Part shown: in pieces, positions 1 through 64,000 of the stretch
Position numbering within the stretch: the stretch's first letter is position 1
Layout of the letters: each line of letters begins with the position of its first letter
Assembly (NCBI RefSeq): GCF_051961875.1
Contig: NZ_JBQCCV010000125.1
Location: forward strand, 36,915 to 100,914
Source of the DNA: Intrasporangium sp.
GTDB lineage: Bacteria; Actinomycetota; Actinomycetes; Actinomycetales; Dermatophilaceae
DNA: 64,000 bases
Direction: 5' to 3'
Position numbers and translations under genes: made by a program
The notes under the pieces: generated by a model
Seen by the model: the letters and a program-made list of their open reading frames with translations, nothing else
What the model was told of the DNA's origin: nothing
The model's database searches: none

Positions 1-1
1 G

Positions 2-1093
2 TGGATCTGGGAGCCCCCAGAGGACTGGGCCCCGCAGCCGCCCAGCGAGAGTGTCGACGGCGTGCCCGTCGCCAGCCGGGTCTGGACCTCACCCGTGACG
101 GAATCACCTTTTGCTGCAACCGAGCTCATTGCCTCGTGGAATGCCACCACACCGCTCTGTGCCTGGCTCGTGGTCGAGGGCCGGGTCCTCGGAGACGAGG
201 CGTGGTCGGCCTGGTTCACCCTCGCGCGGTGGTCGGCCGGCGACCCGGAGGCCGGGTCGCCGGTGCGGCGGACCAGTCTGCTCGGCCAGGACCTGCCCGA
301 GGGGAAGGTCGACACCGACACCTTCATTGCCCGAAACCCCTTCCGCCAGTTCCAGGTTCGCGTCAGCGCTTACACCGGACGCCCTGACGAGTGGCCCGAT
401 GTCAGGCTCGTCGCAGCCCTCGTCAGTGCTCCCGACCCGGTCGGTGAGGACAGCGCCCCGCCGTCGCCCACCGTGACGGAGCTCGGTGTCCCGCCCCTGT
501 CGCAACGACGTCACGCCGGCACCTTCCCGCACTGGGACGGCGGGGGCGGCTCCTGGTGCTCGCCGACCGCGACGACGATGCTGCTCGGGTACTGGGGGCG
601 CACACCGAGCGCCGAGGAGACGGCCTGGGTCGGTCACGACGTCGACCCCGAGGTCGTCCACGCGGTGCGCTCCGTCTTCGACGACGCGTACGGCGGCGCG
701 GGCAACTGGGCATTCAACATCGCGTATGCCGCCGAGCGCGGGCTGCGCGGCTATGTGACCCGCCTCCGCGGGCTGGGGGAGGCGGAGCAGTTCCTCCGGG
801 CCGGGATCCCGCTCGCGGTGTCCGTCCGGTTCACGCCGGAGGACCTACCGGGCGCGGTGTACCGGACGGAGGGCCACCTGCTGACGATCATCGGGTTCAC
901 CCCCGACGGCGACGTCGTCTGCAACGACCCCGGGTCACGCGGGGAAGCGAGCCCCGAGGCGGTGCGCATCGTGTTCCCGCGTGAGGCCTTCGAGCAGGCC
1001 TGGTGGGCCGGCAGCGGCGGCATCGCCTACGTCATCCACCCGCGGGACGTGTCCCTGCCAGCGGCGCCGACCCCGGAGCCGAACTGGGGCTGA
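2..1093 (+). CDS. Peptidase C39-like family protein (5'-partial; frame is open from the window edge)
   Basis: Frame open from nt 2 (WIWEPPEDW...). Catalytic-type motifs WCSPTATTM (Cys), GHLLTIIGF (His) and VCNDP. Confidence 0.8.
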   Translation, partial: WIWEPPEDWAPQPPSESVDGVPVASRVWTSPVTESPFAATELIASWNATTPLCAWLVVEGRVLGDEAWSAWFTLARWSAGDPEAGSPVRRTSLLGQDLPEGKVDTDTFIARNPFRQFQVRVSAYTGRPDEWPDVRLVAALVSAPDPVGEDSAPPSPTVTELGVPPLSQRRHAGTFPHWDGGGGSWCSPTATTMLLGYWGRTPSAEETAWVGHDVDPEVVHAVRSVFDDAYGGAGNWAFNIAYAAERGLRGYVTRLRGLGEAEQFLRAGIPLAVSVRFTPEDLPGAVYRTEGHLLTIIGFTPDGDVVCNDPGSRGEASPEAVRIVFPREAFEQAWWAGSGGIAYVIHPRDVSLPAAPTPEPNWG

Positions 1094-1112
1094 CGTGCCC
1101 GACACTGGTGGC

Positions 1113-1481
1113 ATGACCGCCCACGTCCCTCCCGGCTGGCCCGAGGGCGTCCCCCCGGCCCACACCCCGGGGTGGGAGCACCGGGCCGTCCTCTGGCTGC
1201 TCGACCAGTGCCCGCCCGACTACCGCGCTCACGATGCCTGGCGGCGTCACCCGATCGCCCTGGCGTGGCTGGCGGGCAAGCACCTCGACGGCCAGGTCGA
1301 GGCGATGCGCGTGGCGTGGCGGGAGGCCCGGGTCGCGCTCGGTCCGCACCTGCCGCCCGAGGCGCTGCCCGAGGTGATGTCGCAGATCGAGGCCGAGGGG
1401 ATCCGGCTGCTCGCTGCGTCGCGGTCGGTCCGGCTGCTCCTCGAGGCGCTGGAGGGCAAGGTGTTCGCACCCCGCCTGTGA
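1113..1481 (+). CDS. Conserved actinobacterial hypothetical protein
   Basis: ATG at 1113 (or GTG 1095) directly after the C39 gene stop; protein-like sequence PPGWP...W..RAVLWLLDQCPPDYR.. Confidence 0.65.
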   Translation: MTAHVPPGWPEGVPPAHTPGWEHRAVLWLLDQCPPDYRAHDAWRRHPIALAWLAGKHLDGQVEAMRVAWREARVALGPHLPPEALPEVMSQIEAEGIRLLAASRSVRLLLEALEGKVFAPRL

Positions 1482-1536
1482 CCGGTGGGTCACGCGGCTC
1501 CCGGCTGAGCGGCATACGGTGTGACCCCCGGGGCGG

Positions 1537-3459
1537 ATGGGGGACGCCGTAGACTCGACCGATGACATGCACGAGAGGACGACGCACAGCGTGAGCCTGC
1601 TGGAGACGATCACCGGCCCGGCGGACCTGCGGGCCCTGCCCGCGGAGCGGATGCCGGAGCTGGCCGAGGAGATCCGGGCGTTCCTGGTGGGCGAGGTGAG
1701 CAAGACCGGGGGCCATCTCGGACCCAACCTGGGGGTCGTCGAGCTCACCATCGCGCTGCACCGGGTGTTCGACTCGCCGCGCGATGCGATCGTCTTCGAC
1801 ACCGGCCACCAGTCCTACGTGCACAAGCTGCTCACCGGCCGGCACGACTTCAGCAAGCTGAAGAAGCAGGGAGGGCTCTCCGGCTACCCGAGCCGGGCGG
1901 AGTCCGAGCACGACATCGTCGAGAACTCACACGCGTCGACCGCCCTCTCCTGGGCTGACGGCATCGCGAAGGGAAGGCGGCTGCGCGGCGAGCGCGGCCG
2001 GCACACGGTGGCGGTGATCGGCGACGGGGCCCTGACCGGCGGGATGGCGTGGGAGGCGATGAACAACATCGCCGTGGACAAGGACCTCCCGCTCGTCGTC
2101 GTCGTCAACGACAACGAGCGTTCCTATGCCCCGACGATCGGTGGGCTCGCCGAGCACCTCGCGACGCTGCGGACGACCCGCGGCTACGAGCGGGTCCTCG
2201 CGTGGGGCAAGCGCTCGCTCGCGCGCACCCCTCTCGTCGGCGATGCGGTGTTCGACACCCTCCACGGGGTCAAGAAGGGGCTCAAGGACATCGTCGCCCC
2301 GCAGGGCATGTTCGAAGACCTCGGCCTCAAGTACTACGGGCCGGTCGACGGGCATGACGAGCAGGCCGTCGAGCGGGCGCTGCGCCAGGCACGTGAGTTC
2401 GGCGGCCCCGTCATCGTCCACGTCATCACCCAGAAGGGCCGCGGCTACCAGCCCGCGCTCGACGACATGGCCGACCACATGCACGGCATCGGCAAGATCA
2501 ACCCCGAGACGGGCCTGCCGTTCGAGGTCGCCGGTCGGATCTGGACCGATGAGTTCAACGACGAGATGGTGCGCCTCGGCGCCGAGCGGGACGACCTCGT
2601 GGCGCTCACCGCGGCGATGCTCATCCCCGTCGGGCTGGACGGCTTCGCCGCCGCCTACCCCGAGCGGGTCTTCGACGTCGGCATCGCCGAGCAGCACGCC
2701 GTGACCATGGCCTCCGGACTCGCCTACACCGGACTGCACCCCGTGGTGGCCCTCTACGCGACGTTCCTCAACCGCGCGTTCGACCAGATGCTGATGGACT
2801 GCGCGCTGCATCGGGCCGGCGTGACGTTCGTGCTGGACCGGGCCGGCATCACCGGCAGCGACGGCCCGTCGCACAACGGTATGTGGGACATGACCCTGAT
2901 GTCGGTCGTCCCCGGGCTGCGGCTCGCAGCCCCCCGCGACGGCGACCAGGTCCGGCAGCAGCTGCGCGAGGCGGTCGCCGTCACCGACGGCCCGACCGTG
3001 ATCCGCTTCCCCAAGGGCGATGTCGCCGAGCCGGTCCGGGCCGTCCGCCAGGAGGGCGACGTCGACGTCCTCTTCGAGACCGGCACGGACGACGTCGACC
3101 TTCTCGTCGTCGGAGTGGGCGCCTTCGCCGGGTTGGCCGTCGACGTGGGGGAGAAGATCGCCGCGCTCGGTCACTCCGTGCGCGTCGTCGACCCGAGGTG
3201 GGTCCTGCCGGTCAGCCCCTCGGTCGTCGACCTCGCTGGGCATGCCGGTGCCGTGACCGTCATCGAGGACAACCTCGTCAGCGGCGGAGTGGGGGCCGCC
3301 GTGACCCACGCGCTGCGTGAGTCGGGACGCGACGTGCCGGTCCACCTGCACGGCATCCCCAAGCGTTTCCTCGACCACGCCTCCCGGGGCCAGCTGCTCG
3401 AGGAGCTCGGCCTCACGGCCGAGGCCATCGTCGCCGACCTCCAGCGGCGGCTCTCCTGA
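1537..3459 (+). CDS. dxs: 1-deoxy-D-xylulose-5-phosphate synthase
   Basis: [31 protein letters not shown] and DVGIAEQHA motifs. True start may be 1567 or 1591. Confidence 0.97.
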
Positions 3460-3461
3460 CA

Positions 3462-3492
3462 CCGGCGCCCCCCGATGGGCGGGGCGCTCCGG
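3462..3492 (+). terminator. Possible GC-rich hairpin after dxs
   Basis: CCGGCGCCCC...GGGGCG(CT)CCGG imperfect inverted repeat 2 nt after the stop; no U-tract. Confidence 0.4.
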
Positions 3493-3647
3493 CGTGGAGG
3501 CGGCCCACATGCGCGATCCGCCATTGTGGTGTGCACCACTACGGATACCGCCAGTGGCCGGAACTACGGTCACCGGCAGCGGTTGGGTGACAACGGAATC
3601 TCGTTGCAGCAAGGGCGCGAGCACCCGGCCGGAGCTGGAGGACGTCC

Positions 3648-4868
3648 GTGTCGAAGCGTTGGAGCCTCGCCCTCGCGAGCAGCCTGATCACCCTGTCCCT
3701 CGCGGCCTGCGGCAGCCCCGGCCAGCCCGGCAGCGCCGCCAACGAGACGCCCGGGGGCGGCCAGGGGGCCGCCTCCGGCGAGCCCTACAAGGTCGGCCTC
3801 GTCTACTCGAAGAGCGGACCGCTCGCCACCTACGGTGAGCAGTACCGGCAGGCGCTCACCGTCGGCATCGACTACGCCACCAAGGGCGCCGGCGCGGTGG
3901 GCGGCCACAAGATCGAGATCAGCGAGCAGGACGACGCGGGCGACCCGGCCAAGGCCGTCGCCGCCGCCACCGACCTGATCGGCAAGGGCAACAAGATCAT
4001 CGCCGGCTCCACCGCCTCCGGCGTCGCCCTCCAGGTCGCACCGATCGCCGCGGACAACAAGGTGCTCTTCATCTCCGGTCCCGCGGCCGTCGACGCCGTC
4101 ACGGGCGCGAACAAGTACACCTTCCGCTCCGGCCGCCAGACCTGGCAGGACGTCGCGACAGCCGGCGCGATGCTGGGCGACGTCAGCGGGAAGAGGATCA
4201 CCGTCCTGGCCCAGGACAGCGCGTTCGGCAAGGCCAACATCGCCGCGGTGACGGCAGTGCTCGGCGGCAAGGGCGGCAAGGTCGACTCCGTCGCCGTCCC
4301 GGCCGCCGCCACCGACTTCACGCCGTTCGCGACGAAGATCAAGGAGTCCAAGCCCGACCTGCTGTTCGTGGCCTGGGCCGGCACCAACGCGACGGCGATG
4401 TGGACGACGCTCGAACAGCAGGCAGTCTTCGACGCGACGAAGGTCGTGACCGGCCTCGACATCAAGCCGACCCACCCACTGTTCGGTGCGGCCGGAACGA
4501 AGATCGACTTCCTCTCCCACTTCTTCGATGGCGCAGCCGACAACGCCGTCTACCAGGCGCTCGACAAGGGCATGAAGGCGCAGAACGCATCCGTCGACCT
4601 GTTCACCAACGACGGCTTCGTCGCGGGTCAGATGATCGTCCACGCGCTCGAGGCGAGCGGCGACGACGCCGACAAGATGGTGGCGGCCCTCGAGGGCTGG
4701 AAGTTCGAGGGCCCCAAGGGGCAGATGGAGATCCGCGCGGAGGACCACGCCCTGCTCCAGCCGATGTTCACCGCCAGCCTCAAGAAGGAGGGCGACAATG
4801 TTGTCCCCGTCCTCGGCAAGACGCTGGACGCCGCCACGGTCGCCCCGCCGGTCACGCCGTTCAAGTGA
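3648..4868 (+). CDS. ABC transporter substrate-binding lipoprotein, HAAT/LivJ-like (PBP type 1)
   Basis: Lipobox LAAC, GGAGG RBS, PBP1 branched-chain family features; first gene of a liv-like operon. Confidence 0.9.
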   Translation: MSKRWSLALASSLITLSLAACGSPGQPGSAANETPGGGQGAASGEPYKVGLVYSKSGPLATYGEQYRQALTVGIDYATKGAGAVGGHKIEISEQDDAGDPAKAVAAATDLIGKGNKIIAGSTASGVALQVAPIAADNKVLFISGPAAVDAVTGANKYTFRSGRQTWQDVATAGAMLGDVSGKRITVLAQDSAFGKANIAAVTAVLGGKGGKVDSVAVPAAATDFTPFATKIKESKPDLLFVAWAGTNATAMWTTLEQQAVFDATKVVTGLDIKPTHPLFGAAGTKIDFLSHFFDGAADNAVYQALDKGMKAQNASVDLFTNDGFVAGQMIVHALEASGDDADKMVAALEGWKFEGPKGQMEIRAEDHALLQPMFTASLKKEGDNVVPVLGKTLDAATVAPPVTPFK

Positions 4869-5599
4869 TCGAGGCAACCGCAGTCGGCTGGCGGGTCGGC
4901 GGGGCGCGGATCCTCGACGACGTCTGCCTGTCCGTCGGGGCCGGTGAGCTGCTCGGCATCATCGGCCCGAACGGGGCGGGCAAGTCCTCCCTCGTCAACA
5001 TCCTCTCCGGAGTGCGCCGCCCGACCACGGGGCGAATCGCGCTGGGGGACAGGGACGTCACGAGGACCAGCGCCACGAAGCGCGCGCGTATGGGGCTGGC
5101 CCGCTCGTTCCAGACGTCGGCGCTCTTCGACGGCCTCACCGCCGGCGAGAACGTCCGCCTCGCCATCCAGGCGTCCGGCGAGCGGCCCTTCTCGCCCTTC
5201 CGCCGCGCCGCGGGTGACGGGGCCGAGCAGATCGACGCGCTCCTGACAAGGGTCCGTATGCCGGGCCGCGCGGGCACCCTCGCGCGTGACCTCTCGCACG
5301 GGGACCGGCGCAAGCTCGAGCTCGCCATGGCCCTCGCGTCCGACCCCTCGGTCCTCCTTCTCGACGAGCCCATGGCCGGTGTCTCGGCCGAGGACGTCGA
5401 CGGCCTGGCCGACATCATCGGCGAGGTCCGCGACAGGGGGGTCGCCGTGGCGATGGTCGAGCACCACATGCACGTCGTCCTGGGCCTCGCCGACCGGGTC
5501 GCGGTCCTGCACCACGGGCAGGTCCTCGCGACAGGGTCGCCCGACGAGGTCACCGCGGATGAGCGCGTCCAGCAGGCCTACCTCGGGGAGGCATTGTGA
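4865..5599 (+). CDS. ABC transporter ATP-binding protein (LivG-like)
   Basis: GTGA overlap with SBP stop; GPNGAGKS, LSHGDRRKLE, LLLDEP, VEHHM. Confidence 0.9.
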   Translation: MIEATAVGWRVGGARILDDVCLSVGAGELLGIIGPNGAGKSSLVNILSGVRRPTTGRIALGDRDVTRTSATKRARMGLARSFQTSALFDGLTAGENVRLAIQASGERPFSPFRRAAGDGAEQIDALLTRVRMPGRAGTLARDLSHGDRRKLELAMALASDPSVLLLDEPMAGVSAEDVDGLADIIGEVRDRGVAVAMVEHHMHVVLGLADRVAVLHHGQVLATGSPDEVTADERVQQAYLGEAL

Positions 5600-6324
5600 G
5601 CACAGACAAGCCAGCCGCGATCCTGCGGGTCGAGGACCTCCACGTGCGCTACGGCGGGTCACACATCCTGCAGGGCGTCTCGTTCGACGTCGCGTCGACG
5701 GGCGTCACCGCGCTGCTCGGGCGCAACGGCGTCGGCAAGACGACCACCCTCAAGGCGATCCTCGGCCTCGCACCGCGCACGGGACGGATCGTCGCGGCGG
5801 GCACGGATATCCAGAAGCAGGCGACGACGCGCATCGTGCGCGATGGCATCGGCTACGTCCCCGAGAACCGGGAGGTCTTCGCAGGCCTGACTGTCGAGGA
5901 GAACCTGCGCCTCGTCGACCGCGAGCGCGGCATCGACACGCCGGCCGTCCGACGGCTCTTCCCGGACCTCGTGAAGCGCCGCGGCCAGCGTGCCGGCACC
6001 CTTTCCGGGGGCCAGCAGCAGATGGTCGCGCTCGCCCGCGTCCTGCTCCGGCCGACCAGGCTGCTGCTGATCGACGAGCCGACCAAGGGCCTGGCGCCCA
6101 AGCTCGTCACCGAGGTCGCCGACGTGCTCGCCGAGGTCGCCCGCTCGACGCCCATCCTGCTCGTCGAGCAGAACCTGCCGCTCGTGCGGCGCATCGCCGA
6201 CGACGTCGTCGTCCTCGACGCGGGCCGCGTCGTCCACCGCGGCTCGGCCGCGGACCTGATCGCCGATGCGGAGCGCACCCGCGAGCTGCTCGGCGTCTCC
6301 ATGCGCAAGGAGGGCGCGGCGTGA
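5596..6324 (+). CDS. ABC transporter ATP-binding protein (LivF-like)
   Basis: GRNGVGKTT, LSGGQQQM, LLIDEPTKGLAP, LVEQN. Confidence 0.92.
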   Translation: MSTDKPAAILRVEDLHVRYGGSHILQGVSFDVASTGVTALLGRNGVGKTTTLKAILGLAPRTGRIVAAGTDIQKQATTRIVRDGIGYVPENREVFAGLTVEENLRLVDRERGIDTPAVRRLFPDLVKRRGQRAGTLSGGQQQMVALARVLLRPTRLLLIDEPTKGLAPKLVTEVADVLAEVARSTPILLVEQNLPLVRRIADDVVVLDAGRVVHRGSAADLIADAERTRELLGVSMRKEGAA

Positions 6325-7208
6325 ACGACCTGCTCCTGCTCGTCGCCACGGGGCTCGGCCTCGGGGCGCTCTACTTCCTCGCCGCGAGCGGGCTCAGCCT
6401 CATCTACGGCCTCATGGGTGTGCTCAACTTCGCCCACGGCGCGTTCATGATGGCCGGCTCCTACGCCGGCTGGTGGACGATGACCTCGCTGCTGCCCGCG
6501 TCGACGGCTGTCGCCGCGCGGCTCGCCGCCGCCATCGCCGTCGCCCTCCTCGTCGGCGCCCTCGTCGGGTTCCTCGTCGAGGTCGTCCTCATCCGACCGC
6601 TCTACCGACACCACATCCAGCAGGTCCTCGTCACCGTCGGGCTCTCCCTCGCCAGCATCGCTGCGGCCCAAGGCATCTGGGGAGCCGACCCGAAGCCCCT
6701 GCCCAAGCCGCAGTGGATGACGCAGACCACGGAGCTGTTCGGGGCCCGCCTCCCGAACGACCGCTTCGTCTTCATCCTCGCCGCCCTCGCGCTGTTCCTC
6801 GGGCTGCTCGCGCTGCTCCACCTGACTCAGTTCGGCCTCGTGATCCGCGCGGGCGTGGAGAACCGCACCATGGTTGAGGCGCTCGGCATCAACGTCCGAC
6901 GCACCTTCACCATCGTCTTCGCGATCGGGGGTGCCGCCGCAAGTGTCGCCGGCCTGCTCTACTCGCAGTACAGCGGGACCGTCTCGCCCGCCCAGGGTGG
7001 CTCGTTGCTCATCTACGCGTTCATCGTCGTCGTCATCGGCGGCATGGGATCGCTACCCGGCACCGCCGTCGCGGCCGTCGCGGTGGGACTGGTCCAGCAG
7101 CTCGCGAACTACTACGCCGCCAGCGGGGTCGGCGACCTGTCCGTCGTCCTCCTGCTCGCCCTTGTCCTGCTCCTGCGGCCCAGCGCCATGAAGGGGGCGA
7201 TGGCATGA
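6321..7208 (+). CDS. Branched-chain amino acid-type ABC permease (LivH-like)
   Basis: GTG at 6321 overlapping the previous stop; GLSLIYGLMGVLNFAHG motif; hydrophobic. Confidence 0.9.
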   Translation: MNDLLLLVATGLGLGALYFLAASGLSLIYGLMGVLNFAHGAFMMAGSYAGWWTMTSLLPASTAVAARLAAAIAVALLVGALVGFLVEVVLIRPLYRHHIQQVLVTVGLSLASIAAAQGIWGADPKPLPKPQWMTQTTELFGARLPNDRFVFILAALALFLGLLALLHLTQFGLVIRAGVENRTMVEALGINVRRTFTIVFAIGGAAASVAGLLYSQYSGTVSPAQGGSLLIYAFIVVVIGGMGSLPGTAVAAVAVGLVQQLANYYAASGVGDLSVVLLLALVLLLRPSAMKGAMA

Positions 7209-8398
7209 GCGCCGACTGGAGGGAGGACACGAACGAGGAACGAGTGAGGCCCGGAGCGCACGGAAGGGGCGCGACAATGAGCATGAGCTCCCCGACCCTC
7301 TCCAGCACGGCAGAGACGGGCCAGACCGCGACGAGCGGCGCCGCGCGCCACCCGCTGCACAGCTACAGGAGGCGACTGGTCCTCCGGCTGCTCCCGGCCG
7401 TCGTCATCGTCGCGGTCCTCGCCTACCTGCCCTATGTGCCGACCGAGCTGCCCGGGCTCTTGCCCGGCCGGGTCAACGGCCCGGGGTCGATGCAGCTGCT
7501 CGCCACGTGCCTCGTCATGGCCGGCATCGCCCTCAGCTACGACGTCATCTTCGGGCGGACGGGGCTGCTCAGCTTCGGCCACGCACTCTTCGTCGCGGCC
7601 GGCAGCTACCTGCTGACGATCGCGCTCTCGACGTGGTCGCTGCCCCTGTGGGCCTCGATCCCGGTCGCGCTCGGGCTCACCACGCTCCTCGCCCTGGTGG
7701 TGGGCGCGGTCGCACTGCGCGTCGGTGGTATCGCCTTCGCCATGGTCACCCTCGCCTTCGCGCAGGCGGCCTCGATCATCGTCCTGCGCAACCCGGGCGA
7801 GGTGACCGGCGGCGAGGAGGGCAAGAGCCTCAACCGGCACGCGATCCCGGACCTGCTCGTCGGTGTCGCCAACGCGCCCTACCGCTACTGGCTCGCGCTC
7901 GCGTTCGCCGTGTTCGCGGCCGTCGTCGTCACGCTCCTCGTCCGGTCCCGGGCCGGTCACGCCATGGCCGCCGTCCGCGAGAACGAGGGCCGCGCCGCCG
8001 TCCTTGGGCTGCCGGTCTACCGGGTCAAGCTGCTCGCGATCGTCGTCGGCGCCTTCCTCGGCGGTCTGGGCGGCATCGTGCACGCACTCGTCCTCGGCGG
8101 CGCCAACCCGCACCTCACGACCACCGAGTTCACCCTCGGCCTGCTCGTCATGGTCGTCCTCGGCGGCGCGGGCCGCACGTGGGGCGCCCTCCTCGGCGGG
8201 TTCCTCTACCACTACGCGGATGCCCGGCTCGTCGAGGTGAGCGGCTCGTCGCTGCTGCAGTCGCTGCCCGACGTCGTGGGACGGGTGCTGGCGCAGCCGC
8301 TCTTCATCCTCGGCATCTTCTTCGTCGTCGTCGTGTACTTCGCCCCGACCGGCCTCGCCGGACTGGGCGCCCGTCTGTTCCGGAAAGGACGTGCCTGA
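7205..8398 (+). CDS. Branched-chain amino acid-type ABC permease (LivM-like)
   Basis: GRTGLLSFGHA, AVRENE..A..LG, VVLGG motifs. Start may be at 7278. Confidence 0.9.
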   Translation: MSADWREDTNEERVRPGAHGRGATMSMSSPTLSSTAETGQTATSGAARHPLHSYRRRLVLRLLPAVVIVAVLAYLPYVPTELPGLLPGRVNGPGSMQLLATCLVMAGIALSYDVIFGRTGLLSFGHALFVAAGSYLLTIALSTWSLPLWASIPVALGLTTLLALVVGAVALRVGGIAFAMVTLAFAQAASIIVLRNPGEVTGGEEGKSLNRHAIPDLLVGVANAPYRYWLALAFAVFAAVVVTLLVRSRAGHAMAAVRENEGRAAVLGLPVYRVKLLAIVVGAFLGGLGGIVHALVLGGANPHLTTTEFTLGLLVMVVLGGAGRTWGALLGGFLYHYADARLVEVSGSSLLQSLPDVVGRVLAQPLFILGIFFVVVVYFAPTGLAGLGARLFRKGRA

Positions 8399-9336
8399 TG
8401 ACCACCGAACCCGCCTTCGTGATGGAACTGCCCGTCGGGAGTGTCGCGATCCACGACCTCACCGTCGGCACACCGGCCGACGACGCCCCGGTCGTGCTCG
8501 CCGTGCACGGCATCACCGCCAACGGCCTGTCCTGGCGTGAGGTGGCCGACGAGGTCGACCGTCGCCACGGCTCCGCGGTGCGCTTCCTCGCGCCCGACCT
8601 CCGAGGCCGGGCGGCGAGCGCCGCGGCGGCCGGTCCCTATGGGCTGCAGACGCACGTGGCCGACCTCGCCACGATCGCCTCCATCTTCGGGGCCCAGCCC
8701 GTGCTCGTCGGGCACTCGATGGGCGCCTTCATCGCCGGGCTCGCCGTCGCCACCCATCCCGATCGCTTCGCGGGAGCCGTCCTCGTCGACGGCGGCCTCG
8801 CCTTCCCGGCCCCCGAGGGGCTCGACATCGACGCGGCCCTCAAGGCCGTCATCGGCCCGGCTATGGACCGGTTGTCGATGCGGTTTGCCAGCCCCGCGGC
8901 ATACGTCGAGTTCTGGAGCGAGCACCCCGCGCTCGGGCCGGCGCTGCACGGCCCGGCGGGGGACGCCCTGCGCGCCTATCTCGAGCACGACCTCGTGCCC
9001 GCCGACGGGCAGTGGCGCAGCAGCTGCGTCATCGAGGCGGTCCGGGCCGACGGCGCCGACGTCCTCACCGACGCCGAGACCCACGGTGCCGTGGCACGCG
9101 CCGCCGCGGACGGCACCGGCATGGACTTCGTCTGGGCCCACCGCGGACTGCTCGACGAGGCCCAGGGCCTCTACGACAAGGACCGCCTCGCTGCCCTCGG
9201 CGTGCCGGACGAGGTCACCGTGCAGGACGTCGACGCGAACCACTACACGGTCATCCTGGAAGAGCCCGGCGTGACCGCGATCGCGGACGCGATCGACCGC
9301 CGGCTCGCGGCCGTCCCGCCCCTCAGCGAGGCGTGA
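8398..9336 (+). CDS. Alpha/beta fold hydrolase (esterase/lipase-like)
   Basis: TGATG coupling with the permease; HGITA oxyanion motif, DLRGR, nucleophile GHSMG, C-terminal NHYTV. Confidence 0.88.
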   Translation: MTTEPAFVMELPVGSVAIHDLTVGTPADDAPVVLAVHGITANGLSWREVADEVDRRHGSAVRFLAPDLRGRAASAAAAGPYGLQTHVADLATIASIFGAQPVLVGHSMGAFIAGLAVATHPDRFAGAVLVDGGLAFPAPEGLDIDAALKAVIGPAMDRLSMRFASPAAYVEFWSEHPALGPALHGPAGDALRAYLEHDLVPADGQWRSSCVIEAVRADGADVLTDAETHGAVARAAADGTGMDFVWAHRGLLDEAQGLYDKDRLAALGVPDEVTVQDVDANHYTVILEEPGVTAIADAIDRRLAAVPPLSEA

Positions 9337-11218
9337 GGAGCAGGTCCCGCAGGCGGAGGGCGAGCTGGATCTCGAGGGCGCGGTCGGGCCGCTGCCAGGT
9401 GTCCCCGAGCAGCGCCGAGATCCGCTCCAGCCGCTGGGAGACCGTGTTGACGTGCACGTGCAGCTGCCCGGCCGCATGGCGCGGGCTCGCACCCGCCGCG
9501 AAGTATGCCGTGAGCGTGCCGAGCAGGTCCGTCCCCCGGCGCTCGTCGTAGTCCACGATGGGGCCGAGCACCCGCTCGACGTACTCTCCGATGTCCGGCT
9601 CGGAGCTCACGATGAGCCCGGCGAACCCGAGCTCCGTCGCCGCGCCACCCATGCCCCGGCGTCCCAGCGCGAGGAGCGCCCGGACTGTCCGGACGCCCTC
9701 GGCATGCGCCTCCGGGACGGCCGTGACGCCGGTGATCGGCCCCACGCCCGCCACCGTGGTCTCCGAACGACGGCTCAGCAGGGCCGCCATCGACTTCGCC
9801 AGAGCATCGGGGTCCTCACCGGGCACCAGGGCCACGACCGCCCCGTCGTGGGCTCCGACGAGGGCGTCCTCGCCGGCCAGGGTGCTCGTCGAGAGCAGGA
9901 GGCTGCGCGTCGTCGTGCCGACATCCCCGCGGACCACGAGGAGGCAGAAGGGGCGGTGCGGGTCGAAGCCGGCCGACCGCGCCAGAGAGACCCGGTCGTC
10001 GACCGTCCCGCGGGGGCTGACGAGGTCGGAGACAAGGCGGTTGCGCTCCTGCTGACGTGAGTCGGCCGCCGCGCGCTCGAAGAGCAGGACGAGTGCCGTG
10101 ACGACCGCGGCGCGCTCCACGGTGCGACGGTCCGGATCGCTCAGTGACTCGACGCCGCCGACAAGGAGCGTGCCGAGCCGGTCGCGCATTGCGCTCACCG
10201 GAGCGACATAGACGCCGTCGACCTCGAAGAGCCGCCCCGTGCCCCAGGCCTCCTCGGTCGGCACGCCGAGGTCCTCGGGGACCGGCCCGGACTGGCTGCG
10301 CCGTTCGCCGGTCTCGTCGGCGAGCACCGCCCAGCCGCCCAGCAGCTCGGACAGCGACTTCGTGATGCCATCCACGCCGCCTCCCTCGAGGACGAGGGAG
10401 GCGAAGCGGTCGTGGGCCGCCGCAGCCTTCTCGACACCGGCGGCATACTGCCGGACCGTCTCGTGTGCTTGGGACAGGGCCTTCACGGCCTGCTCCGCGT
10501 CCGCCCGGGCGCGGGTCTGCACGAGGGTCACGGCGGCCAGCGTGGCGAGGCTGCCGAGGAGGGCGACCTCCTCGCGGGTGAACGGGCGGGGGGAACGGTT
10601 TGCGGCGAAGAGGACCCCGACGAAGTGCGACTCGACGATGAGCGGGGTGCCGCAGATCGCGATGATGCCCTCGTCGCCCACGCCGGAGTCGATGCTGGCC
10701 GTGTGGGCGAAGCGCTCGTCGTTCGTGTAGTCGGCCGTCCAGTACGGCTTGTGCGTCGAGGCGACGAGACCGCCGAGGCCGTCCCCGAGGGCGAGGCGGA
10801 GCGCCTGGAACCGTGCCGAGATCGAGCCGTCGGTGGCTCGCATGAAGGTGTCGCCGCGCTCCGGATCGTAGAGCGTGAGGTAGGCGAGGTCGGTCCGCAT
10901 GAGGATCCGGGCGCGACGGACGATCGCGTCGAGGACCCCGGCGGGGTCGCTCTCGGTCGCCAGCTCGCGGGCGATGTCGAGCAGGGCCGACAGTGCGGCT
11001 TCACGGTCGAGGTGTGCGTCGCGCTCGTGGGTGATCCGCAGCGCCAGCTCACGGGCCCTCGTCGGGGCGGGAGCTGCGACGACGTCACCGACCGAGGCAC
11101 CGGAGGCGACGAGGTCCAGCAGATGCAGCAGCTGGTCTCGTTCCTCAGCGTCCGGCACGGTGCCGATCCTAGGAGGGCCCGGGGTCACGGGGCGCGTGTG
11201 GTCGGGTCCGTCCGGCAT
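9323..11218 (-). CDS. GAF domain + PucR/CdaR C-terminal HTH transcriptional regulator
   Basis: GAF region (GDGLGGLVA..., VGVLFAANR); C-terminal TLTAYFAAG....AAGQLHVHVNTVSQRLERI. ATG overlaps the bdh stop. Confidence 0.88.
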   Translation of the reverse strand: MPDGPDHTRPVTPGPPRIGTVPDAEERDQLLHLLDLVASGASVGDVVAAPAPTRARELALRITHERDAHLDREAALSALLDIARELATESDPAGVLDAIVRRARILMRTDLAYLTLYDPERGDTFMRATDGSISARFQALRLALGDGLGGLVASTHKPYWTADYTNDERFAHTASIDSGVGDEGIIAICGTPLIVESHFVGVLFAANRSPRPFTREEVALLGSLATLAAVTLVQTRARADAEQAVKALSQAHETVRQYAAGVEKAAAAHDRFASLVLEGGGVDGITKSLSELLGGWAVLADETGERRSQSGPVPEDLGVPTEEAWGTGRLFEVDGVYVAPVSAMRDRLGTLLVGGVESLSDPDRRTVERAAVVTALVLLFERAAADSRQQERNRLVSDLVSPRGTVDDRVSLARSAGFDPHRPFCLLVVRGDVGTTTRSLLLSTSTLAGEDALVGAHDGAVVALVPGEDPDALAKSMAALLSRRSETTVAGVGPITGVTAVPEAHAEGVRTVRALLALGRRGMGGAATELGFAGLIVSSEPDIGEYVERVLGPIVDYDERRGTDLLGTLTAYFAAGASPRHAAGQLHVHVNTVSQRLERISALLGDTWQRPDRALEIQLALRLRDLLLTPR

Positions 11219-12006
11219 CAGTGGGCGGTCCAGCCGCCGTCCATCGTGAACGATGAGCCCGTCACGGACGCTGCCGCAGGCCCGCACAGGAAGAGGCTGA
11301 GGGCGGCGACCTCGCTCGGCTCGACCAGCCGCTTGACGGCAACGGGGGAGAGCATGACGGTCTCCACGACCTCGGACTCCGGGATGCCGTGCGTGACTGC
11401 CTGGTCGTGGATCTGCTTCTCGACGAGCGGTGTCCGGACGTAGGCGGGGTTGACGCAGTTGGACGTCACCCCGTGGGCCGCACCCTCGAGCGCGGTGACC
11501 TTGGACAGGCCCTCGAGTCCGTGCTTGGCGGTCACGTAGGCCGACTTGAACTCGCTCGCCCGCAGCCCGTGGACGCTGGAGACGTTGATGACCCGGCCCC
11601 ACCCTCGCGCGTACATGTGGGGGAGCGACTGCCGGATGAGCCGGAACGGCGAGGCGAGCATCAGGGCGATGATGAAGTCGAACTTCTCGAGCGGGAAGTC
11701 CTGGATCGGGGACACGTGCTGGATGCCCGCGTTGTTGACGAGGATGTCGATGTCGGTCGGCAGGGCGCCGAGGCCGTCGAGGTCTGACAGGTCCGCGACG
11801 ACCGGCTCGATGCCTGGTTCGCGCGTGAGCGCTTCGAGACCGGCCGCGTCGAGGTCGACGGCGTGGACCCGGGCGCCGGCGTGCGCGAGGGCCGTGGCGA
11901 TGGCCGCACCGATGCCGCTCGCCGCGCCCGTCACCAACGCGGTCCGGTTGCGAAGGTCGACCGTGTCGAGCGCGGGTAGGTGTGCGGAGAGGGGGGCGTC
12001 GGCCAT
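11218..12006 (-). CDS. bdh: 3-hydroxybutyrate dehydrogenase (SDR family)
   Basis: TGAASGIG, NNAGIQHVSPI..FP.EK, SVHGLRAS.FKSAYV.AKHG, VRTPLVEKQI. Confidence 0.9.
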   Translation of the reverse strand: MADAPLSAHLPALDTVDLRNRTALVTGAASGIGAAIATALAHAGARVHAVDLDAAGLEALTREPGIEPVVADLSDLDGLGALPTDIDILVNNAGIQHVSPIQDFPLEKFDFIIALMLASPFRLIRQSLPHMYARGWGRVINVSSVHGLRASEFKSAYVTAKHGLEGLSKVTALEGAAHGVTSNCVNPAYVRTPLVEKQIHDQAVTHGIPESEVVETVMLSPVAVKRLVEPSEVAALSLFLCGPAAASVTGSSFTMDGGWTAH

Positions 12007-12111
12007 GCGGGAAGACTAAGGACGGCCAGACCCCGTGCTCATGTGGTGACCCGACACATTCCGACCGGATCCATGTGGGCGGTCACGCCTCTCAGGACGA
12101 GGCGGAACCAA

Positions 12112-12324
12112 GGCCCCCAACCTCCGCTGCATCCTCGTCAGATGTCGCGCCTTCGGCGACACTTCCTCGACTCCGCTGCGGCCGGGCGCCTCCCCTTGCC
12201 GCGCTTCCTCGACTCCGCTGCGGCCGGGCGCCTCGCAAGCTCGGCCCCCTACCTCCGCTACATCTTCGTCAGCACGGAGCAAGCTCGGCCCCCAACCTCC
12301 GCTGCATCCTCGTCAGATGTCGCG
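12112..12324. repeat. Mosaic of short direct repeats (REP/BIME-like)
   Basis: 38-bp exact repeat at 12112-12149 and 12287-12324, a degenerate copy at 12243-12272, and a 31-bp exact repeat at 12162-12192 and 12204-12234. Confidence 0.85.
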
Positions 12325-13863
12325 GAAGACCTCGACCGTCGCGCCCAGCGCATTAAGGCGCTCGGCCAGGTCCTCGTAGCCCCGGTTGATCACGTAGACG
12401 TTTCGGAGCACCGACGTGCCCGGTGTCGCGAGCATGGCGAGGAGGATCACGACGGCCGGGCGCAGCGCCGGCGGACAGCCCACCTCGGCGGCCCGCCAGC
12501 GCGTGGGCCCCTCGACGATGACGCGGTGCGGGTCGAGCAGCTGGACGCGCGCCCCGAGCTTGGTCAGCTCGGTGAGGTAGATGGCACGGTTCTCGTAGAC
12601 CCAGTCGTGGATCATCGTCGATCCCTGCGCCACCGCCCCGATGAGGGCGAAGAACGGCAGGTTGTCGATGTTGAGGCCTGGGAACGGCATCGGGTGGATC
12701 TTGTCGGTCGGTGCGTGCAGCGGGCCCGGGATCGTGGTCACGTCGACGAGACGGGTGCGGCCGTTGGCCGACCGGTACTCGTCCGAGATCCGGTACTTCA
12801 TCCCCATGCCCTCGAGGGTCGCCAGCTCGATCTCGATGAACTCGATCGGGACCCGCTCGATGGTGATCTCGGAGTCGGTGACGACGGCCGCGGCGATGAG
12901 GCTCATCGCCTCGATCGGGTCCTCGCTGGGGGAGTACTCGACGTCGACGTCGATGTCGGCGACGCCGGTGACGGTGAGCGTCGTCGTCCCGATGCCCTCG
13001 ATGGTGACGCCGAGCCTCTCCAGGAAGAAGCACAGGTCCTGGACCATGTAGTTGGGGCTCGCGTTGCGGATGATCGTGGTGCCGGGGTTGCGGGCGGCGG
13101 CCATGAGGACGTTCTCGGTGACCGTGTCGCCGCGCTCGGTGAGGATGATCGGGCGGGTCGGGCGGACCGAGGGATCGCAGGTGGCCTCGTAGGCGCCGTG
13201 GGTCGCCGTCACGTGGAGCCCGAAGTACCGGAGCGCCGCGAGGTGCGGCTCCACCGTGCGGGTGCCGAGGTCACAGCCCCCGGCGTACGGCAGCTTGAAG
13301 CTCGGGTGCTCGTGCAGGAGCGGCCCGAGGAACATGATGACCGTGCGGGTCCGGCGGGCCGCGTCGACGTCGATGGCCTCGAGGTCGAGGTGCTCGGGCG
13401 GCACGATCTCGAGGTCGTTGCTGTCCGGCAGCCACCGGGTGCGCACACCGATCGAGGCGAGGACCTCGAGGATCCGGTTGACCTCCTCGATCCGGGCGAG
13501 GTTGCGCAGCGTGGTGCGACCCCGGTTGAGCAGCGCGGCGCAGAGCAGGGCCACTGCCGCGTTCTTCGAGGTCTTGACGTCGATCGAGCCCGAGAGCTTG
13601 CGGCCACCGACGATGCGAAGGTGCTGCGCTCCTGGGTAGCCGACCGAGACGAACTCGGAGTCGAGCGCGTCACCGATCCGCGCGAGCATCTCGAGGCTCA
13701 TGTTCTGCTTGCCGGCCTCGATGCGGGTCACCGCACTCTGAGACGTGCCGAGCAGCTCGGCGAGCTCGGCCTGGGTGAGGCCCTTGTGGCGTCGGGCGTC
13801 CCGGATGAGGCCGCCGATCCGTTTCAGATAACGCTGATGTGGCACGGGGGAAGAGTAACTCAT
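12313..13863 (-). CDS. murA: UDP-N-acetylglucosamine 1-carboxyvinyltransferase with N-terminal XRE-family HTH domain
   Basis: N-terminal IRDARRHKGLTQAELAELLGTSQSAVTRIEAGKQNMSL, then MurA motifs SKNAA, GGCDLGTR, PFPGLNID, YENR. Confidence 0.9.
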   Translation of the reverse strand: MSYSSPVPHQRYLKRIGGLIRDARRHKGLTQAELAELLGTSQSAVTRIEAGKQNMSLEMLARIGDALDSEFVSVGYPGAQHLRIVGGRKLSGSIDVKTSKNAAVALLCAALLNRGRTTLRNLARIEEVNRILEVLASIGVRTRWLPDSNDLEIVPPEHLDLEAIDVDAARRTRTVIMFLGPLLHEHPSFKLPYAGGCDLGTRTVEPHLAALRYFGLHVTATHGAYEATCDPSVRPTRPIILTERGDTVTENVLMAAARNPGTTIIRNASPNYMVQDLCFFLERLGVTIEGIGTTTLTVTGVADIDVDVEYSPSEDPIEAMSLIAAAVVTDSEITIERVPIEFIEIELATLEGMGMKYRISDEYRSANGRTRLVDVTTIPGPLHAPTDKIHPMPFPGLNIDNLPFFALIGAVAQGSTMIHDWVYENRAIYLTELTKLGARVQLLDPHRVIVEGPTRWRAAEVGCPPALRPAVVILLAMLATPGTSVLRNVYVINRGYEDLAERLNALGATVEVFRDI

Positions 13864-13874
13864 ATATGAGTTAC
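13855..13874. promoter_or_regulatory. Perfect 20-bp palindrome over the HTH-murA start codon; candidate operator
   Basis: GTAACTCATA|TATGAGTTAC is self-complementary, AT-rich in a GC-rich background, and contains the ATG (13863-13861). Confidence 0.7.
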
Positions 13875-13896
13875 CAGCGAGTCGACGGGCGGGTGC

Positions 13897-15153
13897 TCAG
13901 CCGGCGTGCGGGACGGGGTTCTCGTTGCTGGCGAGGGCGATGAGCGGCGCAGTGATCGTAACCTGCCACTCCCGGGCGCCCGCTGTCCGGAGCGCCTGGG
14001 CGACCTCCTCGGTCGTGGGCGCGGGCGGCGCCTCCCAGAGGTACCGGCGCAGCAGCTCAGGCGTCAGGAGGTTCTCGACCGGGACGGCGAGCTCCTCCGA
14101 CACCGCACCGATGAGCTCACGGGACCGCGCGAGCCGCGCCGCCGCGATCGGGTCGCGGTCTGCCCAGGACCGAGGTGGTGGTGGACCGGTGTGCGGCAGG
14201 TTGAGCTGCGGCAGCTCGTCCTCGCGGAGCGCGAAGGCGGCCCGGATGGCGTCGACGATCAGGTCCTCGTTGCGGCGGATCGACCGCGCGAGACGCGGCT
14301 CCTTCGACGCCACGGCGAGGGGCGGTCGGGTGTCGCGTTGGTGCTCGAGCGCGAGCTCCGCGATGGCGGCGTCCGGCAGGATCCGCCCGGGGGACACGTC
14401 GCGGCGCTGCGCCAGGGCGTCGCGGTCCTGCCACAGCTCTCGGACGATCGCGAGGCCGCGCCGGGTGCGCACCTTGTGCACTCCAGAAGTGCGCCGCCAC
14501 GGGTCCACTCGGGGCTCCGGACCCGTGAAGGAGAGCAGGTGGGAGAACTCCTGCCGAGCCCAGCCAAGCTTGCCCTGCCGCTCGAGGTCCTCCGCTACGG
14601 CGTCGCGAAGGTCACCGAGCACCTCGACGTCGAGGGCGGCATACCGCAACCACGGCTCGGGCAGTGGCCGTGAGCTCCAGTCGACCGCGCTGTGCTCCTT
14701 GGCGAGGCGGAAGCCGAGGTAGTGCTCCACCATGGCGCCGAGCCCGACGCGGGGCAGGCCCGCGAGGCGCCCGCCGAGCTCGGTATCGAAGAGCAGCCGG
14801 GGCCGCAGCCCGACCTCGGCGAGGCACACGAGGTCCTGGGTCGCGGCATGGAGGATCCACTCGCCGTCCCCGATCGCGGCATCGACGACGGTGAGGTCGG
14901 GGCAGGCGACGGGGTCGATGAGCCAGGTCCCCGACCCCTTGCGGCGCAGCTGCACGAGGTAGGCGTGCTGGCCGTAGCGGTAGCCGGAGGCCCGTTCGGC
15001 GTCGAGCCCGATGGGGCCGCGCCCGCAGCGCACCGCGTCGGCAGCCTCGGAAAGCCCGGACGGGTCGGAGACGATGTCGGGGACCCCCTCGACGGGAGCG
15101 GCGCGCAGCTCGAGCTGCTCCGAGACGCCCGTCGGCTGGTCGGCGCCACTCAC
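13897..15153 (-). CDS. rnd: Ribonuclease D (3'-5' exonuclease + HRDC domain)
   Basis: DAERASGYRYG, WILHAATQDL, FDTEL, WLRYAALDVE and HRDC region. GTG overlaps the DUF3000 stop. Confidence 0.9.
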   Translation of the reverse strand: MSGADQPTGVSEQLELRAAPVEGVPDIVSDPSGLSEAADAVRCGRGPIGLDAERASGYRYGQHAYLVQLRRKGSGTWLIDPVACPDLTVVDAAIGDGEWILHAATQDLVCLAEVGLRPRLLFDTELGGRLAGLPRVGLGAMVEHYLGFRLAKEHSAVDWSSRPLPEPWLRYAALDVEVLGDLRDAVAEDLERQGKLGWARQEFSHLLSFTGPEPRVDPWRRTSGVHKVRTRRGLAIVRELWQDRDALAQRRDVSPGRILPDAAIAELALEHQRDTRPPLAVASKEPRLARSIRRNEDLIVDAIRAAFALREDELPQLNLPHTGPPPPRSWADRDPIAAARLARSRELIGAVSEELAVPVENLLTPELLRRYLWEAPPAPTTEEVAQALRTAGAREWQVTITAPLIALASNENPVPHAG

Positions 15154-15734
15154 CGGCGCGGGCCCGGCAACGGGACGACGCCGTCGGGCAGTGGGGGGAT
15201 GCCGGCGATCGTGCAGAGCATGTCGCCCCATGCGCGCAGGTGGTCGGTGAGCGCCTCGTCCGTGGGGGTCCACGAGGCGCGGATCTCCATCTCGACGCTG
15301 GCGCCCCGGTCCGCGAGACCGCCGAAACCCTCGCTCACCACGCGGGTCACCGTGCCGGCCTCGGCGGTCCAGTGCAGGCCGCGTCCTTGGAGACCGTCGA
15401 CGAGCCAGGACCAGCCGACGGCACCGAGCATCGGGTCGGAGGCGAGCTCGGGCTCGAGCTCCGCACGGGCGAACGTGACGATCCGCCAGGCCCCGTCCCA
15501 GGCGTCCGGAAAGGACGGGTCGTGGAGCAGGACGAAGCGCCCGGTCGCGAGCTCGCCCTCGGGGTCGGTCGGGTCGAGCACGTCGCCGGTCAGCGCCGCC
15601 GCATGCGGGGCGATCCGGCTGGGCGCCGGAACCTCGGTGAGCCGCACCTCGGGACGCAGCCGCACATCGCGGAGGGCGGCCAGCACCCTCGCGAAATCCG
15701 CGCCGTGCGCGCCCGGCAGCGTCCTCGTGTGCAC
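15150..15734 (-). CDS. DUF3000 family protein
   Basis: LRPEV...[37 protein letters not shown]; usual position between rnd and hemE. Confidence 0.85.
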
Positions 15735-15740
15735 CTGACG

Positions 15741-15746
15741 AGGGTA
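15741..15746 (-). promoter_or_regulatory. -10 element (TACCCT) of a probable leaderless DUF3000 transcript
   Basis: TANNNT hexamer 6 nt upstream of the GTG at 15734; no SD sequence. Confidence 0.5.
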
Positions 15747-15826
15747 TGCCGCGCACCTCGGTTCTGTCCGGAGGCCACGCCGAGCGGGTGGCTCGGTGCG
15801 CTCCCCGCGCGTGGCAGGATGAGGCG

Positions 15827-16876
15827 GTGCCCTCACTAGCCCCTCCTCGTACCCGGTCCAGCGACCTCGTGCGTGCAGCCCGCCGCGAGCCGGTGTCGCG
15901 GACGCCGGTCTGGTTCATGCGTCAGGCCGGACGGTCCCTGCCCGAGTACCGGGCCGTCCGCGAGGGGACCACGATGCTCGAGGCCTGTACGCGCCCCGAG
16001 CTCGTCGCGGAGATCACCGTCCAACCGGTCCGGCGCCACGGCGTCGACGCGGCGATCTTCTTCAGCGACATCGTCGTGCCGCTCAAGGCGGTGGGACTCG
16101 ACCTCGACATCGTCGCCGGCGTGGGTCCGGTCGTCGCCGAGCCGATCCGCTCGCGCGCCGACCTCGACCGGCTGCCGGAGCTGACGAGTGAGCACGTCCC
16201 GTACATCACCGACGCGGTCCGGCTCCTCGTCGCCGAGCTCGGCGACACCCCGCTCATCGGGTTCGCCGGGGCACCGTTCACGCTCGCGTCCTACCTCGTG
16301 GAGGGCGGGCCGTCGAAGAACCACGTCCGCACCAAGGCGCTGATGCACGGCGACCCCGACCTGTGGCACGCGCTCTGCGATCGGCTGGCCCAGATCTCCG
16401 GCGCGTTCCTGCGTGTCCAGGCAGAGGCCGGCGCGAGCGTGGTCCAGCTCTTCGACTCCTGGGTCGGGGCGCTGTCGCGGGCCGACTACAGCCGCTACGT
16501 CCAGCCGCACTCGGCCAAGGCGCTCGCGGCCGTCGCCGACCTCGACGTCCCGCGGATCCACTTCGGCGTCGGCACCGGCGAGCTGCTCCCGCTCATGGGC
16601 GCCACGGGCGCCGAGGTCGTCGGCGTCGACTACCGGGTCAGTCTCACGGACGCGAGCGACCGGATCGGGCCCGACCACGCGGTGCAGGGCAACCTCGACC
16701 CGGCGCTGCTCTTCGCGCCCTGGGACGTGCTGCGCGACATCGTCGTCGACATCGTCGAGCAGGGACGGCGCACCCCCGGCCACATCTTCAACCTCGGCCA
16801 TGGAGTCCTGCCGGACGTCGACCCGGACGTCCTCACCCGCGTCACCGAGCTCGTCCACGAGGTGTCCACGCGCTGA
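15827..16876 (+). CDS. hemE: Uroporphyrinogen decarboxylase
   Basis: [40 protein letters not shown]. Confidence 0.96.
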
Positions 16877-18549
16877 TGGCCGGCGGGTCCCTCGCCCGAT
16901 CGAGCCTCGTCATGGTCGGCGGCTCCTTCGCGTCACGCGCCCTGGGCGTCGTGCGCGGGGCGCTGATGACGGCGATCATCGGCACCCTCGCCGCCGGTGA
17001 CGCCTTTGGGCTCGCCAACACCCTGCCCAACGTCCTCTACCTACTCGCCGCGGGCGGCATCCTCAACGCCGTCCTCGTCCCGGCGCTGTCGCGGGCCATG
17101 AAGCTCGAGGACGGTGGCCAGGAGTTCACGGACCGGGTCATCACGGTGGCCCTCACCGGGATGGCCGTCCTGACCGGCGTCATCATGCTCGGTGCCGGCT
17201 TCTTCGTCTGGCTCCTGAGCGGGGACCGGGGCCCGCAGTTCAGCAGCCTGGCGCTGGCCTTCACCCTGATGTGCCTGCCGCAGGTCTTCTTCTACGGCGT
17301 GTATGCCCTGCTCGGGCAGATCCTCAACGCCCGTGAGCGGTTCGGGGCCTTCGCCTGGGCGCCGTTCGTGGCGAACGTCGTCGCGATCGCGGGGCTCGTC
17401 GTCTTCATGGTCATCTACCCGGACCCGCACCAGGTCGACGGCGGTGGGCGGCGCCTGCCGCGGCCGCCCGAGGCGTGGACCGGCGGGATGATCTGGCTCT
17501 TCGCCGGCACGGCCACGCTGTCGGTGGTCGCCCAGGCGCTCTGGCTCGTCCCGGCGCTGCGCCGCGCCGGGTTCACATACCGGCCGCGGTGGGGCCTGCG
17601 CGGCGTCGGGCTGGGCGGGGTGAGCCGGCTCGCCCTCTGGGCCTTCGGCGGCCTGGCGGTGTCGCAGCTCGGCTTCTTCATCAACACCGCGGTCCTCAAC
17701 CACGCCGCGGGATTCGGCACGGCGAGCCACCCGATCCGCGGGCCACTGCTCTACCAGGTGGCCTTCACGATCTTCATGCTGCCGCACGCCTTCATCGCGG
17801 TCTCGATCATCACGGCGCTCTTCCCCCGCCTCTCCCGTGACGCGGCCGATGGAGACACGCCCGCCCTGCTCCGCGACTTCCGCCGGGGCCTGACGCTGCC
17901 GCTCGTTGCGAACCTGCCGGTCATGGTCTTCATGATCATCTGCGCGCGGCCGCTCGTCGCGCTGCTCAACCCCGGCATCGACACGGTGTCGATCGAGCTC
18001 GGCGGCTATGCCCTGACGGTCATGGTCCTCGGCATCATCCCGTTCGGCATCGACCTGCTCTGCTACCGGACCTTCTTCGCCCTCGACGACGGCCGGGCCC
18101 CTCTCCTCATGCAGGTCGTCCTGACCGGCGCGACTGCCGTCGCCGGCGTGCTGACCTACCTCGCGCCACCCCAGTGGGCGCTGGGCATCGTGGCCGCGGG
18201 CATGACCGTGGGCAACGTGCTCAGCTCGGGGACCGGCCTGGTGCTGCTCAGGCGCCGCCTCGGCCCGCTCGGCCTGACGCAGGTCCTGGTGTCGACAGCC
18301 CGGATCGGTGTCGCGGCCGTCGCCGCCGCCCTCCTCGGCGGTGGGGCCTTCGCCGTTGTCTCGCCCATCGTCGGCGACCTCGCCGAGATGAGCACGTGGC
18401 AGCGGGTCTTCGGCAACGGCCTCGTGCTGGCGCTGGCCGGACTCGTGTTCGTCGTGGTCTACCTCGGCGCCGCGGCGGTCCTGCAGGTCCCCGAGGTCCG
18501 TGAGGTGGCCGCACTCGCCCGCCGCAAGACCGTCCGCACCCGGCAATAG
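16876..18549 (+). CDS. murJ: Lipid II flippase MurJ/MviN family protein
   Basis: TGATG coupling with hemE; SRALG..R, AFGLANTLPN, GGILNAVLVP; many TM segments. Confidence 0.85.
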   Translation: MAGGSLARSSLVMVGGSFASRALGVVRGALMTAIIGTLAAGDAFGLANTLPNVLYLLAAGGILNAVLVPALSRAMKLEDGGQEFTDRVITVALTGMAVLTGVIMLGAGFFVWLLSGDRGPQFSSLALAFTLMCLPQVFFYGVYALLGQILNARERFGAFAWAPFVANVVAIAGLVVFMVIYPDPHQVDGGGRRLPRPPEAWTGGMIWLFAGTATLSVVAQALWLVPALRRAGFTYRPRWGLRGVGLGGVSRLALWAFGGLAVSQLGFFINTAVLNHAAGFGTASHPIRGPLLYQVAFTIFMLPHAFIAVSIITALFPRLSRDAADGDTPALLRDFRRGLTLPLVANLPVMVFMIICARPLVALLNPGIDTVSIELGGYALTVMVLGIIPFGIDLLCYRTFFALDDGRAPLLMQVVLTGATAVAGVLTYLAPPQWALGIVAAGMTVGNVLSSGTGLVLLRRRLGPLGLTQVLVSTARIGVAAVAAALLGGGAFAVVSPIVGDLAEMSTWQRVFGNGLVLALAGLVFVVVYLGAAAVLQVPEVREVAALARRKTVRTRQ

Positions 18550-18551
18550 CG

Positions 18552-19589
18552 TCAGTCCGCGGGATTCCCGGCAGCCGGACCAGGGGCGGTGGCGCGGCGG
18601 CGCACCCACCAGCGACGCCCGAGCACGCCGGCGACGAGCAGCAGGACGAGCCAGGGGAGCAGCACCGCGAGGCCGGTGACGATGACGGCGAGCGAGTCGA
18701 GCATGGCGGTCCAGGCCGCGTGCAGCTGGGCGACGAAGCCGCTCGTGGCCGGCGCGGGCTGGGTCGCGCTCGTCCAGAGGCTCACCGTCACGTCCGACGT
18801 CGTGGTGCGCCGCTCCAGCGTCGCGAGCCGACTCTCGAGCGAGTCAAGGTCCGCCTGTCGCCGGGTCACCTCGTTCTCGATCGCGATGATCTGCGACACG
18901 TTGGTGGCCTTGACCAGCAGGGCGCGGGCCTGCGCGACGGCGTCACGCATGGGACCGATCCGCGCCGACGTGTCGACGTAGCTGTCCGTCAGGTCCTCGC
19001 TCTCCGAGGACCGGTACGAGACCGTGCCGATCCGGGACAGCTCCGCCACGACACCGTCCAGCTTCTCGGCGGGAACCCGGACCGTGAGGCGTGCCTCGTT
19101 CACGGCGACCGCCGGCACCGACACACCCGCCCCGGACTCACTTGCCGGCGGCCCGCCGGTCGGGTCGGGTGCCGTGACGACGTTCTCCGAGAGCACCTGT
19201 CCACCAGCCGCGGCGGTGACCGACCGGACGCTGCCGCTCGCCGCAACGAGATCGGTCACCTTGATGCCGAGCCAGGCGGAGCGCGCCAGCTTGGGTCCGA
19301 CCACGGGAGCCGCGGCCGCACCGTTCGCCGACCCTTGCGAGAGGGTCGGCCCCGGTTTCGTCACATCGCCAGTGGTCCCCGGCGCGCCCTCCTGGCCCGC
19401 GCCCCCACCCAGTGCAGGCTGCCGCAGCGCTGGGGCGGAACCGCTACTGCTGCCGGCGCTGCTCGCATCCGAGCCCACCCGGAACTGCAGCCCGATGACG
19501 AACGCGACTGCGACGAGCACCACCACCGCCGCCGCCCATGTTGCGCGCGAGCGGGGCAAACCGCTCGGACCTCGACGGATGACGGTCAT
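18552..19589 (-). CDS. DUF4349 domain membrane protein
   Basis: N-terminal TM, RVPAE..LD, EDLTDSYVD, coiled-coil region, C-terminal TM LAVLLPW. Confidence 0.82.
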   Translation of the reverse strand: MTVIRRGPSGLPRSRATWAAAVVVLVAVAFVIGLQFRVGSDASSAGSSSGSAPALRQPALGGGAGQEGAPGTTGDVTKPGPTLSQGSANGAAAAPVVGPKLARSAWLGIKVTDLVAASGSVRSVTAAAGGQVLSENVVTAPDPTGGPPASESGAGVSVPAVAVNEARLTVRVPAEKLDGVVAELSRIGTVSYRSSESEDLTDSYVDTSARIGPMRDAVAQARALLVKATNVSQIIAIENEVTRRQADLDSLESRLATLERRTTTSDVTVSLWTSATQPAPATSGFVAQLHAAWTAMLDSLAVIVTGLAVLLPWLVLLLVAGVLGRRWWVRRRATAPGPAAGNPAD

Positions 19590-19690
19590 CGTCCTGCCTC
19601 CATCCCCGGGCGCCCTGTGGCGGCCCTTCACCCGTGCAGACACCGAGGGCGGCTCGATCGTTGCCCGGGCCCGGGTGAAAGAGTGGCGAC

Positions 19691-21076
19691 ATGAGTCTGC
19701 GTGTTGGGGTCGTCGGTGGTGGGATCAGCGGGCTCGCGGCGGCTTGGGAGCTGGTCCAGGCCGACCCCGGCACGTCGGTCACCGTCTTCGAGGGATCCCC
19801 GCAGCTCGGGGGTCGGCTCCGACGGGCCCCTGTGGCGGGGGCGCTCGTCGACGTCGGCGCAGAGTCGGTCCTCTTTCGACGTCCCGAGGCCGTCCAGCTC
19901 ATCAAGGAGCTCGGTCTGGGCGACCGGCTCACCCACCCCGCACCCGTCGGTGCCTCCATCGTGTCCGGCGGCGCGCGTTGGCCGATGCCGAAGGGGACCC
20001 TCATGGGCATCCCCGCCGACCCCGACTCCGTCTCCGGGCTGCTCAGCCCCGCGGAGGTGGAGCGGGCCCGCCACGAGGTCATCACCGGCCCCACCGGCGG
20101 GGATGTGGCGATCGGCCGACTCGTCGAGGAGCGGCTCGGTCCCGCGGTCACGGACAAGCTCGTCGAGCCACTCCTGGCGGGCGTGTACGCCGGTCACTCC
20201 CGCGCCATCTCCGCCGAGTCGGCCGTCCCCAGCCTGTATGCCGCTGGGCTGGCCGGGACGTCCCTCCTCGAGGCCGCGCGTGAGGCGGTCGCGCCGTCGC
20301 AGGGCGCCACGGCCGACCCGCGTCCGGTGTTCGCCACGCTCCAGGGCGGGCTCGGCTCGCTGCCGGGCCTGCTCGCCGAGGCGCTGGTCGCCAAGGGCGT
20401 CGAGATCCACCTGGGGACGATGGTCCGCCGGCTGAGCGGCGGTCCGGGCGCCTGGACCCTCACGACCGGGCCGACGATCGACGAGGTGAGCTGGACCTTC
20501 GACCGGGTCCTCGTCGCCACTCCCGGCGCACCGGCCGCCCGGCTACTCCGGACCGTCGCGCCCGACGCGGCGGCCCCGCTCTCGAGGATCGACTACGCCT
20601 CGATGGCGATCGTCACCTTCGCCTTCCCCGGACCGGTCGACGAGCCGTTCGCCGGCAGCAGCGGGTTCCTCGTGCCACCGACCGAGCCGCTCTCGATCAA
20701 GGCCTCGACGTTCAGCTCGGTCAAGTGGCCGTGGCTCGCCGAGACACGGCCGGACCTCACCTTCGTCCGGGCCTCGCTCGGTCGGCACGGGGAGGAGGCG
20801 ACGCTGCAGCGACCCGACGCCGAGCTGGCGCGCCTGGCGCTCGCCGACCTCGGCCACGTCCTCGGCGTCGCCCTGCCCGCCCCCGTCGACGTGCACGTCC
20901 AGCGCTGGGGCGGCGGCCTGCCGCAGTACGGCGTCGGGCACCGCGGGCTCGTCGGCGAGGTACGAGCGGGCCTGCCACCCACGCTGGAAGCAAGCGGGGC
21001 GGCATACGACGGGGTCGGGATCCCTGCGTGCATCGGGTCCGGGCGAGCGGCAGCCCGCCGGCTGCTCACCGGATGA
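19691..21076 (+). CDS. hemY: Protoporphyrinogen/coproporphyrinogen oxidase (HemY)
   Basis: [43 protein letters not shown]. Confidence 0.93.
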
Positions 21077-21119
21077 CCCGATTGGGAGCCGACCGACGTC
21101 GGGGGTGATGATGGGGGAC

Positions 21120-21821
21120 ATGAGTGACCGGTTGACCCCTTCCCAGATGCGCGAGATCAACGACACCATCCGCTACTCGATGTGGTCGGTGTTCGGCTCC
21201 GTTGCCCCCCTCGGCGAGGACCGCGAGACGATCGTGGCAGAGTTCCAGGCCTTCCTCGAGAAGGTCGAGGGGGAGGGCGTCACCGTCCGGGGTCTCTACG
21301 ACGTCGCGGGCCTGCGTGGTGACGCCGACTTCATGGTGTGGTGGCACGCGGAGACGATCGAGCAGCTGCAGGCGGCCTACCGTGGGCTGCTGCGCACCGG
21401 CCTCGGCGAGACGCTCGAGCCGGTCTGGTCCTCGGCGGCCCTGCACCGGCCGGCCGAGTTCAACAAGAGCCACATCCCGGCGTTCATGGCCGACGAGAGG
21501 GTCCGCAAGTACGTCTGCGTCTACCCGTTCGTCCGGTCCTACGACTGGTACCTCCTGGACGACGCCGAGCGGCGTGACCTGCTCGTCGAGCACGGCCGGA
21601 TGGCGCGCGAGTACCCCGACGTGCGGGCCAACACGATCGCGGCCTTCGCACTCGGCGACTACGAGTGGCTCCTCGCCTTCGAGGCGGACGAGCTGCACCG
21701 CATCGTCGACCTCATGCGTGAGCTGCGCGCGGCCCGCGCCCGCCTCCACGTCCGCGAGGAGATCCCCTTCTTCACCGGGCCCCGCGTCACGCCCGACGAG
21801 CTCGTCGCCACGCTCCGCTGA
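21120..21821 (+). CDS. hemQ: Coproheme decarboxylase (HemQ/ChdC)
   Basis: [46 protein letters not shown]. Confidence 0.93.
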
Positions 21822-21849
21822 GTCCCCGGATGGCCTCTTCGCCGGCCCG

Positions 21850-22242
21850 CTACTTGTCGCGGCCGGTGAAGAGCGTCCAGACCATTGCGGCCAGGGGGAT
21901 GAGCAGGAACCACTGCCACTGGTGGGTCACGAAGAAGAGGGCGACCGCGCCGAACGAGATCAGGCCCATGAGGGCGCCACGACGGGCCGCCCACGGGTCC
22001 TTGACCTCCTCCGAGGTCGCGGCTGGCGTCGCCGACCGGTTCTCGACGGGTAGTCGGTCGGCCGGGTGGGGCAGGTCGGTGAAGAGCCCGTCGAGGTCGG
22101 CCCTCGTGACGGCGTCACCGGCGCGGCCGCGGCGGTCCTCGTACTCGTCTGCGTCGAGCCGCCCTGCGTCGAAGTGCTCCTTGAGCAGGCGCTTGGCGGC
22201 CTCGCGCTCCTCGTGGCCGATGCGGATCTCCCCGTCACTCAT
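21850..22242 (-). CDS. DUF1707 (SHOCT-like) domain membrane protein
   Basis: RIGHEERE...L..HFDAGRLDADEYEDR....DLP followed by C-terminal TM segments. Confidence 0.82.
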   Translation of the reverse strand: MSDGEIRIGHEEREAAKRLLKEHFDAGRLDADEYEDRRGRAGDAVTRADLDGLFTDLPHPADRLPVENRSATPAATSEEVKDPWAARRGALMGLISFGAVALFFVTHQWQWFLLIPLAAMVWTLFTGRDK

Positions 22243-22272
22243 GCGCGCACCCTATCCGCCCGTGCGGCGTGC

Positions 22273-22698
22273 CTACACGGTGTCGGGGGCGAGCCGTAGG
22301 CTGATCGAGTTGATGCAGTAGCGCTGGTCGGTCGGGGTGTCGTACCCCTCGCCCTCGAAGACGTGGCCCAGGTGGGAGCCACAGTTCGCGCATCGCACCT
22401 CGACGCGGCGCATCCCGTGCGAGATGTCCTCGAGGTACTCGACGCGGTCACCTGCCAGCGGGGAGTAGAAGGACGGCCAGCCGCAGTGCGACTCGAACTT
22501 CGTGTCGCTCCGGAACAGCTCCGACCCGCAGGCACGGCAGGAGTAGACCCCGGCCGTCTTCGTGTCCGTGTACTCGCCCCGGAACGGGGCCTCGGTCCCG
22601 GCCTGCCGGAGCACGTGGAACTCCTGCGGGGTGAGGCGCTGCCGCCACTGGTCCTCGGTGAGGTTCAGCCCATAGGTCTTCTGCGATTCGTCGCCCAT
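22273..22698 (-). CDS. msrB: Peptide-methionine (R)-S-oxide reductase
   Basis: GTEAPF, CRAC, HCGWPSF, CANCGSHLGHVF, RYCINS. Confidence 0.96.
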   Translation of the reverse strand: MGDESQKTYGLNLTEDQWRQRLTPQEFHVLRQAGTEAPFRGEYTDTKTAGVYSCRACGSELFRSDTKFESHCGWPSFYSPLAGDRVEYLEDISHGMRRVEVRCANCGSHLGHVFEGEGYDTPTDQRYCINSISLRLAPDTV

Positions 22699-22707
22699 GT
22701 CATGGGC

Positions 22708-22733
22708 AACGCCGAGCCGCTCCGATTTGTGCC
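22708..22733 (-). promoter_or_regulatory. Possible SigR/SigH-type ECF promoter for msrB
   Basis: GGCAC-N17-CGTT just upstream of the ATG, one mismatch from GGAAY-N17/18-CGTT. msrB is a typical member of this regulon. Confidence 0.4.
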
Positions 22734-22769
22734 CCGGCCGCGGTGGGGCGCCGGGCGGCCCGAGTCAGC

Positions 22770-22815
22770 CTGAGAGGCCCTGAGACGCGCTGAGACGTCC
22801 TCAGACGACCGAGAG
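22770..22815. repeat. 10-bp-period direct repeats CTGAGA(C/G)G
   Basis: CTGAGAGG, CTGAGACG, CTGAGACG, CTCAGACG, CGAGAGG at about 10-nt spacing. Confidence 0.55.
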
Positions 22816-22844
22816 GTCCGCGGGCCTCGTGGTCCGCGGACCTC
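22813..22844 (-). terminator. Hairpin downstream of the vWA gene
   Basis: GAGGTCCGCGGGCC-TCGT-GGTCCGCGGACCTC, 14-bp stem with one non-Watson-Crick (G-T) pair. Confidence 0.65.
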
Positions 22845-22898
22845 CCACCAGTGGCGTGGTCCCTCAGGGTCCGTCGGAGGGTCCCTGCCTCCTAGCGG

Positions 22899-24224
22899 TC
22901 ACTTCTGCTTCGGCGGCACCGTGCACGTCGTGGTGGCGGTGTTGCCGGCAGGGTCCGTGGCCGTCAGCGTGGCATCGCCCCGGAAGGTGAAGTGCCAGTC
23001 GACCGCGCCGCTGAACGGGGTCGTCGTCGAGGTCGAGGCACCGGGTGCCTGCGTCAGCTTGAAGTAGGTCCCGGCGGCGTACGGGCCGAAGGTCGTGCCC
23101 GTCCCGTTGTCGCGGATGCTGACCGTGACCTCGCCCAGGTTGTCGTCCGCGACCAGCTGGAAGAAGCCGGCCTGCTGCCAGCCCGCGGGCGTCTTGCCGG
23201 CCGGGTTGACACCGGGGCCGCAGGCCACCGTCGGCGGGGTCACGTCGTTGACTCCGATCGAGACGGTCTGCACGAAGTCGTCACCCGCGTCGGCACCGTT
23301 GATCTTGAAGCGGGTGGTGCAGGTGAGGGTGCTGCCCTGGGGAGCGTCCGCTGCCACCGAGATCGTCTCGCCGAGCACGACGTCGGCGCCGCTCGTGACC
23401 GTCTGGGGCAGAGCCGGGCTGAAGCCCAGGGTCAGTCCGGGCGAGCAGACGGTCTCGGCCGTGACCGTCGCGGGCAGGTTCGTGAGGCCCTCGAGGATGG
23501 CCGTGGAGAGACCAGTCGCAGAGACGGAGGAGAAGAACCGCCCTCCCGTGGCAGACGTGATGGCGGTCGCCTGACCGGTCCCGTTGAGACCGTCGCCGCT
23601 TCCCGAGTTGACGCTGATCGCGACGACCCTGGCGCTCACTCCCTGCAGCGACGCGATGGCGTCAGCCAGCGTGTGCCCGAGGCTCGGGTCGTGGCCGCTC
23701 GCGTCACCGAACCAGACGACGACCCGAGACGAGCCGGGCCGGAAGGTGATCGCGCCTCCGCCGCTGCCGATCTGCCACAGCGCGTTCAGCTGCGCCTCGG
23801 GCAGGTCGCCGCCGCCACCGGCGGAGATCCCGTTGACCGCCGCCTGCGCGGTGGTCGGGTTGTCCGTGAGGTCCGTCCGGACGCGGAAGACGCCCGCCCC
23901 GTCGACCACGTCCTTGTAGTCGACCACGGCGAACTGGGCGTCTGCCTGCTCTGCCTTGACCGTCGAGACGATCGTCTTCATCTCGGACTGGACGTTCGCG
24001 ATGGCCGGACCCATGCTGCCCGTCGAGTCGACGACGAGGACGACGTCGGGACGGGGCGGGATCGCCGGTGTGGAGATGGTCTTCGTGACGTGGATGCTGG
24101 TGCCGGGGTCGAGGTGTTCGTCGACGGTCGACGGGCGCACACCCGCCGTGGCGATCGACGGAGCAGTCCCCAGCAGTGCTGTCGCGATGACGGCGAGGAG
24201 ACTGCGGCGCAGCGTGGTTGGCAT
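22899..24224 (-). CDS. Secreted vWA (MIDAS) domain protein with C-terminal beta-rich domains
   Basis: Signal peptide MPTTLRRSLLAVIATALLG..ATA; VVLVVDSTGSM MIDAS; GGGGDLPEA; VVVWFGDA..H; NDVTPPTVAC. Confidence 0.8.
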   Translation of the reverse strand: MPTTLRRSLLAVIATALLGTAPSIATAGVRPSTVDEHLDPGTSIHVTKTISTPAIPPRPDVVLVVDSTGSMGPAIANVQSEMKTIVSTVKAEQADAQFAVVDYKDVVDGAGVFRVRTDLTDNPTTAQAAVNGISAGGGGDLPEAQLNALWQIGSGGGAITFRPGSSRVVVWFGDASGHDPSLGHTLADAIASLQGVSARVVAISVNSGSGDGLNGTGQATAITSATGGRFFSSVSATGLSTAILEGLTNLPATVTAETVCSPGLTLGFSPALPQTVTSGADVVLGETISVAADAPQGSTLTCTTRFKINGADAGDDFVQTVSIGVNDVTPPTVACGPGVNPAGKTPAGWQQAGFFQLVADDNLGEVTVSIRDNGTGTTFGPYAAGTYFKLTQAPGASTSTTTPFSGAVDWHFTFRGDATLTATDPAGNTATTTCTVPPKQK

Positions 24225-24433
24225 GATGCGGAACCTCCGAGTGGAGTGACGATGGACGACCGCACGCCCATGCAGGCCCACAATGGCCCGCGAGCGCGGA
24301 CGGCAGGCCCGGGCCGGGTGGCCCGGAGAAGGTGCCTTCGGTGGCGGCTTCTGTCCATGAGAGCCGGCTGGGAGCGTCCTGATACGTCCGGAATGTCCCC
24401 TCGACGCGGCACGCCCTCCTGAGAGGATGAGGC

Positions 24434-25603
24434 GTGCCGCTGCCGAAGCTCGTCTCACGGCCCCTCCTCGTGGCGGGGGTCGCCGGCGGTAGTGCACTCG
24501 TCGGGGCCGCGGGCGGCTCGCTCGCGGCAGGTGCCTACTTCGCGCGGAAGGTCCTGACTCCGGACGAGGAGCAGCCCGACGACGTGGTCGTCCTCGCCTG
24601 TCGCGGCCGTGAGGTGACGCTCGGGTTGACCCCGGAGACGATCGTGCCCGGTCGCTACGGGCTCTGGCTCGACGGAGGTGCGGGGCATGCCCGCCTCGGG
24701 CAGATCCTCCGTCTCGACGGGGGGTCGGTGACGAGGGAGCTGCTCGGCGTCGACCGCGGACGGGTGCGCCCAGGGCCGGCCCGTTGGGACCAGTACTGGT
24801 ACTGGGACCGTCCTCGCATGAGCATGGGCATCCCGGACGAGGATGCGATGATCCTCACCGAGCTCGGACCGGTGCCCGCCTGGATCGTCCGACCCGAGTC
24901 CGGGCGGGCGACCGGCACGTGGGCGGTCCTGGTGCACGGGCGCGGGGCCCGCAAGGAGGAGACGCTGCGGGCCGTCCCAGTGCTGCGCCGGCAGGGCGTG
25001 ACCTCCCTCGTCGTCGGCTACCGCAACGACCGGGACGCCCCGCGGGGGCCCGACGGCCGCTATACCCTCGGGCTGTCCGAGTGGCGCGACGTCGACGCCG
25101 CGCTGCGCCACGCGGTGCGCCGGGGGGCTCGGCGTGTCGTCCTCTTCGGCTGGTCGATGGGCGGGGCGATCGCGCTGCAGGTACTCGACAACTCGGCCCT
25201 GGCGGACCGCATCGCCGGCGTCGTCCTCGACTCGGCGGTCGTGGACTGGGCCGCGGTCATGCGGCACCACGCGCACCTCCAGCGGGTGCCCGGGTGGCTC
25301 GTGGGGGTGACGACGGCCCTGATGGGGATGTCGCGGGCCGGCGGCCTCGTCGGGATCCGAGAGCCGATCGACGTGGGTAGAACGGACTGGGTGCGCCGCT
25401 CGGCGGAGCTCGACCGGCCCATGCTCGTCATGCACTCGGACGGGGACGACTTCGTGCCGATCGGACCGGCGGCGGAGCTCGCCCGGAGGCGGCCGGATAT
25501 CGTCCGCTTCGAGCGCTGGGAGATCGCCCGGCACTGTCGGGAGTGGAACTACGACCCCGAACGATGGGAGCGCGTCGTGGGGGAGTTCCTCTCCGAGCTC
25601 TGA
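24434..25603 (+). CDS. Alpha/beta hydrolase family protein (secreted or membrane-anchored)
   Basis: Hydrophobic N-terminus, VLVHGRG, GWSMGG nucleophile, HSDGDDFVP, HCREWN. Confidence 0.85.
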   Translation: MPLPKLVSRPLLVAGVAGGSALVGAAGGSLAAGAYFARKVLTPDEEQPDDVVVLACRGREVTLGLTPETIVPGRYGLWLDGGAGHARLGQILRLDGGSVTRELLGVDRGRVRPGPARWDQYWYWDRPRMSMGIPDEDAMILTELGPVPAWIVRPESGRATGTWAVLVHGRGARKEETLRAVPVLRRQGVTSLVVGYRNDRDAPRGPDGRYTLGLSEWRDVDAALRHAVRRGARRVVLFGWSMGGAIALQVLDNSALADRIAGVVLDSAVVDWAAVMRHHAHLQRVPGWLVGVTTALMGMSRAGGLVGIREPIDVGRTDWVRRSAELDRPMLVMHSDGDDFVPIGPAAELARRRPDIVRFERWEIARHCREWNYDPERWERVVGEFLSEL

Positions 25604-25677
25604 GCCGCAGCGCATCGGGGAGCCGCCGTGCCGCGTCCGCAGGACACGACGTCGACCGCACGGCAGGATGGCGAGAC

Positions 25678-26586
25678 ATGGGGAAGACCAAGGGCAAGGA
25701 CCGGGCCAGGACGGGCGATCGACACGGGTCGGTTCCGGCGGATGGGCCGGGCCGGCTGGGCGGCTTCAGGGAGGCCCTCCGGGTCGGCGACGGCTTCGCG
25801 CTGGACGAGGTGGACGCCGGAGCCACGCCCAACTACGACGGTGGGAAGCGGGACGGCAAGCAGGACCTGGCCCGGGCCGAGGAAGAGCTGTCCGAGCTGC
25901 TCGAGCGGCTCTATGCGGAGTCGACGGGCGGCTCGAAGCGGGCGATCCTGCTCGTCGTGCAGGGGATGGACACGTCGGGCAAGGGGGGCGTGATGCGGCA
26001 TGTCGTCGCAGTCAACCCCGAGGGCGTCGAGGCGACCGCGTTCAAGGCGCCCACCCAGGAGGAGCGCGCGCACGACTTCCTCTGGCGGATCCGCAACGCC
26101 CTGCCGGCCGCCGGCCAGCTCGGTGTCTTCGACCGCTCCCACTACGAGGACGTCCTCATCGTCCGGGTGCACGACCTCGTCCCCGAGGAGGAGTGGTCGA
26201 CCCGCTACGACACCATCAACCGGTTCGAGCGCGAGGTCGTCGACGCGGGCACGACGATCGTCAAGGTCATGCTGCATCTGTCGAACGCCGAGCAGAAGGC
26301 GCGGCTCATGGAGCGGCTCGACCGCCCGGACAAGTATTACAAGTACAACCCCGGTGACGTCGACGAGCGGAAGCACTGGGACGAGTACATGGACGCATAC
26401 CAGGCCGCGCTGGCGCGGTGCTCGACGGACACCGCTCCCTGGTATGTCGTCCCGGCCGACCACAAGTGGTACGCGCGGCTCGCGGTCCAGCAGCTGCTCC
26501 TCGAGACCCTCCGAGAGATGGACCCGACCTGGCCGCCCGCGGACTTCGACGTCGCCGCGGAGAAGGCGCGTCTCGCCGCCACCTGA
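25678..26586 (+). CDS. ppk2: Polyphosphate kinase 2 family phosphotransferase
   Basis: QGMDTSGKGG, FKAPT.EE..HDFLWR, FDRSHYEDV, PADHKWY. Confidence 0.92.
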   Translation: MGKTKGKDRARTGDRHGSVPADGPGRLGGFREALRVGDGFALDEVDAGATPNYDGGKRDGKQDLARAEEELSELLERLYAESTGGSKRAILLVVQGMDTSGKGGVMRHVVAVNPEGVEATAFKAPTQEERAHDFLWRIRNALPAAGQLGVFDRSHYEDVLIVRVHDLVPEEEWSTRYDTINRFEREVVDAGTTIVKVMLHLSNAEQKARLMERLDRPDKYYKYNPGDVDERKHWDEYMDAYQAALARCSTDTAPWYVVPADHKWYARLAVQQLLLETLREMDPTWPPADFDVAAEKARLAAT

Positions 26587-26649
26587 GCGGCTGCGGTCGG
26601 GCGCGTCGGCCGGGTCGGCTCAAGCGGGTTCAGGTCGGTTCAGGCGGGG

Positions 26650-28290
26650 TCAGCCGGCCCGGTCGATAATCGGGCCGACGGCGCCTGCCAGGTCGACCGG
26701 CAGGGAACCGAAGGTGCCGCCGCGTCGCCCGGAGACCCGGCTCGCGAGGAACGCGTCGGCGACCGGACCGGGGGAGTGCTCGACGAGGAGGGCCGCCTGA
26801 AACGCGAGCGCCAGTCCTTCGACGACCGAACGTGCCACGAAGGCGGCCGACGGCGAGTCCGCGTCGAGCGAACGAGCCTGCAGCAGAACGGAGTCGGTGA
26901 ACTCGTCGAGCTCCGCGCTGCGGCCCCGCACGACGTGCAGCTCCTTCGTCAGCGCCTCGAGGCTGGCCGGTTCGCGAGTGACGGCGCGGATGACGTCGAG
27001 GGCGTTGACGTTGCCGGACCCCTCCCAGATGGAGTTGAGCGGCGCCTCACGGTAGAGCCGGGCCAGGCCGTTCTCCTCGACGTAGCCGTTGCCGCCGAGG
27101 CACTCGAGGGCCTCGGCGACCATGGGGGCGGTCCGTTTGCAGACCCAGAACTTGCCGACCGCGACCCCGAGCCGGACCAGGTCGCTCTCGCCGTTGTCGA
27201 CGGCGTGGGCGAGCCGGAGTGCGAGGACGGTCGCCGCCTCGGCCTCGAGGGCAAGGTCGGCGAGCACGTTGCGCATGAGCGGCTGGTCGACGAGGGCCCG
27301 GCCGAACGCCTGTCGGTGGCGGGCGTGGTGGAGGGCTCGGGCCAGGGCGTCGCGCATCGTGGATGTGGACCCGAGGATGCAGTCGAGCCGCGTGGCACCG
27401 ACCATGTCGATGATGGTGCGCACGCCGCGCCCCTCTGGGCCCAGGCGGCTGCCCCACGTGCCGTCGAGCTCGACCTCGCTCGAGGCGTTCGAGTGGTTGC
27501 CCAGCTTGTCCTTGAGGCGTTGGATCGCGAAGGGGTTGCGCGTGCCGTCGTCGAGCGCGCGCGGCACGACGAAACAGGTGAGCCCACCGGGCGCCTGGGC
27601 GAGGACGAGGAAGACGTCACTCATCGGGGCCGAGCAGAACCACTTGTGACCGCGCAGCCGGTAGGTGTCGCCGGCGAGGGGGCCGCCCTCGATCGGCACG
27701 GCCTGCGTCGTATTGGCCCGCACGTCGCTGCCGCCCTGCTTCTCGGTCATCCCCATCCCGGAGATCGCGCCCTCCTTGTCCGCGACGGGCCGGATCCCGA
27801 AGTCGTACTCACGGCTCGCGAGCTTGGGGAGCCAGACCGAGGCGAGGCGTGCGTCATGCCGGAGGGCCGACCCAGCGGCATACGTCATCGAGATGGGGCA
27901 GCCGTGGCCCGCCTCGACGCGTGACCAGATGAGGAAGCCGGCGGAGCGCCGCGCGTGAGCCGCGGTGCCCGGGGACGCCGTCCACGGCTCTGCCGTCAGA
28001 CCGGCGCCGACCGCCTGGCCCATGAGCCAGTGCCACGAGGGGTGGAACTCCACCTCGTCGATCCGGTTGCCCCTGGCGTCGTGCGTCCGCAGGATCGGCG
28101 GGTTGGCCTCCGCGAGCCGACCGTGCTCCAGCGCCTCCGCGGTGCCGCCCAGCCGGCCGAGCTTGCGCAGGCCGTCGATGTCAGAAGGTTCGACCCACCG
28201 CTCCACCGCCTCGGCGAGGGGCCGGTCCTGCTCGAGCAGGTGGTGCCCGACGAAGGGCGGGACCTGGTTGGAGACGAGATGCGTGCGCAC
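26650..28290 (-). CDS. AidB-like acyl-CoA dehydrogenase
   Basis: NQVPP, DEVEFHPSWH, CPISMTYA, GMGMTEKQGGSDV, LKDKLGN.SNAS.EVE, NSIWEGSGNV. Confidence 0.88.
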   Translation of the reverse strand: MRTHLVSNQVPPFVGHHLLEQDRPLAEAVERWVEPSDIDGLRKLGRLGGTAEALEHGRLAEANPPILRTHDARGNRIDEVEFHPSWHWLMGQAVGAGLTAEPWTASPGTAAHARRSAGFLIWSRVEAGHGCPISMTYAAGSALRHDARLASVWLPKLASREYDFGIRPVADKEGAISGMGMTEKQGGSDVRANTTQAVPIEGGPLAGDTYRLRGHKWFCSAPMSDVFLVLAQAPGGLTCFVVPRALDDGTRNPFAIQRLKDKLGNHSNASSEVELDGTWGSRLGPEGRGVRTIIDMVGATRLDCILGSTSTMRDALARALHHARHRQAFGRALVDQPLMRNVLADLALEAEAATVLALRLAHAVDNGESDLVRLGVAVGKFWVCKRTAPMVAEALECLGGNGYVEENGLARLYREAPLNSIWEGSGNVNALDVIRAVTREPASLEALTKELHVVRGRSAELDEFTDSVLLQARSLDADSPSAAFVARSVVEGLALAFQAALLVEHSPGPVADAFLASRVSGRRGGTFGSLPVDLAGAVGPIIDRAG

Positions 28291-28344
28291 GACCCGAGCC
28301 TAGGTCGTCGGTGTCACGTCCTGACCCGGATAGCCTCAGCGGTG

Positions 28345-29508
28345 ATGGAGGTCAAGAGGCGGGTCCGCAGGGCCCTCGTCCACGTGCCCGGGGCGATGAC
28401 CACGGCGCGCCTCACCCTGGAGACGGTCCGCGCCTGCCTGCGCTACCGCGTCACCGGCCTCGCCTCGGAAGCGGCCTTCTTCATGCTTCTGTCGCTGCCG
28501 CCCCTCGTCCTCGGGCTCTTCGGCGGGGTCGGCTACATCGGTTCCCTCCTCGGCCCGGACACCGTCGAGCGCGTCGTGGAGGCCGTCAGCACGTATGCCG
28601 CCCAGTTCCTCTCGCAGGAGACCATCGACCAGCTGCTCCTGCCGACCGTCGACGACGTGCTCCACACGGGACGGGCCGACCTCATCTCGGTCGGCTTCCT
28701 GCTCTCGCTGTGGTCAGGCTCCCGGGCGCTCAACGTCTTCGTCGACACCATCTCGATCATGTACGGCCAGAGCGGGGTCCGCGGGATCATCCGCACCAGG
28801 GCGCTGTCGCTCTCGCTCTACTCGGTCGGGGTCGTCGTGGCGGTCATCATCATGCCGCTCGCGCTCCTGGGCCCGGAGATCATCGGCGGCTGGCTACCGG
28901 AGAAGGTCCGCCTCGTCACCGTCGCCTACTGGCCGCTCGTCCTGGTCCTCACCATCGCGACCCTGACGACGATCTACCACATCGCCACACCGCGGCGGGC
29001 GCCATGGTGGCGCAACATCCCGGGAGCGGTGCTGGCCTTCGCGATCTGGATCGTCGCGTCGGTGGTGGTGCGGATCTCGATCGAGGCATCTCTCGGCGGG
29101 GCGTCGATCTATGGCCCGCTGAGCACGCCGATCGTCCTGCTCATCTGGCTCTATGTCCTCGCCATCGCCATCCTCATCGGCGCCGGCCTCAACGCCGCCA
29201 CTCGGGTGCTCTGGCCGGTGACGCTGCGCGACGGGGCGGGGCGCCGGATCATGGCTTGGGCGCGGGACGGGGCGGAGAACCTCCTCGCCCGGGGCGACGA
29301 GGCCGCCGAGGGCGTCACCGAGGCTCCGGTCGAGGATGCGCGGGGCTCGACGATGGGCGAAACCGCCGCCGAGAGAGGCGAGGAGGAGGCGGATACCGAG
29401 GACGTGCAACGGGCCCGGGAGCAGCAGTTCGAGCACCGTGAGCGCTCGGCCCTGGCGGAGGCGATCGAGCGCGAACTGCGGCACGGGCTCGGCTCTGACA
29501 GGGACTGA
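28345..29508 (+). CDS. YihY/virulence factor BrkB family membrane protein
   Basis: LASEAAFF.LLSLPP, SLWSGS, PGAV.A...W, YG.L...IVLLIWLY, IGA.LNA. Confidence 0.85.
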   Translation: MEVKRRVRRALVHVPGAMTTARLTLETVRACLRYRVTGLASEAAFFMLLSLPPLVLGLFGGVGYIGSLLGPDTVERVVEAVSTYAAQFLSQETIDQLLLPTVDDVLHTGRADLISVGFLLSLWSGSRALNVFVDTISIMYGQSGVRGIIRTRALSLSLYSVGVVVAVIIMPLALLGPEIIGGWLPEKVRLVTVAYWPLVLVLTIATLTTIYHIATPRRAPWWRNIPGAVLAFAIWIVASVVVRISIEASLGGASIYGPLSTPIVLLIWLYVLAIAILIGAGLNAATRVLWPVTLRDGAGRRIMAWARDGAENLLARGDEAAEGVTEAPVEDARGSTMGETAAERGEEEADTEDVQRAREQQFEHRERSALAEAIERELRHGLGSDRD

Positions 29509-29541
29509 TTCGACCGTCCGAGCCGCCGTCCGAGGCCGGTT

Positions 29542-29570
29542 TTGTGGATCATGGAGTGATCCGCTAATGT
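29542..29570 (+). promoter_or_regulatory. SigA-type promoter for the tRNA cluster
   Basis: TTGTGG-N17-TAATGT about 40 nt upstream of tRNA-Gly. Confidence 0.6.
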
Positions 29571-29611
29571 CTACCAAGCACCGAGCGGGAAGTTACACGG
29601 TTGGTGTTCGT

Positions 29612-29684
29612 GCGGACGTAGCTCAGTTGGTAGAGCGCAACCTTGCCAAGGTTGAGGTCGCCGGTTCGAGCCCGGTCGTCCGCT
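29612..29684 (+). tRNA. tRNA-Gly(GCC)
   Basis: Cloverleaf: GCGGACG/CGTCCGC acceptor stem, anticodon loop TT-GCC-AA, GTTCGA T-loop. Confidence 0.97.
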
Positions 29685-29706
29685 CGGAGGGCAACTTGCC
29701 TTCAAC

Positions 29707-29777
29707 GGTGGAGTGGCCGAGAGGCGAGGCAGCGGCCTGCAAAGCCGCGTACACGGGTTCAAATCCCGTCTCCACCT
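29707..29777 (+). tRNA. tRNA-Cys(GCA)
   Basis: GGTGGAG/CTCCACC acceptor stem, CT-GCA-AA loop, GTTCAA T-loop. Confidence 0.96.
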
Positions 29778-29792
29778 CTCGGTCACAACCCC

Positions 29793-29864
29793 GGGCGATT
29801 GGCGCAGTGGTAGCGCGCTTCCTTGACACGGAAGAGGTCACTGGTTCAAACCCAGTATCGCCCA
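29793..29864 (+). tRNA. tRNA-Val(GAC)
   Basis: GGGCGAT/ATCGCCC acceptor stem, TT-GAC-AC loop, GTTCAA T-loop. Confidence 0.96.
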
Positions 29865-29874
29865 CGTTACGAAT

Positions 29875-29925
29875 TGAACCGCCCCTGATCTGCGACAACG
29901 CGGCTCAGGGGCGGTTCATTTTTTT
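29875..29925 (+). terminator. Intrinsic terminator after the tRNA cluster
   Basis: TGAACCGCCCCTGA / TCAGGGGCGGTTCA 14-bp stem followed by T7. Confidence 0.85.
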
Positions 29926-30050
29926 GGTCGTCTCGATTGATCCGGGCTCGTGTCGCCGCTGGCGCTGCGGTGGTTTCCGCCCGAGTGCACGGCGCGAGCG
30001 GACAACTGGATCAACCGAGTCGGCAAGAAATGAACCGATTCAAGGAAACT

Positions 30051-31055
30051 ATGAACAAGCAGCACCACATGATCAAGCGGATCGGAGCGGCAGGCGGGGC
30101 GACGTTGCTAGCCGCCCTGGTTCTGTCTGGATGCCAGGGCGCGCCGAGAGCCGACGCCCCGTCGGCGACGTCAGTCGGCGCCGCCCTGATGGCGCAGAAG
30201 ACGTGCCATCCGGCGAAGAAGTGCCCGGCGCCGACGACGACCACGACGGCGCCCGCGCCCGCGCCCACGACGACCACGACGGCGCCGGCACCCACCACGA
30301 CCACGACGGCGCCCGCACCCACGACCACGACGACCACGACGGCGCCGGCACCCACGACGACCACGACGGCGCCGGTACCCACGACGAGCTCAGTCCCGGG
30401 ACAGGTCTGCACCAACCCGTACTACAAGACGAGCGATGCCAACGGCGGGGTCTCCGACGGTGGCTACTACGTGCACAACAACTTGTGGAACGCCGCGAAG
30501 TACCCGGGGACCACGGGCTCCACGGAGGTCTGCTCCTACCACTCCTGGAACCACACCGCGTACGCGAGCAACGCCAGCGGCACCGGCGAGGTCAAGACCT
30601 ACCCGAACGTCCACAAGGACTACTCCGGCCGGACGATCAACAGCTTCACGCAGCTCACGTCGACGTTCGCCCAGGTCTCCCCGAACAGCGGTATCTACAA
30701 CGTCGCGTATGACATGTGGCTCAACGGCGTCCCCAACGACGAGGTGATGGTCTGGACCGAGAACCACAAGCAGTACCCCGCCGGCTCGAAGTTCACCACA
30801 GTGACCATCTCCGGGGTGAGCTGGGACGTCTACGCCACCTCCGGGAACGGCTACATCGCCTTCGTCCCCAGCGGAGGCAAGGTCCTCACGTCCGGAACCG
30901 TCGACCTCAAGGCGATGCTCCAGTGGCTCGTCGCACAGGGTCGCCTGCCCGCGACCTCGACGGTGGACCAGGTCGGTTACGGGGTCGAGGTCGTCGACAC
31001 CGGCGGCAGCAAGGCAACCTGGAACTTCACCGACTTCTCAATCACCGATCGCTGA
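30051..31055 (+). CDS. Glycoside hydrolase family 12 lipoprotein with Thr/Pro-rich linker
   Basis: AAGGA RBS; lipobox LSGC; GH12 motifs HNNLWN, VKTYPN, AYDMW, EVMVW (nucleophile) and GVEV (acid/base). Confidence 0.85.
   Translation: MNKQHHMIKRIGAAGGATLLAALVLSGCQGAPRADAPSATSVGAALMAQKTCHPAKKCPAPTTTTTAPAPAPTTTTTAPAPTTTTTAPAPTTTTTTTAPAPTTTTTAPVPTTSSVPGQVCTNPYYKTSDANGGVSDGGYYVHNNLWNAAKYPGTTGSTEVCSYHSWNHTAYASNASGTGEVKTYPNVHKDYSGRTINSFTQLTSTFAQVSPNSGIYNVAYDMWLNGVPNDEVMVWTENHKQYPAGSKFTTVTISGVSWDVYATSGNGYIAFVPSGGKVLTSGTVDLKAMLQWLVAQGRLPATSTVDQVGYGVEVVDTGGSKATWNFTDFSITDR
30231..30385 (+). repeat. Coding tandem repeat, about 5 x PT(5-7)AP(A/V)
   Basis: Repeated ACG ACG ACC ACG ACG GCG CCG GCA CCC units. 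Confidence 0.85.
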
Positions 31056-31080
31056 CCCGGTCCTGACCACCCTTCCTGGG

Positions 31081-31120
31081 AACAGCCCCTGACCCGCGGA
31101 ACTGCCGGTCAGGGGCTGTT
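31081..31120 (+). terminator. Hairpin terminator after the GH12 gene
   Basis: AACAGCCCCTGACC / GGTCAGGGGCTGTT 14-bp perfect stem. Confidence 0.8.
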
Positions 31121-31328
31121 TCCTGAAGTGCTCGCGCCGCCCGTGTCCCGAAAACGCCCCGGCTTCGACTAGGCTTCAGCCAGCGGCCCGCCAGTTCTGC
31201 CTCGGGTCGCCTCTTCGTGGCGGGACCCATCGCTCCCGTTCCAGTCGATTCGCTCTTGCGCCGCGACCCTCACAGACGAGGCCTTCGCGCCGGGCAGAAC
31301 GACCCTTTTCCCTTGGAGTTCACCACCT

Positions 31329-32672
31329 GTGTCCACTGACACCACCTTCCCCGCCCTCGGGGTGCCCGCCGCACTCGTCACCATCCTTGCCGACAAGGGC
31401 ATCACCGCCCCCACCCCCATCCAGGCGGCGACGCTGCCCGACTCGCTCGCCGGGCGCGACGTCCTGGGCCGCGGCCGGACCGGCTCCGGCAAGACCTACG
31501 CCTTCCTGCTGCCCCTGGTGACCCGGCTCTCGCAGTCGGCCCAGAAGCGTCGGCCGCAGCGGCCCCGGGCCCTCATCCTCGCGCCCACCCGTGAGCTCGT
31601 CACCCAGATCGAGACCGCGCTCGCCCCCCTTGCGAAGCCCTTCGGCCTGAAGTCGCAGACCGTCTTCGGCGGAGTCGGCCAGAACCCTCAGATCCAGGGC
31701 CTGCGCGCGGGCGTCGACATCGTCGTCGCCTGCCCCGGCCGCCTCGAGGACCTCATGGGCCAGGGGCACGTCTCGCTCGACGCCGTCGAGATCACGATCC
31801 TCGACGAGGCCGACCACATGGCCGACCTCGGCTTCCTGCCCGGGGTACGCCGGATCATGGACAAGACCCCCCGTTCCGGGCAGCGGCTCCTCTTCTCGGC
31901 CACGCTCGACGGCGCCATCAACGTCCTCGTCAAGCGTTTCCTCACGAATCCCGTGACGCATGAGGCCGATTCCGCGCAGTCACCCGTCTCCACCATGGAG
32001 CACCACGTGCTCCATGTGTCGCCCGACTCGCACCTGCCCGTCATCGTCGACCTCGCCGCCGCACCCGGCCGCAAGGTGGTCTTCACCCGGACAAAGCACC
32101 GCGCCAAGAAGCTCGCCCGGCAGCTGAACGCTTCCGGAGTGCCGGCGGTCGAGCTGCACGGCAACCTCAGCCAGGGCGCCCGAACCCGCAACATGGACGA
32201 CTTCCATTCGGGCCGCGCGCAGACTCTCGTCGCGACCGACATCGCGGCTCGGGGCATCCACGTCGACGACGTCTCCCTCGTCATCCACGCCGACCCGCCG
32301 GTCGAGCACAAGGCGTACCTGCACCGGTCCGGCCGGACGGCCCGGGCCGGCGCCGAGGGAACGGTCGTCACGATGATGCTCGACGACCAGGTCCGGGACG
32401 TGCGTGACCTGACCCGCAAGGCGGGCATCAAGCCGACGACGACCCGTGTGCAGCCGGGCCACCCCATTCTGTCCGAGCTGGCACCGGGGGAGCGCAGCTA
32501 TGCCGGTGGCCTCGTTCGCGAGCCGGTTCAGTCCGACGGCGGCCCCAGGCAGGGAGCCGTCGGTCGGCGGGGCACTGGACGGGGCGCCGGCGGCCGGGGT
32601 GGTGCTGGCGGCGGGCGCGGACGAGCTGCTGGCGCGGGCACGCAGTCCGACCAAGCAGCCAGGCAACGGTAA
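31329..32672 (+). CDS. DEAD/DEAH-box RNA helicase
   Basis: Q motif PTPIQ, GSGKT, PTREL, DEAD, FSAT, HGNL, ATDIAARG, HRSGRTAR. Frame continues past the TAA to 32819 (see findings). Confidence 0.95.
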   Translation: MSTDTTFPALGVPAALVTILADKGITAPTPIQAATLPDSLAGRDVLGRGRTGSGKTYAFLLPLVTRLSQSAQKRRPQRPRALILAPTRELVTQIETALAPLAKPFGLKSQTVFGGVGQNPQIQGLRAGVDIVVACPGRLEDLMGQGHVSLDAVEITILDEADHMADLGFLPGVRRIMDKTPRSGQRLLFSATLDGAINVLVKRFLTNPVTHEADSAQSPVSTMEHHVLHVSPDSHLPVIVDLAAAPGRKVVFTRTKHRAKKLARQLNASGVPAVELHGNLSQGARTRNMDDFHSGRAQTLVATDIAARGIHVDDVSLVIHADPPVEHKAYLHRSGRTARAGAEGTVVTMMLDDQVRDVRDLTRKAGIKPTTTRVQPGHPILSELAPGERSYAGGLVREPVQSDGGPRQGAVGRRGTGRGAGGRGGAGGGRGRAAGAGTQSDQAARQR

Positions 32673-32847
32673 CCTCGCCGCGGGCGGAGCGGCGGCGGCG
32701 ACAGTCCCCGGACAGGGTCCTCGACCGTCTACTCGACCAGCTCCGGCGGGTCAGGCCGCTCCGTTGGTGCCACTGTCTCGCCGCAGGGCAACCGAGCCGG
32801 CCGCCGCGGCCGACGCTGACGTCAGGAGCACAGGTCCATCGCAGGTC

Positions 32848-32874
32848 TGAATGACCTCCGGCCCGAGGGGGTAA
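32848..32874 (+). promoter_or_regulatory. Possible SigF/SigB-family stress promoter
   Basis: TGAAT-N16-GGGTAA upstream of the ORF at 32910. Confidence 0.4.
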
Positions 32875-32909
32875 GGGGCCCGCCAAAGGAAACTGGGCAC
32901 CGGAGGTGA

Positions 32910-33143
32910 ATGATGGCGAACGACGGGCAGACGGACTCTCGGGCGCGACTCTTGGACATGCTGCTGGAGAAGGTTGCCGAGGATCTCTACCCCTCGGGCA
33001 TGATGATGGACCTCATCGAGGAGCTGCTTCAGCCCGATGAGGTTGCGGCGTACGTAGCAGTGCTCATGGAGAAGATGCAGGACGACGCCTACCCGAGCGT
33101 CGGAATGATGCGGCGTGTCACAGCGCTGCTGGGACCTGCCTGA
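32910..33143 (+). CDS. Small acidic hypothetical protein with duplicated YPS.GMM motif
   Basis: GGAGG RBS; internal repeat DLYPSGMMMD / DAYPSVGMMR. Confidence 0.75.
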   Translation: MMANDGQTDSRARLLDMLLEKVAEDLYPSGMMMDLIEELLQPDEVAAYVAVLMEKMQDDAYPSVGMMRRVTALLGPA

Positions 33144-33153
33144 GGCGCGGCTC

Positions 33154-33510
33154 ATGAAGACGTTGCGCTGGGCCGCGGCGAGCCTGCTCGGGCTGCTCTC
33201 CGGCCTGCTCGCACTGGTGGGGCTCCTTCTTTGCGTCACCGTCATCCTGCTGCCCTTGGGCATCCCCGTCCTCGCCCTGGCCAGACGACTGATGCAGCTT
33301 GCCGGGCGCCTTGTCGTGCCCCGTGCCGCACGGCACCCCGTGGAGGGTCTGGAGGATTCAGCCCGCCGCATCACCCGCTCGGCCCGCCGCTCGGCGGGAC
33401 GGAGTGTCGACGCCACGGCGGACGCGGCGAGCGGCGCGAGCACAGCCATCTCGGAGACGCTCCGGCCCAGATGGACGACCAGGGTCCGGCGGCGGCTGCA
33501 TCTGGGCTGA
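33154..33510 (+). CDS. Small membrane hypothetical protein
   Basis: Hydrophobic N-terminal segment (GLLLCVTVILLPLGIPVL) and basic tail. Confidence 0.6.
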   Translation: MKTLRWAAASLLGLLSGLLALVGLLLCVTVILLPLGIPVLALARRLMQLAGRLVVPRAARHPVEGLEDSARRITRSARRSAGRSVDATADAASGASTAISETLRPRWTTRVRRRLHLG

Positions 33511-33630
33511 ACCACACCCGTCCGTCGGCCGTCGCTTCGCTCGCTGACGGACGTCCGTACCCATGCCGATCCGTGCTCCGTACGGGTCCACAAGCACGTC
33601 CTGGATGACCGGGCTTTACCAACCCTTCAG

Positions 33631-33657
33631 GGTTTCATGACCTTGGAGAGGGGGTAC
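33631..33657 (+). promoter_or_regulatory. SigF/SigB-family promoter upstream of the gas vesicle cluster
   Basis: GGTTT-N16-GGGTAC matches the mycobacterial SigF consensus GGWWT-N16/17-GGGTAY. Confidence 0.6.
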
Positions 33658-33721
33658 CCGGGATCGCGAAGGAGGTGGCCGCGACGTGCCGCCCAGAACG
33701 GACGCATCGCGGCTTGGGCAC

Positions 33722-34495
33722 ATGGCTGCACAAACTAAGATCGTCGTCGGAGTGTTGGGTGGATACCTGCTCGGACGCACCAAGAAGTTCCGCCTCGCCC
33801 TGACCCTGGGGAGCATGCTCGCCGGCCAGCGGCTCGTGAACAACCGAGAGGACCTGCTGGCACAGGGCTCGAAGCTCCTCGAAGGCAATCCACAGCTCAA
33901 GGCGTTGCAGAGCCAGCTCACGGGCCGGCTCGTCGACGTCGCCCGCGAGGCTGCGCTCGTCGCTGTGGCGACGAGGGTCGAGGCGCTGACGAAGTCGATC
34001 CAGCCCCGGCAGAAGTCGGGGGCCGGCGAGGGCGAGGAGCAGGGTGGCGAATCGGGTTCACCGATCGACACTCTGACGAAGTCGCTCCCGGGGCGCGGGC
34101 GGGGTCCGGAAGCGGAGTCGCAGAAAGGGCAGGCCGAAGGCGACGAGGCGGAGGAGCAGCCCGAGCAACAGGCCGACGAACGGATGGGGGACGAGGAGGA
34201 GTCTGACGAGGCGGACGACCGGATGGGCGGCCGGGACGAGACCGACCAGATGGGGGACCAGGACGAGTCCGAGGAGACGGACGAAGCCGCCGGCGGTCGC
34301 GCGGACAGCGACGAGGGTGACCGTGCCGGGCAGAGCGGCTCGTCGGGATCGGGCTTCGGCGGCTCCCCTTCACAGTCGACCCCCTCGACCAAGAAGACTG
34401 CGGCGAAGGCCGCAAAGGCCGCCAAGGGCATGCCCGGCAGGTCCGGCAAGCGGTCGCCGGCACCCCGTACACGAGCAGGGAGGTCAGGGTCATGA
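33722..34495 (+). CDS. Gas-vesicle-cluster-associated protein (GvpY-like) with acidic low-complexity tail
   Basis: GGYLLGRTKKFRLAL N-terminus as recalled for Streptomyces gvp-cluster proteins; D/E-rich region and KKTAAK tail. Confidence 0.65.
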   Translation: MAAQTKIVVGVLGGYLLGRTKKFRLALTLGSMLAGQRLVNNREDLLAQGSKLLEGNPQLKALQSQLTGRLVDVAREAALVAVATRVEALTKSIQPRQKSGAGEGEEQGGESGSPIDTLTKSLPGRGRGPEAESQKGQAEGDEAEEQPEQQADERMGDEEESDEADDRMGGRDETDQMGDQDESEETDEAAGGRADSDEGDRAGQSGSSGSGFGGSPSQSTPSTKKTAAKAAKAAKGMPGRSGKRSPAPRTRAGRSGS

Positions 34496-35703
34496 CTCCG
34501 AACCCGGGCAGTGCCCGACTGAAGTCGGCAACCGGTGACCTGATGAAGACCCTCGGCCAGCGAGCAGTGGGCTCCGTCGGTGACCGGGTCACCAGTCTGA
34601 CCGACCGGCTCGAGGACGTGGCGACCGGCAACACCAGCGCGAAGTCCGCCCTCGGCGCAGGCAAGGCGGTGGCCGAGGGGAAGAGCCCGATCGGGGGCGC
34701 ACTGAAGGGTGCGGCCTCGGCGATCAAGGACAAGATCTCCGGGCTGGGCGGAGGCTCCGAGTCAGGAGGCGGCTCCAGGAAGTCGCCCAAGGCCACCAAG
34801 GCGACCAACATCGTCGAGGTGATCGACGTCGGTGTGCCGGTCCGCGTCGCCTACGACCAGTGGACCGAGTTCGGCGCATTCCCCTCCTTCATGAAGAAGG
34901 TGGAGAACGTCGACGCCAAGGAGGACACCAAGCTCGACTGGAAGGCGCAGATCTTCTGGTCGCACCGGGAGTGGGAGGCCACGATCCTCGAGCAGGTGCC
35001 GGATGAGCGCATCGTCTGGCGCTCCAAGGGGCCGAAGGGCCATCCGGACGGGGCGGTGACGTTCCACGAGCTCACCCCCGACCTGACTCGGATCATCGTG
35101 GTCCTCGAGTACTACCCCCAGGGTCTCTTCGAACGGACCGGGAACCTGTGGCGGGCCCAGGGTCGGCGTACACGCGTCGAGCTGAAGCACTTCCAGAGGC
35201 ACGTCATGACCCGGACCATCCTCGATCCGGAGGAGCTCGAGGGCTGGCGCGGCACCATCGAGGACGGCGAGGTCGTCACGTCCCACGAGGATGCCGTGGC
35301 CGAGGAAGAACAGCAGGAGCAGGAGCAAGAGCAGGGGGACGGCGGCGACGAGGAGTACGACGAGGAGTCGGCCGCGCCCGAGGACGAGTACGAGGACGAG
35401 GACGCCGACCAGGGCGAGGAGTACGACGAGGACTCGGGCGAGGAAGACTCGGGCGCCCCGGAGGACGAGTACGAGGACGAGGGCTCCGACCAGGATGAGG
35501 AGTACGACGAGGAGTCGGCTGCGCCCGAGGACGAGTACGAGGACGAGGACTCCGACCAGGGCGAGGCCGCCGGCGACGAGGAACCGGCCGGTTCGGAGGG
35601 GGCAAACGGACAGAACGCGGGTGGAAGCCGTCAGGAAGGCTCCACCACCCAGGACGAGGGCTCGCAGCAGCGGCGCCCACGGCGGCGACAGCCTGCCAGA
35701 TGA
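34492..35703 (+). CDS. SRPBCC (START/cyclase-like) protein, GvpZ-like, with acidic repeat tail
   Basis: IDVGVPVRVAYDQWTEF..FP.FMKKVE, EQVPDERIVW, GAVTFHEL; C-terminal D/E/Y repeats. Confidence 0.82.
   Translation: MTPNPGSARLKSATGDLMKTLGQRAVGSVGDRVTSLTDRLEDVATGNTSAKSALGAGKAVAEGKSPIGGALKGAASAIKDKISGLGGGSESGGGSRKSPKATKATNIVEVIDVGVPVRVAYDQWTEFGAFPSFMKKVENVDAKEDTKLDWKAQIFWSHREWEATILEQVPDERIVWRSKGPKGHPDGAVTFHELTPDLTRIIVVLEYYPQGLFERTGNLWRAQGRRTRVELKHFQRHVMTRTILDPEELEGWRGTIEDGEVVTSHEDAVAEEEQQEQEQEQGDGGDEEYDEESAAPEDEYEDEDADQGEEYDEDSGEEDSGAPEDEYEDEGSDQDEEYDEESAAPEDEYEDEDSDQGEAAGDEEPAGSEGANGQNAGGSRQEGSTTQDEGSQQRRPRRRQPAR
35347..35565 (+). repeat. Coding tandem repeat, about 3 x EEYDEESAAPEDEYEDEDxDQ
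   Basis: Three near-identical acidic units visible at DNA and protein level. Confidence 0.85.
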
Positions 35704-35749
35704 GAAAGGTCGTGATCATGACGCGCGCAGGCAACGGGGAGGCTGAGCT

Positions 35750-36142
35750 ATGACGGTCCAGGCACAACGACGCGGCGGCGGATATCTGACTCGCCCGGCT
35801 CCAAGCGGGCTCGCGGACGTCATCGACATCATCCTCGACAAGGGCATCGTCATCGACGCCTACGTCCGGGTCTCGTTGGTCGGCATCGAACTGCTCACCA
35901 TTGACGCTCGGATCGTCATCGCAAGCGTCGACACCTACCTTCGGTTCGCCGAGGCGACCAACCGGCTCGACCTGTATGAGAAGGGTGGCAAGGACCTCGG
36001 CGAGATGGTCCAGGACCTGCAGCGCGGCGGGGCTTCGGGCAAGACACAAGGTGCCGTGGAAGGGGTCAAGCGGGCCCTTCGCGGGCACGGCGACGATGAG
36101 GGTAGGCGGACGTCCAAGAAGCAAGCAGAGGAATCACACTGA
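35750..36142 (+). CDS. gvpA: Gas vesicle structural protein GvpA
   Basis: [49 protein letters not shown], with the actinobacterial C-terminal extension. Confidence 0.93.
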
Positions 36143-36150
36143 GGCCGCAC

Positions 36151-36960
36151 ATGTCGAGCGAACCGGTTGTCCTCGGGGGATCACCTCTTCGCGCGGACCA
36201 AGACGGAGAGCTGTTCGTCTATGCGGTCCTGTGCGCTGCAGACGCCTCTGGGACCAGCGGCCCCCCTGCTCCCGACCTCATCGGAGTCGCCGACCAGCCG
36301 GTGCAGTTCGTGCTGTTCGGTGACCTGGCAACGGCGGTCTCGGTGGTCGATCCAGATCGACCGCCGAGCCGCCGCGCCGACCTTCTGGCCTACGAGTCCG
36401 TCCTCCGTGACCTGGCCGAGGAGTGGCCGGTTGTGCCCGTGCGTTTCGGCACGGTCATGCCTGACCTGGAGCGACTGGTGGCGGAGTTGGTGCTGCCGCG
36501 GCGCGAGCAGTTCACCGCGCTGCTCGCCAGCCTGCGTGGACATCAGCAGTTCAACCTGCGGGCCGTCCCCGTCGAAGACGCAGTGCTGGCCGACGTCGTC
36601 GCCGGCAGCCCTGAGATCCGCGAGCTCAGGGAGCGGACCAAGGACGTGCCCGAAGAGGTGTCGTACCGGGAACGGGTCCGTCTCGGTGAGCTGGTCTCCC
36701 GCGCTCTGGAGGAGCGCAGCACCCATGACGCGAACCTGTTGATGGACGTCGTGGTCCCGCTCGCCGCTGCCCACCGAGTACGGGCCCTCCCGTCCGCGAC
36801 CCAGGTCCTGGATGTGGCACTGCTCGTGGACAGGGACCGGTCCGATGAGTTCGTGGGCGGCCTCGAGGAGCTTGCGGAGGCAGTGCACGAGACGATCGAG
36901 ATGACACTGCTCGGGCCACTCGCGCCGTTCGACTTCGTGGGAGACGCCTCATGGGACTGA
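36151..36960 (+). CDS. gvpF: GvpL/GvpF family protein (GvpF position)
   Basis: YAVL, V.PVRFGT, LGELV..AL, GPLAPFDFV. Confidence 0.85.
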   Translation: MSSEPVVLGGSPLRADQDGELFVYAVLCAADASGTSGPPAPDLIGVADQPVQFVLFGDLATAVSVVDPDRPPSRRADLLAYESVLRDLAEEWPVVPVRFGTVMPDLERLVAELVLPRREQFTALLASLRGHQQFNLRAVPVEDAVLADVVAGSPEIRELRERTKDVPEEVSYRERVRLGELVSRALEERSTHDANLLMDVVVPLAAAHRVRALPSATQVLDVALLVDRDRSDEFVGGLEELAEAVHETIEMTLLGPLAPFDFVGDASWD

Positions 36961-37196
36961 TCACCGGGATCCTGACACTGCCGCTCGCCCCACTGCGGGG
37001 AGTCGTCGCTGTGGCCGAGCAGATCCGTAGGCAGGCAGAGGACGTCTACTACGACCCTGCCGCGATCAGGCGCGAGCTCGAGGACGTGAACCACTTGCGA
37101 CAGACGGGCGAGCTGGACGACGCGACCGCAACCGCGATGGAGGAGCACCTCATCGAGCGGCTGATGGCGGCACAGGAGAGGACGGGCCATGGCTGA
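36951..37196 (+). CDS. gvpG: Gas vesicle protein GvpG
   Basis: MGLITGILTLPLAPLRGV...AE.I...AE..YYDP. Confidence 0.88.
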   Translation: MGLITGILTLPLAPLRGVVAVAEQIRRQAEDVYYDPAAIRRELEDVNHLRQTGELDDATATAMEEHLIERLMAAQERTGHG

Positions 37197-37701
37197 GGCT
37201 GACCCGAGCGGCGCCCACGACGAGGCGGCCCCGAGCGAGGAAGACCACGAGCGGTCCCGCACGTCATCGGCACCACGCGCCAAGAAGGCAGTTCGCCCGA
37301 AGTCAGGCAGCAAGGCCGCGGGCAGGCCCGGCAGGCACGGCGTGGCAGACCACGACAGAGGGTCGGAGCGGGATGCAGAGGCGAGCCGGAACGCGGACGG
37401 TCGAAGCGCCCGACCTTCCCATGACCACGAGAGACGTGCTCTGACCGGCGCGCAGGCCGCACGGCGAGCAGCGCAGGAGTTGGTGGAGCTGACCAGCAAG
37501 GACCTCGAGGGCGTCATCGGCATCCGCAGGGACGGCGACTCGTGGAAGGTCGAGATCGAGGCCCTCGAGATGCGGCGGATACCCAGCACGACAGACGTGC
37601 TCGCCGTCTACGAGGTGTCCCTCGACGCGGAGGGTGAGCTGGTCGGCTACCAGCGCGTCGCGCGGTACGTGCGCGGGAACGCCGGAGAGGAACGCAGTTG
37701 A
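37189..37701 (+). CDS. gvpO: Gas vesicle protein GvpO
   Basis: C-terminal W.VEIE.LE..RIPSTTDVLAVYEV.LD..G.LVGY.R..RY.RG. Confidence 0.87.
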   Translation: MAEADPSGAHDEAAPSEEDHERSRTSSAPRAKKAVRPKSGSKAAGRPGRHGVADHDRGSERDAEASRNADGRSARPSHDHERRALTGAQAARRAAQELVELTSKDLEGVIGIRRDGDSWKVEIEALEMRRIPSTTDVLAVYEVSLDAEGELVGYQRVARYVRGNAGEERS

Positions 37702-38141
37702 CGGACGCCCCGACGGAGAGCACGCAGCGGGTTCCGCAAGGGACAGACCCGGCACGGGGCTACTTCCCCACGGCTCCGAGCCGGTTGGAAGGACCGCAGC
37801 CTGCGACGCTCGCCGACATCCTCGAGCGCGTGCTCGACAAGGGCATCATCATCGCCGGAGACATCCGTGTGAACCTGCTCGACATCGAGCTGCTCACCAT
37901 CAAGCTGCGCCTCCTGGTCGTCTCGGTCGACAAGGCAGAGGAGATGGGTATCGACTGGTGGCGGCACGACCCGATGTTGACCGTTCGCGAGCGTGGTCTC
38001 GACGAGGAGAACCGTCAGCTGCGCGAGCGCATAGCGGAGCTGGAGGGGCGTGCGGACGACGGTGAGGACTCGGGGGAGGACGAGGAGGGCCAGACCGTCC
38101 CGCAGCCCGAGAGTTCCGGAGAATCCGAGGACGCCGAATGA
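37698..38141 (+). CDS. gvpJ: Gas vesicle protein GvpJ (GvpA family)
   Basis: LADILERVLDKGIIIAGDIRVNLLDIELLTIKLRLLV.SVDKA.EMGIDWW. Confidence 0.88.
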   Translation: MTDAPTESTQRVPQGTDPARGYFPTAPSRLEGPQPATLADILERVLDKGIIIAGDIRVNLLDIELLTIKLRLLVVSVDKAEEMGIDWWRHDPMLTVRERGLDEENRQLRERIAELEGRADDGEDSGEDEEGQTVPQPESSGESEDAE

Positions 38142-38959
38142 CTGGGCCGACGGCACTTCCCGACGCCCCGGGTCCCGTTGGTGAGTCCGACGACCTGCCG
38201 GCCACGGCCACCTACATGTACGCCGTCTCACGAGGTCTGCGCGCCGCTGACCTCGAGGAGGTGCGTGGCTTCGACGACCAGCCGCTCCGGCTGGTGCCGC
38301 ACGAGGGCCTCGTCGCCGTCGTCAGCACAGTGCCGTTGAGCTCGTTCGGGGAGGACGCGCTGCGTCGGAACCTCGAGGATTTCGACTGGCTCGCCAGGAC
38401 CGCGCGGTTGCACGACTCGGGGGTCCAGGCGGCATCGGTCAGCGCGCCCACCGCACCGATGCGGCTGGCCACCGTCTTCCACAGCGATGACGCGATCCGG
38501 CGCCGCCTCGGGGAGTGGTCCACCGATCTCGGTCGCGTGCTGGACCGGGTGGCCGGATGTGGGGAATGGAGCGTCAAGGTCCTCGCGCGCCCGAGCAGCG
38601 ACGAGCGGCTTGCTGGGTCGCCCGATCGGCCCGCGAGCGGTGCCGAGTACCTCCGGCGCAAGAAGGCCCAGAATCTCCAGCGGCTTGAGGTCGACGCGCG
38701 GGCGACGGAGGTCGCGCACCTCGTGCACGAGCAGCTCAAGGGTGGATCCAGGGCAAGTCGGCAGCTGCCTGCGCAGGACCCCCGGCTGTCGGGCCACCAA
38801 GGTGCCATGGTCCTCAACGCCGCATACCTGGTCCCCGACGACGCCGCCGCTGACTTCGCAGCCCTGGTCGCGAGCCTCGCCGAGCAGCACCCCGAGGTGT
38901 CCATCGACTCGCGGGGCCCATGGCCTCCCTACTCCTTCGCCACGTTGGAGGAGCAATGA
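38138..38959 (+). CDS. gvpL: GvpL/GvpF family protein (GvpL position)
   Basis: YMYAV, PMRLATV, EWSVKV, LNAAYLV, GPWPPYSF. Confidence 0.87.
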   Translation: MTGPTALPDAPGPVGESDDLPATATYMYAVSRGLRAADLEEVRGFDDQPLRLVPHEGLVAVVSTVPLSSFGEDALRRNLEDFDWLARTARLHDSGVQAASVSAPTAPMRLATVFHSDDAIRRRLGEWSTDLGRVLDRVAGCGEWSVKVLARPSSDERLAGSPDRPASGAEYLRRKKAQNLQRLEVDARATEVAHLVHEQLKGGSRASRQLPAQDPRLSGHQGAMVLNAAYLVPDDAAADFAALVASLAEQHPEVSIDSRGPWPPYSFATLEEQ

Positions 38960-39207
38960 CGCTCCACGCCGGCACGTCAGCGAGCGCAGAGCTGGGCGGC
39001 GGCCACGACCGCCCCAGGCCGGCCCGAGACCTGGCCCCCATCGGCCTCGTCGATCTCCTGGACCGGTTGCTCGGGGCGGGAGTCGTGGTGGCCGGCGATG
39101 TGGTGGTCTCGCTCGCGGGTGTGGACCTCGTGGAGATCCGGCTGCAGCTCCTGATCAGCTCGGTGCGCCCCGAGATGGCAGAGAGCAGGAAGGGGTCAGG
39201 GGGATGA
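38956..39207 (+). CDS. gvpS: Small GvpA-family protein (GvpS-like)
   Basis: LVDLLDRLLGAGVVVAGDVVVSLAGVDLVEIRL.LLISSV; GGAGG RBS; ATGA overlap with gvpL. Confidence 0.8.
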   Translation: MTLHAGTSASAELGGGHDRPRPARDLAPIGLVDLLDRLLGAGVVVAGDVVVSLAGVDLVEIRLQLLISSVRPEMAESRKGSGG

Positions 39208-39560
39208 ACAAGTGGCCATGGGACGAGCCACCCACCAGCGACAGCGACACGGGCTCAGGTGCCCTCGGCGCCGGAGCACTGGGACGGATGATCCTGCCGC
39301 AGCGCCTGGACACCGATGCTGCAGGAGTCGAACGCGACTTGCTCAAGCTCGTCCTGACCATCATCGAGCTCATCCGGCAGCTGATGGAGAAGCAGGCGCT
39401 GCGCCGGATCGATGAGGACGACCTGACCGAGGAGCAGATCGAGGGCCTGGGCAACGGCCTGATGCATCTGGAGGAGGCCATGGAGGCCCTCAAGGCCCAG
39501 TACGGGCTCACTACAGAGGATCTGAACATCGACCTCGGCCCGCTGGGCACGCTGCTCTGA
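39204..39560 (+). CDS. gvpK: Gas vesicle protein GvpK
   Basis: L.KLVLTIIELIRQLMEKQALRRID...LTEEQ.E.LG, DLNIDLGPLG.LL. Confidence 0.9.
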   Translation: MNKWPWDEPPTSDSDTGSGALGAGALGRMILPQRLDTDAAGVERDLLKLVLTIIELIRQLMEKQALRRIDEDDLTEEQIEGLGNGLMHLEEAMEALKAQYGLTTEDLNIDLGPLGTLL

Positions 39561-39650
39561 CCGGCCCCGTCCCGGCCCGTGGTCCACGTGCGGCAGACAC
39601 CGGAGCCTCCTGTCGAGGTCCTTCGACCGGCGCCAGGTGCCGTCCAACAC

Positions 39651-40391
39651 TTACATCGTGTTGATGATCAGGCCGATGTGGGTGAAGTAGTTGAGCGCCC
39701 CGAAGATCGCGAAGACGACACCCGCGATGCCCCAGCACCAACCGATGACGGTGAACAGCGAGGTCGGCGTGCCCTTGCGGAGCAGCGCGGTGAGGGCGAA
39801 CGGGAAGAGGAGGGCGCCGACGCCGACGAGAGCCAGCAGGGCGGAGATGAAGATCGCCTCGATGAGGGGATAGGAGGCGAAGAGGCCAGAGATCGGCTCC
39901 TGTGGTGGGGCGGCGAACAGTTGGTACTTGATGCCGGCGATCGCGATCGCGATGAGTGCCAGGCCCATGAAGCCGACGAAGGCGCTGACGGGCCGCGCCA
40001 CCCGCGCCCAGCCCAGGACGAGCTGACGCGGTTCCGAGAGCAGCGCCGCGCGCCACCAGAGATAGACAGCCGCGGCGAGCAGCAGCACGCCGAAGGCCAG
40101 GCTCGTCTCACCGAAGATGATGTTGTCGAACGGGAAGCCGCCGGCCGCAAGCGGCCACGTCAAGGTCATGTGCAGCCCGGTCATCGTCAGGATGAGCCCG
40201 AGCACACCGAAATTGAGCGCCCACCCGTCGGTGCTGACCCTGTCCGGGGCCCCCACCAGCTCCCGGCCGAACTGGACGAGGCTGAAGAGCCCGACGCCGG
40301 CCGCGACCGCCATGACGGTGTTGTAGGTGGGCATCTTCGCCCAGTCGATCTTGAGTGCCGGCAGGGCTGTCACGGCTGCGAGGGCCACCAC
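39651..40391 (-). CDS. DUF981 family membrane protein
   Basis: AAGAGG RBS before GTG 40391; PTYNTVM, G.HM.LTWPL, NIIFGE; multiple TM segments. Confidence 0.75.
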
Positions 40392-40512
40392 ATTGATCGC
40401 CTCTTTCCGTCGAGTGCTCCCAGGGATGCATCTGCCCACTGGTGGCCGGTCCTCACGGGCCGCCACGTTCCGTCCCTCGACATGTGGCGCACCGGCACGC
40501 GAGGCTGAACAC

Positions 40513-41544
40513 ATGTCACCGGCGGGTCTGCCCGAGTCGATGAGCGCCTGGGAGGCGGTGGGCGGCGAGGACCACGGCCGCGTCCGTGGTGTCCAGCGGC
40601 CCGTCCCGTCGCCCGCCCCGGGAGAAGTGCTCGTCGCGGTCGAGGCCTGCGGGGTCTGTCGCACCGACCTCCATGTGACCGACGGCGACCTGCCGGAACA
40701 CCGGCCGCACGTGGTGCCAGGTCACGAGGTCGTCGGCAGGGTGGCGGCGCTGGGGCCGAGCACATCACGCTTCACGCCCGGCGACCGGGTCGGCGTCCCC
40801 TGGCTGCGCAGCACGTGCGGTGCCTGCCGATGGTGCCGCTCGGGCCGCGAGAACCTCTGTCCCCGAGCACGATTCACCGGCTGGGACGAGGACGGCGGCT
40901 ACGCCGACTACACCACCGTGCCGGAGGCCTACGCCTACCGGATCCCGGACGACCTTCCGGCCGAGCAGGCGGCCCCGCTGCTCTGCGCCGGCATCATCGG
41001 CTACCGCGCGCTTCGCCGCGCCAGTCTGCCGCCCGGTGGCCGCCTGGGGCTCTACGGGTTCGGGGCGAGCGCCCACCTCACCGCCCAGCTCGCCCTCGCG
41101 CAGGGCGCCGAGGTGCACGTCCTGACCCGCGGCGAGGAGGCCCAGCGGCTCGCGCTCGAGCTCGGAGCCACATCCGCCGGCCCCGCCGACGGCATGCCGC
41201 CGGTCCCACTCGACGCGTCCATCCTCTTCGCGCCCGCGGGGGACCTCGTGCCCACCGCCCTCGCCGGCCTCGAGCAGGGCGGCACGCTGGCGCTTGCCGG
41301 CATCCACGTGAGCGACATCCCGACCCTCGACTACCAGGCGCACCTGTTCCGGGAGCGGACCGTGACGTCGGTGACGGCGAACACGAGGCGCGACGGCGAG
41401 GAGTTCCTCGCCCTCGCCGCGCGGCTGGGCCTCCGCTGCACCGTCACGACCTACCCCTTCGCGGCGGCCCCCGCCGCGCTCGACGACCTGTCGAACGGAC
41501 GGTTCGCCGGGGTCGCCGTCCTCAGCCACGCGACCTCCGACTGA
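40513..41544 (+). CDS. Zinc-dependent alcohol dehydrogenase family protein
   Basis: [22 protein letters not shown]....[26 protein letters not shown]. Confidence 0.92.
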
Positions 41545-41559
41545 TCGCGGAGCGGCTCC

Positions 41560-41590
41560 GCGGCATACCCCCCGATCAGGGGTATGCCGC
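41560..41590. terminator. Bidirectional hairpin between convergent genes, made of two inverted GCGGCATAC motifs
   Basis: GCGGCATACCCC-CCGATCA-GGGGTATGCCGC, 12-bp perfect stem. Confidence 0.75.
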
Positions 41591-41614
41591 CCAGCCCCCG
41601 AGCCCTGGCCCGCG

Positions 41615-42460
41615 CTATCGCTTGTGCGCCGTGACGAGCAGGTACTCCCACCGCATCGTGCCGTCCGGTGCCAGCCCGCGGTCGCCGAGGTCGGCCAGCT
41701 CGGCATCGAGCGAGGCCGCGCGGTCGGGGGAGTCGACGAGGCCGCGGTAGGCCGCGATGGTCGGCCCGTAGTTCGCCTTGAAGTAGTCCCGGAACTCCGC
41801 GCCGCTCGCGAACTGGTCGACGATGCACTCCCTGCGCTCGAGGCTGAGGTCGCCGACCCTGTCGCGGAACAGCTCTCGCACGTGCTCCTCGCTGCCCCAG
41901 AGCGGTGGCGGCTGTGCACCGGGGGGTGGGGGAGCGACATACGGCTTCATCGTCGCGAACATCTGGCCGATGAACCCCTGCGGGGTCCAGCTGGCGATCG
42001 CGATCGTGCCGCCGGGACGGCACACGCGCAGGACCTCCTCTGCGGCCCGCTGATGGTGCGGGGCGAACATGATGCCGACGCAGGAGACCACCGCGTCGAA
42101 CCGGCCGTCCTCGAAGGGCAGCGCCTCGACGTCGGCCTCCTGCCAGGTGAGCGAGGCGCCCTGCTCGTCGGCGACGCGGCGCCCGGCGTCGAACAGCTCT
42201 GGCGTCAGGTCGCTTGCGGTGACGGTGGCCCCTGTGAGCGCCGCGGGGATCGCGACGTTGCCGGAGCCGGCGGCGACATCGAGGACCTGCTGGCCGGGCC
42301 CGATCCCGGCCGCCCCGACGACGACTGGCCCGAGGCTCGGAATGAGCTCGCTCGCGACCGCCGGATAGTCGCCGAGCGCCCACATGCTGCGGTGCCGGGA
42401 CTTGAGCTCCCGGTCCGCTCGCGCGAGCTCCTCGGGGTCTGTGCTGGTCTGCTGGGTCAT
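41615..42460 (-). CDS. Class I SAM-dependent methyltransferase
   Basis: VLDVAAGSGN, DVEALPFEDG.FDAV, EVLRVCRPGG. Confidence 0.9.
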   Translation of the reverse strand: MTQQTSTDPEELARADRELKSRHRSMWALGDYPAVASELIPSLGPVVVGAAGIGPGQQVLDVAAGSGNVAIPAALTGATVTASDLTPELFDAGRRVADEQGASLTWQEADVEALPFEDGRFDAVVSCVGIMFAPHHQRAAEEVLRVCRPGGTIAIASWTPQGFIGQMFATMKPYVAPPPPGAQPPPLWGSEEHVRELFRDRVGDLSLERRECIVDQFASGAEFRDYFKANYGPTIAAYRGLVDSPDRAASLDAELADLGDRGLAPDGTMRWEYLLVTAHKR

Positions 42461-42630
42461 GGTGGTCCTCCTCCGACCGGTTCATGCGTGCTGACGGCTC
42501 CATGGTCGAGGCGGCCCGCGCGGCCCATCCAGTGCCGGTTCTGAAGCACCGGCGGTATCAGTTCTGTACCACCGGCGCACTTTCTGAGGCAGCATCGACA
42601 GCGGGAGCCCGATCAGGGGAGGTGGGAGAC

Positions 42631-43305
42631 ATGACCTTCTACGGCCAGTTCTGCCCCGTCGCGAAGGCGATGGAGGTTCTCGACGAGCGGTGGACGCTGC
42701 TCATCGTGCGCGAGCTCCTGCTCGGCAGCACCCACTTCAACGAGCTGCGGCGCGGGGTGCCGAAGATGTCGCCCGCGTTGCTGTCCAAGCGACTCCGCTC
42801 CCTCGAGCGTGCCGGCATCGTGAACCGGACGGTCGACGAGTCGCGCACGGCCTACACGCTGACCCAGTCCGGCAAGGAGCTGTTCGACGTCGTCAACGCC
42901 CTCGGCGTGTGGGGTCTGCGCTGGATCCCGGAGCTGGGCGACGAGGACCTCGACCCGCACCTGCTGCTGTGGGACATCCGCCGGACGATTCCGGTCGACC
43001 GGTGGCCCCGCGGTCGGACCGTCGTCGCGTTCGAGTTCGGCGACGTGCCGGTCGGCCGCTCCCGCTGGTGGCTCGTCGTGACCGGCGACGACGTGGACGT
43101 GTGTGACGCGGACCCCGGCTACGAGGTCACCGCCACGGCGCGGCTGCCGCTGCGCGTGCTCACCCGGATCTGGCGCGGTGAGGAGCGCTGGACCCGGGCG
43201 GAGCGGCAGGGCGAGCTTGTGGTCCACGGCTCGGCTCCCGCGCGCCGTGAGCTGGGGAGCTGGATAGGGCAGTCGAGTCTCGCCACGCTGGCCGCGAGTC
43301 GCTGA
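42631..43305 (+). CDS. HxlR-family winged-HTH regulator with C-terminal SCP2-like domain
   Basis: YGQFCPVAKAMEVLDERWTLLIVRELL, FNELRRG.P..SP.LLS.RL; divergent from the methyltransferase. Confidence 0.88.
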   Translation: MTFYGQFCPVAKAMEVLDERWTLLIVRELLLGSTHFNELRRGVPKMSPALLSKRLRSLERAGIVNRTVDESRTAYTLTQSGKELFDVVNALGVWGLRWIPELGDEDLDPHLLLWDIRRTIPVDRWPRGRTVVAFEFGDVPVGRSRWWLVVTGDDVDVCDADPGYEVTATARLPLRVLTRIWRGEERWTRAERQGELVVHGSAPARRELGSWIGQSSLATLAASR

Positions 43306-43344
43306 GTCGCGGGCCGGCGGTGCGCTCTGTGGTCCAATCGACCC

Positions 43345-44307
43345 ATGGCTGCCACGAGCAGGACCCCCGCGATCGAGCTCGACGTCGACGGTTATGACGT
43401 ACGGCTGACGAACCCGGACCGTGTCTACTTCTCAGAGCGCGGGGAGACGAAGCTCGACCTGGCCAACTACTACCTGTCCGTCGGCCCGGGCATCGTGGGC
43501 GCCCTGCGCGACCGGCCGTGCATGCTGCACCGCTTCCCCAAGGGCGTCGACGGGGACAAGGTCCATCAGAAGCGCCTGCCGGCCGGGGCGCCGCCGTGGG
43601 TCGAGACGGTCCGGCTCCACTTCCCGCGGTACGGGCTGCACGCCGACGAGCTTTGTGTCACCAAGCTCGCCGATGTCGCCTGGGCGGTGCAGATGTCGAC
43701 GGTCGAGTTCCACCCCTGGAACTCTCGGCGCCCGGAGACCGAGGAGCCCGATGAGTGGCGCATCGACCTCGACCCGATGCCGAAGTGCCCCTTCACGACG
43801 GTGCAGCGGGCGGCCCACGCGGCCCACGAGGTGCTCGAGGAGCTGGGCGCGGTCGGCTGGCCCAAGACGTCCGGCGGCCGGGGAATGCACATCTACGTCC
43901 GGATCAAGCAGGAGCACGGGTTCAAGACGGTGCGGCGGGCCGCGCTGGCGTTCGCCCGAGAGGTGGAGCGGCGCCTACCGGACGACGTCACGACCGCGTG
44001 GTGGCGCAAGGACCGGGCTCCGACCGACCTCTTCGTCGACTACAACCAGAACGCCCGCGACCACACGATGGCCGCGGCCTACAGTGTGCGCGGCAACCGT
44101 CGCGGCACGGTGTCCGCTCCGGTCTCGTGGGACGAGGTCGACGACATCGAGCCGGACGACTTCACGATCGCGACGATGCCCGACCGCTTCGCGCGCCTCG
44201 GCGACCTCCACGCCGGCATCGACGAGGCCGTCTTCGACATCGCGCCGCTCCTCGAGTGGGCCGACCGCGACGAGCGCGAGGGCCAGCCCGTGCCCGACGA
44301 CGAATGA
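43345..44307 (+). CDS. Stand-alone LigD polymerase-domain-like primase-polymerase (PolD2-like)
   Basis: LTNPDRVYF, RFPKG, HQKR, EFHPW, WRIDLDP, KTSGGRGMHIY, DYNQNARD.T.A.AYSVR. Confidence 0.9.
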   Translation: MAATSRTPAIELDVDGYDVRLTNPDRVYFSERGETKLDLANYYLSVGPGIVGALRDRPCMLHRFPKGVDGDKVHQKRLPAGAPPWVETVRLHFPRYGLHADELCVTKLADVAWAVQMSTVEFHPWNSRRPETEEPDEWRIDLDPMPKCPFTTVQRAAHAAHEVLEELGAVGWPKTSGGRGMHIYVRIKQEHGFKTVRRAALAFAREVERRLPDDVTTAWWRKDRAPTDLFVDYNQNARDHTMAAAYSVRGNRRGTVSAPVSWDEVDDIEPDDFTIATMPDRFARLGDLHAGIDEAVFDIAPLLEWADRDEREGQPVPDDE

Positions 44308-45422
44308 CGGGTATGCCGCTCACCCACCTCCCGGAGACCCGCGGCCTCCCGCACCATGGCCCCCACGAGGTGGTCGACCATGCCCGGTTCCGGGACCGCT
44401 CGGCGCGGGACGTGCTCGAGGTCCGCCGGGGAGCGGACGCGCTCGAGTCCATGGGCCGCGAGGGTTTCTGGGCGGTTGTCGCGACCTTCGAAGGGCAGCT
44501 TTCTGCCGTGCGGTTCGCGACGGTCGAGCCCAGCGGGCCGAATGACGGCGCACCCAGCGGCGTCGGCAACCGGTCGCCGCAGTGGACTGCGCTGAGAGGG
44601 CGGTGGCGGACGAGCCTGGGGCGAGCGGCATACCGCGAGGCGGTGCGGGAGGTCCGTGAACGGATCGCGGCGGGCACGGTCTACCAGGTCAACATCTGCC
44701 GGGTCCTGTCTCACGAGATCGCCCGCGACGCAGACCTCGACGGACTCGATCTGCTCGTGCGCCGGGGCAACCCGTCACCCTACGGATCGCGGATTCGCTG
44801 CGCCGAGGCCGGGCTCGATGTCGTCAGCGCCTCGCCGGAGCTGTTCCTCTCGCGACGCGGCGAGCGCGTCGAGACGAGACCGATCAAAGGGACAGCGCCG
44901 AGCGCCGCCGAGATGCTCGACAAGGACCACGCCGAGAACGTGATGATCGTCGACCTCATGCGCAACGACCTCTCCCATGTCTGCCGGCCCGGCAGCGTGA
45001 CGGTCGATGCCCTCTGCGCGCTCGAACCGCACCCGGGCCTGGTCCACCTCGTCTCGACGGTAAGCGGGAGGCTGCGGCCCGACGCTACGTGGCCGGACGT
45101 CATGGCGGCGGCCTTCCCGCCCGGCTCGGTCTCCGGCGCGCCGAAGTCCAGCGCACTCCGGACCATCCACGAGCTCGAGACGGCACCGCGCGGACCGTAC
45201 TGCGGCGCCATCGGGTGGGTCGACGCCGACCGGGGCGAGGCGGAACTGGCGGTCGGCATCCGGACGTTCTGGGCAGAGGACGACCGCGATGGTCGACGCT
45301 GGCTCCGCTTCGGCACCGGCGCCGGCATCACCTGGCACTCCGAGCCCGAGCGGGAGTGGCGCGAGACGGAGCTGAAGGCGGCTCGACTCATCGGCCTCGC
45401 GTCCGGCAGGGTAGGCGAGTGA
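44304..45422 (+). CDS. Chorismate-binding enzyme (PabB/TrpE component I-like)
   Basis: YQVNIC, SASPELFL, PIKGT, ENVMIVDL.RNDL, FPPGSVSGAPK, IRT, GAGIT..S. Confidence 0.88.
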   Translation: MTGMPLTHLPETRGLPHHGPHEVVDHARFRDRSARDVLEVRRGADALESMGREGFWAVVATFEGQLSAVRFATVEPSGPNDGAPSGVGNRSPQWTALRGRWRTSLGRAAYREAVREVRERIAAGTVYQVNICRVLSHEIARDADLDGLDLLVRRGNPSPYGSRIRCAEAGLDVVSASPELFLSRRGERVETRPIKGTAPSAAEMLDKDHAENVMIVDLMRNDLSHVCRPGSVTVDALCALEPHPGLVHLVSTVSGRLRPDATWPDVMAAAFPPGSVSGAPKSSALRTIHELETAPRGPYCGAIGWVDADRGEAELAVGIRTFWAEDDRDGRRWLRFGTGAGITWHSEPEREWRETELKAARLIGLASGRVGE

Positions 45423-45447
45423 CCGCGCTGACAGGAGGGACGCAGGG

Positions 45448-46296
45448 ATGACCGGCGAGGAGATCCGCGTCTGGGTGAACGGCAGCCTCGTCGATGCCGA
45501 GGCACCAGCACTGCCGGCGCTCGACCACGGGATCACCGTCGGCGACGGCGTCTTCGAGACGGCGAAGATCGACGGCGGGGCGCCGTTCGCGCTCCGGAGG
45601 CATCACGCCCGGCTGCTGCGATCGGCGGCCGGCCTCGGCCTGCCGCCGATCGACCTCGACCTGCTGGACGAGGGCATCAAGGCGGTCCTGGCCGGCGGCG
45701 ACATCGAGTTCGGGCGGCTGCGCTACAGCGTCACCGGCGGGACGGGACCGCTCGGGTCGGACCGGGATTCGGCCATGCCCACCTACATCGTCCTCGCCGG
45801 CCCCCAGCCGCGTCCGCCCCAGTCGGGGGCCCTCGTCGTCGTGCCGTGGACACGCAACGAGCGGTCCGCCGTCGCCGGCCTGAAGACGACGTCGTACGCC
45901 GAGAACGTCGTCGCGCTCGCCTACGCCAAGGAGCGTGGCGGCATCGAGGCGGTCTTCGGCAACACACGCGGCGAGCTCTGTGAGTGCACCGGCAGCAACA
46001 TCTTCGTCGTGCGCGACGGCCAGGTCTCCACGCCTCCAGTCGAGTCCGGGCTGCTACCCGGCATCACCCGAGAGCTCACCATCGAGTGGGCGGAGGAGAG
46101 CGGCATACCGGTGCGCGAGAGCGCCCTCCCGCTCGGTGTGCTCGGCGAGGCGGACGAGGTCTTCATCACGAGCTCCACCAAGGACATCCTCCCCGTGCAC
46201 GCGGTCGACGGCCGTGCGCTGCCCACGGAGCGGCCGGTCACCACCCGCTTGCAGGAGGTGTTTCGCAGCGGGACCCAGCGGACCGTCGACCCGTGA
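45448..46296 (+). CDS. Aminotransferase class IV (PabC/4-amino-4-deoxychorismate lyase-like)
   Basis: DHG...GDGVFET, LKTTSY.ENV, GLLPGITR, EVFITSS. Confidence 0.88.
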   Translation: MTGEEIRVWVNGSLVDAEAPALPALDHGITVGDGVFETAKIDGGAPFALRRHHARLLRSAAGLGLPPIDLDLLDEGIKAVLAGGDIEFGRLRYSVTGGTGPLGSDRDSAMPTYIVLAGPQPRPPQSGALVVVPWTRNERSAVAGLKTTSYAENVVALAYAKERGGIEAVFGNTRGELCECTGSNIFVVRDGQVSTPPVESGLLPGITRELTIEWAEESGIPVRESALPLGVLGEADEVFITSSTKDILPVHAVDGRALPTERPVTTRLQEVFRSGTQRTVDP

Positions 46297-46769
46297 GCGA
46301 CGAGGTCACCGCAGAGGGGCGCGAGCGCGTCGTCGACTACTCCGATGCCAACATCACGCTCGACGCGTACGAGGACCGTTGGGCGTGGCGAGCGAGGCTG
46401 CGATGGAACCGCGCGACCCACCTCGCATGGCGCACCCTGGTCGGCGTCATCGGCGGCATCGTCACCGTCGCCGAGCTCATCATGGTGCCGGCTCCCGGGC
46501 CCGGCTGGCTGGTCGTCTTCCTGGGCCTCATGATCTTCGCGAGCGAGTTCGAGTTCGCCCAGCGGCTGCTCGACTTCGCCCGTCGCCAGGTGGGCAGGTG
46601 GAACGACTGGGTCATGGCGCAACCCGTCTGGCTCCGCGGTCTCGTCGCGCTCGCCACGCTGCTGCTCGTCTGGACGATCCTCTGGGCGGCGTTCGTCGTC
46701 ATGGGCTTGCCGGGCTTCCTGCCGGGCTGGGCCACGGACTCGCTGCGGCAGGTGCCGGGGATCGACTGA
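46293..46769 (+). CDS. PGPGW-domain membrane protein
   Basis: GTGA overlap; literal VPAPGPGWLVVFLGL..FASEF. Confidence 0.85.
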   Translation: MSDEVTAEGRERVVDYSDANITLDAYEDRWAWRARLRWNRATHLAWRTLVGVIGGIVTVAELIMVPAPGPGWLVVFLGLMIFASEFEFAQRLLDFARRQVGRWNDWVMAQPVWLRGLVALATLLLVWTILWAAFVVMGLPGFLPGWATDSLRQVPGID

Positions 46770-46860
46770 GCGCGTTCCGGGCGGGGTGGCGGGCCGATTA
46801 CCGGAACGCGCGGTGGATTGGATAGTGTTTCCCTCCGTCGCCCCACAAGGGCGACGTCCT

Positions 46861-46934
46861 GGACGTGTAGCTCAGTTGGTTAGAGCGTTCGCTTCACACG
46901 CGAGAGGTCAGGGGTTCGAGTCCCTTCACGTCCA
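46861..46934 (+). tRNA. tRNA-Val(CAC)
   Basis: GGACGTG/CACGTCC acceptor stem, TT-CAC-AC loop, GTTCGA T-loop. Confidence 0.95.
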
Positions 46935-47238
46935 CTCTCCGGCGGTGGGAGTGCGCCCGAGGCGCCGGCCGGTATCCCGCGAGGACCCGGACCGCCCGCC
47001 CGGAGGTTGCGCCGCTGCCAGCGAGGGATGGCTTTCGGGCCCGTCGTTCATACCGCTCGCGGCCGCGCTGCCCGGCGAGCACCGCGTCGTACTTCGCCCC
47101 GCCAGAGGGTTGTCGCCGCAATGCGCCAGTCCGAACACCCGCACCAGGTGTGCCGGTTCCGGGAACCGAGAGCTGGGCACCGTGGTGGCCCTCCGGAGTG
47201 CGGGTCGCCGCCTAAACTGCCTCGCAGGAGGCGATCCC

Positions 47239-47715
47239 ATGGACGACACCACCCTGACGGCACTCATGGAGCGCGAACACCACGACGTCGACGAAGCCAT
47301 CGAGGACTTCGTGCAGGGACTGCGTGAGCGGCACGTCCGCCACCAGGACCTGCGCCGCGCGACCGACCTGCTCCAACGACACATCTACATCGAGGAGGCC
47401 CTCATCTTCCCGCCGCTGCGCGCCAAGGGGATGCTTGCGCCGATCCTCGTCATGGAGCGCGAGCACGGGGAGATCTGGCGGACACTCGATGCACTCAATC
47501 TCGAGGTGGGCAGCGGGACGGTCGCCGACTCGGTGCCGGACAGGTGTCGTCAGCTGCTGCACGAGCTCGAGGTGCACAACGGCAAGGAGGAGCCGATCAT
47601 CTACCCGCAGGCCGACGCCGCGCTCACCGACTCCCAAAAGGACGCGGTGCGCGACTTCATGCGCTCGGGCACCATGCCGACCGACTGGGTGTGCGCCCAG
47701 GTCGGCAACGGCTGA
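47239..47715 (+). CDS. Hemerythrin/HHE domain protein
   Basis: AGGAGG RBS; EHH, RHIYIEE..IFP, EH, H..KEE..IYP metal-binding pattern. Confidence 0.87.
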   Translation: MDDTTLTALMEREHHDVDEAIEDFVQGLRERHVRHQDLRRATDLLQRHIYIEEALIFPPLRAKGMLAPILVMEREHGEIWRTLDALNLEVGSGTVADSVPDRCRQLLHELEVHNGKEEPIIYPQADAALTDSQKDAVRDFMRSGTMPTDWVCAQVGNG

Positions 47716-47724
47716 GCGCCGCCG

Positions 47725-48252
47725 ATGACCATCCACTCCGACCACCCCTTCCTGCCGCCAGAGACCGACCGCGACCCGGTCCGTCGACTGCGCGGACGGG
47801 TCGGCGGGACGGTGTCGCTCTGGACCTCGGGTGCGGGGGCCGGGCGCGCCGGCCTCACCGTGTCGTCCTACCTCGTCTCGCCCGGGGAGCCGGCCCACGT
47901 CGTCGGGCTGCTGCACCCGGAGTCGGAGCTGCTCGAGCGGCTCCTCGAGACCGGCACGGCGGTGGTCCAGCTGCTCGAGTGGCGGGACCGGGAGCTCGCG
48001 GACGTCTTCGCCGGCCTCTTCCCCGCTCCAGGTGGCGCCTTCCGGCGGGGGAGCTGGGAGCAGACCGACTGGGGACCGGTGCTCACCACCGCCTCCGCGT
48101 GGGCGGGGGTGCGCCTCGCCGGTGACGACTACGCACCACGCCCGGCCGGCTGGTCCGATCTGGTCGACACGGTCATCGAGACCGTGGCCGTCGGCGAGGA
48201 GGACCGGCCGCTCGTGCACCGCCGCGGGCGCTACCTCAGGCCCTCCGACTGA
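47725..48252 (+). CDS. Flavin reductase-like protein
   Basis: RRLRGR....V.LWT, GLTVSS, PL.H.RG.Y. Confidence 0.8.
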   Translation: MTIHSDHPFLPPETDRDPVRRLRGRVGGTVSLWTSGAGAGRAGLTVSSYLVSPGEPAHVVGLLHPESELLERLLETGTAVVQLLEWRDRELADVFAGLFPAPGGAFRRGSWEQTDWGPVLTTASAWAGVRLAGDDYAPRPAGWSDLVDTVIETVAVGEEDRPLVHRRGRYLRPSD

Positions 48253-48324
48253 GCGCTGGCCGCGCCATACAACGCGGGGTCCTGCGGTGCGGGGTCATCC
48301 GATGCGGGTTGGCGACCGGTCCCG

Positions 48325-50295
48325 TCACCAGTAGCCCTCCTCGTGGTCGGCCATCATCTCGGTGGCCAGCCACGCCTCGGGGATGCCGAAGGCGTCGACG
48401 AGCCGGCGCGCGTCGGGCCGCAGCCGCTCGCAGAGGTCGTTGACCGTCGCCGTCAGAGCCTTGGTGCGGGCCGGGCTCAGCCGGTCGTGCTCGAGGTACC
48501 AGTCCTTGTGCCGCTCGATGGTCGAGAGGGCGTGCAGGTCGCACAGCCGGTCGAGCAGGCTCCGAGCCTCGCCCGGCGGGCACGTCTCCACGGCGGCCGC
48601 AAACGCCTCGAGGACGACTCGCTCGACGTGCGCCCGGGCCGTCTCGACGAGGTGGTCCTGGCACCGGTTGAAGGCGTTGAAGGCGTCGGCGTGGGAGTCG
48701 CTGACCCGGCGCAGCCGGATGGCTAGGGTCTCGACGAGGTGCTCCTCGCGGTCCCGGACGAGGCGCAGCTGGGAGCCTCGGGTGGTGAACGGCGTCTCGT
48801 CCGGGCGCCCGGGCGCCGCGTCGATGATCTTCTGGACCAGCCCACGGACCGCCGAGCGCTCGAGGACGGTGCCCGTGGTGAGCCGGGCACCGAAGCGGAT
48901 GATGCCGAGGGTGTCGAGGTCGCCGAACGTCTCCTGGTAGTCGCCGAGCAGGCCCTTGGCCACGAGCTGGAGCAGGACGGTGTTGTCCCCCTCGAACGTC
49001 GTGAAGATGTCGGTGTCCGCCTTGAGGGATGCGAACCGGTTGGCCCACATGTAGCCGGCGCCACCGCACGCCTCCCGGCACTCCTGGATCGTCTCGGCGG
49101 CGTGCCACGTCATGAGGGCCTTGATGCCGGCCGCCCGTGCCTCGAGCTGGCGCTGGTCCTGCTCGGTCGTCGCCCGACCGCTGAGGACGTCGTCCATGGC
49201 GGACACGAGCTCGCTCTGGGCGAAGCCGAGGGCATAGCTCTGGGCGAGGCGCGGCAGCAGCCGTCGCTGGTAGGTGCGGTAGTCGAGCAGGCGGACCTCC
49301 TCGGAGCTGTTCGGCTTGGCGAACTGGGTGCGCTCGTCGCCGTACCGGATCGCCAAGGTAAGGGCACTCCGGGCGGCGGCGCCGGCGGCGCCGCCGACGC
49401 TGATCCGGCCCCGGATGAGTGCGCCCAGCATCGTGAAGAACCGTCGACCCGAGCTGGCGATCGGGCTGCGGTAGCGGCCCTCCTCGTCGATGTCGCCGTA
49501 GCGGCCCAGCAGGTTGGTGCGCGGGACGCGCACGTGGTCGAAGAGAATCCGGCCGTTGTCGACTCCGTTGAGCCCGAGCTTGGGACCGCAGTCGGACAGG
49601 GTGACTCCGGGCCGGGGCGCGCCGCTGTCGTCCCGTATGGGTACGAGAACGCAGTGCACGCCGTGGTTCTCGTCGCCCACGAGGAGCTGGGCGAAGACGG
49701 CGGCTACCGTCGCGTCCCGGGCCGCGCCGCCGATGTAGTCCTTGCGGGCCCCGAGGGCGGGGGAGTGCACGACGATCTCGTCGCTCTCCGGGTCGTAGGT
49801 GGCGGTGGTGAGCAGGCCCTGCACGTCGCTGCCGTGGGCCGTCTCGGTCATCGCGAAGCAGCCGAGGAGCCGTCCGGAGATGATGTCGGGCAGCATCGCC
49901 CAGTGGCGCTCGGTCCCGAGGAGAGAGACCGCCCCACCGAAGAGCCCCCACTGGACTCCGGCCTTGACGAGGAGCGAGAGGTCCGCATGCCCCAGCATCT
50001 CAAGGGCGGTCACCGAGTCGGCGTAGCGTGCCGTGCCGCCCTGCTCGACGGGGAATCCGCCAGCTGGCCAAGGGGTTTCGGCGAGTCGCGCGAGCTGCTG
50101 CCGCACCCGTGCCCGGTGGGACTCCATGTCGAGAGGCTGCCCGGGCGGGGCGAACAGCTCCGGCTCCAGCTGTCGGCACTGGTCGCGGACGTCGCGGCGG
50201 GTGCCGTCGAGGAGTGCCTGGAGCGCGTCGACGACAGCATCGGCGAGGGGCTCGGTGTGTCGGGGGGCCTGCGCCGAGGTGGCGGGTGCGGTCAT
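48325..50295 (-). CDS. Acyl-CoA oxidase/dehydrogenase
   Basis: GVQWGLFGG, GCFAMTE..HGSDV, K.GLNGVDNG, CREACGGAG, TTFEGDNTVL. Confidence 0.9.
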   Translation of the reverse strand: MTAPATSAQAPRHTEPLADAVVDALQALLDGTRRDVRDQCRQLEPELFAPPGQPLDMESHRARVRQQLARLAETPWPAGGFPVEQGGTARYADSVTALEMLGHADLSLLVKAGVQWGLFGGAVSLLGTERHWAMLPDIISGRLLGCFAMTETAHGSDVQGLLTTATYDPESDEIVVHSPALGARKDYIGGAARDATVAAVFAQLLVGDENHGVHCVLVPIRDDSGAPRPGVTLSDCGPKLGLNGVDNGRILFDHVRVPRTNLLGRYGDIDEEGRYRSPIASSGRRFFTMLGALIRGRISVGGAAGAAARSALTLAIRYGDERTQFAKPNSSEEVRLLDYRTYQRRLLPRLAQSYALGFAQSELVSAMDDVLSGRATTEQDQRQLEARAAGIKALMTWHAAETIQECREACGGAGYMWANRFASLKADTDIFTTFEGDNTVLLQLVAKGLLGDYQETFGDLDTLGIIRFGARLTTGTVLERSAVRGLVQKIIDAAPGRPDETPFTTRGSQLRLVRDREEHLVETLAIRLRRVSDSHADAFNAFNRCQDHLVETARAHVERVVLEAFAAAVETCPPGEARSLLDRLCDLHALSTIERHKDWYLEHDRLSPARTKALTATVNDLCERLRPDARRLVDAFGIPEAWLATEMMADHEEGYW

Positions 50296-50315
50296 CGGAT
50301 CCTCCACGGATGCTG

Positions 50316-50999
50316 TCAGGTCGGTCGGGTGTCTGGTTCGGGAGCTGCGGGCGGCTCGGCCAGCATCGGTCCGAGCCCGTGCCAGGCGAGGTCGGTCAGC
50401 ACGTCGACGACATCGGCCCGGGGCAGCCGGTCCGGGGACGAGAGCCAGTCGTCGGCGACGGCCTGGACCGAGCCGACCAACGCGAGGGCCCGGACACGGG
50501 CACGCCGGGCATCGGCGGCGAAGGGCACGGCCGACAGGAGCAGGTCGACGACTCGGTTCGTCGTCGCCTCCACGGGGTCGTCTGCGAGGGGGCGGTCCAC
50601 CAGCGGCCTGTTGACGACGAAGCGGTAGACCTCCGGATCCGACTCCACGAGCGACAGGTAGGCCTCGACCGTCGAGGCGACGACCAGGCGCAGGTCCTCG
50701 GAGTGGCCCATCGAGGACAGCGCGGCGGCGACGTGCCGGTAGACGCGCTGGTCGATCCGGTCGGCCACAGCCTGGTAGAGGCCGGCCTTGTCTCCGAAGT
50801 GGCGGTACACCACGGTCTTGCTCGTCGCGGCCTGGCTGGCGATGTCGTCCATGCCGACGCCGGCCCCATGGGTCCGGATCGCGCGGATCGTGGCGTCGAC
50901 GAGCTCGGACCGGCGTTGCTCCCGGTGCTGCTCCCATCGGGTGTCCCGCCCGTCGCGGGACGGGCCGGACCGGGGCTCACCGGGCGTGGGCAGGCTCAT
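50316..50999 (-). CDS. TetR/AcrR family transcriptional regulator
   Basis: DGRDTRWEQHR..RR, MDDIA..A.TSKTVVYRHF.DK. Confidence 0.9.
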   Translation of the reverse strand: MSLPTPGEPRSGPSRDGRDTRWEQHREQRRSELVDATIRAIRTHGAGVGMDDIASQAATSKTVVYRHFGDKAGLYQAVADRIDQRVYRHVAAALSSMGHSEDLRLVVASTVEAYLSLVESDPEVYRFVVNRPLVDRPLADDPVEATTNRVVDLLLSAVPFAADARRARVRALALVGSVQAVADDWLSSPDRLPRADVVDVLTDLAWHGLGPMLAEPPAAPEPDTRPT

Positions 51000-51083
51000 A
51001 GCACCGAACGTAGCAGGGACTCGGTGTATCGGCTACCGTGAGTACCGGTTACCCATTCTCCCGCCCGCAGTCAGGAGTGCCCC

Positions 51084-52394
51084 ATGCCGCAGACCAGCCC
51101 GCGCCCGCCCCGGCGCGCCGCCATCCTCGGTGGCAACCGGATCCCCTTCGCCCGCGCCCAGGGCGCCTACGCGCGGGCCTCCAACCAGGACATGCTCACG
51201 GCCACCCTCGACGGGCTGGTCGCCCGGTTCGGCCTCGCCGGCGAGCGGATGGGCGAGGTCGTCGCCGGGGCGGTCCTCAAGCACAGCCGGGACTTCAACC
51301 TCACTCGGGAGAGCGTCCTCGGCAGCCAGCTCGACCCGCACACCCCGGCCTACGACATCCAGCAGGCCTGCGGCACCGGTCTCGAGGCGGCGATCCTCGT
51401 CGCCAACAAGATCGCGCTCGGACAGATCGAGGCGGGCATCGCCGGGGGGACCGACACGGCGAGCGACGCGCCCATCGCTGTCTCCGAGGGGCTGCGTGAG
51501 ACGCTCCTCGCCGTGAACCGCGCCAAGTCGGTGCCCACCCGGCTCAAGGCGCTTGCCGGACTGCGTCCCACCGACCTCGTCCCGTCCATCCCGCAGAACG
51601 TCGAGCCTCGGACCGGGCTGTCGATGGGGGAGCACATGGCGCTCACGGCGAAGGAGTGGGGGATCTCGCGAGAGGCGCAGGACGAGCTGGCCGCAGCCAG
51701 CCACCAGCACCTCGCTGCCGCCTACGAGCGCGGGTTCTTCGACGACCTGGTCACGCCCTACCTCGGGCTGACTCGGGACAACAACCTCCGCCCCGACTCG
51801 AGCGTCGAGCAGCTCGCCAGGCTGAAGCCCGTCTTCGGCAGGGGCGCGGACGCCACGATGACGGCGGGCAACTCGACCCCGCTCACCGACGGCGCATCGG
51901 CGGTCCTCCTCGCGAGCGAGGAGTGGGCGAGCGAGCACCGCCTCAGCCCCCTCGCCTGGTTCGTCGACGCCGAGACCGCCGCGGTCGACTACGTCCACGG
52001 CCACGAGGGGATGCTGATGGCCCCGGCCTACGCCGTGCCCCGGCTCCTGGCACGAAACGGCCTGAGCCTGCAGGACTTCGACTTCTACGAGATCCACGAG
52101 GCCTTCGCGTCCACGGTGCTCGCGGTGCTCAGCGCGTGGGAGGACCCCCGGTTCTGCAAGGAGCGCCTGGGGCTCGACGCGCCGCTCGGCTCGATCGACC
52201 GCGAGCGGCTCAACGTCACCGGCTCGTCCCTCGCGACGGGCCACCCCTTCGCCGCGACCGGCGGACGCATCGTCGCCACCCTCGCCAAGCTGCTGCACGA
52301 GAAGAAGCAGCAGGAACCGGACCGCACGGTTCGGGGCCTGATCTCCATCTGCGCTGCCGGCGGGCAGGGCGTCACCGCGATCCTGGAGGCCTGA
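51084..52394 (+). CDS. fadA2: Acetyl-CoA C-acetyltransferase (FadA2-type thiolase)
   Basis: GGNRIPFAR, QQACGTG, GNSTPLTDG, EIHEAFA, GHPFAATG, ICAAGGQG. Confidence 0.9.
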   Translation: MPQTSPRPPRRAAILGGNRIPFARAQGAYARASNQDMLTATLDGLVARFGLAGERMGEVVAGAVLKHSRDFNLTRESVLGSQLDPHTPAYDIQQACGTGLEAAILVANKIALGQIEAGIAGGTDTASDAPIAVSEGLRETLLAVNRAKSVPTRLKALAGLRPTDLVPSIPQNVEPRTGLSMGEHMALTAKEWGISREAQDELAAASHQHLAAAYERGFFDDLVTPYLGLTRDNNLRPDSSVEQLARLKPVFGRGADATMTAGNSTPLTDGASAVLLASEEWASEHRLSPLAWFVDAETAAVDYVHGHEGMLMAPAYAVPRLLARNGLSLQDFDFYEIHEAFASTVLAVLSAWEDPRFCKERLGLDAPLGSIDRERLNVTGSSLATGHPFAATGGRIVATLAKLLHEKKQQEPDRTVRGLISICAAGGQGVTAILEA

Positions 52395-52397
52395 CCC

Positions 52398-53714
52398 ATG
52401 ACAGACCTGTTCACGACGATCATCACCTCGCCCGTCGCCAAGATGGCCGGAGTGCCGCAGCCCACGCGCCTGCGCCGGTACGAGCCCGGTGGACCCCTCT
52501 GTGACGGCCCCGTTCTCGTGGCCGGAAGCGGCCCGTATGTCGCTGAGCTCCGTCAGTGGGTCGGTGCCGCCGGCATTGCGCTGGCCGAGGCGAACGACGC
52601 CGCGACCGACAAGATCGGTGCCATAGTCGTCGACCTCAGCGACGCGACCGACCCCGGTCAGCTCGAGCTGCTGAGGACGCTCGGGCCTGCGGTCAAGCGG
52701 CTGCGGACGAACGGCCGCGTCGTGGTGGTGGGAACCGACCCGACGACGCTGACCGACCCGGCCCACGTAGCGACCCAACGTGCGCTGGAGGGCTTTGTCC
52801 GCTCCCTCGGCAAGGAGCTGCGCGCCGGAGCCACGGCCAACCACGTGCTCGCACGCGGCACGGCCAGCGACGGGCTGCGTTCCGCGGTCGAGTTCTTCCT
52901 ATCCGGCCGCTCCGCCTACGTCGACGGCCAGGTCGTCCGCATCGACGAGACCAGGGGCAGCAACCCGACCGGCGAGCAGCCCCTCGCGGGCAAGGTCGCC
53001 GTCGTCACGGGCGCCGCACGCGGCATCGGTGCGGAGATCGCCAAGGTCCTGGCGCGCGACGGGGCGACGGTCGTGGCGGTCGATGTGCCCGCCGCGGGCG
53101 AGGCCCTCGCCGCCGTCGCCAACCAGGTCCGCGGCACGACGCTCCCGCTCGACGTCACCTCGCCCGAGGCCGGTGCGACGATCGTGGAGCACGCCCGGTC
53201 CAGGCACGGCGGCCTCGACATCGTCGTGCACAACGCCGGGATCACTCGCGACAAGCTGTTCGTCAACATGGACGAGTCGAGGTGGCAGAGCGTCATGGAC
53301 GTCAACCTGCGCTCCATCCTCCGGATGAACGAGGCGATCCTCGGGGAGGGCGGCCTCGGCGACGGCGGCCGAGTGGTGTGCCTGTCCTCGATGGCCGGCA
53401 TCGCGGGCAACCGTGGACAGAGCAACTACGCGGCGAGCAAGGCCGGCGTCATCGGCCTCGTGACCGCCACCGCGGCGGCGGTCGCCGACCGGGCGATCAC
53501 GGTCAACGGGGTCGCTCCCGGCTTCATCGAGACCGAGATGACGGCACGGATCCCATTTGCCACGAGGGAGATCGGCCGCCGGATGAACTCGCTTCAGCAG
53601 GGCGGCCAGCCCCGGGACGTCGCGGAGACGATCGCCTGGCTCGTCCAGCCAGGAGCGGCGGCGGTCAACGGCCAGGTGATCCGCGTCTGCGGCCAGAGCA
53701 TGCTCGGAGCGTGA
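52398..53714 (+). CDS. fabG4: 3-oxoacyl-ACP/CoA reductase (FabG4-type, extended N-terminus)
   Basis: N-terminal domain with SAYVDGQ, then TGAARGIG, HNAGITRDK, NYAASKAG, RVCGQS.LGA. Confidence 0.88.
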   Translation: MTDLFTTIITSPVAKMAGVPQPTRLRRYEPGGPLCDGPVLVAGSGPYVAELRQWVGAAGIALAEANDAATDKIGAIVVDLSDATDPGQLELLRTLGPAVKRLRTNGRVVVVGTDPTTLTDPAHVATQRALEGFVRSLGKELRAGATANHVLARGTASDGLRSAVEFFLSGRSAYVDGQVVRIDETRGSNPTGEQPLAGKVAVVTGAARGIGAEIAKVLARDGATVVAVDVPAAGEALAAVANQVRGTTLPLDVTSPEAGATIVEHARSRHGGLDIVVHNAGITRDKLFVNMDESRWQSVMDVNLRSILRMNEAILGEGGLGDGGRVVCLSSMAGIAGNRGQSNYAASKAGVIGLVTATAAAVADRAITVNGVAPGFIETEMTARIPFATREIGRRMNSLQQGGQPRDVAETIAWLVQPGAAAVNGQVIRVCGQSMLGA

Positions 53715-53718
53715 CCGG

Positions 53719-54597
53719 ATGACGCGCGAAATCGTCCTCGAGGGGCCACCGGACCTGCGGCGGATCTATGCCACGGCGGCGCTGAAGCGGGGGGCTGACC
53801 GCGACCGGTTGCCGGAGCTGCGCGTTGTGCGGCCCGGCGTCAGCGTGGACTCGGACAACCTCGTCAGGTACGCCCGGGCCTGCGGCTTCACCCTCACCGA
53901 GCGGTTGCCGCTGCCCTATCCGCACCTGCTCGGCTTCCCGCTCCAGATGGTCGTGATGAGCCAGCGCGACTTCCCGCTCCCGCTCGTGGGGTCCGTGCAC
54001 GTCGAGAACGTCATCACGGTCAACACGTCCCTCACGCTGGCGGATTCGCTCGAGGTGGCGGTTCACGCGGAGAACCTGCGCGCGCACCCGAAGGGCCGCC
54101 AGGTCGACCTCGTGACAGAGGTGAGCACCCACGGCGACGTCGCGTGGCGAGGCGTGAGCACCTACCTCGCCCGGGGTGCGGAGCACCCGGACGCCGAGGC
54201 ATCCGAGCCACCTTCGCTCGACGGGCTAGAGGGCGTCCGGTCGGGACCGACGTGGCGCTTCTCGGCCGGGACGGGCCGGATGTTCGCCGGTATCGGCGGC
54301 GACTGGAACCCCATCCACGTCCACCCGATCCTGGCCAAGCCGCTGGGATTCCCGACCGCGATCGCCCACGGCATGTACTCCTACTCGCGCTGCGTCGGGG
54401 CTCTCGCGCCGCGCCTGCCCGGGTCGGGGATCACGAGTCACGTCTGGTTCCGCAAGCCGATCCGGCTGCCGTCGACGGTCCGGCTCCGGACCGCCTTCGA
54501 GGACCACCGCACGCTCTCCCTCCTCGAGGGCGTCAAGGGCGAACTGGACCACGCCGTCCTCGAGCACACCTGGGCCGGCGCCGGACCCGGACGCTAG
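53719..54597 (+). CDS. MaoC/hot-dog hydroxyacyl dehydratase (HtdX-like)
   Basis: YPHLLGFPLQ, GGDWNPIH, F...IAHGM; standard partner of fadA2-fabG4. Confidence 0.87.
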   Translation: MTREIVLEGPPDLRRIYATAALKRGADRDRLPELRVVRPGVSVDSDNLVRYARACGFTLTERLPLPYPHLLGFPLQMVVMSQRDFPLPLVGSVHVENVITVNTSLTLADSLEVAVHAENLRAHPKGRQVDLVTEVSTHGDVAWRGVSTYLARGAEHPDAEASEPPSLDGLEGVRSGPTWRFSAGTGRMFAGIGGDWNPIHVHPILAKPLGFPTAIAHGMYSYSRCVGALAPRLPGSGITSHVWFRKPIRLPSTVRLRTAFEDHRTLSLLEGVKGELDHAVLEHTWAGAGPGR

Positions 54598-54608
54598 CCC
54601 TTCCCTAC

Positions 54609-54805
54609 CCAGTCGAGTGAGCGGTCCGCCTCAGGCGCAACACCGTCCGGTGTGACTGGAGGGACTGGGCGCTCACTCGACGGGGAAGTGCTGGGGCTGG
54701 TGGGAGCGGGTGCTCACTCGACGGGGAAGTGCTGTGGCTGGTGGGAGCGGGTGCTCACTCGACGGGGGAGTGCTGGGGCTGGTGGGACTGGGCGCTCGCT
54801 CGACG
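54609..54805. repeat. 41-bp tandem repeat (about 3.5 copies) plus an inverted partial copy
   Basis: Unit GCTCACTCGACGGGGAAGTGCTGGGGCTGGTGGGAGCGGGT starts at 54671, 54712, 54753 and 54794 (partial). CCAGTCGAGTGAGCG at 54609-54623 is the reverse complement of the unit head. Confidence 0.85.
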
Positions 54806-54813
54806 ACGGAGGT

Positions 54814-55809
54814 TCACTCGTAGAGGATGTACTCGGGCTCCGGCTGGAGCGCGAGGACCTGCTTCGGGGTCATCAACGTGCCCTGGCGGCGGTCCTCCTC
54901 GTAGAAGAGCTTGAAGCCGGCGTGGACGGCCTTGGGCAGGTTCCGGACCAGCTTCCGGTAGGTCTGCTCCTTCATGCCCCGGGTGCCGATCCCGTCGACG
55001 GACTTGACGACGACGACGCCGGGGTGGCTCCCGATGGCGGACTCGCCCCGGACCACCGAAGGTGCGAGCTGGTGGAAGACGAGGACCTTCTCCGGCAGGT
55101 CGTGCTGCTGCACGACTGAGGAGAGGTAGCGCGCGACCGAGTCGATCTCCTTGCCGGTCGTGTGCCCGAAGACCTTCATCGGCACCTCTCGGGGACCCAT
55201 CTCCCACTCCGGATCGAGCGCCACGCCGACGTCGGGCTCCTTCAGCCACTTCGCGTAGGCCTTGACCTCGGTGAGGAAGTCGGCGCGGCCGGGCTGGATG
55301 TTGAGCAACAGGATGCCCTTGACCTTCCGTGCCGCGGCGAGGTGCCGGGCGATGACCGAGTCCGAGCTCCTCATGCGGTACATCCCGTCGGAACCGGGGC
55401 TGCCCTGGACGACGGTCGCAATGAGCTCGAGGACGGGCAGGGCGGCCCGGCCACCCGCATACGGCCGCCCCACCTGCTCGAGCTCCCGGGCGCGGTCGTC
55501 GAGGTTCCCGATGCCGAGCCGTCCGAGAGCCGCGGACCCCGGCCGGCCGGCGAAGCCGACGAGCCGGTAGTGCGGGAAGACGGCGCGGCCGCCCCGGGGC
55601 AGCTGCACCGCGGTCGCCGGTGCAGGGGCCGCAGTCCCCGAGTTGGCAGGCAGAGGGGAAGCGGGTGGCGGCGTGGAACTCGACTGCGCGCCGGTCGTCG
55701 ACCGGCCGGACGGATGCGCCCCCGGCGACGCGCCCGGCCCATCGCCGCATCCAGCTGCGACCAGGACAGAGAGAAGTGCTGTAGCGAGGACGACCGTACG
55801 GCGTCCCAT
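54814..55809 (-). CDS. Putative lipoprotein of unknown function
   Basis: [21 protein letters not shown] lipobox; Pro/Ser linker; globular domain ([26 protein letters not shown]). Confidence 0.75.
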
Positions 55810-55975
55810 GCAGGACCTCCACAAACCGACAACAGAGCGACCCGCACGAGCGGGTCACCCAGCAGGGTACGTCCTCGCCGGAACGGTTTCACGGGCCGCC
55901 ACGCCCAGTGGATACGCTTGGGCGGTGCCGCCGTGGGCGGCATACCCCATCCTCATCACGCAAGGAGCCACACCC

Positions 55976-57970
55976 GTGTCTGCAGAGATCACCGTCACCG
56001 TCGCCGGAAGCGAGCGATCGGTGGCGGAGCAGACGACGGCGGCCGAGCTGTTCAAGCAGATCGGACGTGACGACCGCGACATCGTCGTGGCGCGCGTCAA
56101 CGGGGCGCTGCGCGACCTCTTCCACGTCTTGGGCGAGGGCGACGTCGTCGAGCCGGTCACGGTCGACAGCGAGGACGGCCTCGCCGTCCTGCGGCACTCC
56201 ACCGCCCACGTCCTCGCCCAGGCGGTCCAGCAGGTCAACCCGGACGCCAAGCTCGGCATCGGCCCTCCGATCCGCGATGGCTTCTACTACGACTTCGACG
56301 TCGACGAGCCGTTCCAGCCCGAGGACCTCAAGGCCCTCGAGAAGGCCATGCAGAAGATCGTCAACGAGGGGCAGACCTTCCAACGGCGTGTCGTCACCGA
56401 TGACGAGGCCCTGCGTGAGCTCGCCGACGAGCCGTACAAATGCGAGCTCGTGGGCCTCAAGGGCGGCGCCGGCGATGCGGCCGAGGGCGCCAGCGTGGAG
56501 GTCGGGGCCGGTGAGCTGACCATCTACGACAACATCCGCCGCGACGGCACCCGCGCGTGGGGCGACCTGTGCCGTGGGCCGCACATCCCGAGCACCAAGC
56601 TCATCGGCAACGCCTTCAAGCTGATGCGATCCGGAGGCGCCTACTGGCGTGGGTCGGAGAAGAACCCCCAGCTGCAGCGCATCTACGGCACCGCCTGGCC
56701 CACCAAGGACGAGCTCAAGGCCTACCTCGACCGGCTCGCGGAGGCCGAGCGGCGCGACCACCGCAAGCTTGGCGCGGAGCTCGACCTCTACTCCTTCCCC
56801 GACGAGCTCGGGTCGGGCCTGGCCGTCTTCCACCCCAAGGGCGGGGTCATCAAGCGCGAGATGGAGGACTACGTCCGCCGGCGGCACATCGAGGAGGGCT
56901 TCCAGTACGTCGGAACCCCGCACATCAGCAAGGACGGCCTGTTCCACACCTCCGGCCACCTGCCGTACTACGCCGAGACGATGTTCCCGCCCATGGAGAT
57001 GGAGGGCGCGGAGTACCGCCTCAAGGCGATGAACTGCCCGATGCACAACCTCATCTACAAGTCGCGCCAGCGCTCCTACCGTGAGCTGCCGCTGCGCTTC
57101 TTCGAGTTCGGCTCGGTCTACCGCTACGAGAAGTCGGGCGTCGTCCATGGCCTGACCCGGGTGCGGGGCATGACGCAGGACGACTCGCACTCCTACGTCA
57201 CCCGTGAGCAGGCGCCGGGGGAGGTCCGCCACCTGCTCGACTTCGTCCTGTCGCTGCTGCGCGACTTCGGCCTCAACGACTTCTACCTCGAGCTGTCCAC
57301 CCGCGACACCGAGGGCGACAAGAAGGACAAGTTCATCGGCTCCGACGAGCAGTGGGAGGACGCCACCAGGATCCTCGAGCAGGTCGCCACCGAGACCGGG
57401 CTCGAGCTCGTGCCGGACCCGGGCGGCGCCGCCTACTACGGTCCCAAGATCTCCGTCCAGGCGCGTGACGCCATCGGGCGGACCTGGCAGATGTCGACGA
57501 TCCAGTACGACTTCAACCAGCCGGAGCGCTTCGGCCTCGAGTACCAGGCCGCGGACGGGTCACGGCAGGAGCCGGTCATGATCCACTCGGCCAAGTTCGG
57601 CTCGATCGAGCGGTTCCTCGGTGTCCTCGTCGAGCACTATGCCGGCGCCTTCCCGGTCTGGCTCTCGCCGGTCCAGGTGCTCGGCCTGCCGGTCGCCGAG
57701 GAGTACGCCGACTACCTGGGCGAGGTGCTCGCGCAGCTGCGCCGCAAGGGCGTGCGGGTCGAGCTCGACGCGAGCGACGACCGCTTCCCGAAGAAGATCC
57801 GCAACGCCTCGAAGTCCTAGGTGCCCTAGGTCCTCATCGCCGGTGAGGTGGACCGGGCCGCGGGTGCCGTCTCGTTCCGGTTCCGGGACGGGTCCCAGAA
57901 GAACGGGGTCCCCGTCGACGACGCGATCGCCGAGATCCTCCAGGCGATCGAGTCCCGCGCCCAGGTGTGA
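55976..57970 (+). CDS. thrS: Threonine--tRNA ligase, interrupted by two in-frame TAG codons (57818-57820, 57827-57829)
   Basis: [55 protein letters not shown]. Conserved anticodon-domain sequence continues after the TAGs to TGA 57968-57970. Confidence 0.93.
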
Positions 57971-58040
57971 ACCGGCCCCCCGGCGACGACTTTCCGCGAA
58001 AACCTTGCGCGGGGACGAGAACGGGGGTTCAATCAGACCT

Positions 58041-58183
58041 ACCGAACCGCTTCGGCGGATCGGATTCCTCAATCGCTGTAGCGAATGAGGAACAGAAGGC
58101 CCGGGAACTCATACTTCCCGGGCCTTCACCTTCCGTCTTGCACCGGCCCTGCGGCTCTCACACCCGCAGGGCCGTCTGCTTTC
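58041..58183 (+). ncRNA. Putative structured small RNA with four consecutive hairpins
   Basis: Stems at 58042-58063 (UUCG loop), 58065-58092, 58095-58127 (13 bp perfect) and 58145-58173 (10 bp perfect). Candidate promoter TTGCGC-N17-TTCAAT at 58005-58033. Confidence 0.55.
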
Positions 58184-58297
58184 TCCGCCGCCCTGCCGCA
58201 GCGCCGGTGCACAGGGCCGGGCCAGATCGCGCAGGAGCGGGCAGGATCGGGTAACGGGAACCTGATCGGGTACGGGCCGGCGACCAGGAGGTGCCGC

Positions 58298-59008
58298 GTG
58301 TACGTCTACCGGGACCGGGTCGATGCCGGCCGCAGGTTGGGGGAGTCGCTCGCGGACCTGTCGCTCCGGGACCCCGTCGTCCTCGGCCTGCCGCGCGGTG
58401 GCGTGCCAGTCGCGGCCCAGGTCGCACGCCGCCTCGGTGCCCCCCTCGACGTCGTCGTCGTGCGCAAGCTCGGCGTGCCGAGCCAGCCGGAGCTGGCCAT
58501 GGGCGCCATCGGTGAGGAAGGGGGGCGGGTCGTCGACGCGCGGATCATGCGGGCGGCCCGGGTCGACGAGCGGCGCCTCGCCGAGGTCGAGGACCAGGAG
58601 CGTGAAGTCCTGCAGGATCGGGTTGCCCGCCTCCGGCGGGGCCGGCCCCGCGCCGAGCTCTCCGGCCGGACGGCGGTCATCGTCGACGACGGCATCGCGA
58701 CCGGCGCGACGGCCCGGGTCGCCTGCCTCGTCGTCCGGGCGCTCGGGGCGCGGCAGGTCGTCGTGGCCGTTCCGGTCGGCCCACCGGACATCGACGACCG
58801 GATGCCCGAGGCCGACGCGGTCGTCTGCCTCGAGAAGCCGTGGGGCTTCCGGGCCGTCGGTGGCGCCTACGACGACTTCGACGCGACCACGGACGATGAG
58901 GTGGAGCGGCTGCTCGAGGCGGCCCATCCCGGCTCAGGCGGTCCCGCTGCCGACCCGGAGAATGGTGAGGCCCTGCGATCTCACACATCGCAGGGCCGGG
59001 ACCATTGA
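58298..59008 (+). CDS. Type I phosphoribosyltransferase-like protein
   Basis: AGGAGG RBS; YRDR.DAG..L, LGLPRGGVPV, RKLG.P, VIVDDGIATG.T. Confidence 0.87.
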   Translation: MYVYRDRVDAGRRLGESLADLSLRDPVVLGLPRGGVPVAAQVARRLGAPLDVVVVRKLGVPSQPELAMGAIGEEGGRVVDARIMRAARVDERRLAEVEDQEREVLQDRVARLRRGRPRAELSGRTAVIVDDGIATGATARVACLVVRALGARQVVVAVPVGPPDIDDRMPEADAVVCLEKPWGFRAVGGAYDDFDATTDDEVERLLEAAHPGSGGPAADPENGEALRSHTSQGRDH

Positions 59009-59081
59009 ACACGCCCTACCCGGCGATCTCCGAATCGACACGCTGCCCGGCAAGGGAGGAGCACCCCATAGGATCGCGGGC

Positions 59082-59660
59082 ATGACCGACCAGAACGGGG
59101 AGACGCCGTCCTCGGTGCGCATCGAGGACGTGGACGACCTCGTCCACGTGGACGACGGCTTCGAGCGACTCTGGACGCCCCATCGGATGGCGTACATCGC
59201 GGGGGAGAAGCCCACGGATGAGGCCGGCCACGGCTGCCCGTTCTGCACGGCCTCGGGCAAGGACGACGCCGAGGGGCTCATCGTCCACCGCGGTGAGCAC
59301 TGCTACGTGGTGATGAACCTCTTCCCCTACAACCCCGGACACGTCCTCGTCTGCCCGTACCGCCACGTGTCGCTCTACGTCGACCTGACCGACCAGGAGA
59401 CGGCGGAGTTCACCCTCCTGACGAAGCAGGCCATCCGGGCCCTGCAGTCGGCCTCCGAGCCGCACGGGTTCAACATCGGCATGAACCAGGGCGCGGTGGC
59501 CGGGGCCGGCGTCGCGGCACACCTGCACCAGCACGTCGTCCCGCGTTGGGCGGGCGACATGAACTTCCTGCCGATCGTCGGGCAGACCAAGGCGCTGCCC
59601 GTGCTCCTCGAGGACACGCGCGAGCAGATCGTCTCCAACTGGCCCGGCGCCGGTCAGTAG
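59082..59660 (+). CDS. HIT family protein (Ap4A phosphorylase, Rv2613c-like)
   Basis: RLWTPHRM.YI, CPFC, NLFPYNPGH, AHLHQHVVPRW. Confidence 0.92.
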   Translation: MTDQNGETPSSVRIEDVDDLVHVDDGFERLWTPHRMAYIAGEKPTDEAGHGCPFCTASGKDDAEGLIVHRGEHCYVVMNLFPYNPGHVLVCPYRHVSLYVDLTDQETAEFTLLTKQAIRALQSASEPHGFNIGMNQGAVAGAGVAAHLHQHVVPRWAGDMNFLPIVGQTKALPVLLEDTREQIVSNWPGAGQ

Positions 59661-59672
59661 GCTGACGACACC

Positions 59673-60296
59673 ATGCTCAACCGTCTGCTGCGGGCAACGT
59701 TCACCAAGTTGCTCAGCCCGATCGCGCACGTGCTCCTGAGGCTCGGCGTCAGCCCTGACGTCGTCACGATCGTCGGCACCCTGGGCGTCTGCGCCGGCGC
59801 TCTCGTCTTCTTCCCCCGCGGGCAGCTCTGGATCGGCGTGCTCGTCATCACCGCTTTCGTCTTCTCCGACACCGTCGATGGCATCATGGCCCGGGCGTCC
59901 GGGCGGTCGAGCAAGTGGGGCGCCTACCTCGACTCCACGCTGGACCGGGTCGGCGACGCGGCCGTCTTCGGCGGCCTCGTCCTCTACTTCACCCGCGACG
60001 GGGACAGCTCGCTCATGGCCGGCCTCGCCCTCGCCTGCCTCATCCTCGGCAGCGTCGTCTCCTACGCCAAGGCACGGGCCGAAGGACTCGACTTCACCGC
60101 CAACGTCGGCATCGCGGAGCGGGCCGACCGCCTCGTCGCTGTCCTGGTCGCGGCCTTCTTCGCCGACGTCTTCGACGTCCCGGTCCTGCTCGGTGCCGTC
60201 CTCGGCCTGCTCGCCGTCGCCAGCCTTGTCACGGTCGTCCAGCGGATGCTGACGGTGCGCCGTCAGGCGCTGGCCGCGGGGGAGGTCTCGCGGTGA
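59673..60296 (+). CDS. pgsA: Phosphatidylinositol phosphate synthase
   Basis: CDP-alcohol phosphotransferase motif D..DG.MAR......WGA.LDSTLDR; PIM operon position. Confidence 0.92.
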   Translation: MLNRLLRATFTKLLSPIAHVLLRLGVSPDVVTIVGTLGVCAGALVFFPRGQLWIGVLVITAFVFSDTVDGIMARASGRSSKWGAYLDSTLDRVGDAAVFGGLVLYFTRDGDSSLMAGLALACLILGSVVSYAKARAEGLDFTANVGIAERADRLVAVLVAAFFADVFDVPVLLGAVLGLLAVASLVTVVQRMLTVRRQALAAGEVSR

Positions 60297-61264
60297 GACG
60301 TGCCCCCCTCGGCGGTCGGCTCACGGGTGCTGCGAGCGTGCTCGGGTTCCGCCTCGGCTGGTCGGCCGTGCGCGCGATGCCCGAGCGAGCGGCATACGGG
60401 CTGTTCGCGCGGATCGCCGACGTGGCCGTCTGGCGGGGTGGGAAGGGCATCGAGCGGCTCCGGAGCAACTACGCCAGGGTGCGCCCAGAGCTGACGCCCG
60501 CCGAGCTCGACGAGCTCGTCCACGACGGCATGCGCTCGTACATGCGCTACTACTGCGAGGCCTTCCGGCTGCCGTCCCTGCGTCCGGAGCAGATCGACCG
60601 TGCGGCGAGGGTCACCGGCTTCGAGGAGATGCGCGATACGTGTCGGGCCGGCGGCACGGCGATCGTCTTTGTCGGGCACCTCGGCAACTTCGACATGGCG
60701 GCGGCCTGGTCGGCCCGCAACCTTGCCCCGGTGACCACCGTCGCGGAGCGCCTCAAGCCGGAGGAGGTCTTCCAGGACTTCGTCGCCTTCCGCAACAGCA
60801 TCCAGATGGACATCATCCCCCTCGAGGGCGGGGACAACCCGTTCCACGAGCTGCTCCGGGCGGCCAAGAAGGGCGGCCGGCTCATCGCCCTCGCGAGCGA
60901 CCGCGACCTGACCGCCAACGGCGTGGAGGTCGACTTGCTCGGGCACCGGGCACGGATGGCGAAGGGCCCTGCCCTCCTCTCGCTGATGACCGGTTCCCCC
61001 CTGTATGCCGCGCGCGTCCACTACGAGAAGGCTCCGCACGGCGAGGGGTTGGGTGGCTACCGCACGCTCGTCGAGGTGAGCCCGCGCCTCACCCCGCGCG
61101 TCAGCGGCGGCACCGCCGAGCTCGCCCAGGACCTCGTGCAGCAGTGTGCGGACCACCTCGCGGAGACCATCCGCTCGCACACGAGCAGCTGGCACATGCT
61201 GCAGCGGGTGTTCGTCGACGACCTCGACCCCGTCCGCGCGCCGGCACGAGGGGCTGTCACGTGA
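60293..61264 (+). CDS. patA: Phosphatidylinositol mannoside acyltransferase
   Basis: GTGA overlap; SYMRYYCEAFRLP, HLGNFD, VAERLKP, WHMLQ. Confidence 0.88.
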   Translation: MRRAPLGGRLTGAASVLGFRLGWSAVRAMPERAAYGLFARIADVAVWRGGKGIERLRSNYARVRPELTPAELDELVHDGMRSYMRYYCEAFRLPSLRPEQIDRAARVTGFEEMRDTCRAGGTAIVFVGHLGNFDMAAAWSARNLAPVTTVAERLKPEEVFQDFVAFRNSIQMDIIPLEGGDNPFHELLRAAKKGGRLIALASDRDLTANGVEVDLLGHRARMAKGPALLSLMTGSPLYAARVHYEKAPHGEGLGGYRTLVEVSPRLTPRVSGGTAELAQDLVQQCADHLAETIRSHTSSWHMLQRVFVDDLDPVRAPARGAVT

Positions 61265-62436
61265 GGATCGGGATCGTCTGCCCCTACTCGTTCGACCTGC
61301 CCGGCGGGGTGCAGTTCCACGTCCGGGACCTCGCGGAGTACTTCCTCGGCGACGGCCACGACGTCTCGGTCCTCGCGCCAGCCGACAGCGACACGGAGCT
61401 GCCCGAGTACGTCGTCTCGGCGGGTCGGGCGACCCCGGTCCGCTACAACGGGTCGGTGGCGCGGCTGAACTTCGGACCGGTCACGGCGGGCAAGGTGAGC
61501 CGGTGGCTCGACCACGGGGAGTTCGACGTCCTCCACCTGCACGAACCGGTCACCCCGAGCGTCAGTGTCCTTGCGCTGCTCGCGGCCGACGGCCCCATCG
61601 TCGCGACCTTCCACACCTCGATGGTCCGGTCGCGCACCATGCAGACCGCCTACCCGCTCGTGCGCCCCAGCCTCGAGAAGATCGCCGGCCGGATCGCGGT
61701 CAGCGAGGACGCCCGCCGGACCGTGACGACCCACATCGGGGGCGACGCCGTCGTCATCCCGAACGGCGTCTACGTCGACCGCTTCGCCCGCGCCCCGAAG
61801 CGAGCCGAGTGGGTCGGCACGGCGGAGCGGCCGACGATCGCCTTCCTCGGCCGGATGGCGGAGCCGCGCAAGGGCCTGCCCGTCCTCGCCGCCGCCCTGC
61901 CCGAGGTGCTGCGCGAGCTCCCGGGCCTGCGTGTCCTGGTCGCCGGCCCCGGAGACGTCGAGCATGTCACCGACGGGATGCCCCCCGGTGTCGCCGACGC
62001 CTGCGAGTTCCTCGGCGCCGTCTCCGATGAGGACAAGGCCTCCCTGCTCGCCTCCGTCGACGTCTACGTCGCCCCGAACACCGGCGGCGAGAGCTTCGGC
62101 ATCATCCTCATCGAGGCCATGTCCGCCGGGTCGTGCGTGCTCGCGAGCGACCTGCCCGCCTTTTCCCGGGTGCTCGACGGCGGACGGGCCGGGGCACTGT
62201 TCCGCAACGAGGAGCCGGCCCACCTGGCCCACGCGCTCCTCGCCCTGCTCGGCGACCCTGAGCGGCGCGCGGTGCTGGCCGAGGCCGGCCGGCAGCGGGC
62301 CCGACAGTTCGACTGGTCGGTCGTCGCGGCCAAGATCATGGCGGTCTACGAGACCGTCATCGAGGGACGCAGCGCTGCGCTCACCCCGCCCGCCGGCCGG
62401 TGGAGCCGGTTCCTGCGCGGAGGACTGGGCCGATGA
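61261..62436 (+). CDS. pimA: Phosphatidyl-myo-inositol mannosyltransferase (GT4)
   Basis: RIGIVCPYSFD.PGGVQ.H, HLHEP, RKG, GGESFGIIL.EAMSAG. Confidence 0.92.
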   Translation: MRIGIVCPYSFDLPGGVQFHVRDLAEYFLGDGHDVSVLAPADSDTELPEYVVSAGRATPVRYNGSVARLNFGPVTAGKVSRWLDHGEFDVLHLHEPVTPSVSVLALLAADGPIVATFHTSMVRSRTMQTAYPLVRPSLEKIAGRIAVSEDARRTVTTHIGGDAVVIPNGVYVDRFARAPKRAEWVGTAERPTIAFLGRMAEPRKGLPVLAAALPEVLRELPGLRVLVAGPGDVEHVTDGMPPGVADACEFLGAVSDEDKASLLASVDVYVAPNTGGESFGIILIEAMSAGSCVLASDLPAFSRVLDGGRAGALFRNEEPAHLAHALLALLGDPERRAVLAEAGRQRARQFDWSVVAAKIMAVYETVIEGRSAALTPPAGRWSRFLRGGLGR

Positions 62437-62984
62437 CCGAGACACTCACCTGGGTCTTCGCGGCGCTCTTCGTCCTCGTCATGATCGCCTGGTACCTCAC
62501 CTACACCGCTGCCCGCCTCGACCGGCTCCACGTCCGGCTCACCGGCACGGTCGCGGCCCTCGACGCGCAGCTGGTGCGGCGGGCGGAGGCCTCGGTCGAG
62601 CTCGCCAACAGTGGGCTGGTCGACGGTGCCACGGCCCTCATCCTGGCCGGCGCGGCGGCCCAGTCGCTCGAGACCCCGGACGTGGACGGCGAGATCCGGG
62701 AGGCGGTCGAGAGCGACCTCACCGAGGTCCTGAGCCTCACCCTCACGCCCGAGCTCGTCGACCACCTCCGGCTGTCCGGGCCGCTGGGGGAGGACCACCT
62801 CGACCGGCTCTCCTCGGCCTGTACCCGGGTCCAGCTCGCGCGGCGCTTCCACAACGACGCGGTGACCGATGTCCGAAGGGTCCGGCGCCAGCTCGTCGTC
62901 CGGCTCTTCCACCTCGCCGGTCACACCCCGATGCCGGTCACCGTCGAGTTCAACGACGAGGTCCCACCCGGCCTGGAGCGGTGA
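62433..62984 (+). CDS. LemA-like membrane-anchored hypothetical protein
   Basis: N-terminal TM; RLDRLH.R......[15 protein letters not shown]; usual gene after pimA. Confidence 0.75.
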
Positions 62985-63081
62985 CGGCCGCAGCCATGGA
63001 CGGGCGGTCGGGGCGCGCAGGTTCCGGCCGTACCCTTTTCTGCATCCGCAGACGAACGCCTCATCGAGAAAGCAGGAGACC

Positions 63082-64000
63082 GTGAGCAGCACTGGCACGA
63101 CGGGCACGACGCCCACGTCCGAGACGGGCACCGGCACGACCCGCGTCAAGCGCGGGATGGCCGAGATGCTCAAGGGCGGCGTCATCATGGACGTCGTCAC
63201 CCCCGACCAGGCGAAGATCGCCGAGGACGCCGGGGCCGTCGCCGTCATGGCGCTCGAGCGCGTCCCGGCCGACATCCGGGCCCAGGGTGGCGTCTCCCGG
63301 ATGAGCGACCCGGACATGATCGACGGCATCATCAGCGCGGTCTCGATCCCGGTCATGGCCAAGGCGCGGATCGGCCACTTCGTGGAGGCCCAGGTGCTGC
63401 AGAGCCTCGGCGTCGACTACATCGACGAGTCCGAGGTGCTGACGCCGGCCGACTACGCCAACCACATCGACAAGTGGGCCTTCACGGTTCCCTTCGTCTG
63501 CGGCGCGACCAACCTGGGCGAGGCCCTCCGCCGGATCACCGAGGGCGCGGCGATGATCCGCTCCAAGGGCGAGGCCGGCACCGGCGACGTCTCCAACGCG
63601 ACGACCCACATGCGCTCGATCCGCGCCGAGATCCGGCGCCTGCAGAACCTCCCCGAGGACGAGCTCTACGTCGCCGCCAAGGAGCTGCAGGCGCCCCACG
63701 ACCTCGTCGTCGAGGTCGCCCGTGCGGGCAAGCTGCCCGTCGTGCTCTTCACGGCCGGCGGCATCGCCACCCCCGCGGACGCCGCGATGATGATGCAGCT
63801 CGGTGCCGAGGGCGTCTTCGTCGGCTCGGGCATCTTCAAGTCCGGCGACCCCGCCAAGCGGGCCGAGGCGATCGTCAAGGCGACGACCTTCTACGACGAC
63901 CCGGACGTCATCGCGAAGGTCTCCCGCGGCCTGGGTGAGGCGATGGTCGGCATCAACGTCGACGAGATCCCGCAGCCGCACCGGCTCGCCGAGCGCGGCT
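63082..64000 (+). CDS. pdxS: Pyridoxal 5'-phosphate synthase lyase subunit (runs off the window just before its stop)
   Basis: [38 protein letters not shown]-like [20 protein letters not shown]. Missing from the ORF track because it has no stop in the window. Confidence 0.96.

Follow-up and report, generated by a model that had tools for sequence, protein, structure and literature searches.

A hyper-abundant octamer with strand-specific spacing in Intrasporangium and its family, a possible self-DNA tag

The closest described systems are the DUS of Neisseriaceae (GCCGTCTGAA, with a 12-mer, ATGCCGTCTGAA, and eight dialects), which is read by the minor pilin ComP, and the USS of Pasteurellaceae (core AAGTGCGGT, Hin and Apl types). 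In H. influenzae 65% of USS and in Neisseria 35% of DUS lie in ORFs, and about 10% form part of inverted repeats; both words are in excess in non-coding DNA, show no orientation bias, and their uptake is reported to be orientation-independent (PMC1939737). Other dispersed words are HIP1 of cyanobacteria (GCGATCGC) and Chi (GCTGGTGG in E. coli), the latter read as single-stranded DNA by RecC or AddB. In this work we compare with them a word of Intrasporangium sp., which in our literature search we did not find described in the phylum Actinomycetota.

The octamer in the window and in the genome

The stretch analysed (the window) comprises 64,000 nt of Intrasporangium sp. GCF_051961875.1 (contig NZ_JBQCCV010000125.1, positions 36,915-100,914, forward strand), and the genome is a 4.0-Mb MAG of this soil actinobacterium. 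A preliminary description had counted 18 exact copies of a 9-mer (GCGGCATAC/GTATGCCGC) in the window, and we recovered every one in place, 11 on the + and 7 on the - strand. Its estimate of fewer than one expected copy agrees with our value of 0.25 (18 copies were reached in 0 of 100 shuffles), as does its near-even split of 21 copies of the 7-mer core GTATGCC (11 + and 10 -, versus 2.0 expected). Regarding the three sites described as 7-mer only, those at 5256 and 9503 are still complete octamers although they lack the ninth base, so the true unit is not the 9-mer but an asymmetric 8-mer, CGGCATAC, to which Intrasporangium adds a genus-specific 5' extension (5'-G-S-Y-S-A-G-CGGCATAC-3'). The third site, 17301, is missing from the 8-mer table, and therefore its eighth base is probably not G. 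The copies in the window are as follows.

724..731, - strand: octamer copy (GTATGCCG on the + strand) in CDS 170-1093, GCG-TAT-GCC-GCC (AYAA)
1510..1517, + strand: GCTGAG-CGGCATAC, the local dialect in full; intergenic, 20 nt ahead of the ATG of dxs
5256..5263, - strand: 8-mer only, in CDS 4865-5599, CGT-ATG-CCG; of 27 aligned relatives in other genera, 21 have it intact
8897..8904, + strand: octamer copy in CDS 8398-9336, GCG-GCA-TAC
9503..9510, - strand: 8-mer only, in CDS 9323-11158(-), ACG-GCA-TAC
10441..10448, + strand: octamer copy in CDS 9323-11158(-), antisense, CAG-TAT-GCC
14637..14644, + strand: octamer copy in CDS 13897-15153(-), antisense, CGG-TAT-GCC
15744..15751, - strand: octamer copy, divergent intergenic, 10 nt before gene 15150-15734(-) begins
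17301..17308, - strand: core only, the 7-mer GTATGCC at 17301-17307, from the 7-mer count
20236..20243, - strand: octamer copy in CDS 19691-21076, antisense, CTG-TAT-GCC-GCT
21000..21007, + strand: octamer copy in CDS 19691-21076, GCG-GCA-TAC
27876..27883, + strand: octamer copy in CDS 26650-28290(-), antisense, ACG-TAT-GCC-GCT
28593..28600, - strand: octamer copy, intergenic by the gene calls of this analysis
41560..41590, no single strand: inverted octamer pair, hairpin, between convergent ADH-like (40513-41544, +) and methyltransferase (41615-42460, -) genes
44311..44318, - strand: GGTGAG-CGGCATAC in the orientation of the word, 5' end of CDS 44304-45422
44626..44633, + strand: octamer copy in CDS 44304-45422, GCG-GCA-TAC; previous copy 315 bp off, in opposite orientation
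46101..46108, + strand: octamer copy in CDS 45448-46296, AGC-GGC-ATA-CCG (very rare ATA codon)
55938..55945, + strand: octamer copy at the 5' end of thrS (55925-57820), GCG-GCA-TAC
60390..60397, + strand: octamer copy in CDS 60338-61264, GCG-GCA-TAC
61003..61010, - strand: octamer copy in CDS 60338-61264, antisense, CTG-TAT-GCC-GCG; previous copy 613 bp off, in opposite orientation

Against a Markov null the excess extends over the whole genome, with 1,565 octamers (116 expected), 1,211 9-mers (35 expected) and 701 copies of the extended local 10-mer AGCGGCATAC (5.2 expected), and it is found in relatives as well, whose genomes carry the word in thousands of copies. The word ranks first at each k from 6 to 12, the information in the flanks fades out about 14 nt from the core, and copies per 20 kb are close to Poisson, that is, evenly dispersed. 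The longest stretch devoid of the word spans 24.7 kb and corresponds to an apparently imported block of metal resistance and IS110.

One-mismatch variants of CGGCATAC occur at about background in the genome counts, indicating a sharp specificity, with the exception of CAGCATAC (GTATGCTG), the CpG-cytosine deamination product of the octamer, which is depleted (12 versus 58 expected). This depletion would fit a by-product of methylation and biased mismatch repair (VSP-like), or a restriction-modification or other modification target, and the link of HIP1 to methyltransferases points the same way. We nevertheless consider such an origin, suggested in the preliminary description, quite improbable. 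Vsr is absent here and from 46 of 66 word-rich genomes, and the methyltransferases of the N4/N6 class, which our screen covered, are patchy, missing from many word-rich genomes and represented here only by a matching 52-aa fragment. Moreover, single-position repair cannot create an exact 8-14-mer, and genomes normally avoid the targets of restriction-modification systems and do not amplify them.

Coding sequences, gene ends and hairpins

In total, 62% of octamer copies lie within CDS, in either orientation and in several frames. The CDS contain 971 octamers where about 120 would be expected from a synonymous-codon shuffle; under the codon-preserving null the 9-mer (693 versus about 56 in CDS) and the 10-mer (354 versus about 9) deviate even further. 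As had been proposed, copies are read through codons that are rare in this genome (TAT-GCC, GCA-TAC, GGC-ATA). Where the context is G|Tyr-Ala|G, TAT-GCC occurs 476 times and TAC-GCC 148 times, TAT being 12% of Tyr codons overall, and 112 of the 358 ATA codons fall within the word. The word overrides codon preference. Outside genes its density is 1.1-1.7 per kb in all intergenic types versus 0.27 per kb in coding DNA, a 4-6-fold excess.

Pairs of copies at most 60 bp apart are mostly inverted (110 inverted versus 11 direct in the whole genome). Inverted pairs take in 14% of copies, generally as hairpins at gene ends, 10-50 bp past stop codons, and they are rare in divergent spacers. The hairpin noticed earlier at 41560-41590 is real: GCGGCATACCCC-CCGATCA-GGGGTATGCCGC has a 12-bp stem and a 7-nt loop, lies 16 nt past one stop codon and 25 nt ahead of that of the convergent gene, and with its surroundings (71 nt) folds at -41.5 kcal/mol (z = -4.1). 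It is likely to be a bidirectional terminator, and inverted pairs may have been co-opted as terminator hairpins.

The resemblance of these pairs to terminators could suggest a terminator or promoter motif or a REP/MITE element, and the copies at 1509 (TACGGT) and 15744 (TACCCT) do supply TANNNT -10 boxes 10-20 nt ahead of start codons. However, a -10 role fits 2 of the 21 window copies, most copies are intragenic, and the flank information stops too close to the core for a mobile element, which refutes these options; chance through codon usage is refuted by the codon-preserving null, which is off by 8- to 40-fold. Since GTATGCCG also occurs within the Illumina P7 adapter, contamination was considered too, and it was rejected because the flanks are unlike the adapter and complete genomes of relatives carry the word at equal density. 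We find this whole group of explanations scarcely credible.

Strand arrangement and candidate readers

Copies in the same orientation avoid each other, their pair density being 0.15 times the expectation at 60-200 bp, 0.27 at 200-500 bp, 0.50 at 0.5-1 kb, 0.8 at 1-2 kb and 1.05 beyond. Pairs in opposite orientation stay at about 1.0 past 60 bp and are thus independent. Same-orientation copies therefore exclude one another within about 1-2 kb and neighbours alternate strands, a pattern that recurs in two other genomes. This exclusion is the most distinctive property of the word and was absent from the preliminary description. To our knowledge, strand alternation has not been described in DUS or USS, whose uptake is reported to be orientation-independent, so the CGGCATAC system differs from both.

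We found no replichore polarity: octamer counts do not track GC skew (99/96 and 86/78), and 20 samples around the chromosome of a complete relative gave 175 + versus 160 - copies. This rules out a KOPS role and, together with the absence of RecC, upholds the earlier rejection of KOPS and classical Chi. A guide for an FtsK/SpoIIIE/TraB-type dsDNA translocase (KOPS, SRS, TRS/clt 8-mers), acting in segregation or cell-to-cell DNA transfer, would agree with a word of 8 bp that is asymmetric like KOPS and TRS, and with the orientation-dependent loading of these translocases. It appears very improbable to us, as gaps between +- and -+ neighbours show no difference in length and every genome of the family, whether word-rich or word-free, has exactly one FtsK gamma domain; for segregation the lack of polarity largely refutes it.

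Our tentative preference, by analogy with DUS and USS, is that CGGCATAC could be a recombination-linked self-DNA tag that is read one strand at a time. The traits behind the uptake-like reading proposed previously (hyper-abundance, strand balance, intergenic excess, inverted pairs and lineage dialects) hold, and it is from them that we infer uptake itself. A sequence-specific reader would keep the word in DNA at the nucleotide level. Fragments bearing it would have an advantage in uptake or processing and would then be recombined in natural transformation, so that word-creating mutations would spread by molecular drive, balanced by mutation and by codon and protein constraints. The strand alternation does not follow from a reader that simply binds duplex DNA at the cell surface. 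The reader would rather recognise one strand, or single-stranded DNA, in the uptake or recombination of linear DNA; the two strands would then be independent channels, with diminishing returns for extra nearby copies on the same strand.

The support for a tag comes entirely from distribution, and much the same pattern would be expected of a Chi-like or other strand-read function. The main rival is a Chi-like single-stranded signal for a non-RecBCD helicase-nuclease (AdnAB or other); on recognising it, the enzyme would stop degrading DNA and begin to load RecA. As a linear fragment or two-ended break needs one oriented copy per side, alternation would be favoured and nearby same-strand copies would be redundant, in agreement with the strand-specific exclusion and the independence of opposite strands. 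The length equals that of E. coli Chi, the word is missing from the apparently imported block, and lineage-specific retargeting fits a co-evolving recognition pocket. Against this, RecC is absent here and from 53 of 66 word-rich genomes, the replication co-orientation usual for Chi is lacking, and neither the intergenic excess nor the hairpin pairs are Chi traits. Furthermore, known Chi sites are far less enriched, and the word overrides codon preference, whereas Chi of E. coli consists of favoured codons. We know of no Chi for AdnAB, and we hold this explanation to be rather unlikely.

We are more doubtful about a binding site for an abundant chromosomal protein (nucleoid, cohesion, replication), or a HIP1-like word, kept by per-copy selection with no drive. 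The near-Poisson dispersal, the sharp specificity and the cross-genus conservation (34% of copies intact versus 18% of background 8-mers) would suit it, and cyanobacterial HIP1 illustrates that such words can exist without an uptake role. However, selection acting on each of thousands of copies could hardly outweigh codon selection in the absence of a drive; duplex binding does not predict exclusion on the same strand only; nucleoid-protein sites are usually degenerate; and no family-specific candidate protein emerged.

To the best of our knowledge, no genus bearing the word is naturally competent, and Gram-positive transformation is otherwise not sequence-specific. The search for a cognate methyltransferase or a ComEA-type receptor did reveal ComEA, within an intact comEA-comEC operon and accompanied by Tad-type ATPases, and it yielded no N4/N6 methyltransferase that tracks the word and no candidate receptor for it. 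ComEA, ComEC and Tad-type ATPases are universal in the family. As word-free relatives have ComEC, the Tad ATPases and FtsK-gamma to the same extent, nothing ties this machinery to the word. M. luteus, also an actinobacterium, transforms by means of Flp pili plus ComEA/ComEC (PMC4322843).

Family range and comparison with known systems

The hyper-abundance concerns 66 of 121 sampled genomes and 40 of 73 genera of a single family (GTDB Dermatophilaceae/Intrasporangiaceae), and the word is at background elsewhere in the order (23 families) and elsewhere in the phylum (about 64 families). In four genera poor or intermediate in CGGCATAC a second dialect, CGGCATCC, reaches 2,600-4,200 copies and replaces it, in one of them only partly, and one genome carries both. 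On the tree of the ComEC domain the state changes at least five times with good support, so any reader must be easy to lose or retarget. By analogy, a family-wide, lineage-specific word with dialects would be the signature of self-DNA tags such as those of Neisseria and Haemophilus.

The words of KOPS, SRS and TRS (FtsK, SpoIIIE and TraB gamma domains) are likewise dispersed, asymmetric and of 8 bp, but KOPS and SRS have a strong polarity towards dif, whereas CGGCATAC is unpolarised, and word-rich genomes have no extra gamma-domain protein. Chi is also a short asymmetric word, read on a single strand in a single direction, that marks self DNA, and rescue of linear fragments needs both orientations; in contrast, CGGCATAC occurs in a genome without RecC, shows no replication co-orientation, is enriched 10-100 times more strongly and against codon preference, and is concentrated between genes, where it forms hairpins. 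HIP1 is comparable as a lineage-restricted octamer, at about 1 per kb, found in genes against codon expectation. It is palindromic and linked to methyltransferases, unlike CGGCATAC, which is asymmetric (and in this sense not HIP-like), strand-specific, and not tracked by Vsr or the screened N4/N6 methyltransferases.

The USS resembles our word in having a 9-mer core with weaker flanks at about 1 copy per 1-3 kb, in its share within ORFs (65% versus 62%) and in inverted repeats (about 10% versus 14%; PMC1939737), in its accommodation at the codon and proteome level (PMC2817400, PMC1939737), and in an accumulation explained by a molecular-drive model. It differs in its orientation-independent uptake (PMC1939737) and its AT-rich flanking helical segments, the flank of CGGCATAC being G-S-Y-S-A-G on one side only. 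As for the DUS, the hosts of CGGCATAC belong to another phylum and have another envelope (monoderm actinobacteria), in which one would not expect a type IV pilin ComP; their word has an 8-mer core, its same-strand copies keep apart so that neighbours alternate, and its dialects are labile within the family, two of them coexisting in one genome. In both systems, a longer form exists in some lineages (10-mer and 12-mer in DUS, 8-mer versus 10-14-mer here). Moreover, both comprise thousands of exact copies on both strands, intra- and intergenic, with a non-coding excess, inverted pairs at gene ends and no chromosome polarity, in a single family whose dialects follow lineages and differ by one or a few letters (PMC3630211, PMC1939737).

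Abundance and maintenance of the word

All 18 copies of the 9-mer GCGGCATAC/GTATGCCGC reported in a preliminary description of the window were found where it had placed them, when only 0.25 copies are expected and none of 100 shuffles comes near that number. The heptamer core is present 21 times (2.0 expected), 11 on the + strand and 10 on the - strand. The three sites described as carrying only a 7-mer do exist, but at least two of them (5256 and 9503) are full octamers, CGGCATAC, the word that we call the tag. The hairpin at 41560-41590 was also recovered, with a perfect 12-bp stem and a 7-nt loop, flanked by the stop codons of a convergent gene pair (local fold z = -4.1). As for the suggestion of a -10 box, the copies at 1509 and 15744 give TACGGT and TACCCT just before start codons, but a promoter -10 element fits only 2 of the 21 window copies and most copies lie in coding sequence. 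At 44304-44318 the tag overlaps the first codons of the gene following ligD-PrimPol (43345-44307), which may reflect a miscalled start or a tag lying across the 4-nt gene overlap.

The window spans positions 36915-100914 of contig C125. The assembly (4.01 Mb, 317 contigs, 70.9% GC) encodes a Dxs that shares 92% identity with the Dxs of Intrasporangium MAGs and of I. chromatireducens, and its sequence occurs only in soil and rhizosphere metagenome contigs, which identifies it as an Intrasporangium MAG. Its poly-G/poly-C runs of at least 10 nt all (42 of 42) fall within 200 bp of a contig end; they are most likely poly-G artefacts of two-colour Illumina sequencing that persisted in the assembly. 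Under an order-3 Markov model, this genome contains 1,565 copies of the octamer (116 expected), which is the best-defined core, and 1,211 of the 9-mer (625/586 by strand; 35 expected), while the local extended form, the 10-mer AGCGGCATAC, is found 701 times against 5.2 expected, a 135-fold excess. In fact, tag words are the most over-represented at each k from 6 to 12. The logo of the copies reads 5'-G-S-Y-S-A-G-CGGCATAC-3' and is flat past ~14 nt, the 5' extension being limited to part of Intrasporangium. One-mismatch variants are near background (3,432 vs 2,746), which points to a sharp specificity. The BlpI-like palindrome GCTSAGC was considered as an independent second motif and rejected, since it is just 1.3-fold enriched away from the core and is thus part of the degenerate extension. 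Chance or composition was ruled out by dinucleotide shuffles, by the order-3 Markov model and by a synonymous-codon shuffle. Furthermore, GTATGCCG also occurs within the Illumina P7 adapter, but the flanks of the tag differ from the adapter and the word is just as frequent in relatives with complete genomes, so adapter contamination is excluded. We found no description of the tag word in the literature, where the octamer itself is unusable as a query because it is shared with that adapter.

Gene prediction by a simple codon-model caller gave 3,586 genes, with 88% of the sequence coding. By these calls, 971 copies (62%; 417 sense, 554 antisense) are in coding sequence, in several frames, and 571 are intergenic. 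When synonymous codons were shuffled within each gene, ~120 coding 8-mers, ~56 9-mers and ~9 10-mers were predicted, compared with 971, 693 and 354 seen. Within G|Tyr-Ala|G, TAT-GCC outnumbers TAC-GCC by 476 to 148 even though TAT is rare, at 12% of all tyrosine codons, and 112 of the 358 ATA codons of the genome are inside GGC-ATA-C. The most codon-biased genes have the fewest copies. At orthologous sites in relatives the usual replacement of the word is the preferred synonymous codon, and tag copies are intact in other genera in 34% of cases vs 18% for background 8-mers, indicating that the sites are both maintained and turned over. The tag acts at the DNA level, not at the protein level. 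The dipeptides Tyr-Ala and Ala-Tyr reach 1.33 times their expected frequency in the sampled relative with the highest tag density (1.4 copies/kb), compared with ~1.0 in the Intrasporangium genome and ~0.9 in tag-free relatives (those lacking an excess of the tag). The tyrosine content of the encoded proteins is 1.90-1.95% for three tag-rich genomes vs 1.50-1.54% for two tag-free relatives, a difference that could be a proteome-wide footprint of a TAT/TAC-containing word or mere phylogeny.

Placement and strand-specific spacing

In the Intrasporangium genome, each of the four types of intergenic spacer has a tag density of 1.1-1.7 copies/kb, compared with 0.27/kb in coding sequence, a 4- to 6-fold difference; with such similar densities among spacers the tag is neither promoter- nor terminator-specific. 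Among pairs within 60 bp, 110 are inverted and 11 direct. The inverted pairs, both head-to-head and tail-to-tail, have stems of 12-20 bp, mostly lie 10-50 bp past stop codons and are rare in divergent spacers, and they look like tag units recruited as terminators, as described for the Neisseria (DUS) and Pasteurellaceae (USS) uptake sequences. REP, BIME or MITE elements do not fit copies that are 62% coding, mostly single and without hairpin, and whose conservation fades ~14 nt from the core; an origin as REP, promoter or artefact is largely excluded. A larger intergenic tandem repeat can carry the tag too, since each unit of two 74-bp arrays (5 and 2 units) on the Humibacillus xanthopallidus chromosome (278979-280718) contains ACGGCATACGCGCGGGG.

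Two local observations were made in the Intrasporangium genome outside the window. On contig C89, a tag (36266-36273) precedes the start codon of comEA by 37 bp, and inverted pairs at 29494/29512 and 37355/37395 flank neighbouring genes, which is probably incidental given the density of the tag. The longest tag-free stretch of the genome (24.7 kb; contig C249, 19248-43938) has genes for CopZ-like chaperones, a CopA-type P-type ATPase of 1,093 aa whose C-terminal extension is long, a MacB-like ABC exporter, an IS110-family transposase, a peptide ABC transporter, a prolyl oligopeptidase and an amidase. It resembles a metal-resistance block of recent acquisition, in keeping with an import of this DNA, and is one soft example.

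Genome-wide, the strands are balanced (802/763), and tag counts do not track GC skew or gene-strand bias (99/96, 86/78). Similarly, 20 evenly spaced 20-kb windows along the complete 3.9-Mb chromosome of a relative are balanced throughout (175/160). A KOPS/TraB-like or replication-linked signal is largely excluded by this lack of polarity on both genomes, together with a number of FtsK gamma domains that is independent of tag state. Neighbouring copies alternate between strands at short range. In the window, all nine gaps shorter than 1.2 kb link opposite copies, whereas no two neighbours of the same orientation are less than 1,475 bp apart, and the same tendency is seen genome-wide.

Nearest neighbours in opposite orientation in the Intrasporangium genome, by distance
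Less than 60 bp apart: 92%
60-200 bp apart: 90%
200-500 bp apart: 82%
0.5-1 kb apart: 70%
1-2 kb apart: 63%
More than 2 kb apart: ~50%

An all-pairs correlation showed that the density of same-orientation pairs is 0.15, 0.27, 0.50 and ~0.8 times expectation across the bins from 60 bp to 2 kb and that opposite-orientation copies are at expectation beyond hairpin range; the alternation is therefore a repulsion between same-orientation copies. A directional asymmetry in coverage was discarded, as +- and -+ neighbour gaps are alike in length (p = 0.2). The repulsion was seen again in two other genomes, the denser of which has a shorter excluded zone, gone by 1 kb. The simplest reading is that the two strands would be independent channels, in which an extra same-strand copy close by adds little, and this exclusion suggests that the tag is read on one strand or as single-stranded DNA. 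Such a quantitative fingerprint narrows the search for the protein. Moreover, it lends some weight to a Chi-like signal for a nuclease other than RecBCD, since strand-specific exclusion has not been described for DUS or USS and USS uptake is orientation-independent, although we consider this explanation unlikely. In its RecBCD form, Chi is opposed by the absence of RecC from this genome and by the lack of co-orientation with replication.

Distribution, dialects and candidate readers

At a threshold of 0.2 copies/kb, the tag is enriched in 66 of the 121 genomes and 40 of the 73 genera sampled from the GTDB family of the window (Dermatophilaceae/Intrasporangiaceae), reaching 5,422 copies in 3.6 Mb, the remainder being at background. 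Outside this family, 23 families of the order and ~64 more of the phylum are likewise at background, so that enrichment is confined to it. A one-letter variant, CGGCATCC, first seen at a locus of Humibacillus sp. DSM 29435, numbers 2,600-4,200 copies in four genera where CGGCATAC is scarce. Of two genomes of one genus (G120 and G065, genus g63), one has both words (1,410 CGGCATAC and 2,611 CGGCATCC) and the other almost only CGGCATCC (294 and 4,174), as though a dialect switch were under way. In a tag-free relative of 2.6 Mb (G011), the top word of 180 kb (stretches L133-L141) is CCGCATCG/CGATGCGG, with 153 copies vs 30 expected (z = 22), a moderate 5-fold enrichment that could reflect a codon-pair effect or else a further tag, weaker or in decay.

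On a ComEC-domain tree of 81 genomes, tag state is clustered (18-19 changes vs ~26 for shuffled labels) and also labile, with at least five changes forced by well-supported branches. The well-supported clade of 11 that includes the window's genome contains eight CGGCATAC genomes, two CGGCATCC genomes and one with neither word.

Candidate readers and machinery in the 121 genomes sampled from the family
ComEC (PF03772): 118 of 121 genomes
Tad-type ATPases (PF00437): 121 of 121
FtsK gamma (PF09397): one per genome, whatever the tag state
RecC (PF04257): 36 of 121; absent from the Intrasporangium genome and from 53 of the 66 tag-rich genomes
Vsr (PF03852): 34 of 121; absent from the Intrasporangium genome
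N4/N6 methyltransferases (PF01555): 42 of 121, patchy; the methyltransferase classes screened

The Intrasporangium genome encodes Tad-type ATPases and an intact comEA (SLBB+HHH_3)-comEC (Competence+Lactamase_B) operon. Because ComEC, Tad ATPases and FtsK gamma are universal, tag-free relatives included, their link to the tag is neither supported nor refuted. No candidate for a specific receptor, such as ComP in Neisseria, emerged among the families profiled. An origin in methylation or VSP repair is largely excluded by the absence of Vsr from this genome and the patchiness of N4/N6 methyltransferases. The Intrasporangium assembly has two FtsK gamma matches (C35:7430-7600 and C32:670-843) as opposed to one in all other genomes of the family; the second match, in an open frame of 364 aa close to where a contig begins, may derive from a split gene, from a duplicated contig or from the 1.4% contamination.

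Interpretation and comparison with known systems

Among the possible origins we rank first, tentatively, an accumulation of the tag by transformation-linked molecular drive, as its close match to the published statistics of DUS and USS would suggest. That the word serves some unknown cellular binding function seems rather improbable, even more so than a Chi-like signal. With a little less confidence than in molecular drive, we propose that this may be the first self-DNA tag of Gram-positive bacteria (Actinomycetota). The octamer would be read one strand at a time or as single-stranded DNA, with strands tagged independently and at saturating spacing, by a reader whose specificity would have switched at one position, from A to C, at least twice in the family, giving rise to recombination dialects. 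Depending on the reader, it could be either a new class of uptake specificity, exerted during strand separation or downstream of it (e.g., at ComEC, DprA or RecA loading), or the missing Chi equivalent of the AdnAB world.

The bearers of the tag are soil and wastewater actinobacteria (Intrasporangium, Terrabacter, Humibacillus, Knoellia, Phycicoccus and related genera), and, if the tag controls uptake or recombination, a barcode channels gene flow in these abundant bacteria. In that case, adding the tag to donor DNA would be a practical route to genetic tools, and the dialect switches, including the genome with both words, would be a natural experiment on the origin of recombination barriers. 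Same-strand exclusion also makes the origin of such words, by drive or by selection, directly testable.

Sequence-specific self-DNA tags are known in two proteobacterial families only, in addition to the unexplained HIP1 word of cyanobacteria. The HIP-like label of the preliminary description is not borne out, as the tag differs from HIP1 in being asymmetric and not palindromic, with Vsr absent and N4/N6 methyltransferases patchy. From KOPS/SRS, the FtsK/SpoIIIE guides, it differs in lacking a switch of polarity at the origin and dif, in genomes with one FtsK gamma each, and from Chi (RecBCD/AddAB) in its lack of preferential co-orientation with replication and in a genome without RecC (the search for a Chi reader covered RecC). 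On the other hand, its resemblance to an uptake sequence was supported at the level of the sequence signature, and strand-specific exclusion is the property that may set it apart from DUS and USS. In USS and DUS, 65% and 35% of copies are in ORFs and ~10% in inverted repeats, with a non-coding excess and no orientation bias (PMC1939737), and DUS dialects are family-wide (PMC3630211). Natural transformation through Flp pili and ComEA/ComEC occurs in an actinobacterium, Micrococcus luteus (PMC4322843). The statistics of the tag match those published for DUS and USS almost number for number. It shares with them over-representation beyond composition and codons, strand balance, genic and intergenic copies with a non-coding excess, a minority of inverted pairs at gene ends, restriction to one family with lineage dialects, and encoded uptake machinery, the last being no discriminating trait since tag-free relatives have it equally.

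Follow-up and report, generated by a model that had tools for sequence, protein, structure and literature searches.

A second MurA of Intrasporangium sp. fused to an XRE-type helix-turn-helix domain, with a predicted operator at its own leaderless promoter

MurA, the first enzyme of peptidoglycan synthesis, catalyses its committed step and is the target of fosfomycin; to our knowledge, control of its level is described mostly in terms of proteolysis and protein partners. Enzymes that join a catalytic and a DNA-binding domain in one polypeptide and act on promoters of their own pathway are represented by the trigger enzymes PutA, BirA and NadR. The closest described relative of the gene reported here is murA2 of Streptomyces (SCO5998 of S. 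coelicolor; sven5810 or vnz_28735 of S. venezuelae), whose product published Streptomyces work treats simply as a second MurA. The gene (SCO5998/sven5810) is a developmental target of BldM-WhiI, further upstream promoters and regulators include SigB and a predicted DmdR1 site, and its overexpression gave no exploration phenotype. No mention of a helix-turn-helix (HTH) domain or an operator on MurA or MurA2 was found in the searchable literature. The first-pass annotation of this DNA had considered the system uncharacterised, which holds for the HTH domain and the operator, but not for the gene, already named murA2 and known as a BldM-WhiI target.

The window, i.e., the whole stretch of 64,000 nucleotides that was analysed, contains an open reading frame of 516 aa (12313..13863, minus strand) that combines an HTH_3 domain of the XRE type with a full MurA fold. 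The proposed fusion of the two was borne out by the Pfam and NCBIfam domain matches. The features of the locus are as follows:

12313..13845, minus strand: HTH-MurA2, revised coding sequence of 510 aa that begins with GTG and ends with TGA (12313-12315)
12328..13626, minus strand: complete MurA (enolpyruvyl transferase) domain, by NF006873 and Foldseek; TIGR01072 under its equivalog cut-off
13273..13275, minus strand: TGT codon of the active-site loop Cys (E. coli Cys115, the fosfomycin target), matching the GGC loop in the solved structures of MurA
13657..13806, minus strand: XRE-type HTH_3 domain (Pfam PF01381) with the recognition-helix motif TSQSAVTRIEAGKQN
13843..13845, minus strand: start codon GTG, also the predicted transcription start of a leaderless mRNA, 6 nt 3' of TACTCT
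13846..13863, minus strand: 18 nt read as codons 1-6 in the 516-aa version, most likely untranscribed promoter DNA
13852..13857, minus strand: -10 hexamer TACTCT (TANNNT), sharing the palindrome's last 3 bases
13855..13874, no strand: perfect 20-bp palindrome GTAACTCATATATGAGTTAC at about -29 to -10, predicted to act as the operator to which the gene's own HTH binds as a dimer

Streptomyces MurA2 was found to be the ortholog of this protein, with 73-76% identity over aa 12-516. The HTH+MurA architecture, the length of 509-510 aa, the palindrome, the -10 box and the leaderless layout are common to both, and full-length similarity, domain architecture and promoter layout place the window protein in the same orthologous group. 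In Streptomyces, murA2 is linked to sporulation by a BldM-WhiI site (TCACCCGAAyGG) that sits about 13 nt 5' of the palindrome; the window locus has no clear copy of this site.

The HTH domain was matched by Pfam PF01381 at aa 20-69 with 50.3 bits against a cut-off of 23, and helices extend across residues 2-61 in the AF2 model. Eight of its residues (S35, Q36, A38, R41, E43, G45, Q47, N48) do not vary, not even among relatives with only 32-38% identity. Sequence matches included C.AhdI (1y7y), ClgR (3f51) and HipB (8ezt), XRE autoregulators whose palindromic operators overlap their own core promoters; the palindrome beside the present gene, as a predicted operator, conforms to this pattern. 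Those regulators are small stand-alone or partner-paired proteins, whereas the HTH of MurA2 is covalently joined to a 430-aa enzyme. The architecture and the predicted operator position fit the trigger enzymes; however, the DNA-binding domain is of the XRE type rather than RHH or winged helix, the sole predicted target here is its own gene, and ligand dependence would be a presumed property.

The remainder of the protein was assigned to MurA by several measures. Pfam EPSP_synthase covers aa 86-503, the NCBIfam MurA subfamily NF006873 was matched with 323.5 bits (cut-off 297), and the AF2 monomer model (pLDDT 88.4) shows the two-domain inside-out alpha/beta barrel, with Foldseek TM values of 0.91-0.94 to MurA crystal structures (1uae, 3swd, 7tb0 and others). 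Catalytic positions, as read from alignments with relatives and with MurA proteins of solved structure, are retained as had been claimed. In the numbering of the 516-aa version they are K100 (SKNAA), R173, C197 (GGCDLG), R202, D400 (NIDN), the ENR motif and the R within ALRPA, so that all the residues that we take to be K22, R91, C115 (or D), R120, D305, R371 and R397 in E. coli numbering are present. Both the actinobacterial orthologs and the HTH-less relatives keep the active-site Cys. The MurA domain is thus related to the canonical enzyme (E. coli and Enterobacter cloacae; TIGR01072) by the common two-lobed fold and by the catalytic Lys, Arg, Cys-loop and Asp, and differs from it by the added N-terminal DNA-binding domain, a family-specific insertion (YxxxNGRTxLVD, together with NYMVQDLC motifs) and a TIGR01072 score of 306.9 bits, under the equivalog cut-off of 392.7. 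It also co-exists with a housekeeping MurA, encoded on contig C9 of the same genome (TIGR01072, 507.7 bits), which bears Asp at the Cys115 position and is 33% identical to the fusion protein. HTH-MurA2 is therefore a paralogue of the genome's canonical MurA, and from its retained residues the domain is probably active as a UDP-GlcNAc enolpyruvyl transferase.

The low identity to the genome's own MurA, the family-specific insertion and motifs, and the presence of NikO as a recognisable structural neighbour would accommodate a self-regulated enolpyruvyl transferase for another acceptor, NikO-like or glycopolymer-modifying, that does not feed peptidoglycan. This is considered very unlikely, since MurA structures gave sequence matches of about 1e-54 to 1e-32 and fold TM values of 0.87-0.94, against 9e-22 and 0.83-0.85 for NikO, the residues that contact UDP-GlcNAc are retained, and a distant relative is located among murA, murB and ddl. 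That relative (L084) is divergent from a real murA-murB pair, with ddl adjoining, and belongs to seven distant HTH-bearing cluster representatives. In all seven the HTH is retained, and neither the R91 position nor the GGC loop survives; most of them also lack R120 and R397, and the K22 lysine is replaced in four. The catalytic loss, together with the position of one member beside murA-murB, suggests a MurA fold acting as a sensor in these lineages. Extended to Actinobacteria, the same observations, the sub-cut-off TIGR01072 score and the additional canonical MurA in the genome would fit a protein that is mainly a transcription factor, its MurA fold being a non-catalytic sensor of the UDP-sugar/PEP pool. 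We regard this as unlikely, because the catalytic residues examined are kept in the window protein, in an actinobacterial-type cluster representative of 74% identity (P0125) and in a relative of 45% identity (P0132), and conservation of D394 and R420 is 90% or more among 19 members from Actinobacteria sharing 74-87% identity. The residues are likewise kept in proteins of this clade that have no HTH (44-53% identical) and that stand in housekeeping gene contexts.

The start of the gene required correction. The ATG at 13863 had been taken as the start codon, with the palindrome lying over it and a 33-bp gap lacking a Shine-Dalgarno (SD) sequence upstream. The conserved start is instead the GTG at 13845-13843, 6 nt past the TACTCT -10 box, and the palindrome overlaps that box and not the start codon; the SD sequence is indeed missing, because the mRNA is predicted to be leaderless, and the gap is really 51 bp and holds the leaderless promoter. 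Ortholog lengths are mostly 509-510 aa (120 orthologs among the matches listed), S. coelicolor SCO5998 measures 1530 nt, and TAG comes directly after the palindrome's ATG in the close relatives L005 and L017. Streptomyces operators have no ATG at this position. On the ortholog lengths, the TAG codons and the -10 spacing, ATG 13863 was rejected as the start codon. Some database entries (e.g., P0005) annotate 516 aa from this ATG, and the revision thus identifies an over-extension in some entries of the genus. Across 66 distinct ortholog promoters, TANNNT follows the right arm of the palindrome in a fixed register in every case, and in 62 of them the start codon follows this box at a distance of 6-8 nt. 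Conservation of the box's A and of its final T goes beyond what the symmetry of the palindrome requires. SCO5998 has been experimentally listed as leaderless (PMC4895711, Supplementary Data 2), and has no entry in a second published transcription-start data set. RNA-seq contigs from a relative, 95-99% identical to the Streptomyces rimosus locus (L043), were also found; these are long assemblies, uninformative on the 5' end.

The coordinates and the perfect symmetry reported for the palindrome proved exact. GTAACTCATATATGAGTTAC occurs once in the window against 0 copies expected, and the 4.0-Mb genome has only one other perfect 20-bp palindrome that is AT-rich. The upstream alignment of HTH-murA genes that had been proposed as a check, with HTH-less genes as control, was carried out on 81 upstream regions (the window plus orthologs at 80 loci in Dermatophilaceae, Streptomyces, Nonomuraea and one Acidimicrobiia MAG). 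It gave an operator consensus WWCTCA-N4-TGAGWW, conserved from Dermatophilaceae to Streptomyces; about 70 of these regions have its core, CTCA-N4-TGAG, just 5' of the gene. The looser form WWMTCA-N4-TGAKWW is found in 69 loci in exactly one copy per locus, always just upstream of the gene; at a few ortholog loci the arms are degenerate or the motif is not recognisable, and a related form, ATATCA-N4-TGATAT, precedes distant low-GC HTH-bearing relatives. The information content of the ortholog promoters peaks at the palindrome only, with unconserved flanks. As controls, the regions upstream of the genome's canonical murA and of HTH-less MurA2-like genes lacked the motif.

The palindrome accompanies the HTH-murA gene through four different gene neighbourhoods: in the window the gene follows rnd, an RNase D-like gene; in Streptomyces it is instead divergent, from SCO5999 in the case of SCO5998 and from aconitase at locus L063; in L084 it is divergent from murA-murB; and in L087 the palindrome stands at an operon promoter. 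Self-regulation through the palindrome, as had been suggested, is strongly supported by this conservation and by the controls, at the level of comparative sequence analysis. The palindrome might otherwise be the operator of another regulator, a hairpin of a leadered RNA, the end of the rnd transcript or the site of a true ATG start, as the 516-aa entries would have it. In Streptomyces the known upstream promoters imply that the palindrome would be transcribed from them, so that the leaderless promoter is not the sole route, and a hairpin could form in such a transcript. These roles are nevertheless highly improbable, given that the motif stays with the HTH-bearing gene in unrelated neighbourhoods and is missing in relatives that lack the HTH, that particular bases are invariant beyond mere pairing, that close relatives have ATG followed by TAG, and that the Streptomyces ortholog is leaderless. 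A terminator of rnd was rejected, as no U-tract lies 3' of the palindrome and the motif accompanies the HTH gene in other neighbourhoods as well.

A weight-matrix scan of the 4.0-Mb genome returned one site of 33.2 bits, the next best reaching 12.6 bits, and shuffled genomes giving 11-21 bits. Among 20 fusion-bearing relatives, the strict motif adjoins the gene in 13; of the remaining seven, three have none in the genome and four have it elsewhere only. Extra motif sites in fusion-bearing relatives are as rare as in genomes without the fusion. Six further genomes, including three complete chromosomes, each presented one site at murA2 and 0-2 non-conserved extras. The occurrence of a single operator in the genome points to predicted self-regulation and no regulon; the suggestion that other genes might also be controlled found no support here, and a wider regulon was rejected on the grounds that the genome scans give one strong site only.

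The reading that we consider likely is that the window gene, as the murA2 ortholog, encodes an active second MurA that is expressed without a leader from the GTG at 13845 and represses only itself through its own HTH on the palindrome. The palindrome would fill the spacer between the -35 and -10 elements and overlap the -10 box; two copies of MurA2's own HTH most likely bind it, and the bound dimer would block RNA polymerase, so that MurA2 would repress its own synthesis, with murA2 itself as the only predicted target in this genome. The ligand state of the MurA domain (UDP-GlcNAc, PEP or UDP-MurNAc) may tune DNA binding. MurA enzymes are usually monomers and a palindrome needs a dimer, which counts against the operator model. 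Further points against the reading as a whole are the TIGR01072 score under its cut-off, the additional promoters and regulators of Streptomyces murA2, the absence of an exploration phenotype when murA2 was overexpressed, the seven fusion-bearing relatives in which no strict motif adjoins the gene, and the few loci with a degenerate or unrecognisable motif. The second MurA of this actinobacterial group, including antibiotic-producing Streptomyces, thus carries what appears to be its own repressor domain beside a precisely placed predicted operator, which indicates a direct transcriptional feedback loop overlooked even though murA2 serves as a model developmental promoter. More tentatively, the MurA fold may be a direct sensor of peptidoglycan precursors (UDP-GlcNAc, UDP-MurNAc or PEP) that allosterically switches the attached XRE repressor, a possibility that we hold as rather doubtful. 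If true, these proteins would form a family of one-component regulators, as yet uncharacterised, that act on the committed step of cell-wall synthesis, in which the actinobacterial sensor would still be an enzyme, dosing itself, and the distant low-GC lineages would have placed a pseudoenzyme on a promoter shared with the real murA-murB operon. The pseudoenzyme relatives beside murA-murB would offer a natural experiment in the passage from enzyme fold to metabolite sensor. With a single protein, a single 20-bp site and few candidate ligands involved, the predicted feedback loop lends itself unusually well to testing.

Tandem Repeats Finder reported nothing in the repeat-rich spacer downstream of HTH-murA2. 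There were no RNA runs for the organism, and the window sequence was matched only in DNA runs of soil and rhizosphere metagenomes.

The XRE-HTH::MurA fusion described in the first-pass annotation was borne out by domain searches, both halves being matched within one ORF. In the 516-residue ORF, Pfam placed an XRE-type HTH_3 domain at residues 20–69 (50.3 bits against a cut-off of 23), with an EPSP_synthase/MurA domain following at residues 86–503. The C-terminal 430 residues were assigned to the MurA subfamily NF006873 of NCBIfam (323.5 bits, cut-off 297) and fell below the strict murA equivalog model TIGR01072 (306.9 vs 392.7). A second, canonical MurA, encoded on another contig of the same genome, scored 507.7 bits and is only 33% identical to the fusion; the HTH-MurA2 gene is therefore a paralogue.

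12313–13863, minus strand: HTH-MurA2 ORF as first read, 516 aa
13855–13874: perfect 20-bp palindrome GTAACTCATATATGAGTTAC
13857–13852, minus strand: −10 hexamer TACTCT, in the TANNNT register of the orthologs
13845–13843, minus strand: revised start codon GTG, giving a 510-aa protein
13897–15918, minus strand: RNase D-like ORF upstream of murA2, with 3'-5' exonuclease, HRDC and exoN domains
Contig C9, 1744–2994, outside the window: canonical housekeeping MurA

The enzyme half appears complete. Alignment with solved MurA structures and relatives bore out the earlier claim that catalytic positions are retained, with equivalents of E. coli K22, R91, C115, R120, D305, R371 and R397 all kept (E. 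coli numbering). The ALRPA noted earlier in place of the E. coli DLRAS motif retains the arginine. The AlphaFold model (pLDDT 88.4) displayed a helical HTH domain (residues 2–61), a low-confidence linker (62–74) and then a full MurA fold, which matched MurA crystal structures with TM values of 0.91–0.94. In the canonical MurA, Asp replaces the loop cysteine (VPGGDAIGSR), the fosfomycin-insensitive type known from mycobacterial MurA; the Cys is kept only in the HTH-fused paralogue.

The palindrome was confirmed at its exact position, with one copy in the window against 0 expected. The genome holds 33 perfect 20-bp palindromes vs 17 in a shuffle, and only two of these, GTAACTCATATATGAGTTAC included, are AT-rich; the other, GTATCTTGATATCAAGATAC (contig C213, 6031–6050, outside the window), is probably the operator of another regulator. 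Upstream regions from the window and 80 ortholog loci (Dermatophilaceae, Streptomyces, Nonomuraea, Kitasatospora and an Acidimicrobiia MAG) were compared, and about 70 of the 81 showed an A/T-flanked core CTCA-N4-TGAG directly 5' of the coding sequence. The looser WWMTCA-N4-TGAKWW occurred as a single copy in 69 loci, most of about 7.5 kb, and invariably directly 5' of HTH-murA. Information content peaked sharply across the palindrome and the −10 positions, with flanks near zero. The palindrome is retained despite differing neighbourhoods: in the window murA2 lies downstream of the RNase D-like gene, and in Streptomyces its divergent neighbour is aconitase, as in SCO5998/SCO5999. It was absent upstream of the canonical murA of this genome, whose own promoter looks leaderless (TAGGGT, 7 nt, GTG), and from HTH-less MurA2-like relatives (44–53% identity) located behind a tRNA gene or rpsR. 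These comparisons mark the palindrome as a conserved, operator-like element that goes with the HTH-bearing gene, and the earlier idea of self-regulation passed the comparative test suggested alongside it.

The fusion and the palindrome are thus real observations, and it is the start codon that has to be moved. The ATG within the palindrome, proposed earlier as the start, was contradicted by the comparisons. Most of the best 120 homologs measure 509–510 aa and start six or seven residues further in; in two close relatives (Terrabacter L005 and the Intrasporangium MAG L017) that ATG directly precedes TAG; and the promoter layout is conserved. When 71 ortholog upstream regions were anchored on the palindrome, all 66 distinct sequences carried a TANNNT hexamer starting one base past the right-arm TGAG, followed after 6–8 nt by an in-frame ATG or GTG in 62. 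In the window, TCCCCC separates TACTCT from the start codon. This is the standard actinobacterial leaderless layout, which accounts for the lack of a Shine-Dalgarno sequence. The leaderless reading is more than inference, as the S. coelicolor ortholog SCO5998 (6573186–6574715, 1530 nt) is published among the genes with leaderless transcripts (PMC4895711, Supplementary Data 2). If transcription begins at the start codon, the palindrome lies at about −29 to −10, occupying the promoter spacer and overlapping the −10 box, the classic position for a repressor.

The suggestion that other genes might also be regulated was not sustained in this genome. With a symmetrised weight matrix built from 41 distinct sites, the window's site scored 33.2 bits and the runner-up in the 4.0-Mb genome 12.6, vs top scores of 11–21 bits in shuffled genomes, where weak matches were equally numerous. 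Among 30 relatives, the strict pattern adjoins the fusion gene in 13 of 20 gene-bearing genomes, and extra copies (0–3 per genome) were not commoner than in gene-less genomes. Six further genomes (four Streptomyces, one Terrabacter and one Nostocoides; three being complete chromosomes) all had the site at murA2, with 0–2 other matches each, of unrelated centres. No regulon beyond murA2 was detectable by these scans in this genome, the 30 relatives or the six further genomes, suggesting that the HTH is dedicated to autoregulation. One relative (G011, contig C121, 9873–9888) also carries the strict pattern within the coding sequence of the HTH (as ATCTCAGCCTTGAGAT, which encodes N-L-S-L-E-M), probably by chance.

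In the likeliest mechanism, a dimer of the fusion protein would bind the operator via its two HTH domains and occlude the −10 region, repressing the leaderless promoter and so keeping the level of the second MurA in check. We consider autorepression by the protein's own HTH fairly probable. UDP-GlcNAc induces closure of MurA, and UDP-MurNAc is a tight ligand of it (structures 3swd and 8d84, both among those matched by the modelled fold). Purely by inference, the ligand state of the MurA domain could plausibly control DNA binding, a switch that we hold to be rather doubtful.

Footprinting in Streptomyces has established murA2 (SCO5998, sven5810, vnz_28735) as a late-sporulation target of the BldM-WhiI heterodimer (PMC4125116), and the published motif TGnnCCGnnCGGGTGA is the reverse match to a conserved TCACCCGAAyGG located some 13 nt 5' of the palindrome in Streptomyces loci. 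Autorepression would there oppose BldM-WhiI activation from the adjoining upstream site. A SigB-dependent promoter (PMC8346170) and a predicted DmdR1 site (PMC12161575) were also reported, and murA2 overexpression gave no exploration phenotype (PMC11005364). No mention of the HTH domain or the palindrome was found in the literature searched, these four papers included; murA2 is a known, only superficially studied gene, and the proposed enzyme-repressor role is the new element.

Three states emerged when cluster representatives at 50% identity were searched. In the actinobacterial type both halves are intact. In the second, the HTH is intact (TSQSAxxRIExGxQN) and the catalytic site is degraded: in all seven distant representatives with an HTH (32–38% identity) the R91 position and the GGC loop are gone, R120 and R397 are missing from most as well, and four have another residue in place of the K22 lysine. 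In the third, comprising the HTH-less representatives at 44–53% identity and P0132, catalytic residues are kept and the HTH is absent or degenerate. P0132 (529 aa, metagenome contig, 45% identity) keeps all MurA catalytic residues and has an N-terminal domain without the TSQSA recognition-helix motif, a decay path opposite to that of the pseudoenzyme relatives. Three genes of the second type were inspected in context. The first is followed by ddl and diverges from a real murA-murB across a 60-bp intergenic region of sequence TTGACA-ATAT-ATCATATATGAT-ATTAAAT-N7-ATG; the second has ATATCAGATATGATATAAT immediately 5' of its start; the third ends a NUDIX/nucleotidyl-transferase operon whose promoter holds ATATCATATAGGATATATAAT. 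Operator type and promoter-spacer placement thus outlast the loss of catalysis, which argues for DNA binding as the constant function and for the MurA fold as a possible sensor. The fusion was present in 18 of 19 genomes of the window's own family (Dermatophilaceae, as judged by how the nearest homologs and loci are named), in 2 of 11 further families within that order, and in 7 of 201 genomes (4 of 147 genera) in an even phylum sample. Despite this patchy distribution, Dermatophilaceae and Streptomyces proteins share 73–76% identity.

The remaining neighbours of murA2 in the window are as follows.

9323–11602, minus strand: PucR-type regulator with GAF and GGDEF-like domains, downstream of murA2
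11218–12006, minus strand: short-chain dehydrogenase (SDR), downstream of murA2
15746–16876: hemE (URO-D), on one side of the MurJ homolog
About 16970–18549 (domain), plus strand: MurJ-family lipid II flippase homolog, 3 kb from murA2
18552–19643, minus strand: DUF4349 gene, between the MurJ homolog and the next gene
19691–21076: amine-oxidase/HemY-like gene, on the other side of the MurJ homolog

The spacer of about 300 bp from the murA2 stop to the SDR gene (12112–12320, minus strand) is composed of local repeats; Tandem Repeats Finder reported nothing there. An exact second copy of the last 8 nt of murA2 and the next 26 nt (ACATCTGACGAGGATGCAGCGGAGGTTGGGGGCC) lies at 12112–12145, GAGGCGCCCGGCCGCAGCGGAGTCGAGGAAG is present twice, and related arrays occur on contigs C74 (about 34240–34430) and C104. 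The RNase D-like ORF carries a domain-free, Arg/Pro-rich N-terminal extension of 280 residues, and its true start probably lies far 3' of the listed ATG.

Follow-up and report, generated by a model that had tools for sequence, protein, structure and literature searches.

The two in-frame TAG codons in the threonyl-tRNA synthetase gene (thrS) analysed here, together with a Glu-to-Val change a few codons further on, very probably represent three wrong bases in an uncurated metagenome-assembled genome (MAG), a reading based on a sister population, on relatives and on the essentiality of the gene; the doubt that we attach to it, all alternatives taken together, is small. The thrS stops are private to this assembly, and similar private nonsense codons are found in other conserved genes of the same assembly. 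In the organism itself, thrS is predicted to be an ordinary intact single-copy ThrRS gene reading ...KS-K-VP-Y-VLIAGE-E-D..., and the finding is without biological novelty. The window, i.e., the whole stretch of 64,000 nucleotides that was analysed, corresponds to C125:36915-100914 of a 4.01-Mb assembly (G000; 4,009,478 bases; 70.9% G+C) with 317 contigs, the longest 129 kb and the shortest 2 kb, for which completeness was estimated at 97% and contamination at 1.4%. Since the sequencing runs containing window DNA are soil and rhizosphere metagenomes, and given the 317 contigs, G000 is a draft MAG.

The interrupted thrS frame and its counterparts in relatives

Around the stops, the frame opened by the GTG at 55976 reads AAC GCC TCG AAG TCC TAG GTG CCC TAG GTC CTC ATC GCC GGT (see Table 1 for coordinates). 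The initial annotation, made from this sequence, had placed both TAG codons within the anticodon-binding domain, and we confirmed this for codons 615 and 618: a Pfam search with the read-through translation returned the domains in ThrRS order (TGS PF02824, residues 10-59; tRNA_SAD PF07973, 197-237; tRNA-synt_2b PF00587, 344-555; HGTP_anticodon PF03129, 567-655), with the single HGTP_anticodon match crossing both stops. The second TAG is followed by 46 sense codons (57830-57967) and not by 47 as previously counted. The gene resembles the canonical bacterial class II ThrRS in its domain order (TGS, editing/SAD, catalytic core, HGTP) and in its identity to actinobacterial relatives (79-96% to the 11 that were aligned), and with the three bases as in the sister population it would be an ordinary ThrRS. 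Unlike the canonical enzyme, which has an uninterrupted frame through the anticodon-binding domain, the deposited product would end after 614 residues, without the final 50 of that domain. The repeated CCTAGGT had also been pointed out as carrying the rare CTAG; the two CTAG copies lie 9 bases apart, which is out of character for G000 because this tetranucleotide is strongly avoided throughout the assembly (790 copies in 4,009,478 bases versus about 10,600 expected from base composition, approximately 13-fold fewer).

A full-length thrS without stops was found in 30 of the 30 relatives searched, the two TAG codons being present in G000 only. In the alignment of 11 relatives, the check that had been proposed, codon 615 was K, codon 618 F or Y and codon 625 E or D in every sequence, such that the window thrS breaks an invariant pattern at three positions inside 32 bases. 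Residues 27-30 (56054-56065) of the window gene form a four-residue insertion, KQIG, relative to four congeners; it seems real, as no indel was reported against the independent contigs described below. Four relatives also have a second, shorter ThrRS-like gene (an open frame of approximately 400-500 amino acids, 35-39% identical to thrS residues ~250-660), which comprises the catalytic and anticodon-binding parts without the N-terminal TGS and editing parts; G000 is without a copy.

Table 1 Features of the window and of other contigs discussed in the text (positions without a contig are those of the window).
Feature	Location	Strand	Sequence or stop	Remarks
thrS (threonyl-tRNA synthetase)	55976..57970	+	GTG start, TGA stop 57968-57970	664 codons; otherwise intact
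In-frame TAG, codon 615	57818..57820	+	TAG	X1-X4: AAG (Lys), 57818 T>A, 100% of depth; relatives K
In-frame TAG, codon 618	57827..57829	+	TAG	X1-X4: TAC (Tyr), 57829 G>C, 100% of depth; relatives F/Y
Codon 625	57848..57850	+	GTG (Val)	X1-X4: GAG (Glu), 57849 T>A, 100% of depth; relatives E/D
Second private-base cluster	56129..56137	+	TTG GGC GAG (L-G-E)	Contigs: CTG GCC GAC (L-A-D)
Second short ThrRS-like gene, G003	C134:2161-3375			
Second short ThrRS-like gene, G004	C453:68-1258			
Second short ThrRS-like gene, G008	C12:207081-208304			
Second short ThrRS-like gene, G007	C2:322507-323724			
Metallophosphatase	C92:2680		TAA	One domain match crosses stop
SufC	C204:20533		TAA	One domain match crosses stop
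Inositol monophosphatase	C177:11028	-	TAG	One domain match crosses stop
M24 peptidase	C215:1122		TGA	One domain match crosses stop
Luciferase-like monooxygenase	C98:5870		TGA	One domain match crosses stop
DAO-family oxidoreductase	C315:1445	-	TAG	One domain match crosses stop
DUF2207 protein	C20:19795	-	TAG	One domain match crosses stop
Acyl-CoA dehydrogenase	C172:3087		TAG	Stop between matched N-terminal and middle domains

Sister-population contigs at thrS

Logan contigs of four runs (X1-X4), obtained from four samples of one study, were used as independent sequence. These runs share 84-88% of the sampled 31-letter words of the window stretch, and the maximum share of window words in any indexed run was 0.86-0.88 when searched with 1 kb and 10 kb stretches; a search with the 81 bases bearing the TAG codons, for which only 3 words were sampled, returned no run. 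Between 44001 and 64000, the window differs from the X1-X4 contigs at approximately 95 sites (~0.4-0.5%), with no indels in 20 kb, and the 43 differences that were classified comprise 23 synonymous, 16 nonsynonymous and 2 nonsense changes along with 2 that were not callable. The window has A/T in place of contig G/C more often than the reverse (26 versus 5 transitions in X1). Because of this number of differences and the 23 of 43 that are synonymous, X1-X4 represent a sister population, roughly 99.5% identical, and a mismatch to it does not by itself prove an error. We rejected the notion that the whole divergence is error, as the synonymous share is high and several window alleles recur in some of the four runs; most of it is genuine variation between strains, to which a minority of errors is added.

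At the thrS sites, the contigs of all four runs covering 57779-58150 carry A, C and A at 57818, 57829 and 57849, respectively, and at all three sites the alternative letter accounts for the full depth in each run (6-8x). Contigs with the window letters at these positions were absent from X1-X4 even at min_share 1 and 90% likeness, bearing in mind that Logan contigs lose rare variants. The initial annotation had favoured a consensus or assembly error, had named AAG and TTC/TAC at the stop codons as the sign of an artifact and had suspected that the nearby GAG-GTG-GAC is a substituted EED. All three points are supported: the assembled contigs of the four samples, albeit from a sister population, read AAG and TAC at the two stops and GAG at codon 625, where 11 of 11 relatives have E or D; the GAG brings back the conserved acidic G-E-[ED]-D.

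Window-private nonsynonymous alleles strike conserved residues elsewhere in thrS as well, for example at 56129-56137, where 56129 T>C, 56133 G>C and 56137 G>C (window > contigs) were observed in four of the four runs and where four same-genus relatives have LADGD or LAPGD; this is probably another small error clump. Outside thrS, X1-X4 all disagree with the window at 52444 (AAG to ATG, Lys to Met) and at 62683 (GAG to GTG, Glu to Val). On the coding strand, each is an A>T change private to the window and of the same kind as those at 57818 and 57849, and both may be further base errors in other window genes.

Nonsense codons elsewhere in the MAG

The whole assembly was scanned for stops with a strong coding signal in the same frame on both sides, which yielded 166 candidate stops (130 TGA, 30 TAG and 6 TAA), mostly ordinary gene ends. 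Candidates that appeared inside conserved motifs were hand-picked and their read-through translations were run against Pfam, resulting in the last eight genes of Table 1; as this census was strict and partly hand-picked, at least eight genes besides thrS are interrupted and the true number is probably higher. A TAG was also seen where the rve domain of an IS3-type transposase begins (C37:5804, minus strand). Three of the nonsense codons beyond thrS were compared with the contigs of X1-X4, and all three are private to the MAG. At the DUF2207 stop the contigs read AAG, at 100% of depth in each of the three runs that cover the site, while at the DAO stop CAG was found in four of four runs as the sole fixed difference in 500 bases. 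For sufC, the contigs that cover the nine bases including the TAA each show exactly one mismatch, and the sole perfect contig begins one base past the TAA. Variants at sufC and at the luciferase-like monooxygenase gene were hidden at min_share 50 because these stretches are common to many organisms; those at sufC were seen in a narrower repeat of the search. All three stop codons are represented among the interruptions, and TAG is the commonest of them, as would be expected with AAG, GAG, CAG, TAC, TCG and TGG being the frequent near-stop codons at this G+C. The assembly also carries a tRNA-SeC (UCA) at C278:11439-11532, and in-frame TGA codons elsewhere in G000 may in some cases truly encode selenocysteine and not be errors.

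Nonsense codons in thrS (twice), in sufC and in seven other conserved genes are not credible for a cell, whereas wrong bases scattered over an assembly that has not been curated are. Chen, Anantharaman, Shaiber, Eren & Banfield (2020, Genome Res 30:315; PMC7111523) described local assembly errors in uncurated MAGs through which public databases receive incorrect protein-coding sequences, mostly errors that were detected by missing support in the MAG's own reads. G000 resembles those cases in being a draft MAG (317 contigs) with several corrupted coding genes and a consensus that independent assemblies do not support; it differs from them in that the errors were judged from independent contigs and relatives rather than from the MAG's own reads and are pure substitutions, with no indels across 20 kb. 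The significance is that of a data-quality flag only and has no bearing on the biology of the genetic code. Nine conserved genes of G000, which is a species representative, contain at least ten nonsense codons between them, and gene callers will consequently report truncated ThrRS, SufC and other proteins, which also leads to false alarms in scans for recoding or pseudogenisation; it needs polishing against its own reads.

Origin of the changes and alternative readings

We infer that the wrong bases arose in sequencing or assembly, for example when the assembler followed a path with little support or a bad read where depth was low. The stretch 57764-57807 is common to many organisms in these metagenomes (summed depth 80-195x versus 6-8x for this organism), the contigs of four out of four independent assemblies break there, and the three wrong thrS bases are located 40-70 bases to its right. 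Beside this shared stretch the assembly graph would be most tangled, such that a weak path, a single poor read or a single fragment can be taken. Given the second tight cluster, which also lies in thrS, errors in this MAG seem to occur in small groups, and finding two stops within one group is then less improbable than if errors struck independently. Were errors independent and rare, three hits in 32 bases with two nonsense changes among them would be improbable, so the errors must cluster.

Several more specific origins were considered. All three thrS changes swap a base for its complement (A>T, C>G, A>T), and loss of the red signal in the older Illumina two-colour chemistry is conjectured to give complement bases; we do not rely on this idea, as it would not account for the DAO error (C>T). 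A quasi-palindrome or template switch, assessed by eye, was rejected since the changes make two 6-base palindromes (CCTAGG) and improve no longer inverted repeat, while weakening the adjacent GTCCTC...GAGGAC pairing. A chimeric path between species via the conserved stretch was likewise discarded, because a TAG would not come from a functional thrS of another organism.

Compared to wrong bases in the consensus, it is unlikely that the stops were real in one DNA molecule, or in a rare non-viable variant, that the assembler followed (a damaged or mis-amplified template, or relic DNA). Three changes within 32 bases, roughly the span of one read or fragment, the tight cluster at 56129-56137 and the low depth of the related population (6-12x per sample) are all compatible with such an origin. 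Its practical consequence would be the same, however, namely a sequence that does not reflect the functional genome.

A further explanation, which we consider very unlikely, is that thrS is a recently inactivated pseudogene whose function is supplied by a second ThrRS gene in the unassembled ~3% of the genome. Such a gene has a precedent in the shorter ThrRS-like gene of G003, G004, G007 and G008, and the assembly is indeed incomplete. That paralogue, however, is without the N-terminal TGS and editing part, and the rest of the window thrS does not display any decay (no frameshifts, normal GC3 and 96% identity to a congener). A second thrS, which the initial annotation had offered as backing for a decaying copy, was not found in G000 by tblastn or profile search; the other matches were weak (E ~1e-4 to 1e-5) and lie on C194 and C232, in other regions that resemble class II synthetases. 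With no second thrS in an assembly that is about 97% complete, real stops would be lethal. Nor would an inactivated thrS explain why sufC and seven further genes carry private nonsense codons.

TAG is an ordinary stop in G000. It terminates 245 of the 2,445 strongly coding ORFs of at least 200 codons (10%), and RF1 is intact (prfA on C113, 481 bits versus a cut-off of 423, with a 362-aa open frame without stops). ARAGORN detected no CUA-anticodon tRNA among the 51 tRNAs of all 317 contigs, the tRNA-SeC (UCA) being the only recoding tRNA, and PylS was not found in G000 (no TIGR02367 match). These results agree with the earlier view that a global reassignment of TAG is unlikely. That the TAG codons are nevertheless real in the strain, with ThrRS made or replaced by way of the unassembled few percent (an amber suppressor tRNA or a second ThrRS), is hardly probable; if true, an essential synthetase gene would here depend on suppression in a natural setting. 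Natural amber recoding, as in pyrrolysine systems or with amber suppressor tRNAs, has a sole likeness to this locus, i.e., in-frame TAG codons inside a conserved ORF, and differs from it in that G000 has neither a tRNA-CUA nor PylS and possesses RF1 as well as widespread TAG stops.

Read-through of the amber codons into a full-length ThrRS (by a suppressor tRNA, pyrrolysine-type recoding or a context-dependent mechanism), another option of the initial annotation, is exceedingly improbable despite the 46 open codons after the second TAG with their full coding signal and conserved sequence: in addition to the decoding results above, the TAG codons replace two different conserved residues (Lys and Tyr/Phe), which one suppressor could not both restore, the close relatives and the sister population have sense codons at these positions, other interrupted genes also use TAA and TGA, and no Rfam RNA element was found between 55000 and 59000 at E<=0.1.

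Downstream of thrS, the window contains a non-coding stretch of approximately 350 bases (57971-58322) with no Rfam match. A strong, GC-rich hairpin (gaaggcccggg...cccgggccttc, ~58098-58130) closes this stretch and looks like a terminator.

Follow-up and report, generated by a model that had tools for sequence, protein, structure and literature searches.

A candidate small RNA gene downstream of thrS in Intrasporangium appears to be a reduced member of a broader actinobacterial RNA family with a CUCAUAC loop

We have analyzed the region between thrS and a PRTase gene in a 64,000-nucleotide stretch of Intrasporangium DNA (the window). The thrS stop codon is at 57968-57970 and the PRTase gene starts at 58298; the locus as a whole is flanked by thrS and by PRTase/HIT genes. 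The element described here lies between the two coding regions, and a related hairpin is found within the last codons of the PRTase frame. The features are as follows, in window coordinates.

58005-58010, + strand: -35 element TTGCGC of the predicted sRNA promoter, read directly from the sequence
58028-58033, + strand: predicted -10 element TTCAAT, after a 17-nt spacer, also by direct reading
58042-58063, + strand: hairpin 1, 5'-terminal, CCGA-A-CCGC-UUCG-GCGG-A-UCGG, capped by a UUCG tetraloop and interrupted by an internal A-A mismatch
58065-58092, + strand: hairpin 2, the variable middle hairpin, UUCCUCA-A-UCGC-UGUA-GCGA-A-UGAGGAA, from the fold and compensatory changes
58095-58127, + strand: hairpin 3, the family-defining hairpin, a perfect 13-bp GC stem with loop CUCAUAC at 58108-58114, from covariation
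58128-58144, + strand: ACCUUCCGUCUUGCACC, pyrimidine-rich, a single-stranded linker or tail
58145-58173, + strand: hairpin 4, stem of 10 bp, or 11 bp if the C-G pair beside it is counted, and loop CUCUCACAC, core CUCACAC
58174-58186, + strand: weak, U-containing tail GUCUGCUUUCUCC after hairpin 4, by direct reading
58967-58997, + strand: hairpin 5, GAGGCCCUGCGA-UCUCACACA-UCGCAGGGCC, third of the type, within the last codons of the PRTase frame
59002-59010: CCAUUGAAC, after hairpin 5
59036-59043, + strand: CGACACGC motif, 38 nt past hairpin 5, a fixed-distance companion of this hairpin type

The four hairpins described in the initial annotation are present at the positions claimed, with coordinates that were off by at most one base, and they are a real structure. 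The minimum free energy of 58036-58195 is -83.3 kcal/mol, compared with -49.8 +/- 4.0 for 200 dinucleotide shuffles (z = -8.4); none of the 200 shuffles folds as well. The minimum free energy structure consists of precisely these four hairpins, with apical loops UUCG, UGUA, CUCAUAC and CUCUCACAC. Hairpins 4 and 5 are one-base loop variants (CUCACAC) of hairpin 3, and the three hairpins of this type fall within 950 bp of the window. That all four belong to one RNA, as had been supposed, is doubtful: the distance between the loop starts of hairpins 3 and 4 varies from 38 to 103 nt in relatives, and hairpin 4 resembles a separate module of the same type.

The homolog search and covariation check proposed earlier showed the element to be conserved in Intrasporangium, Terrabacter, Terracoccus and their relatives, with compensatory changes in its stems. 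Hairpin 1 is almost invariant in 22 sequences of the window's own type (type A, defined below); its one compensatory pair is U-A in place of C-G in 4 of the 22. Several such pairs are found for hairpin 2 in the type-A alignment, with G-C/A-U at 11:11 and U-A/C-G/U-G at 9:8:5. In hairpin 3, 95.6% of the cells over 14 pairs are paired, 11 of the 14 pairs have changed on both sides, and 0 of 500 shuffles pair as well. Hairpin 4, followed in 20 loci, has 99.1% of its cells paired and three compensatory pairs. The G-U and U-G pairs in hairpins 3 and 4 fit the + strand only; the 11 G-U cells of hairpin 4 would be A-C mismatches on the opposite strand. Since G-U pairs are tolerated on the + strand only, selection appears to act on RNA, and by this comparison of sequences the strand under selection is the + strand.

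The element is single-copy. A BLAST search of its own 4.0-Mb genome returned itself and short chance matches only, and hairpins with CUCAUAC or CUCACAC loops are confined in this genome to the thrS/PRTase locus. A REP or other dispersed repeat, a match to which the initial annotation would have counted against its reading, is thus ruled out by the presence of one copy in 4.0 Mb.

The Rfam scan proposed at the outset bore out the suspicion that no listed family covers the element. At gathering thresholds neither the window nor 40 related loci had a hit at the element, under permissive settings the only matches there were at chance level, and a literature search on the loop sequence and on DnaA-box-linked actinobacterial sRNAs found nothing relevant; the family is absent from Rfam and was not found in the literature. 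The best sub-threshold matches were scr5239 (RF02605; 16.7 bits against a gathering score of 64, E = 2.1) and Scr4115 (RF02829; 22.7 bits against 58, E = 1.4, on the opposite strand). These multi-hairpin, GC-rich Streptomyces sRNAs also have short conserved loop words, and the matches are rejected as chance-level, driven by GC hairpins. 6C RNA (RF01066), known as B11/ncRv13660c in Mycobacterium tuberculosis and scr3558 in Streptomyces coelicolor, is similar in being a free-standing actinobacterial sRNA of about 60-100 nt with GC-rich hairpins. It works without Hfq. Its conserved apical loops, the presumed pairing surface, are however runs of C, whereas the loop here is CUCAUAC, and 6C occurs in Streptomyces and Mycobacterium while the CUCAUAC family had no match in sampled genomes of their size range. 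No 6C match was obtained in 57800-58400 even at E <= 10; the best 6C-like sequence of the genome, at 31.2 bits below the 47-bit threshold, lies with an Ms1-like sequence on another contig (C304). Ms1 (M. smegmatis Ms1, M. tuberculosis MTS2823, S. coelicolor scr3559) has been predicted for the Intrasporangiaceae, Nocardioidaceae and Cellulomonadaceae, and in Knoellia locipacati it is located on NZ_BKBA01000008.1 (Vankova Hausnerova et al. 2022, PMC9130861). The CUCAUAC-loop RNA of K. locipacati is on NZ_BKBA01000011.1 and not on the contig of Ms1. Ms1 too is a structured sRNA, widespread among actinobacteria and driven by a strong promoter of its own, and with 200-300 nt it resembles in length the long forms described below, but it adjoins 6C between Fic-type or oxidoreductase and HAD/CpaE-type genes, whereas the window RNA lies between thrS and PRTase/HIT genes, and Ms1-like sequences end in a different terminator without a CUCAUAC loop. 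Identity with Ms1 or 6C is ruled out by position and sequence.

Coding and tRNA-like readings were also rejected. On the minus strand the loop reads GUAUGAG and opens a frame of 27 codons in the window and 7 codons in type B, by direct reading, and is thus unconserved. On the plus strand the hairpin would encode G-P-G-N-S-Y-F-P-G-P, in frame with some downstream genes; this frame was dismissed because chance would give about as much in high-GC DNA with few stops, and the genes that follow have no relation to one another. A tRNA-like minihelix ending in ACCA fits only 5 of 219 copies. Rfam tRNA matches in the window occur only at 29612-29864 and 46861-46934, none of them at the element, and ARAGORN finds nothing tRNA-like there; the three tRNA(CAU) genes of the genome are on other contigs.

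Relatives of the RNA fall into several size classes. Type A, with the promoter and hairpins 1-3, is a predicted sRNA gene of about 90 nt in Intrasporangium, Terrabacter, Terracoccus and relatives; other genera of the Dermatophilaceae/Intrasporangiaceae have a version of about 180 nt at the same site after thrS, and at least 50 Dermatophilaceae loci have an RNA of the family after thrS. No fewer than 20 other families of the class Actinomycetes carry versions of 190-320 nt, amid unrelated genes. Every version has a 3' hairpin of 13-16 bp GC with the loop CUCAUAC, and we define the family by this hairpin together with a pyrimidine-rich tail. The 219 distinct hairpin copies, with 74 distinct 5' stem arms, were gathered by their CUCAUAC loop, so that loop identity within this set is a selection criterion; the loop is identical in every strong covariance-model match and BLAST match found, with the stem free to vary. 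The 11-mer AACTCATACTT is found 69 times, in 51 of the family's 121 genomes, whereas its reversed control is found twice. A covariance model (R1) was built from 41 copies, the window's own included, and scores the window at 58095-58127 with 63.9 bits (E = 3e-10); the loop and the A-U closing pairs of hairpin 3 are the consensus ones. R1 scores 45-68 bits across 7 families of the order and has matches in 71 of 401 class-level genomes (E <= 1e-5) and in 3 of 401 genomes of a phylum-wide sample. No match to the family was found in the sampled genomes of Streptomyces size or Mycobacterium size. Cultured carriers include Intrasporangium calvum, Terrabacter, Knoellia and Aeromicrobium.

The long forms are rich in GNRA-capped hairpins, and the middle domain of type B, about 90 nt, has the helix GGUGAUGC...GCAUCAC. 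The window copy has the small hairpin 2 instead, without this helix or the GNRA-capped domain, and a search for a DnaA-box-like 9-mer in 57600-58040 found none, although arrays of such boxes lie upstream of the RNA in 52 loci and are frequent before members of 180-320 nt. Position after thrS, promoter and 3' hairpin tie the window RNA to the long forms. Because it has neither the middle domain nor the upstream array, we take the window copy to be a reduced variant, and on this sequence evidence it is a member, of about 90 nt, of a broader actinobacterial sRNA family.

The predicted promoter TTGCGC-N17-TTCAAT, from which a start near 58040 had been proposed, gains support from 22 type-A loci in which the boxes are conserved in position and sequence: CTTGCG, CTTGCC or CTTGTC, then 17-18 nt, TACAAN, TAGAAN or TTCAAT, then 6-7 nt and UACCGAA. 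The distance from the -10 box to hairpin 1 is 8 nt in the window copy, with the start predicted some 6-7 nt past the box. The -10 variants among relatives are TACAAT, TACAAA, TAGAAA and GACAAT, and the long forms have TTGTGC as a -35 box at the same distance, so the window copy matches a family layout of TTGYGC, 17-18 nt, a TANNNT-like box and a 5' tetraloop hairpin. A simple consensus scan called no promoter and no terminator at the locus; the strict scan makes no promoter call because the weak -10 box TTCAAT has T for A at position 2. The tails after hairpins 3 and 4 are U-poor, family tails averaging 3.4 U per 12 nt, and ACC directly follows the stem in 103 of 219 copies. Hairpin 3 is probably a terminator or stable 3' end as well as a recognition element, and hairpin 4 may be a back-up terminator or the relic of a second gene copy.

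Assembled transcript sequences come from relatives. Assembled contigs of two wastewater metatranscriptomes span thrS and the two sRNA copies of the PHYC1 MAG; their coverage breaks off within the 3' arm of the last hairpin 3 and falls to zero over the next 170 nt. Type-A RNA was also recovered in assembled transcriptomes of an I. calvum-like isolate, whose RNA-seq runs are public and whose sequence matches the genome with locus L056, which we take to be I. calvum. Copies of relatives are found in soil and root metatranscriptome contigs; the sequence of the window's own organism was found in DNA runs only. This expression evidence consists of assembled contigs of relatives at modest depth, which may stem from DNA or from thrS read-through and define no 5' end.

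Taken together, we consider that 58005-58127, possibly extending to 58186, is a free-standing + strand sRNA gene of this unlisted CUCAUAC-loop family, with an RNA-pairing role favoured for the loop; we would put the probability of this reading at roughly 0.6. The housekeeping-type promoter would start transcription near 58040 and yield an RNA with a UUCG hairpin at its 5' end, the variable hairpin 2 in the middle and the 13-bp GC hairpin with its CUCAUAC loop. Hairpin 3 probably ends the transcript, with hairpin 4 as a second stop, and the 5' hairpin may protect the RNA from decay that depends on the 5' end. The loop would be the working part, in the anticodon-like YUNR U-turn form C-U-CAU-A-C, and could offer CAUAC for fast pairing with 5'-GUAUG-3' at the AUG start-codon region of a target RNA. 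YUNR U-turns are recognition loops of antisense RNAs and also occur in tRNA anticodon loops. The likeness lies in a 7-nt loop with a 5' pyrimidine-U-N-purine on a stable stem, from which we infer the U-turn geometry. The thrS operator of E. coli also mimics a tRNA loop, but it lies upstream of thrS, imitates tRNA-Thr (CGU) and regulates the synthesis of ThrRS in cis, whereas the window RNA is downstream of thrS, a position held in one bacterial family only, and carries CAU.

From its form, the loop is probably a recognition element for a GUAUG-containing RNA or for a protein; a reading by protein rather than RNA is less likely. The earlier proposal that C/U-rich loops pair with Shine-Dalgarno regions is not supported, as the loops are fixed as CUCAUAC/CUCACAC and are not CCUCC-like. 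Only CACCUUCC in the linker resembles an anti-Shine-Dalgarno sequence; it is at least 90% conserved in type A (alignment A2, columns 88-96). A genome-wide search for targets by loop complement gave no target and no enrichment. GUAUGAG occurs 56 times in the genome, below a rough composition-based estimate, with two occurrences in weak hairpins and 12 at plausible starts, including those of nuoE and a PfkB-type kinase; none stands out. A loop of 7 nt is a short seed. The genome of the window is a MAG without rRNA genes.

Three other explanations were weighed against an RNA-pairing sRNA. The RNA may be real and act by binding protein, with the loop on its long helix as a decoy or recognition site for a reader of tRNA anticodon loops or for another RNA-binding protein, much as 6S and Ms1 titrate RNA polymerase and CsrB titrates CsrA. 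We hold this to be unlikely, although several observations speak for it: all seven loop bases are invariant, including ones that pairing need not fix, while the closing pairs vary; the loop matches those of the genome's three tRNA(CAU) genes, CUCAUAA, at 6 of 7 positions; the many GNRA-capped hairpins of the long forms are typical of a defined three-dimensional fold; and the target-site search came up empty. However, no candidate protein gene travels with the RNA, whose neighbours differ by lineage, type A keeps only the terminal and the small 5' hairpins, so that a single hairpin would be the whole surface, and neither ARAGORN nor Rfam detects anything tRNA-like at the element. A role in cis only, with hairpins 3 and 4 as terminators of thrS and hairpins 1-4 as a leader or attenuator of the PRTase gene, appears improbable. 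It would account for the placement of the element between the two genes, for relatives' contigs that join thrS and the RNA, and for a sister genome (G004) in which the PRTase gene starts about 33 nt past hairpin 4, with no room for a promoter, and must be read through the hairpins. The PRTase gene is, however, limited to the window's genus, far narrower than the RNA, and is inserted between hairpins 4 and 5; in relatives without it the hairpin-5 module lies directly 3' of hairpin 4. As a genus-specific insertion it argues that the RNA is not primarily a PRTase leader, and the structured leader envisaged initially is accordingly not supported. The same RNA and promoter are found away from thrS at two loci (L014 and L056), and the flanking genes of I. 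calvum-like loci and class-level copies are unrelated and in either orientation, some of them convergent at class level. The other initial proposal, an independent RNA gene, is supported by this recurrence where neither thrS nor the PRTase gene adjoins. Also against a purely cis role are the conservation of the promoter boxes in the interval from the thrS stop codon to hairpin 1, and the fact that a plain terminator needs no seven fixed loop bases across more than 20 families.

It is very improbable, finally, that the conserved object is a DNA-level signal and its transcript incidental, whether as the decayed ends of tandem copies or as a site at which a transcription factor, a recombinase or a protein of replication would read a cruciform or a single-stranded hairpin along with GACACG at its fixed distance. 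GACAC does follow the stem at 34-44 nt in 21 of 25 hairpin-5-type and 30 of 219 hairpin-3-type copies, where the control word GTGTC is found in 0 and 5, respectively; palindromes of the form CGGCGTGTC-N6-8-GACACGCCG lie beside many Dermatophilaceae copies; and the DnaA-box-like arrays in 52 loci and the three hairpins within 950 bp point the same way. The fixed-distance GACACG and the upstream DnaA-box arrays show that signals at the DNA level form part of the module, a point against the sRNA reading. WhiA, whose published motif is GACAC, is one candidate reader of the (A)AUCGACACGC word. Reading GACACG as a piece of a sigma-A promoter (TTGAAC-N18/19-NNNAAT-CGACAC) works for the hairpin-5 module in the Intrasporangium/Terrabacter group; it was set aside because the class-level copies do not conform, and its -10 box would be a poor one. 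Against a signal in DNA alone are the G-U and U-G pairs tolerated on the + strand only, the promoter and 5' hairpin conserved at a fixed distance, and the recovery of the region in transcriptome assemblies; no integrase or transposase gene is linked to it.

A more speculative extension of the sRNA reading, to which we give little credence, is that the RNA mimics an anticodon loop and links replication status to translation initiation, gated by DnaA and either pairing with start codons or decoying a protein. If so, the upstream DnaA-box arrays would gate transcription of the RNA in many lineages, C-U-CAU-A-C would act as the anticodon loop of initiator or elongator tRNA-Met, and the paralogous C-U-CAC-A-C loops of hairpins 4 and 5 as that of tRNA-Val. 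The codons read by CAU and CAC, AUG and GUG, are the two principal start codons of actinobacteria. Pairing would then be with start codons flanked as GU-NUG-AG, leaderless mRNAs with their 5' ends among the targets; alternatively, the RNA would be a decoy for a protein that reads CAU anticodons, such as MetRS or TilS. The window form of about 90 nt would be the minimal functional core.

Actinobacteria have neither Hfq nor ProQ, and to our knowledge few of their sRNAs are conserved past the genus level, 6C and Ms1 being the main exceptions. The CUCAUAC-loop RNA, found in part of the class Actinomycetes, would be a third widely conserved actinobacterial sRNA family besides these two, with members in Dermatophilaceae/Intrasporangiaceae, in Nocardioidaceae and in no fewer than 20 other family-level groups. 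This family has probably gone uncatalogued because the sampled genomes of Streptomyces and Mycobacterium size lack it. Its signature is unusually sharp: the seven loop bases are invariant, while the stem covaries freely. The copy described here is the smallest natural version: it shows that the middle domain and the DnaA boxes are dispensable, while the promoter is kept along with the 5' and the terminal hairpins.

The element between thrS and the PRTase gene is a genuine, conserved sRNA gene with its own promoter. Sequence reading and an RNA fold of 58036-58195 recovered the four hairpins and the TTGCGC-N17-TTCAAT promoter as the initial annotation had described them. The parts of the locus are listed below.

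Features of the thrS-PRTase locus (window coordinates)
ends 57970, + strand: thrS
58005-58186, + strand: the element as a whole
58005-58010, + strand: -35 box TTGCGC (direct reading)
between the boxes: 17-nt spacer (direct reading)
58028-58033, + strand: -10 box TTCAAT (direct reading)
58042-58063, + strand: hairpin 1, UUCG loop, A-A mismatch (reading, fold)
58065-58092, + strand: hairpin 2, UGUA loop, A-A mismatch (reading, fold)
58095-58127, + strand: hairpin 3, perfect 13-bp stem, loop CUCAUAC (reading, fold)
58128-58144, + strand: pyrimidine-rich linker (direct reading)
58145-58173, + strand: hairpin 4, loop CUCUCACAC (reading, fold)
after hairpin 4, + strand: tail GUCUGCUUUCUCC (direct reading)
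58298-59008, + strand: PRTase gene (Pfam Pribosyltran)
58967-58997: hairpin 5, loop UCUCACACA, within the last PRTase codons
after hairpin 5: CCAUUGAAC
59036-59043: CGACACGC, 38 nt past the hairpin 5 stem
start 59082: HIT-family gene, with pgsA next

The minimum free energy of 58036-58195 is -83.3 kcal/mol, compared with -49.8 +/- 4.0 in dinucleotide shuffles (z = -8.4); none of 200 shuffles matched this stability, and the predicted structure consists of hairpins 1-4. Folding alone does not decide the strand, because the opposite strand folds about equally well (z = -7.3). The G-U and U-G pairs of hairpins 3 and 4 become A-C mismatches on the other strand, however, which marks + as the strand under selection; the promoter points the same way. 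A simple consensus scan called neither a promoter nor a terminator at the element, since position 2 of the -10 box is T rather than A and the tails are U-poor. The same upstream layout is shared by 22 distinct loci of type A (the ~90-nt form of the RNA seen in the window): a CTTGCG, CTTGCC or CTTGTC box, 17-18 nt, a second box (TACAAN, TAGAAN or TTCAAT), 6-7 nt, and then UACCGAAC, which is the first strand of hairpin 1.

The initial annotation had proposed either an independent sRNA or a structured leader of the PRTase gene. The shared promoter layout favors the former. The PRTase gene occurs only in the five genomes of the window's genus. Neighbouring genes of the class-level RNAs vary among lineages and are found in both orientations, which makes the RNA a free-standing gene rather than a leader. 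This gene is commonly duplicated in tandem, as two copies ~360-500 nt apart (L018/L102 of the wastewater MAG PHYC1, L040, L075) or three (L244), with a separate promoter for each copy. In relatives that lack the PRTase gene, hairpin 5 directly follows hairpin 4, and thus the gene has been inserted between them; its reading frame crosses hairpin 5 and closes at the first stop. With a PRTase start only ~33 nt past hairpin 4, the gene in the sister genome G004 probably relies on read-through transcription from the sRNA promoter. Upstream, the thrS frame contains two in-frame TAG codons three codons apart at 57818-57829 (..AAG TCC TAG GTG CCC TAG GTC..) and continues in frame past both to its real stop at 57968-57970.

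Hairpins 3, 4 and 5 are the only hairpins of their type in the genome. The loops of hairpins 4 and 5 have a common core, CUCACAC, one base off CUCAUAC, and a relative (L047) bears the CUCAUAC loop on a hairpin-5-type stem. A conserved module at window positions 58967-59043, consisting of a hairpin with loop UCUCACACA, CCAUUGAAC, ~26 nt and AAUCGACACGC, recurs at further loci (L010-L015, L054-L056, L077, L084, L111-L114 and others). The word GACAC lies 34-44 nt past the stem in 21 of 25 hairpin-5-type and 30 of 219 hairpin-3-type copies, versus 0 of 25 and 5 of 219 for a control word; it is also seen at this distance past the CUCAUAC hairpin in many class-level copies. This constant spacing suggests a signal that acts in processing or at the DNA level. 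The module was also considered as a sigma-A promoter, which gave no fit outside the Intrasporangium/Terrabacter group. A conserved palindrome, CGGCGTGTC-N6-8-GACACGCCG, adjoins sRNA genes in several Dermatophilaceae genera, either upstream of the promoter (L014, L015, L019, L025, L042, L056, L064, L068, L069, L071) or downstream of the sRNA copy (L022, L040, L215), and could be an operator or a hairpin sharing the GACAC word. Near hairpin loci in Intrasporangium-group genomes there is also a recurrent word CAGCGGCATACGG, or a palindromic ACGTATGCCG...CGGCATACGT (L014, L056, L210, L084; C69 and C304 in the window's own genome).

Homolog searches and covariation showed that the structure is kept in relatives, with compensatory changes in hairpins 1-4. 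BLAST against 60 relatives recovered the whole element from each of the four remaining genomes of the genus, at 78-94% identity, and from two further genera; hairpin 3 by itself matched many more. The 11-mer AACTCATACTT has 69 hits (reversed control, 2), spread over 51 of the 121 family genomes, and nearly always sits at the tip of a 13-16-bp GC hairpin with arms that vary by lineage. Carriers among species-representative genomes are Intrasporangium, Terrabacter, Terracoccus, Knoellia, Phycicoccus, Pedococcus, Nostocoides, Ornithinibacter, Lapillicoccus, Flexivirga, Aeromicrobium, Marmoricola, Nocardioides and Propionicimonas. In the type-A alignment hairpin 1 hardly varies and has a single compensatory pair, covariation is seen in hairpin 2 (G-C/A-U 11:11; U-A/C-G/U-G 9:8:5), and hairpin 3 is retained. 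Over 41 copies, the 14 pairs of the hairpin 3 stem are 95.6% paired with both-side changes at 11, a level of covariation reached by 0 of 500 shuffles. Hairpin 4, present in 20 loci, has 99.1% of its cells paired, 11 of them as G-U, and shows three compensatory pairs; its loop starts a variable 38-103 nt from the start of the CUCAUAC loop. This last loop is unchanged across 219 distinct copies, among which the 5' stem arm takes 74 distinct forms; the pattern-derived part of this set was preselected for the loop, but the BLAST and covariance-model matches were not, yet have the same loop. The two loop-closing pairs are A-U/A-U in 195 of the 219 copies and variable in the others.

Longer forms extend this distribution. 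Other genera of Dermatophilaceae carry a ~180-nt form, type B, in the gap that follows thrS, at loci where the ThrS C-terminus is 75-96% identical to that of the window; type B also occurs in Aeromicrobium and Marmoricola. It combines a promoter of like type (..CTAGAAAT) with a 5' UUCG hairpin and, after it, GGGAUCGAGA, a GGUGAUGC...GCAUCAC helix and a terminal hairpin identical in type. Both forms have in common their position, their promoter and their terminal hairpin, as well as the motif UUCGG...GGAUCGGAU, and by sequence the window RNA looks like type B with the small hairpin 2 substituted for the middle domain. R1, a covariance model of the terminal hairpin, reached 45-68 bits in seven of the order's families. 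In a class-wide sample of 401 genomes it matched 71 at E <= 1e-5, which brought in 17 further family-level groups. In a phylum-wide sample it matched 3 of 401 genomes, with no match in those of Streptomyces size (7.5-9.2 Mb) or Mycobacterium size (5-6.5 Mb). The class-level RNAs are 190-320 nt long, with a TTGTGC-N17/18-TAGAAAT-type promoter, a 5' hairpin GUCNCCGG-GNRA-CGGNGAC and several hairpins capped by GNRA. The window's copy is the minimal form of the family.

In many families, including Nocardioidaceae, the 200 nt upstream of the -35 of long-form genes contain arrays of two to five DnaA-box-like 9-mers, in many lineages three to five (TGTGGACAA, allowing one mismatch; L220, L232, L235, L239-L245, L081-L096, L099-L213). 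Such words number 0.56-1.35 per locus upstream versus 0-0.19 in controls taken downstream, with at least two at 52 loci; no arrays were found in the window or at the Dermatophilaceae copies. The arrays suggest that DnaA may control the RNA in the lineages that bear them.

At gathering thresholds the element belongs to no Rfam 15 family; the sole matches in the window were four tRNAs at other positions. When 57800-58400 was scanned permissively, all matches were at chance level, among them Scr4115 (22.7 bits against 58, opposite strand) and scr5239 (16.7 against 64). None of 40 related loci had a gathering-level match, and nine long-form loci had none even at E <= 0.5. A REP or dispersed repeat is ruled out by the single copy of the element in its own 4.0-Mb draft genome. 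That genome does contain a dispersed ~60-nt intergenic repeat, ..TGAGCCAAGSCGTGAGGACCCGACCGAGCGCCAGCGAGGGAGGCCCGGAGCGCCGATTCGGC.., in 10 copies (C21, C105, C143, C183, C229, C275, C314), some tandem and one between nuoD and nuoE. Ms1 is predicted in these families, flanked by Fic/oxidoreductase-type and HAD/CpaE-type genes, and in Knoellia locipacati it is located on NZ_BKBA01000008.1 (Vankova Hausnerova et al. 2022, PMC9130861). On contig C8 of G116, assumed to be that contig, and in the window's own genome on C304 (~1700-2500, minus strand; L247), a 6C-like RNA comes after an Ms1-like one; the 6C-like match on C304 scores 31.2 bits, under the 47-bit Rfam threshold. In K. locipacati the CUCAUAC-loop RNA is instead on NZ_BKBA01000011.1. 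Identity of the window RNA with Ms1 or 6C was rejected on these separate locations and on sequence. DnaA-box-like TTGTCCAC words lie just downstream of the Ms1-like/6C-like locus (C304, L247), before a CpaE/ParA-like gene. The RNA family is new, or at least missing from Rfam 15 and the searchable literature.

The window's own sequence was found in soil and rhizosphere DNA runs only. PHYC1 has a tandem type-B pair after thrS, and contigs from two metatranscriptomes span thrS and both RNA genes, breaking off within the 3' arm of the final terminal hairpin; the next 170 nt have zero coverage. Type-A RNAs of relatives appear at low depth in root, rhizosphere and soil metatranscriptomes. Transcriptome assemblies of an isolate whose sequence matches the 4,024,382-bp complete genome behind L056 (presumably I. 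calvum) include the type-A RNA, in a contig covered 3-8 times as deeply as the one that lies beyond hairpin 5. This contig-level evidence from relatives extends to presence of the RNA sequence and a plausible 3' end, and not to a 5' end or abundance.

The terminal hairpin with its fixed loop is the only feature retained by all members, so the loop should be the working part. Its seven nucleotides open with C-U-C-A, a YUNR pattern; YUNR is the U-turn loop pattern that antisense RNAs use for fast pairing. CUCAUAC is identical at 6 of 7 positions to the anticodon loops CUCAUAA of the genome's three tRNA(CAU) genes. The loop would present CAUAC to 5'-GUAUG-3', the context of an AUG start codon; for the CUCACAC variant the matching word would be GUGUG, with a GUG start. 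A second pairing surface could be the linker CACCUUCC, which resembles an anti-Shine-Dalgarno sequence and whose conservation among type-A RNAs is at least 90%. Target prediction with the loop in one complete genome found no enriched or conserved target; pairing with the start-codon region is therefore the leading guess and not a result, and full invariance of the loop fits a protein decoy equally well. The invariant, anticodon-like loop provides a precise handle for experiments.
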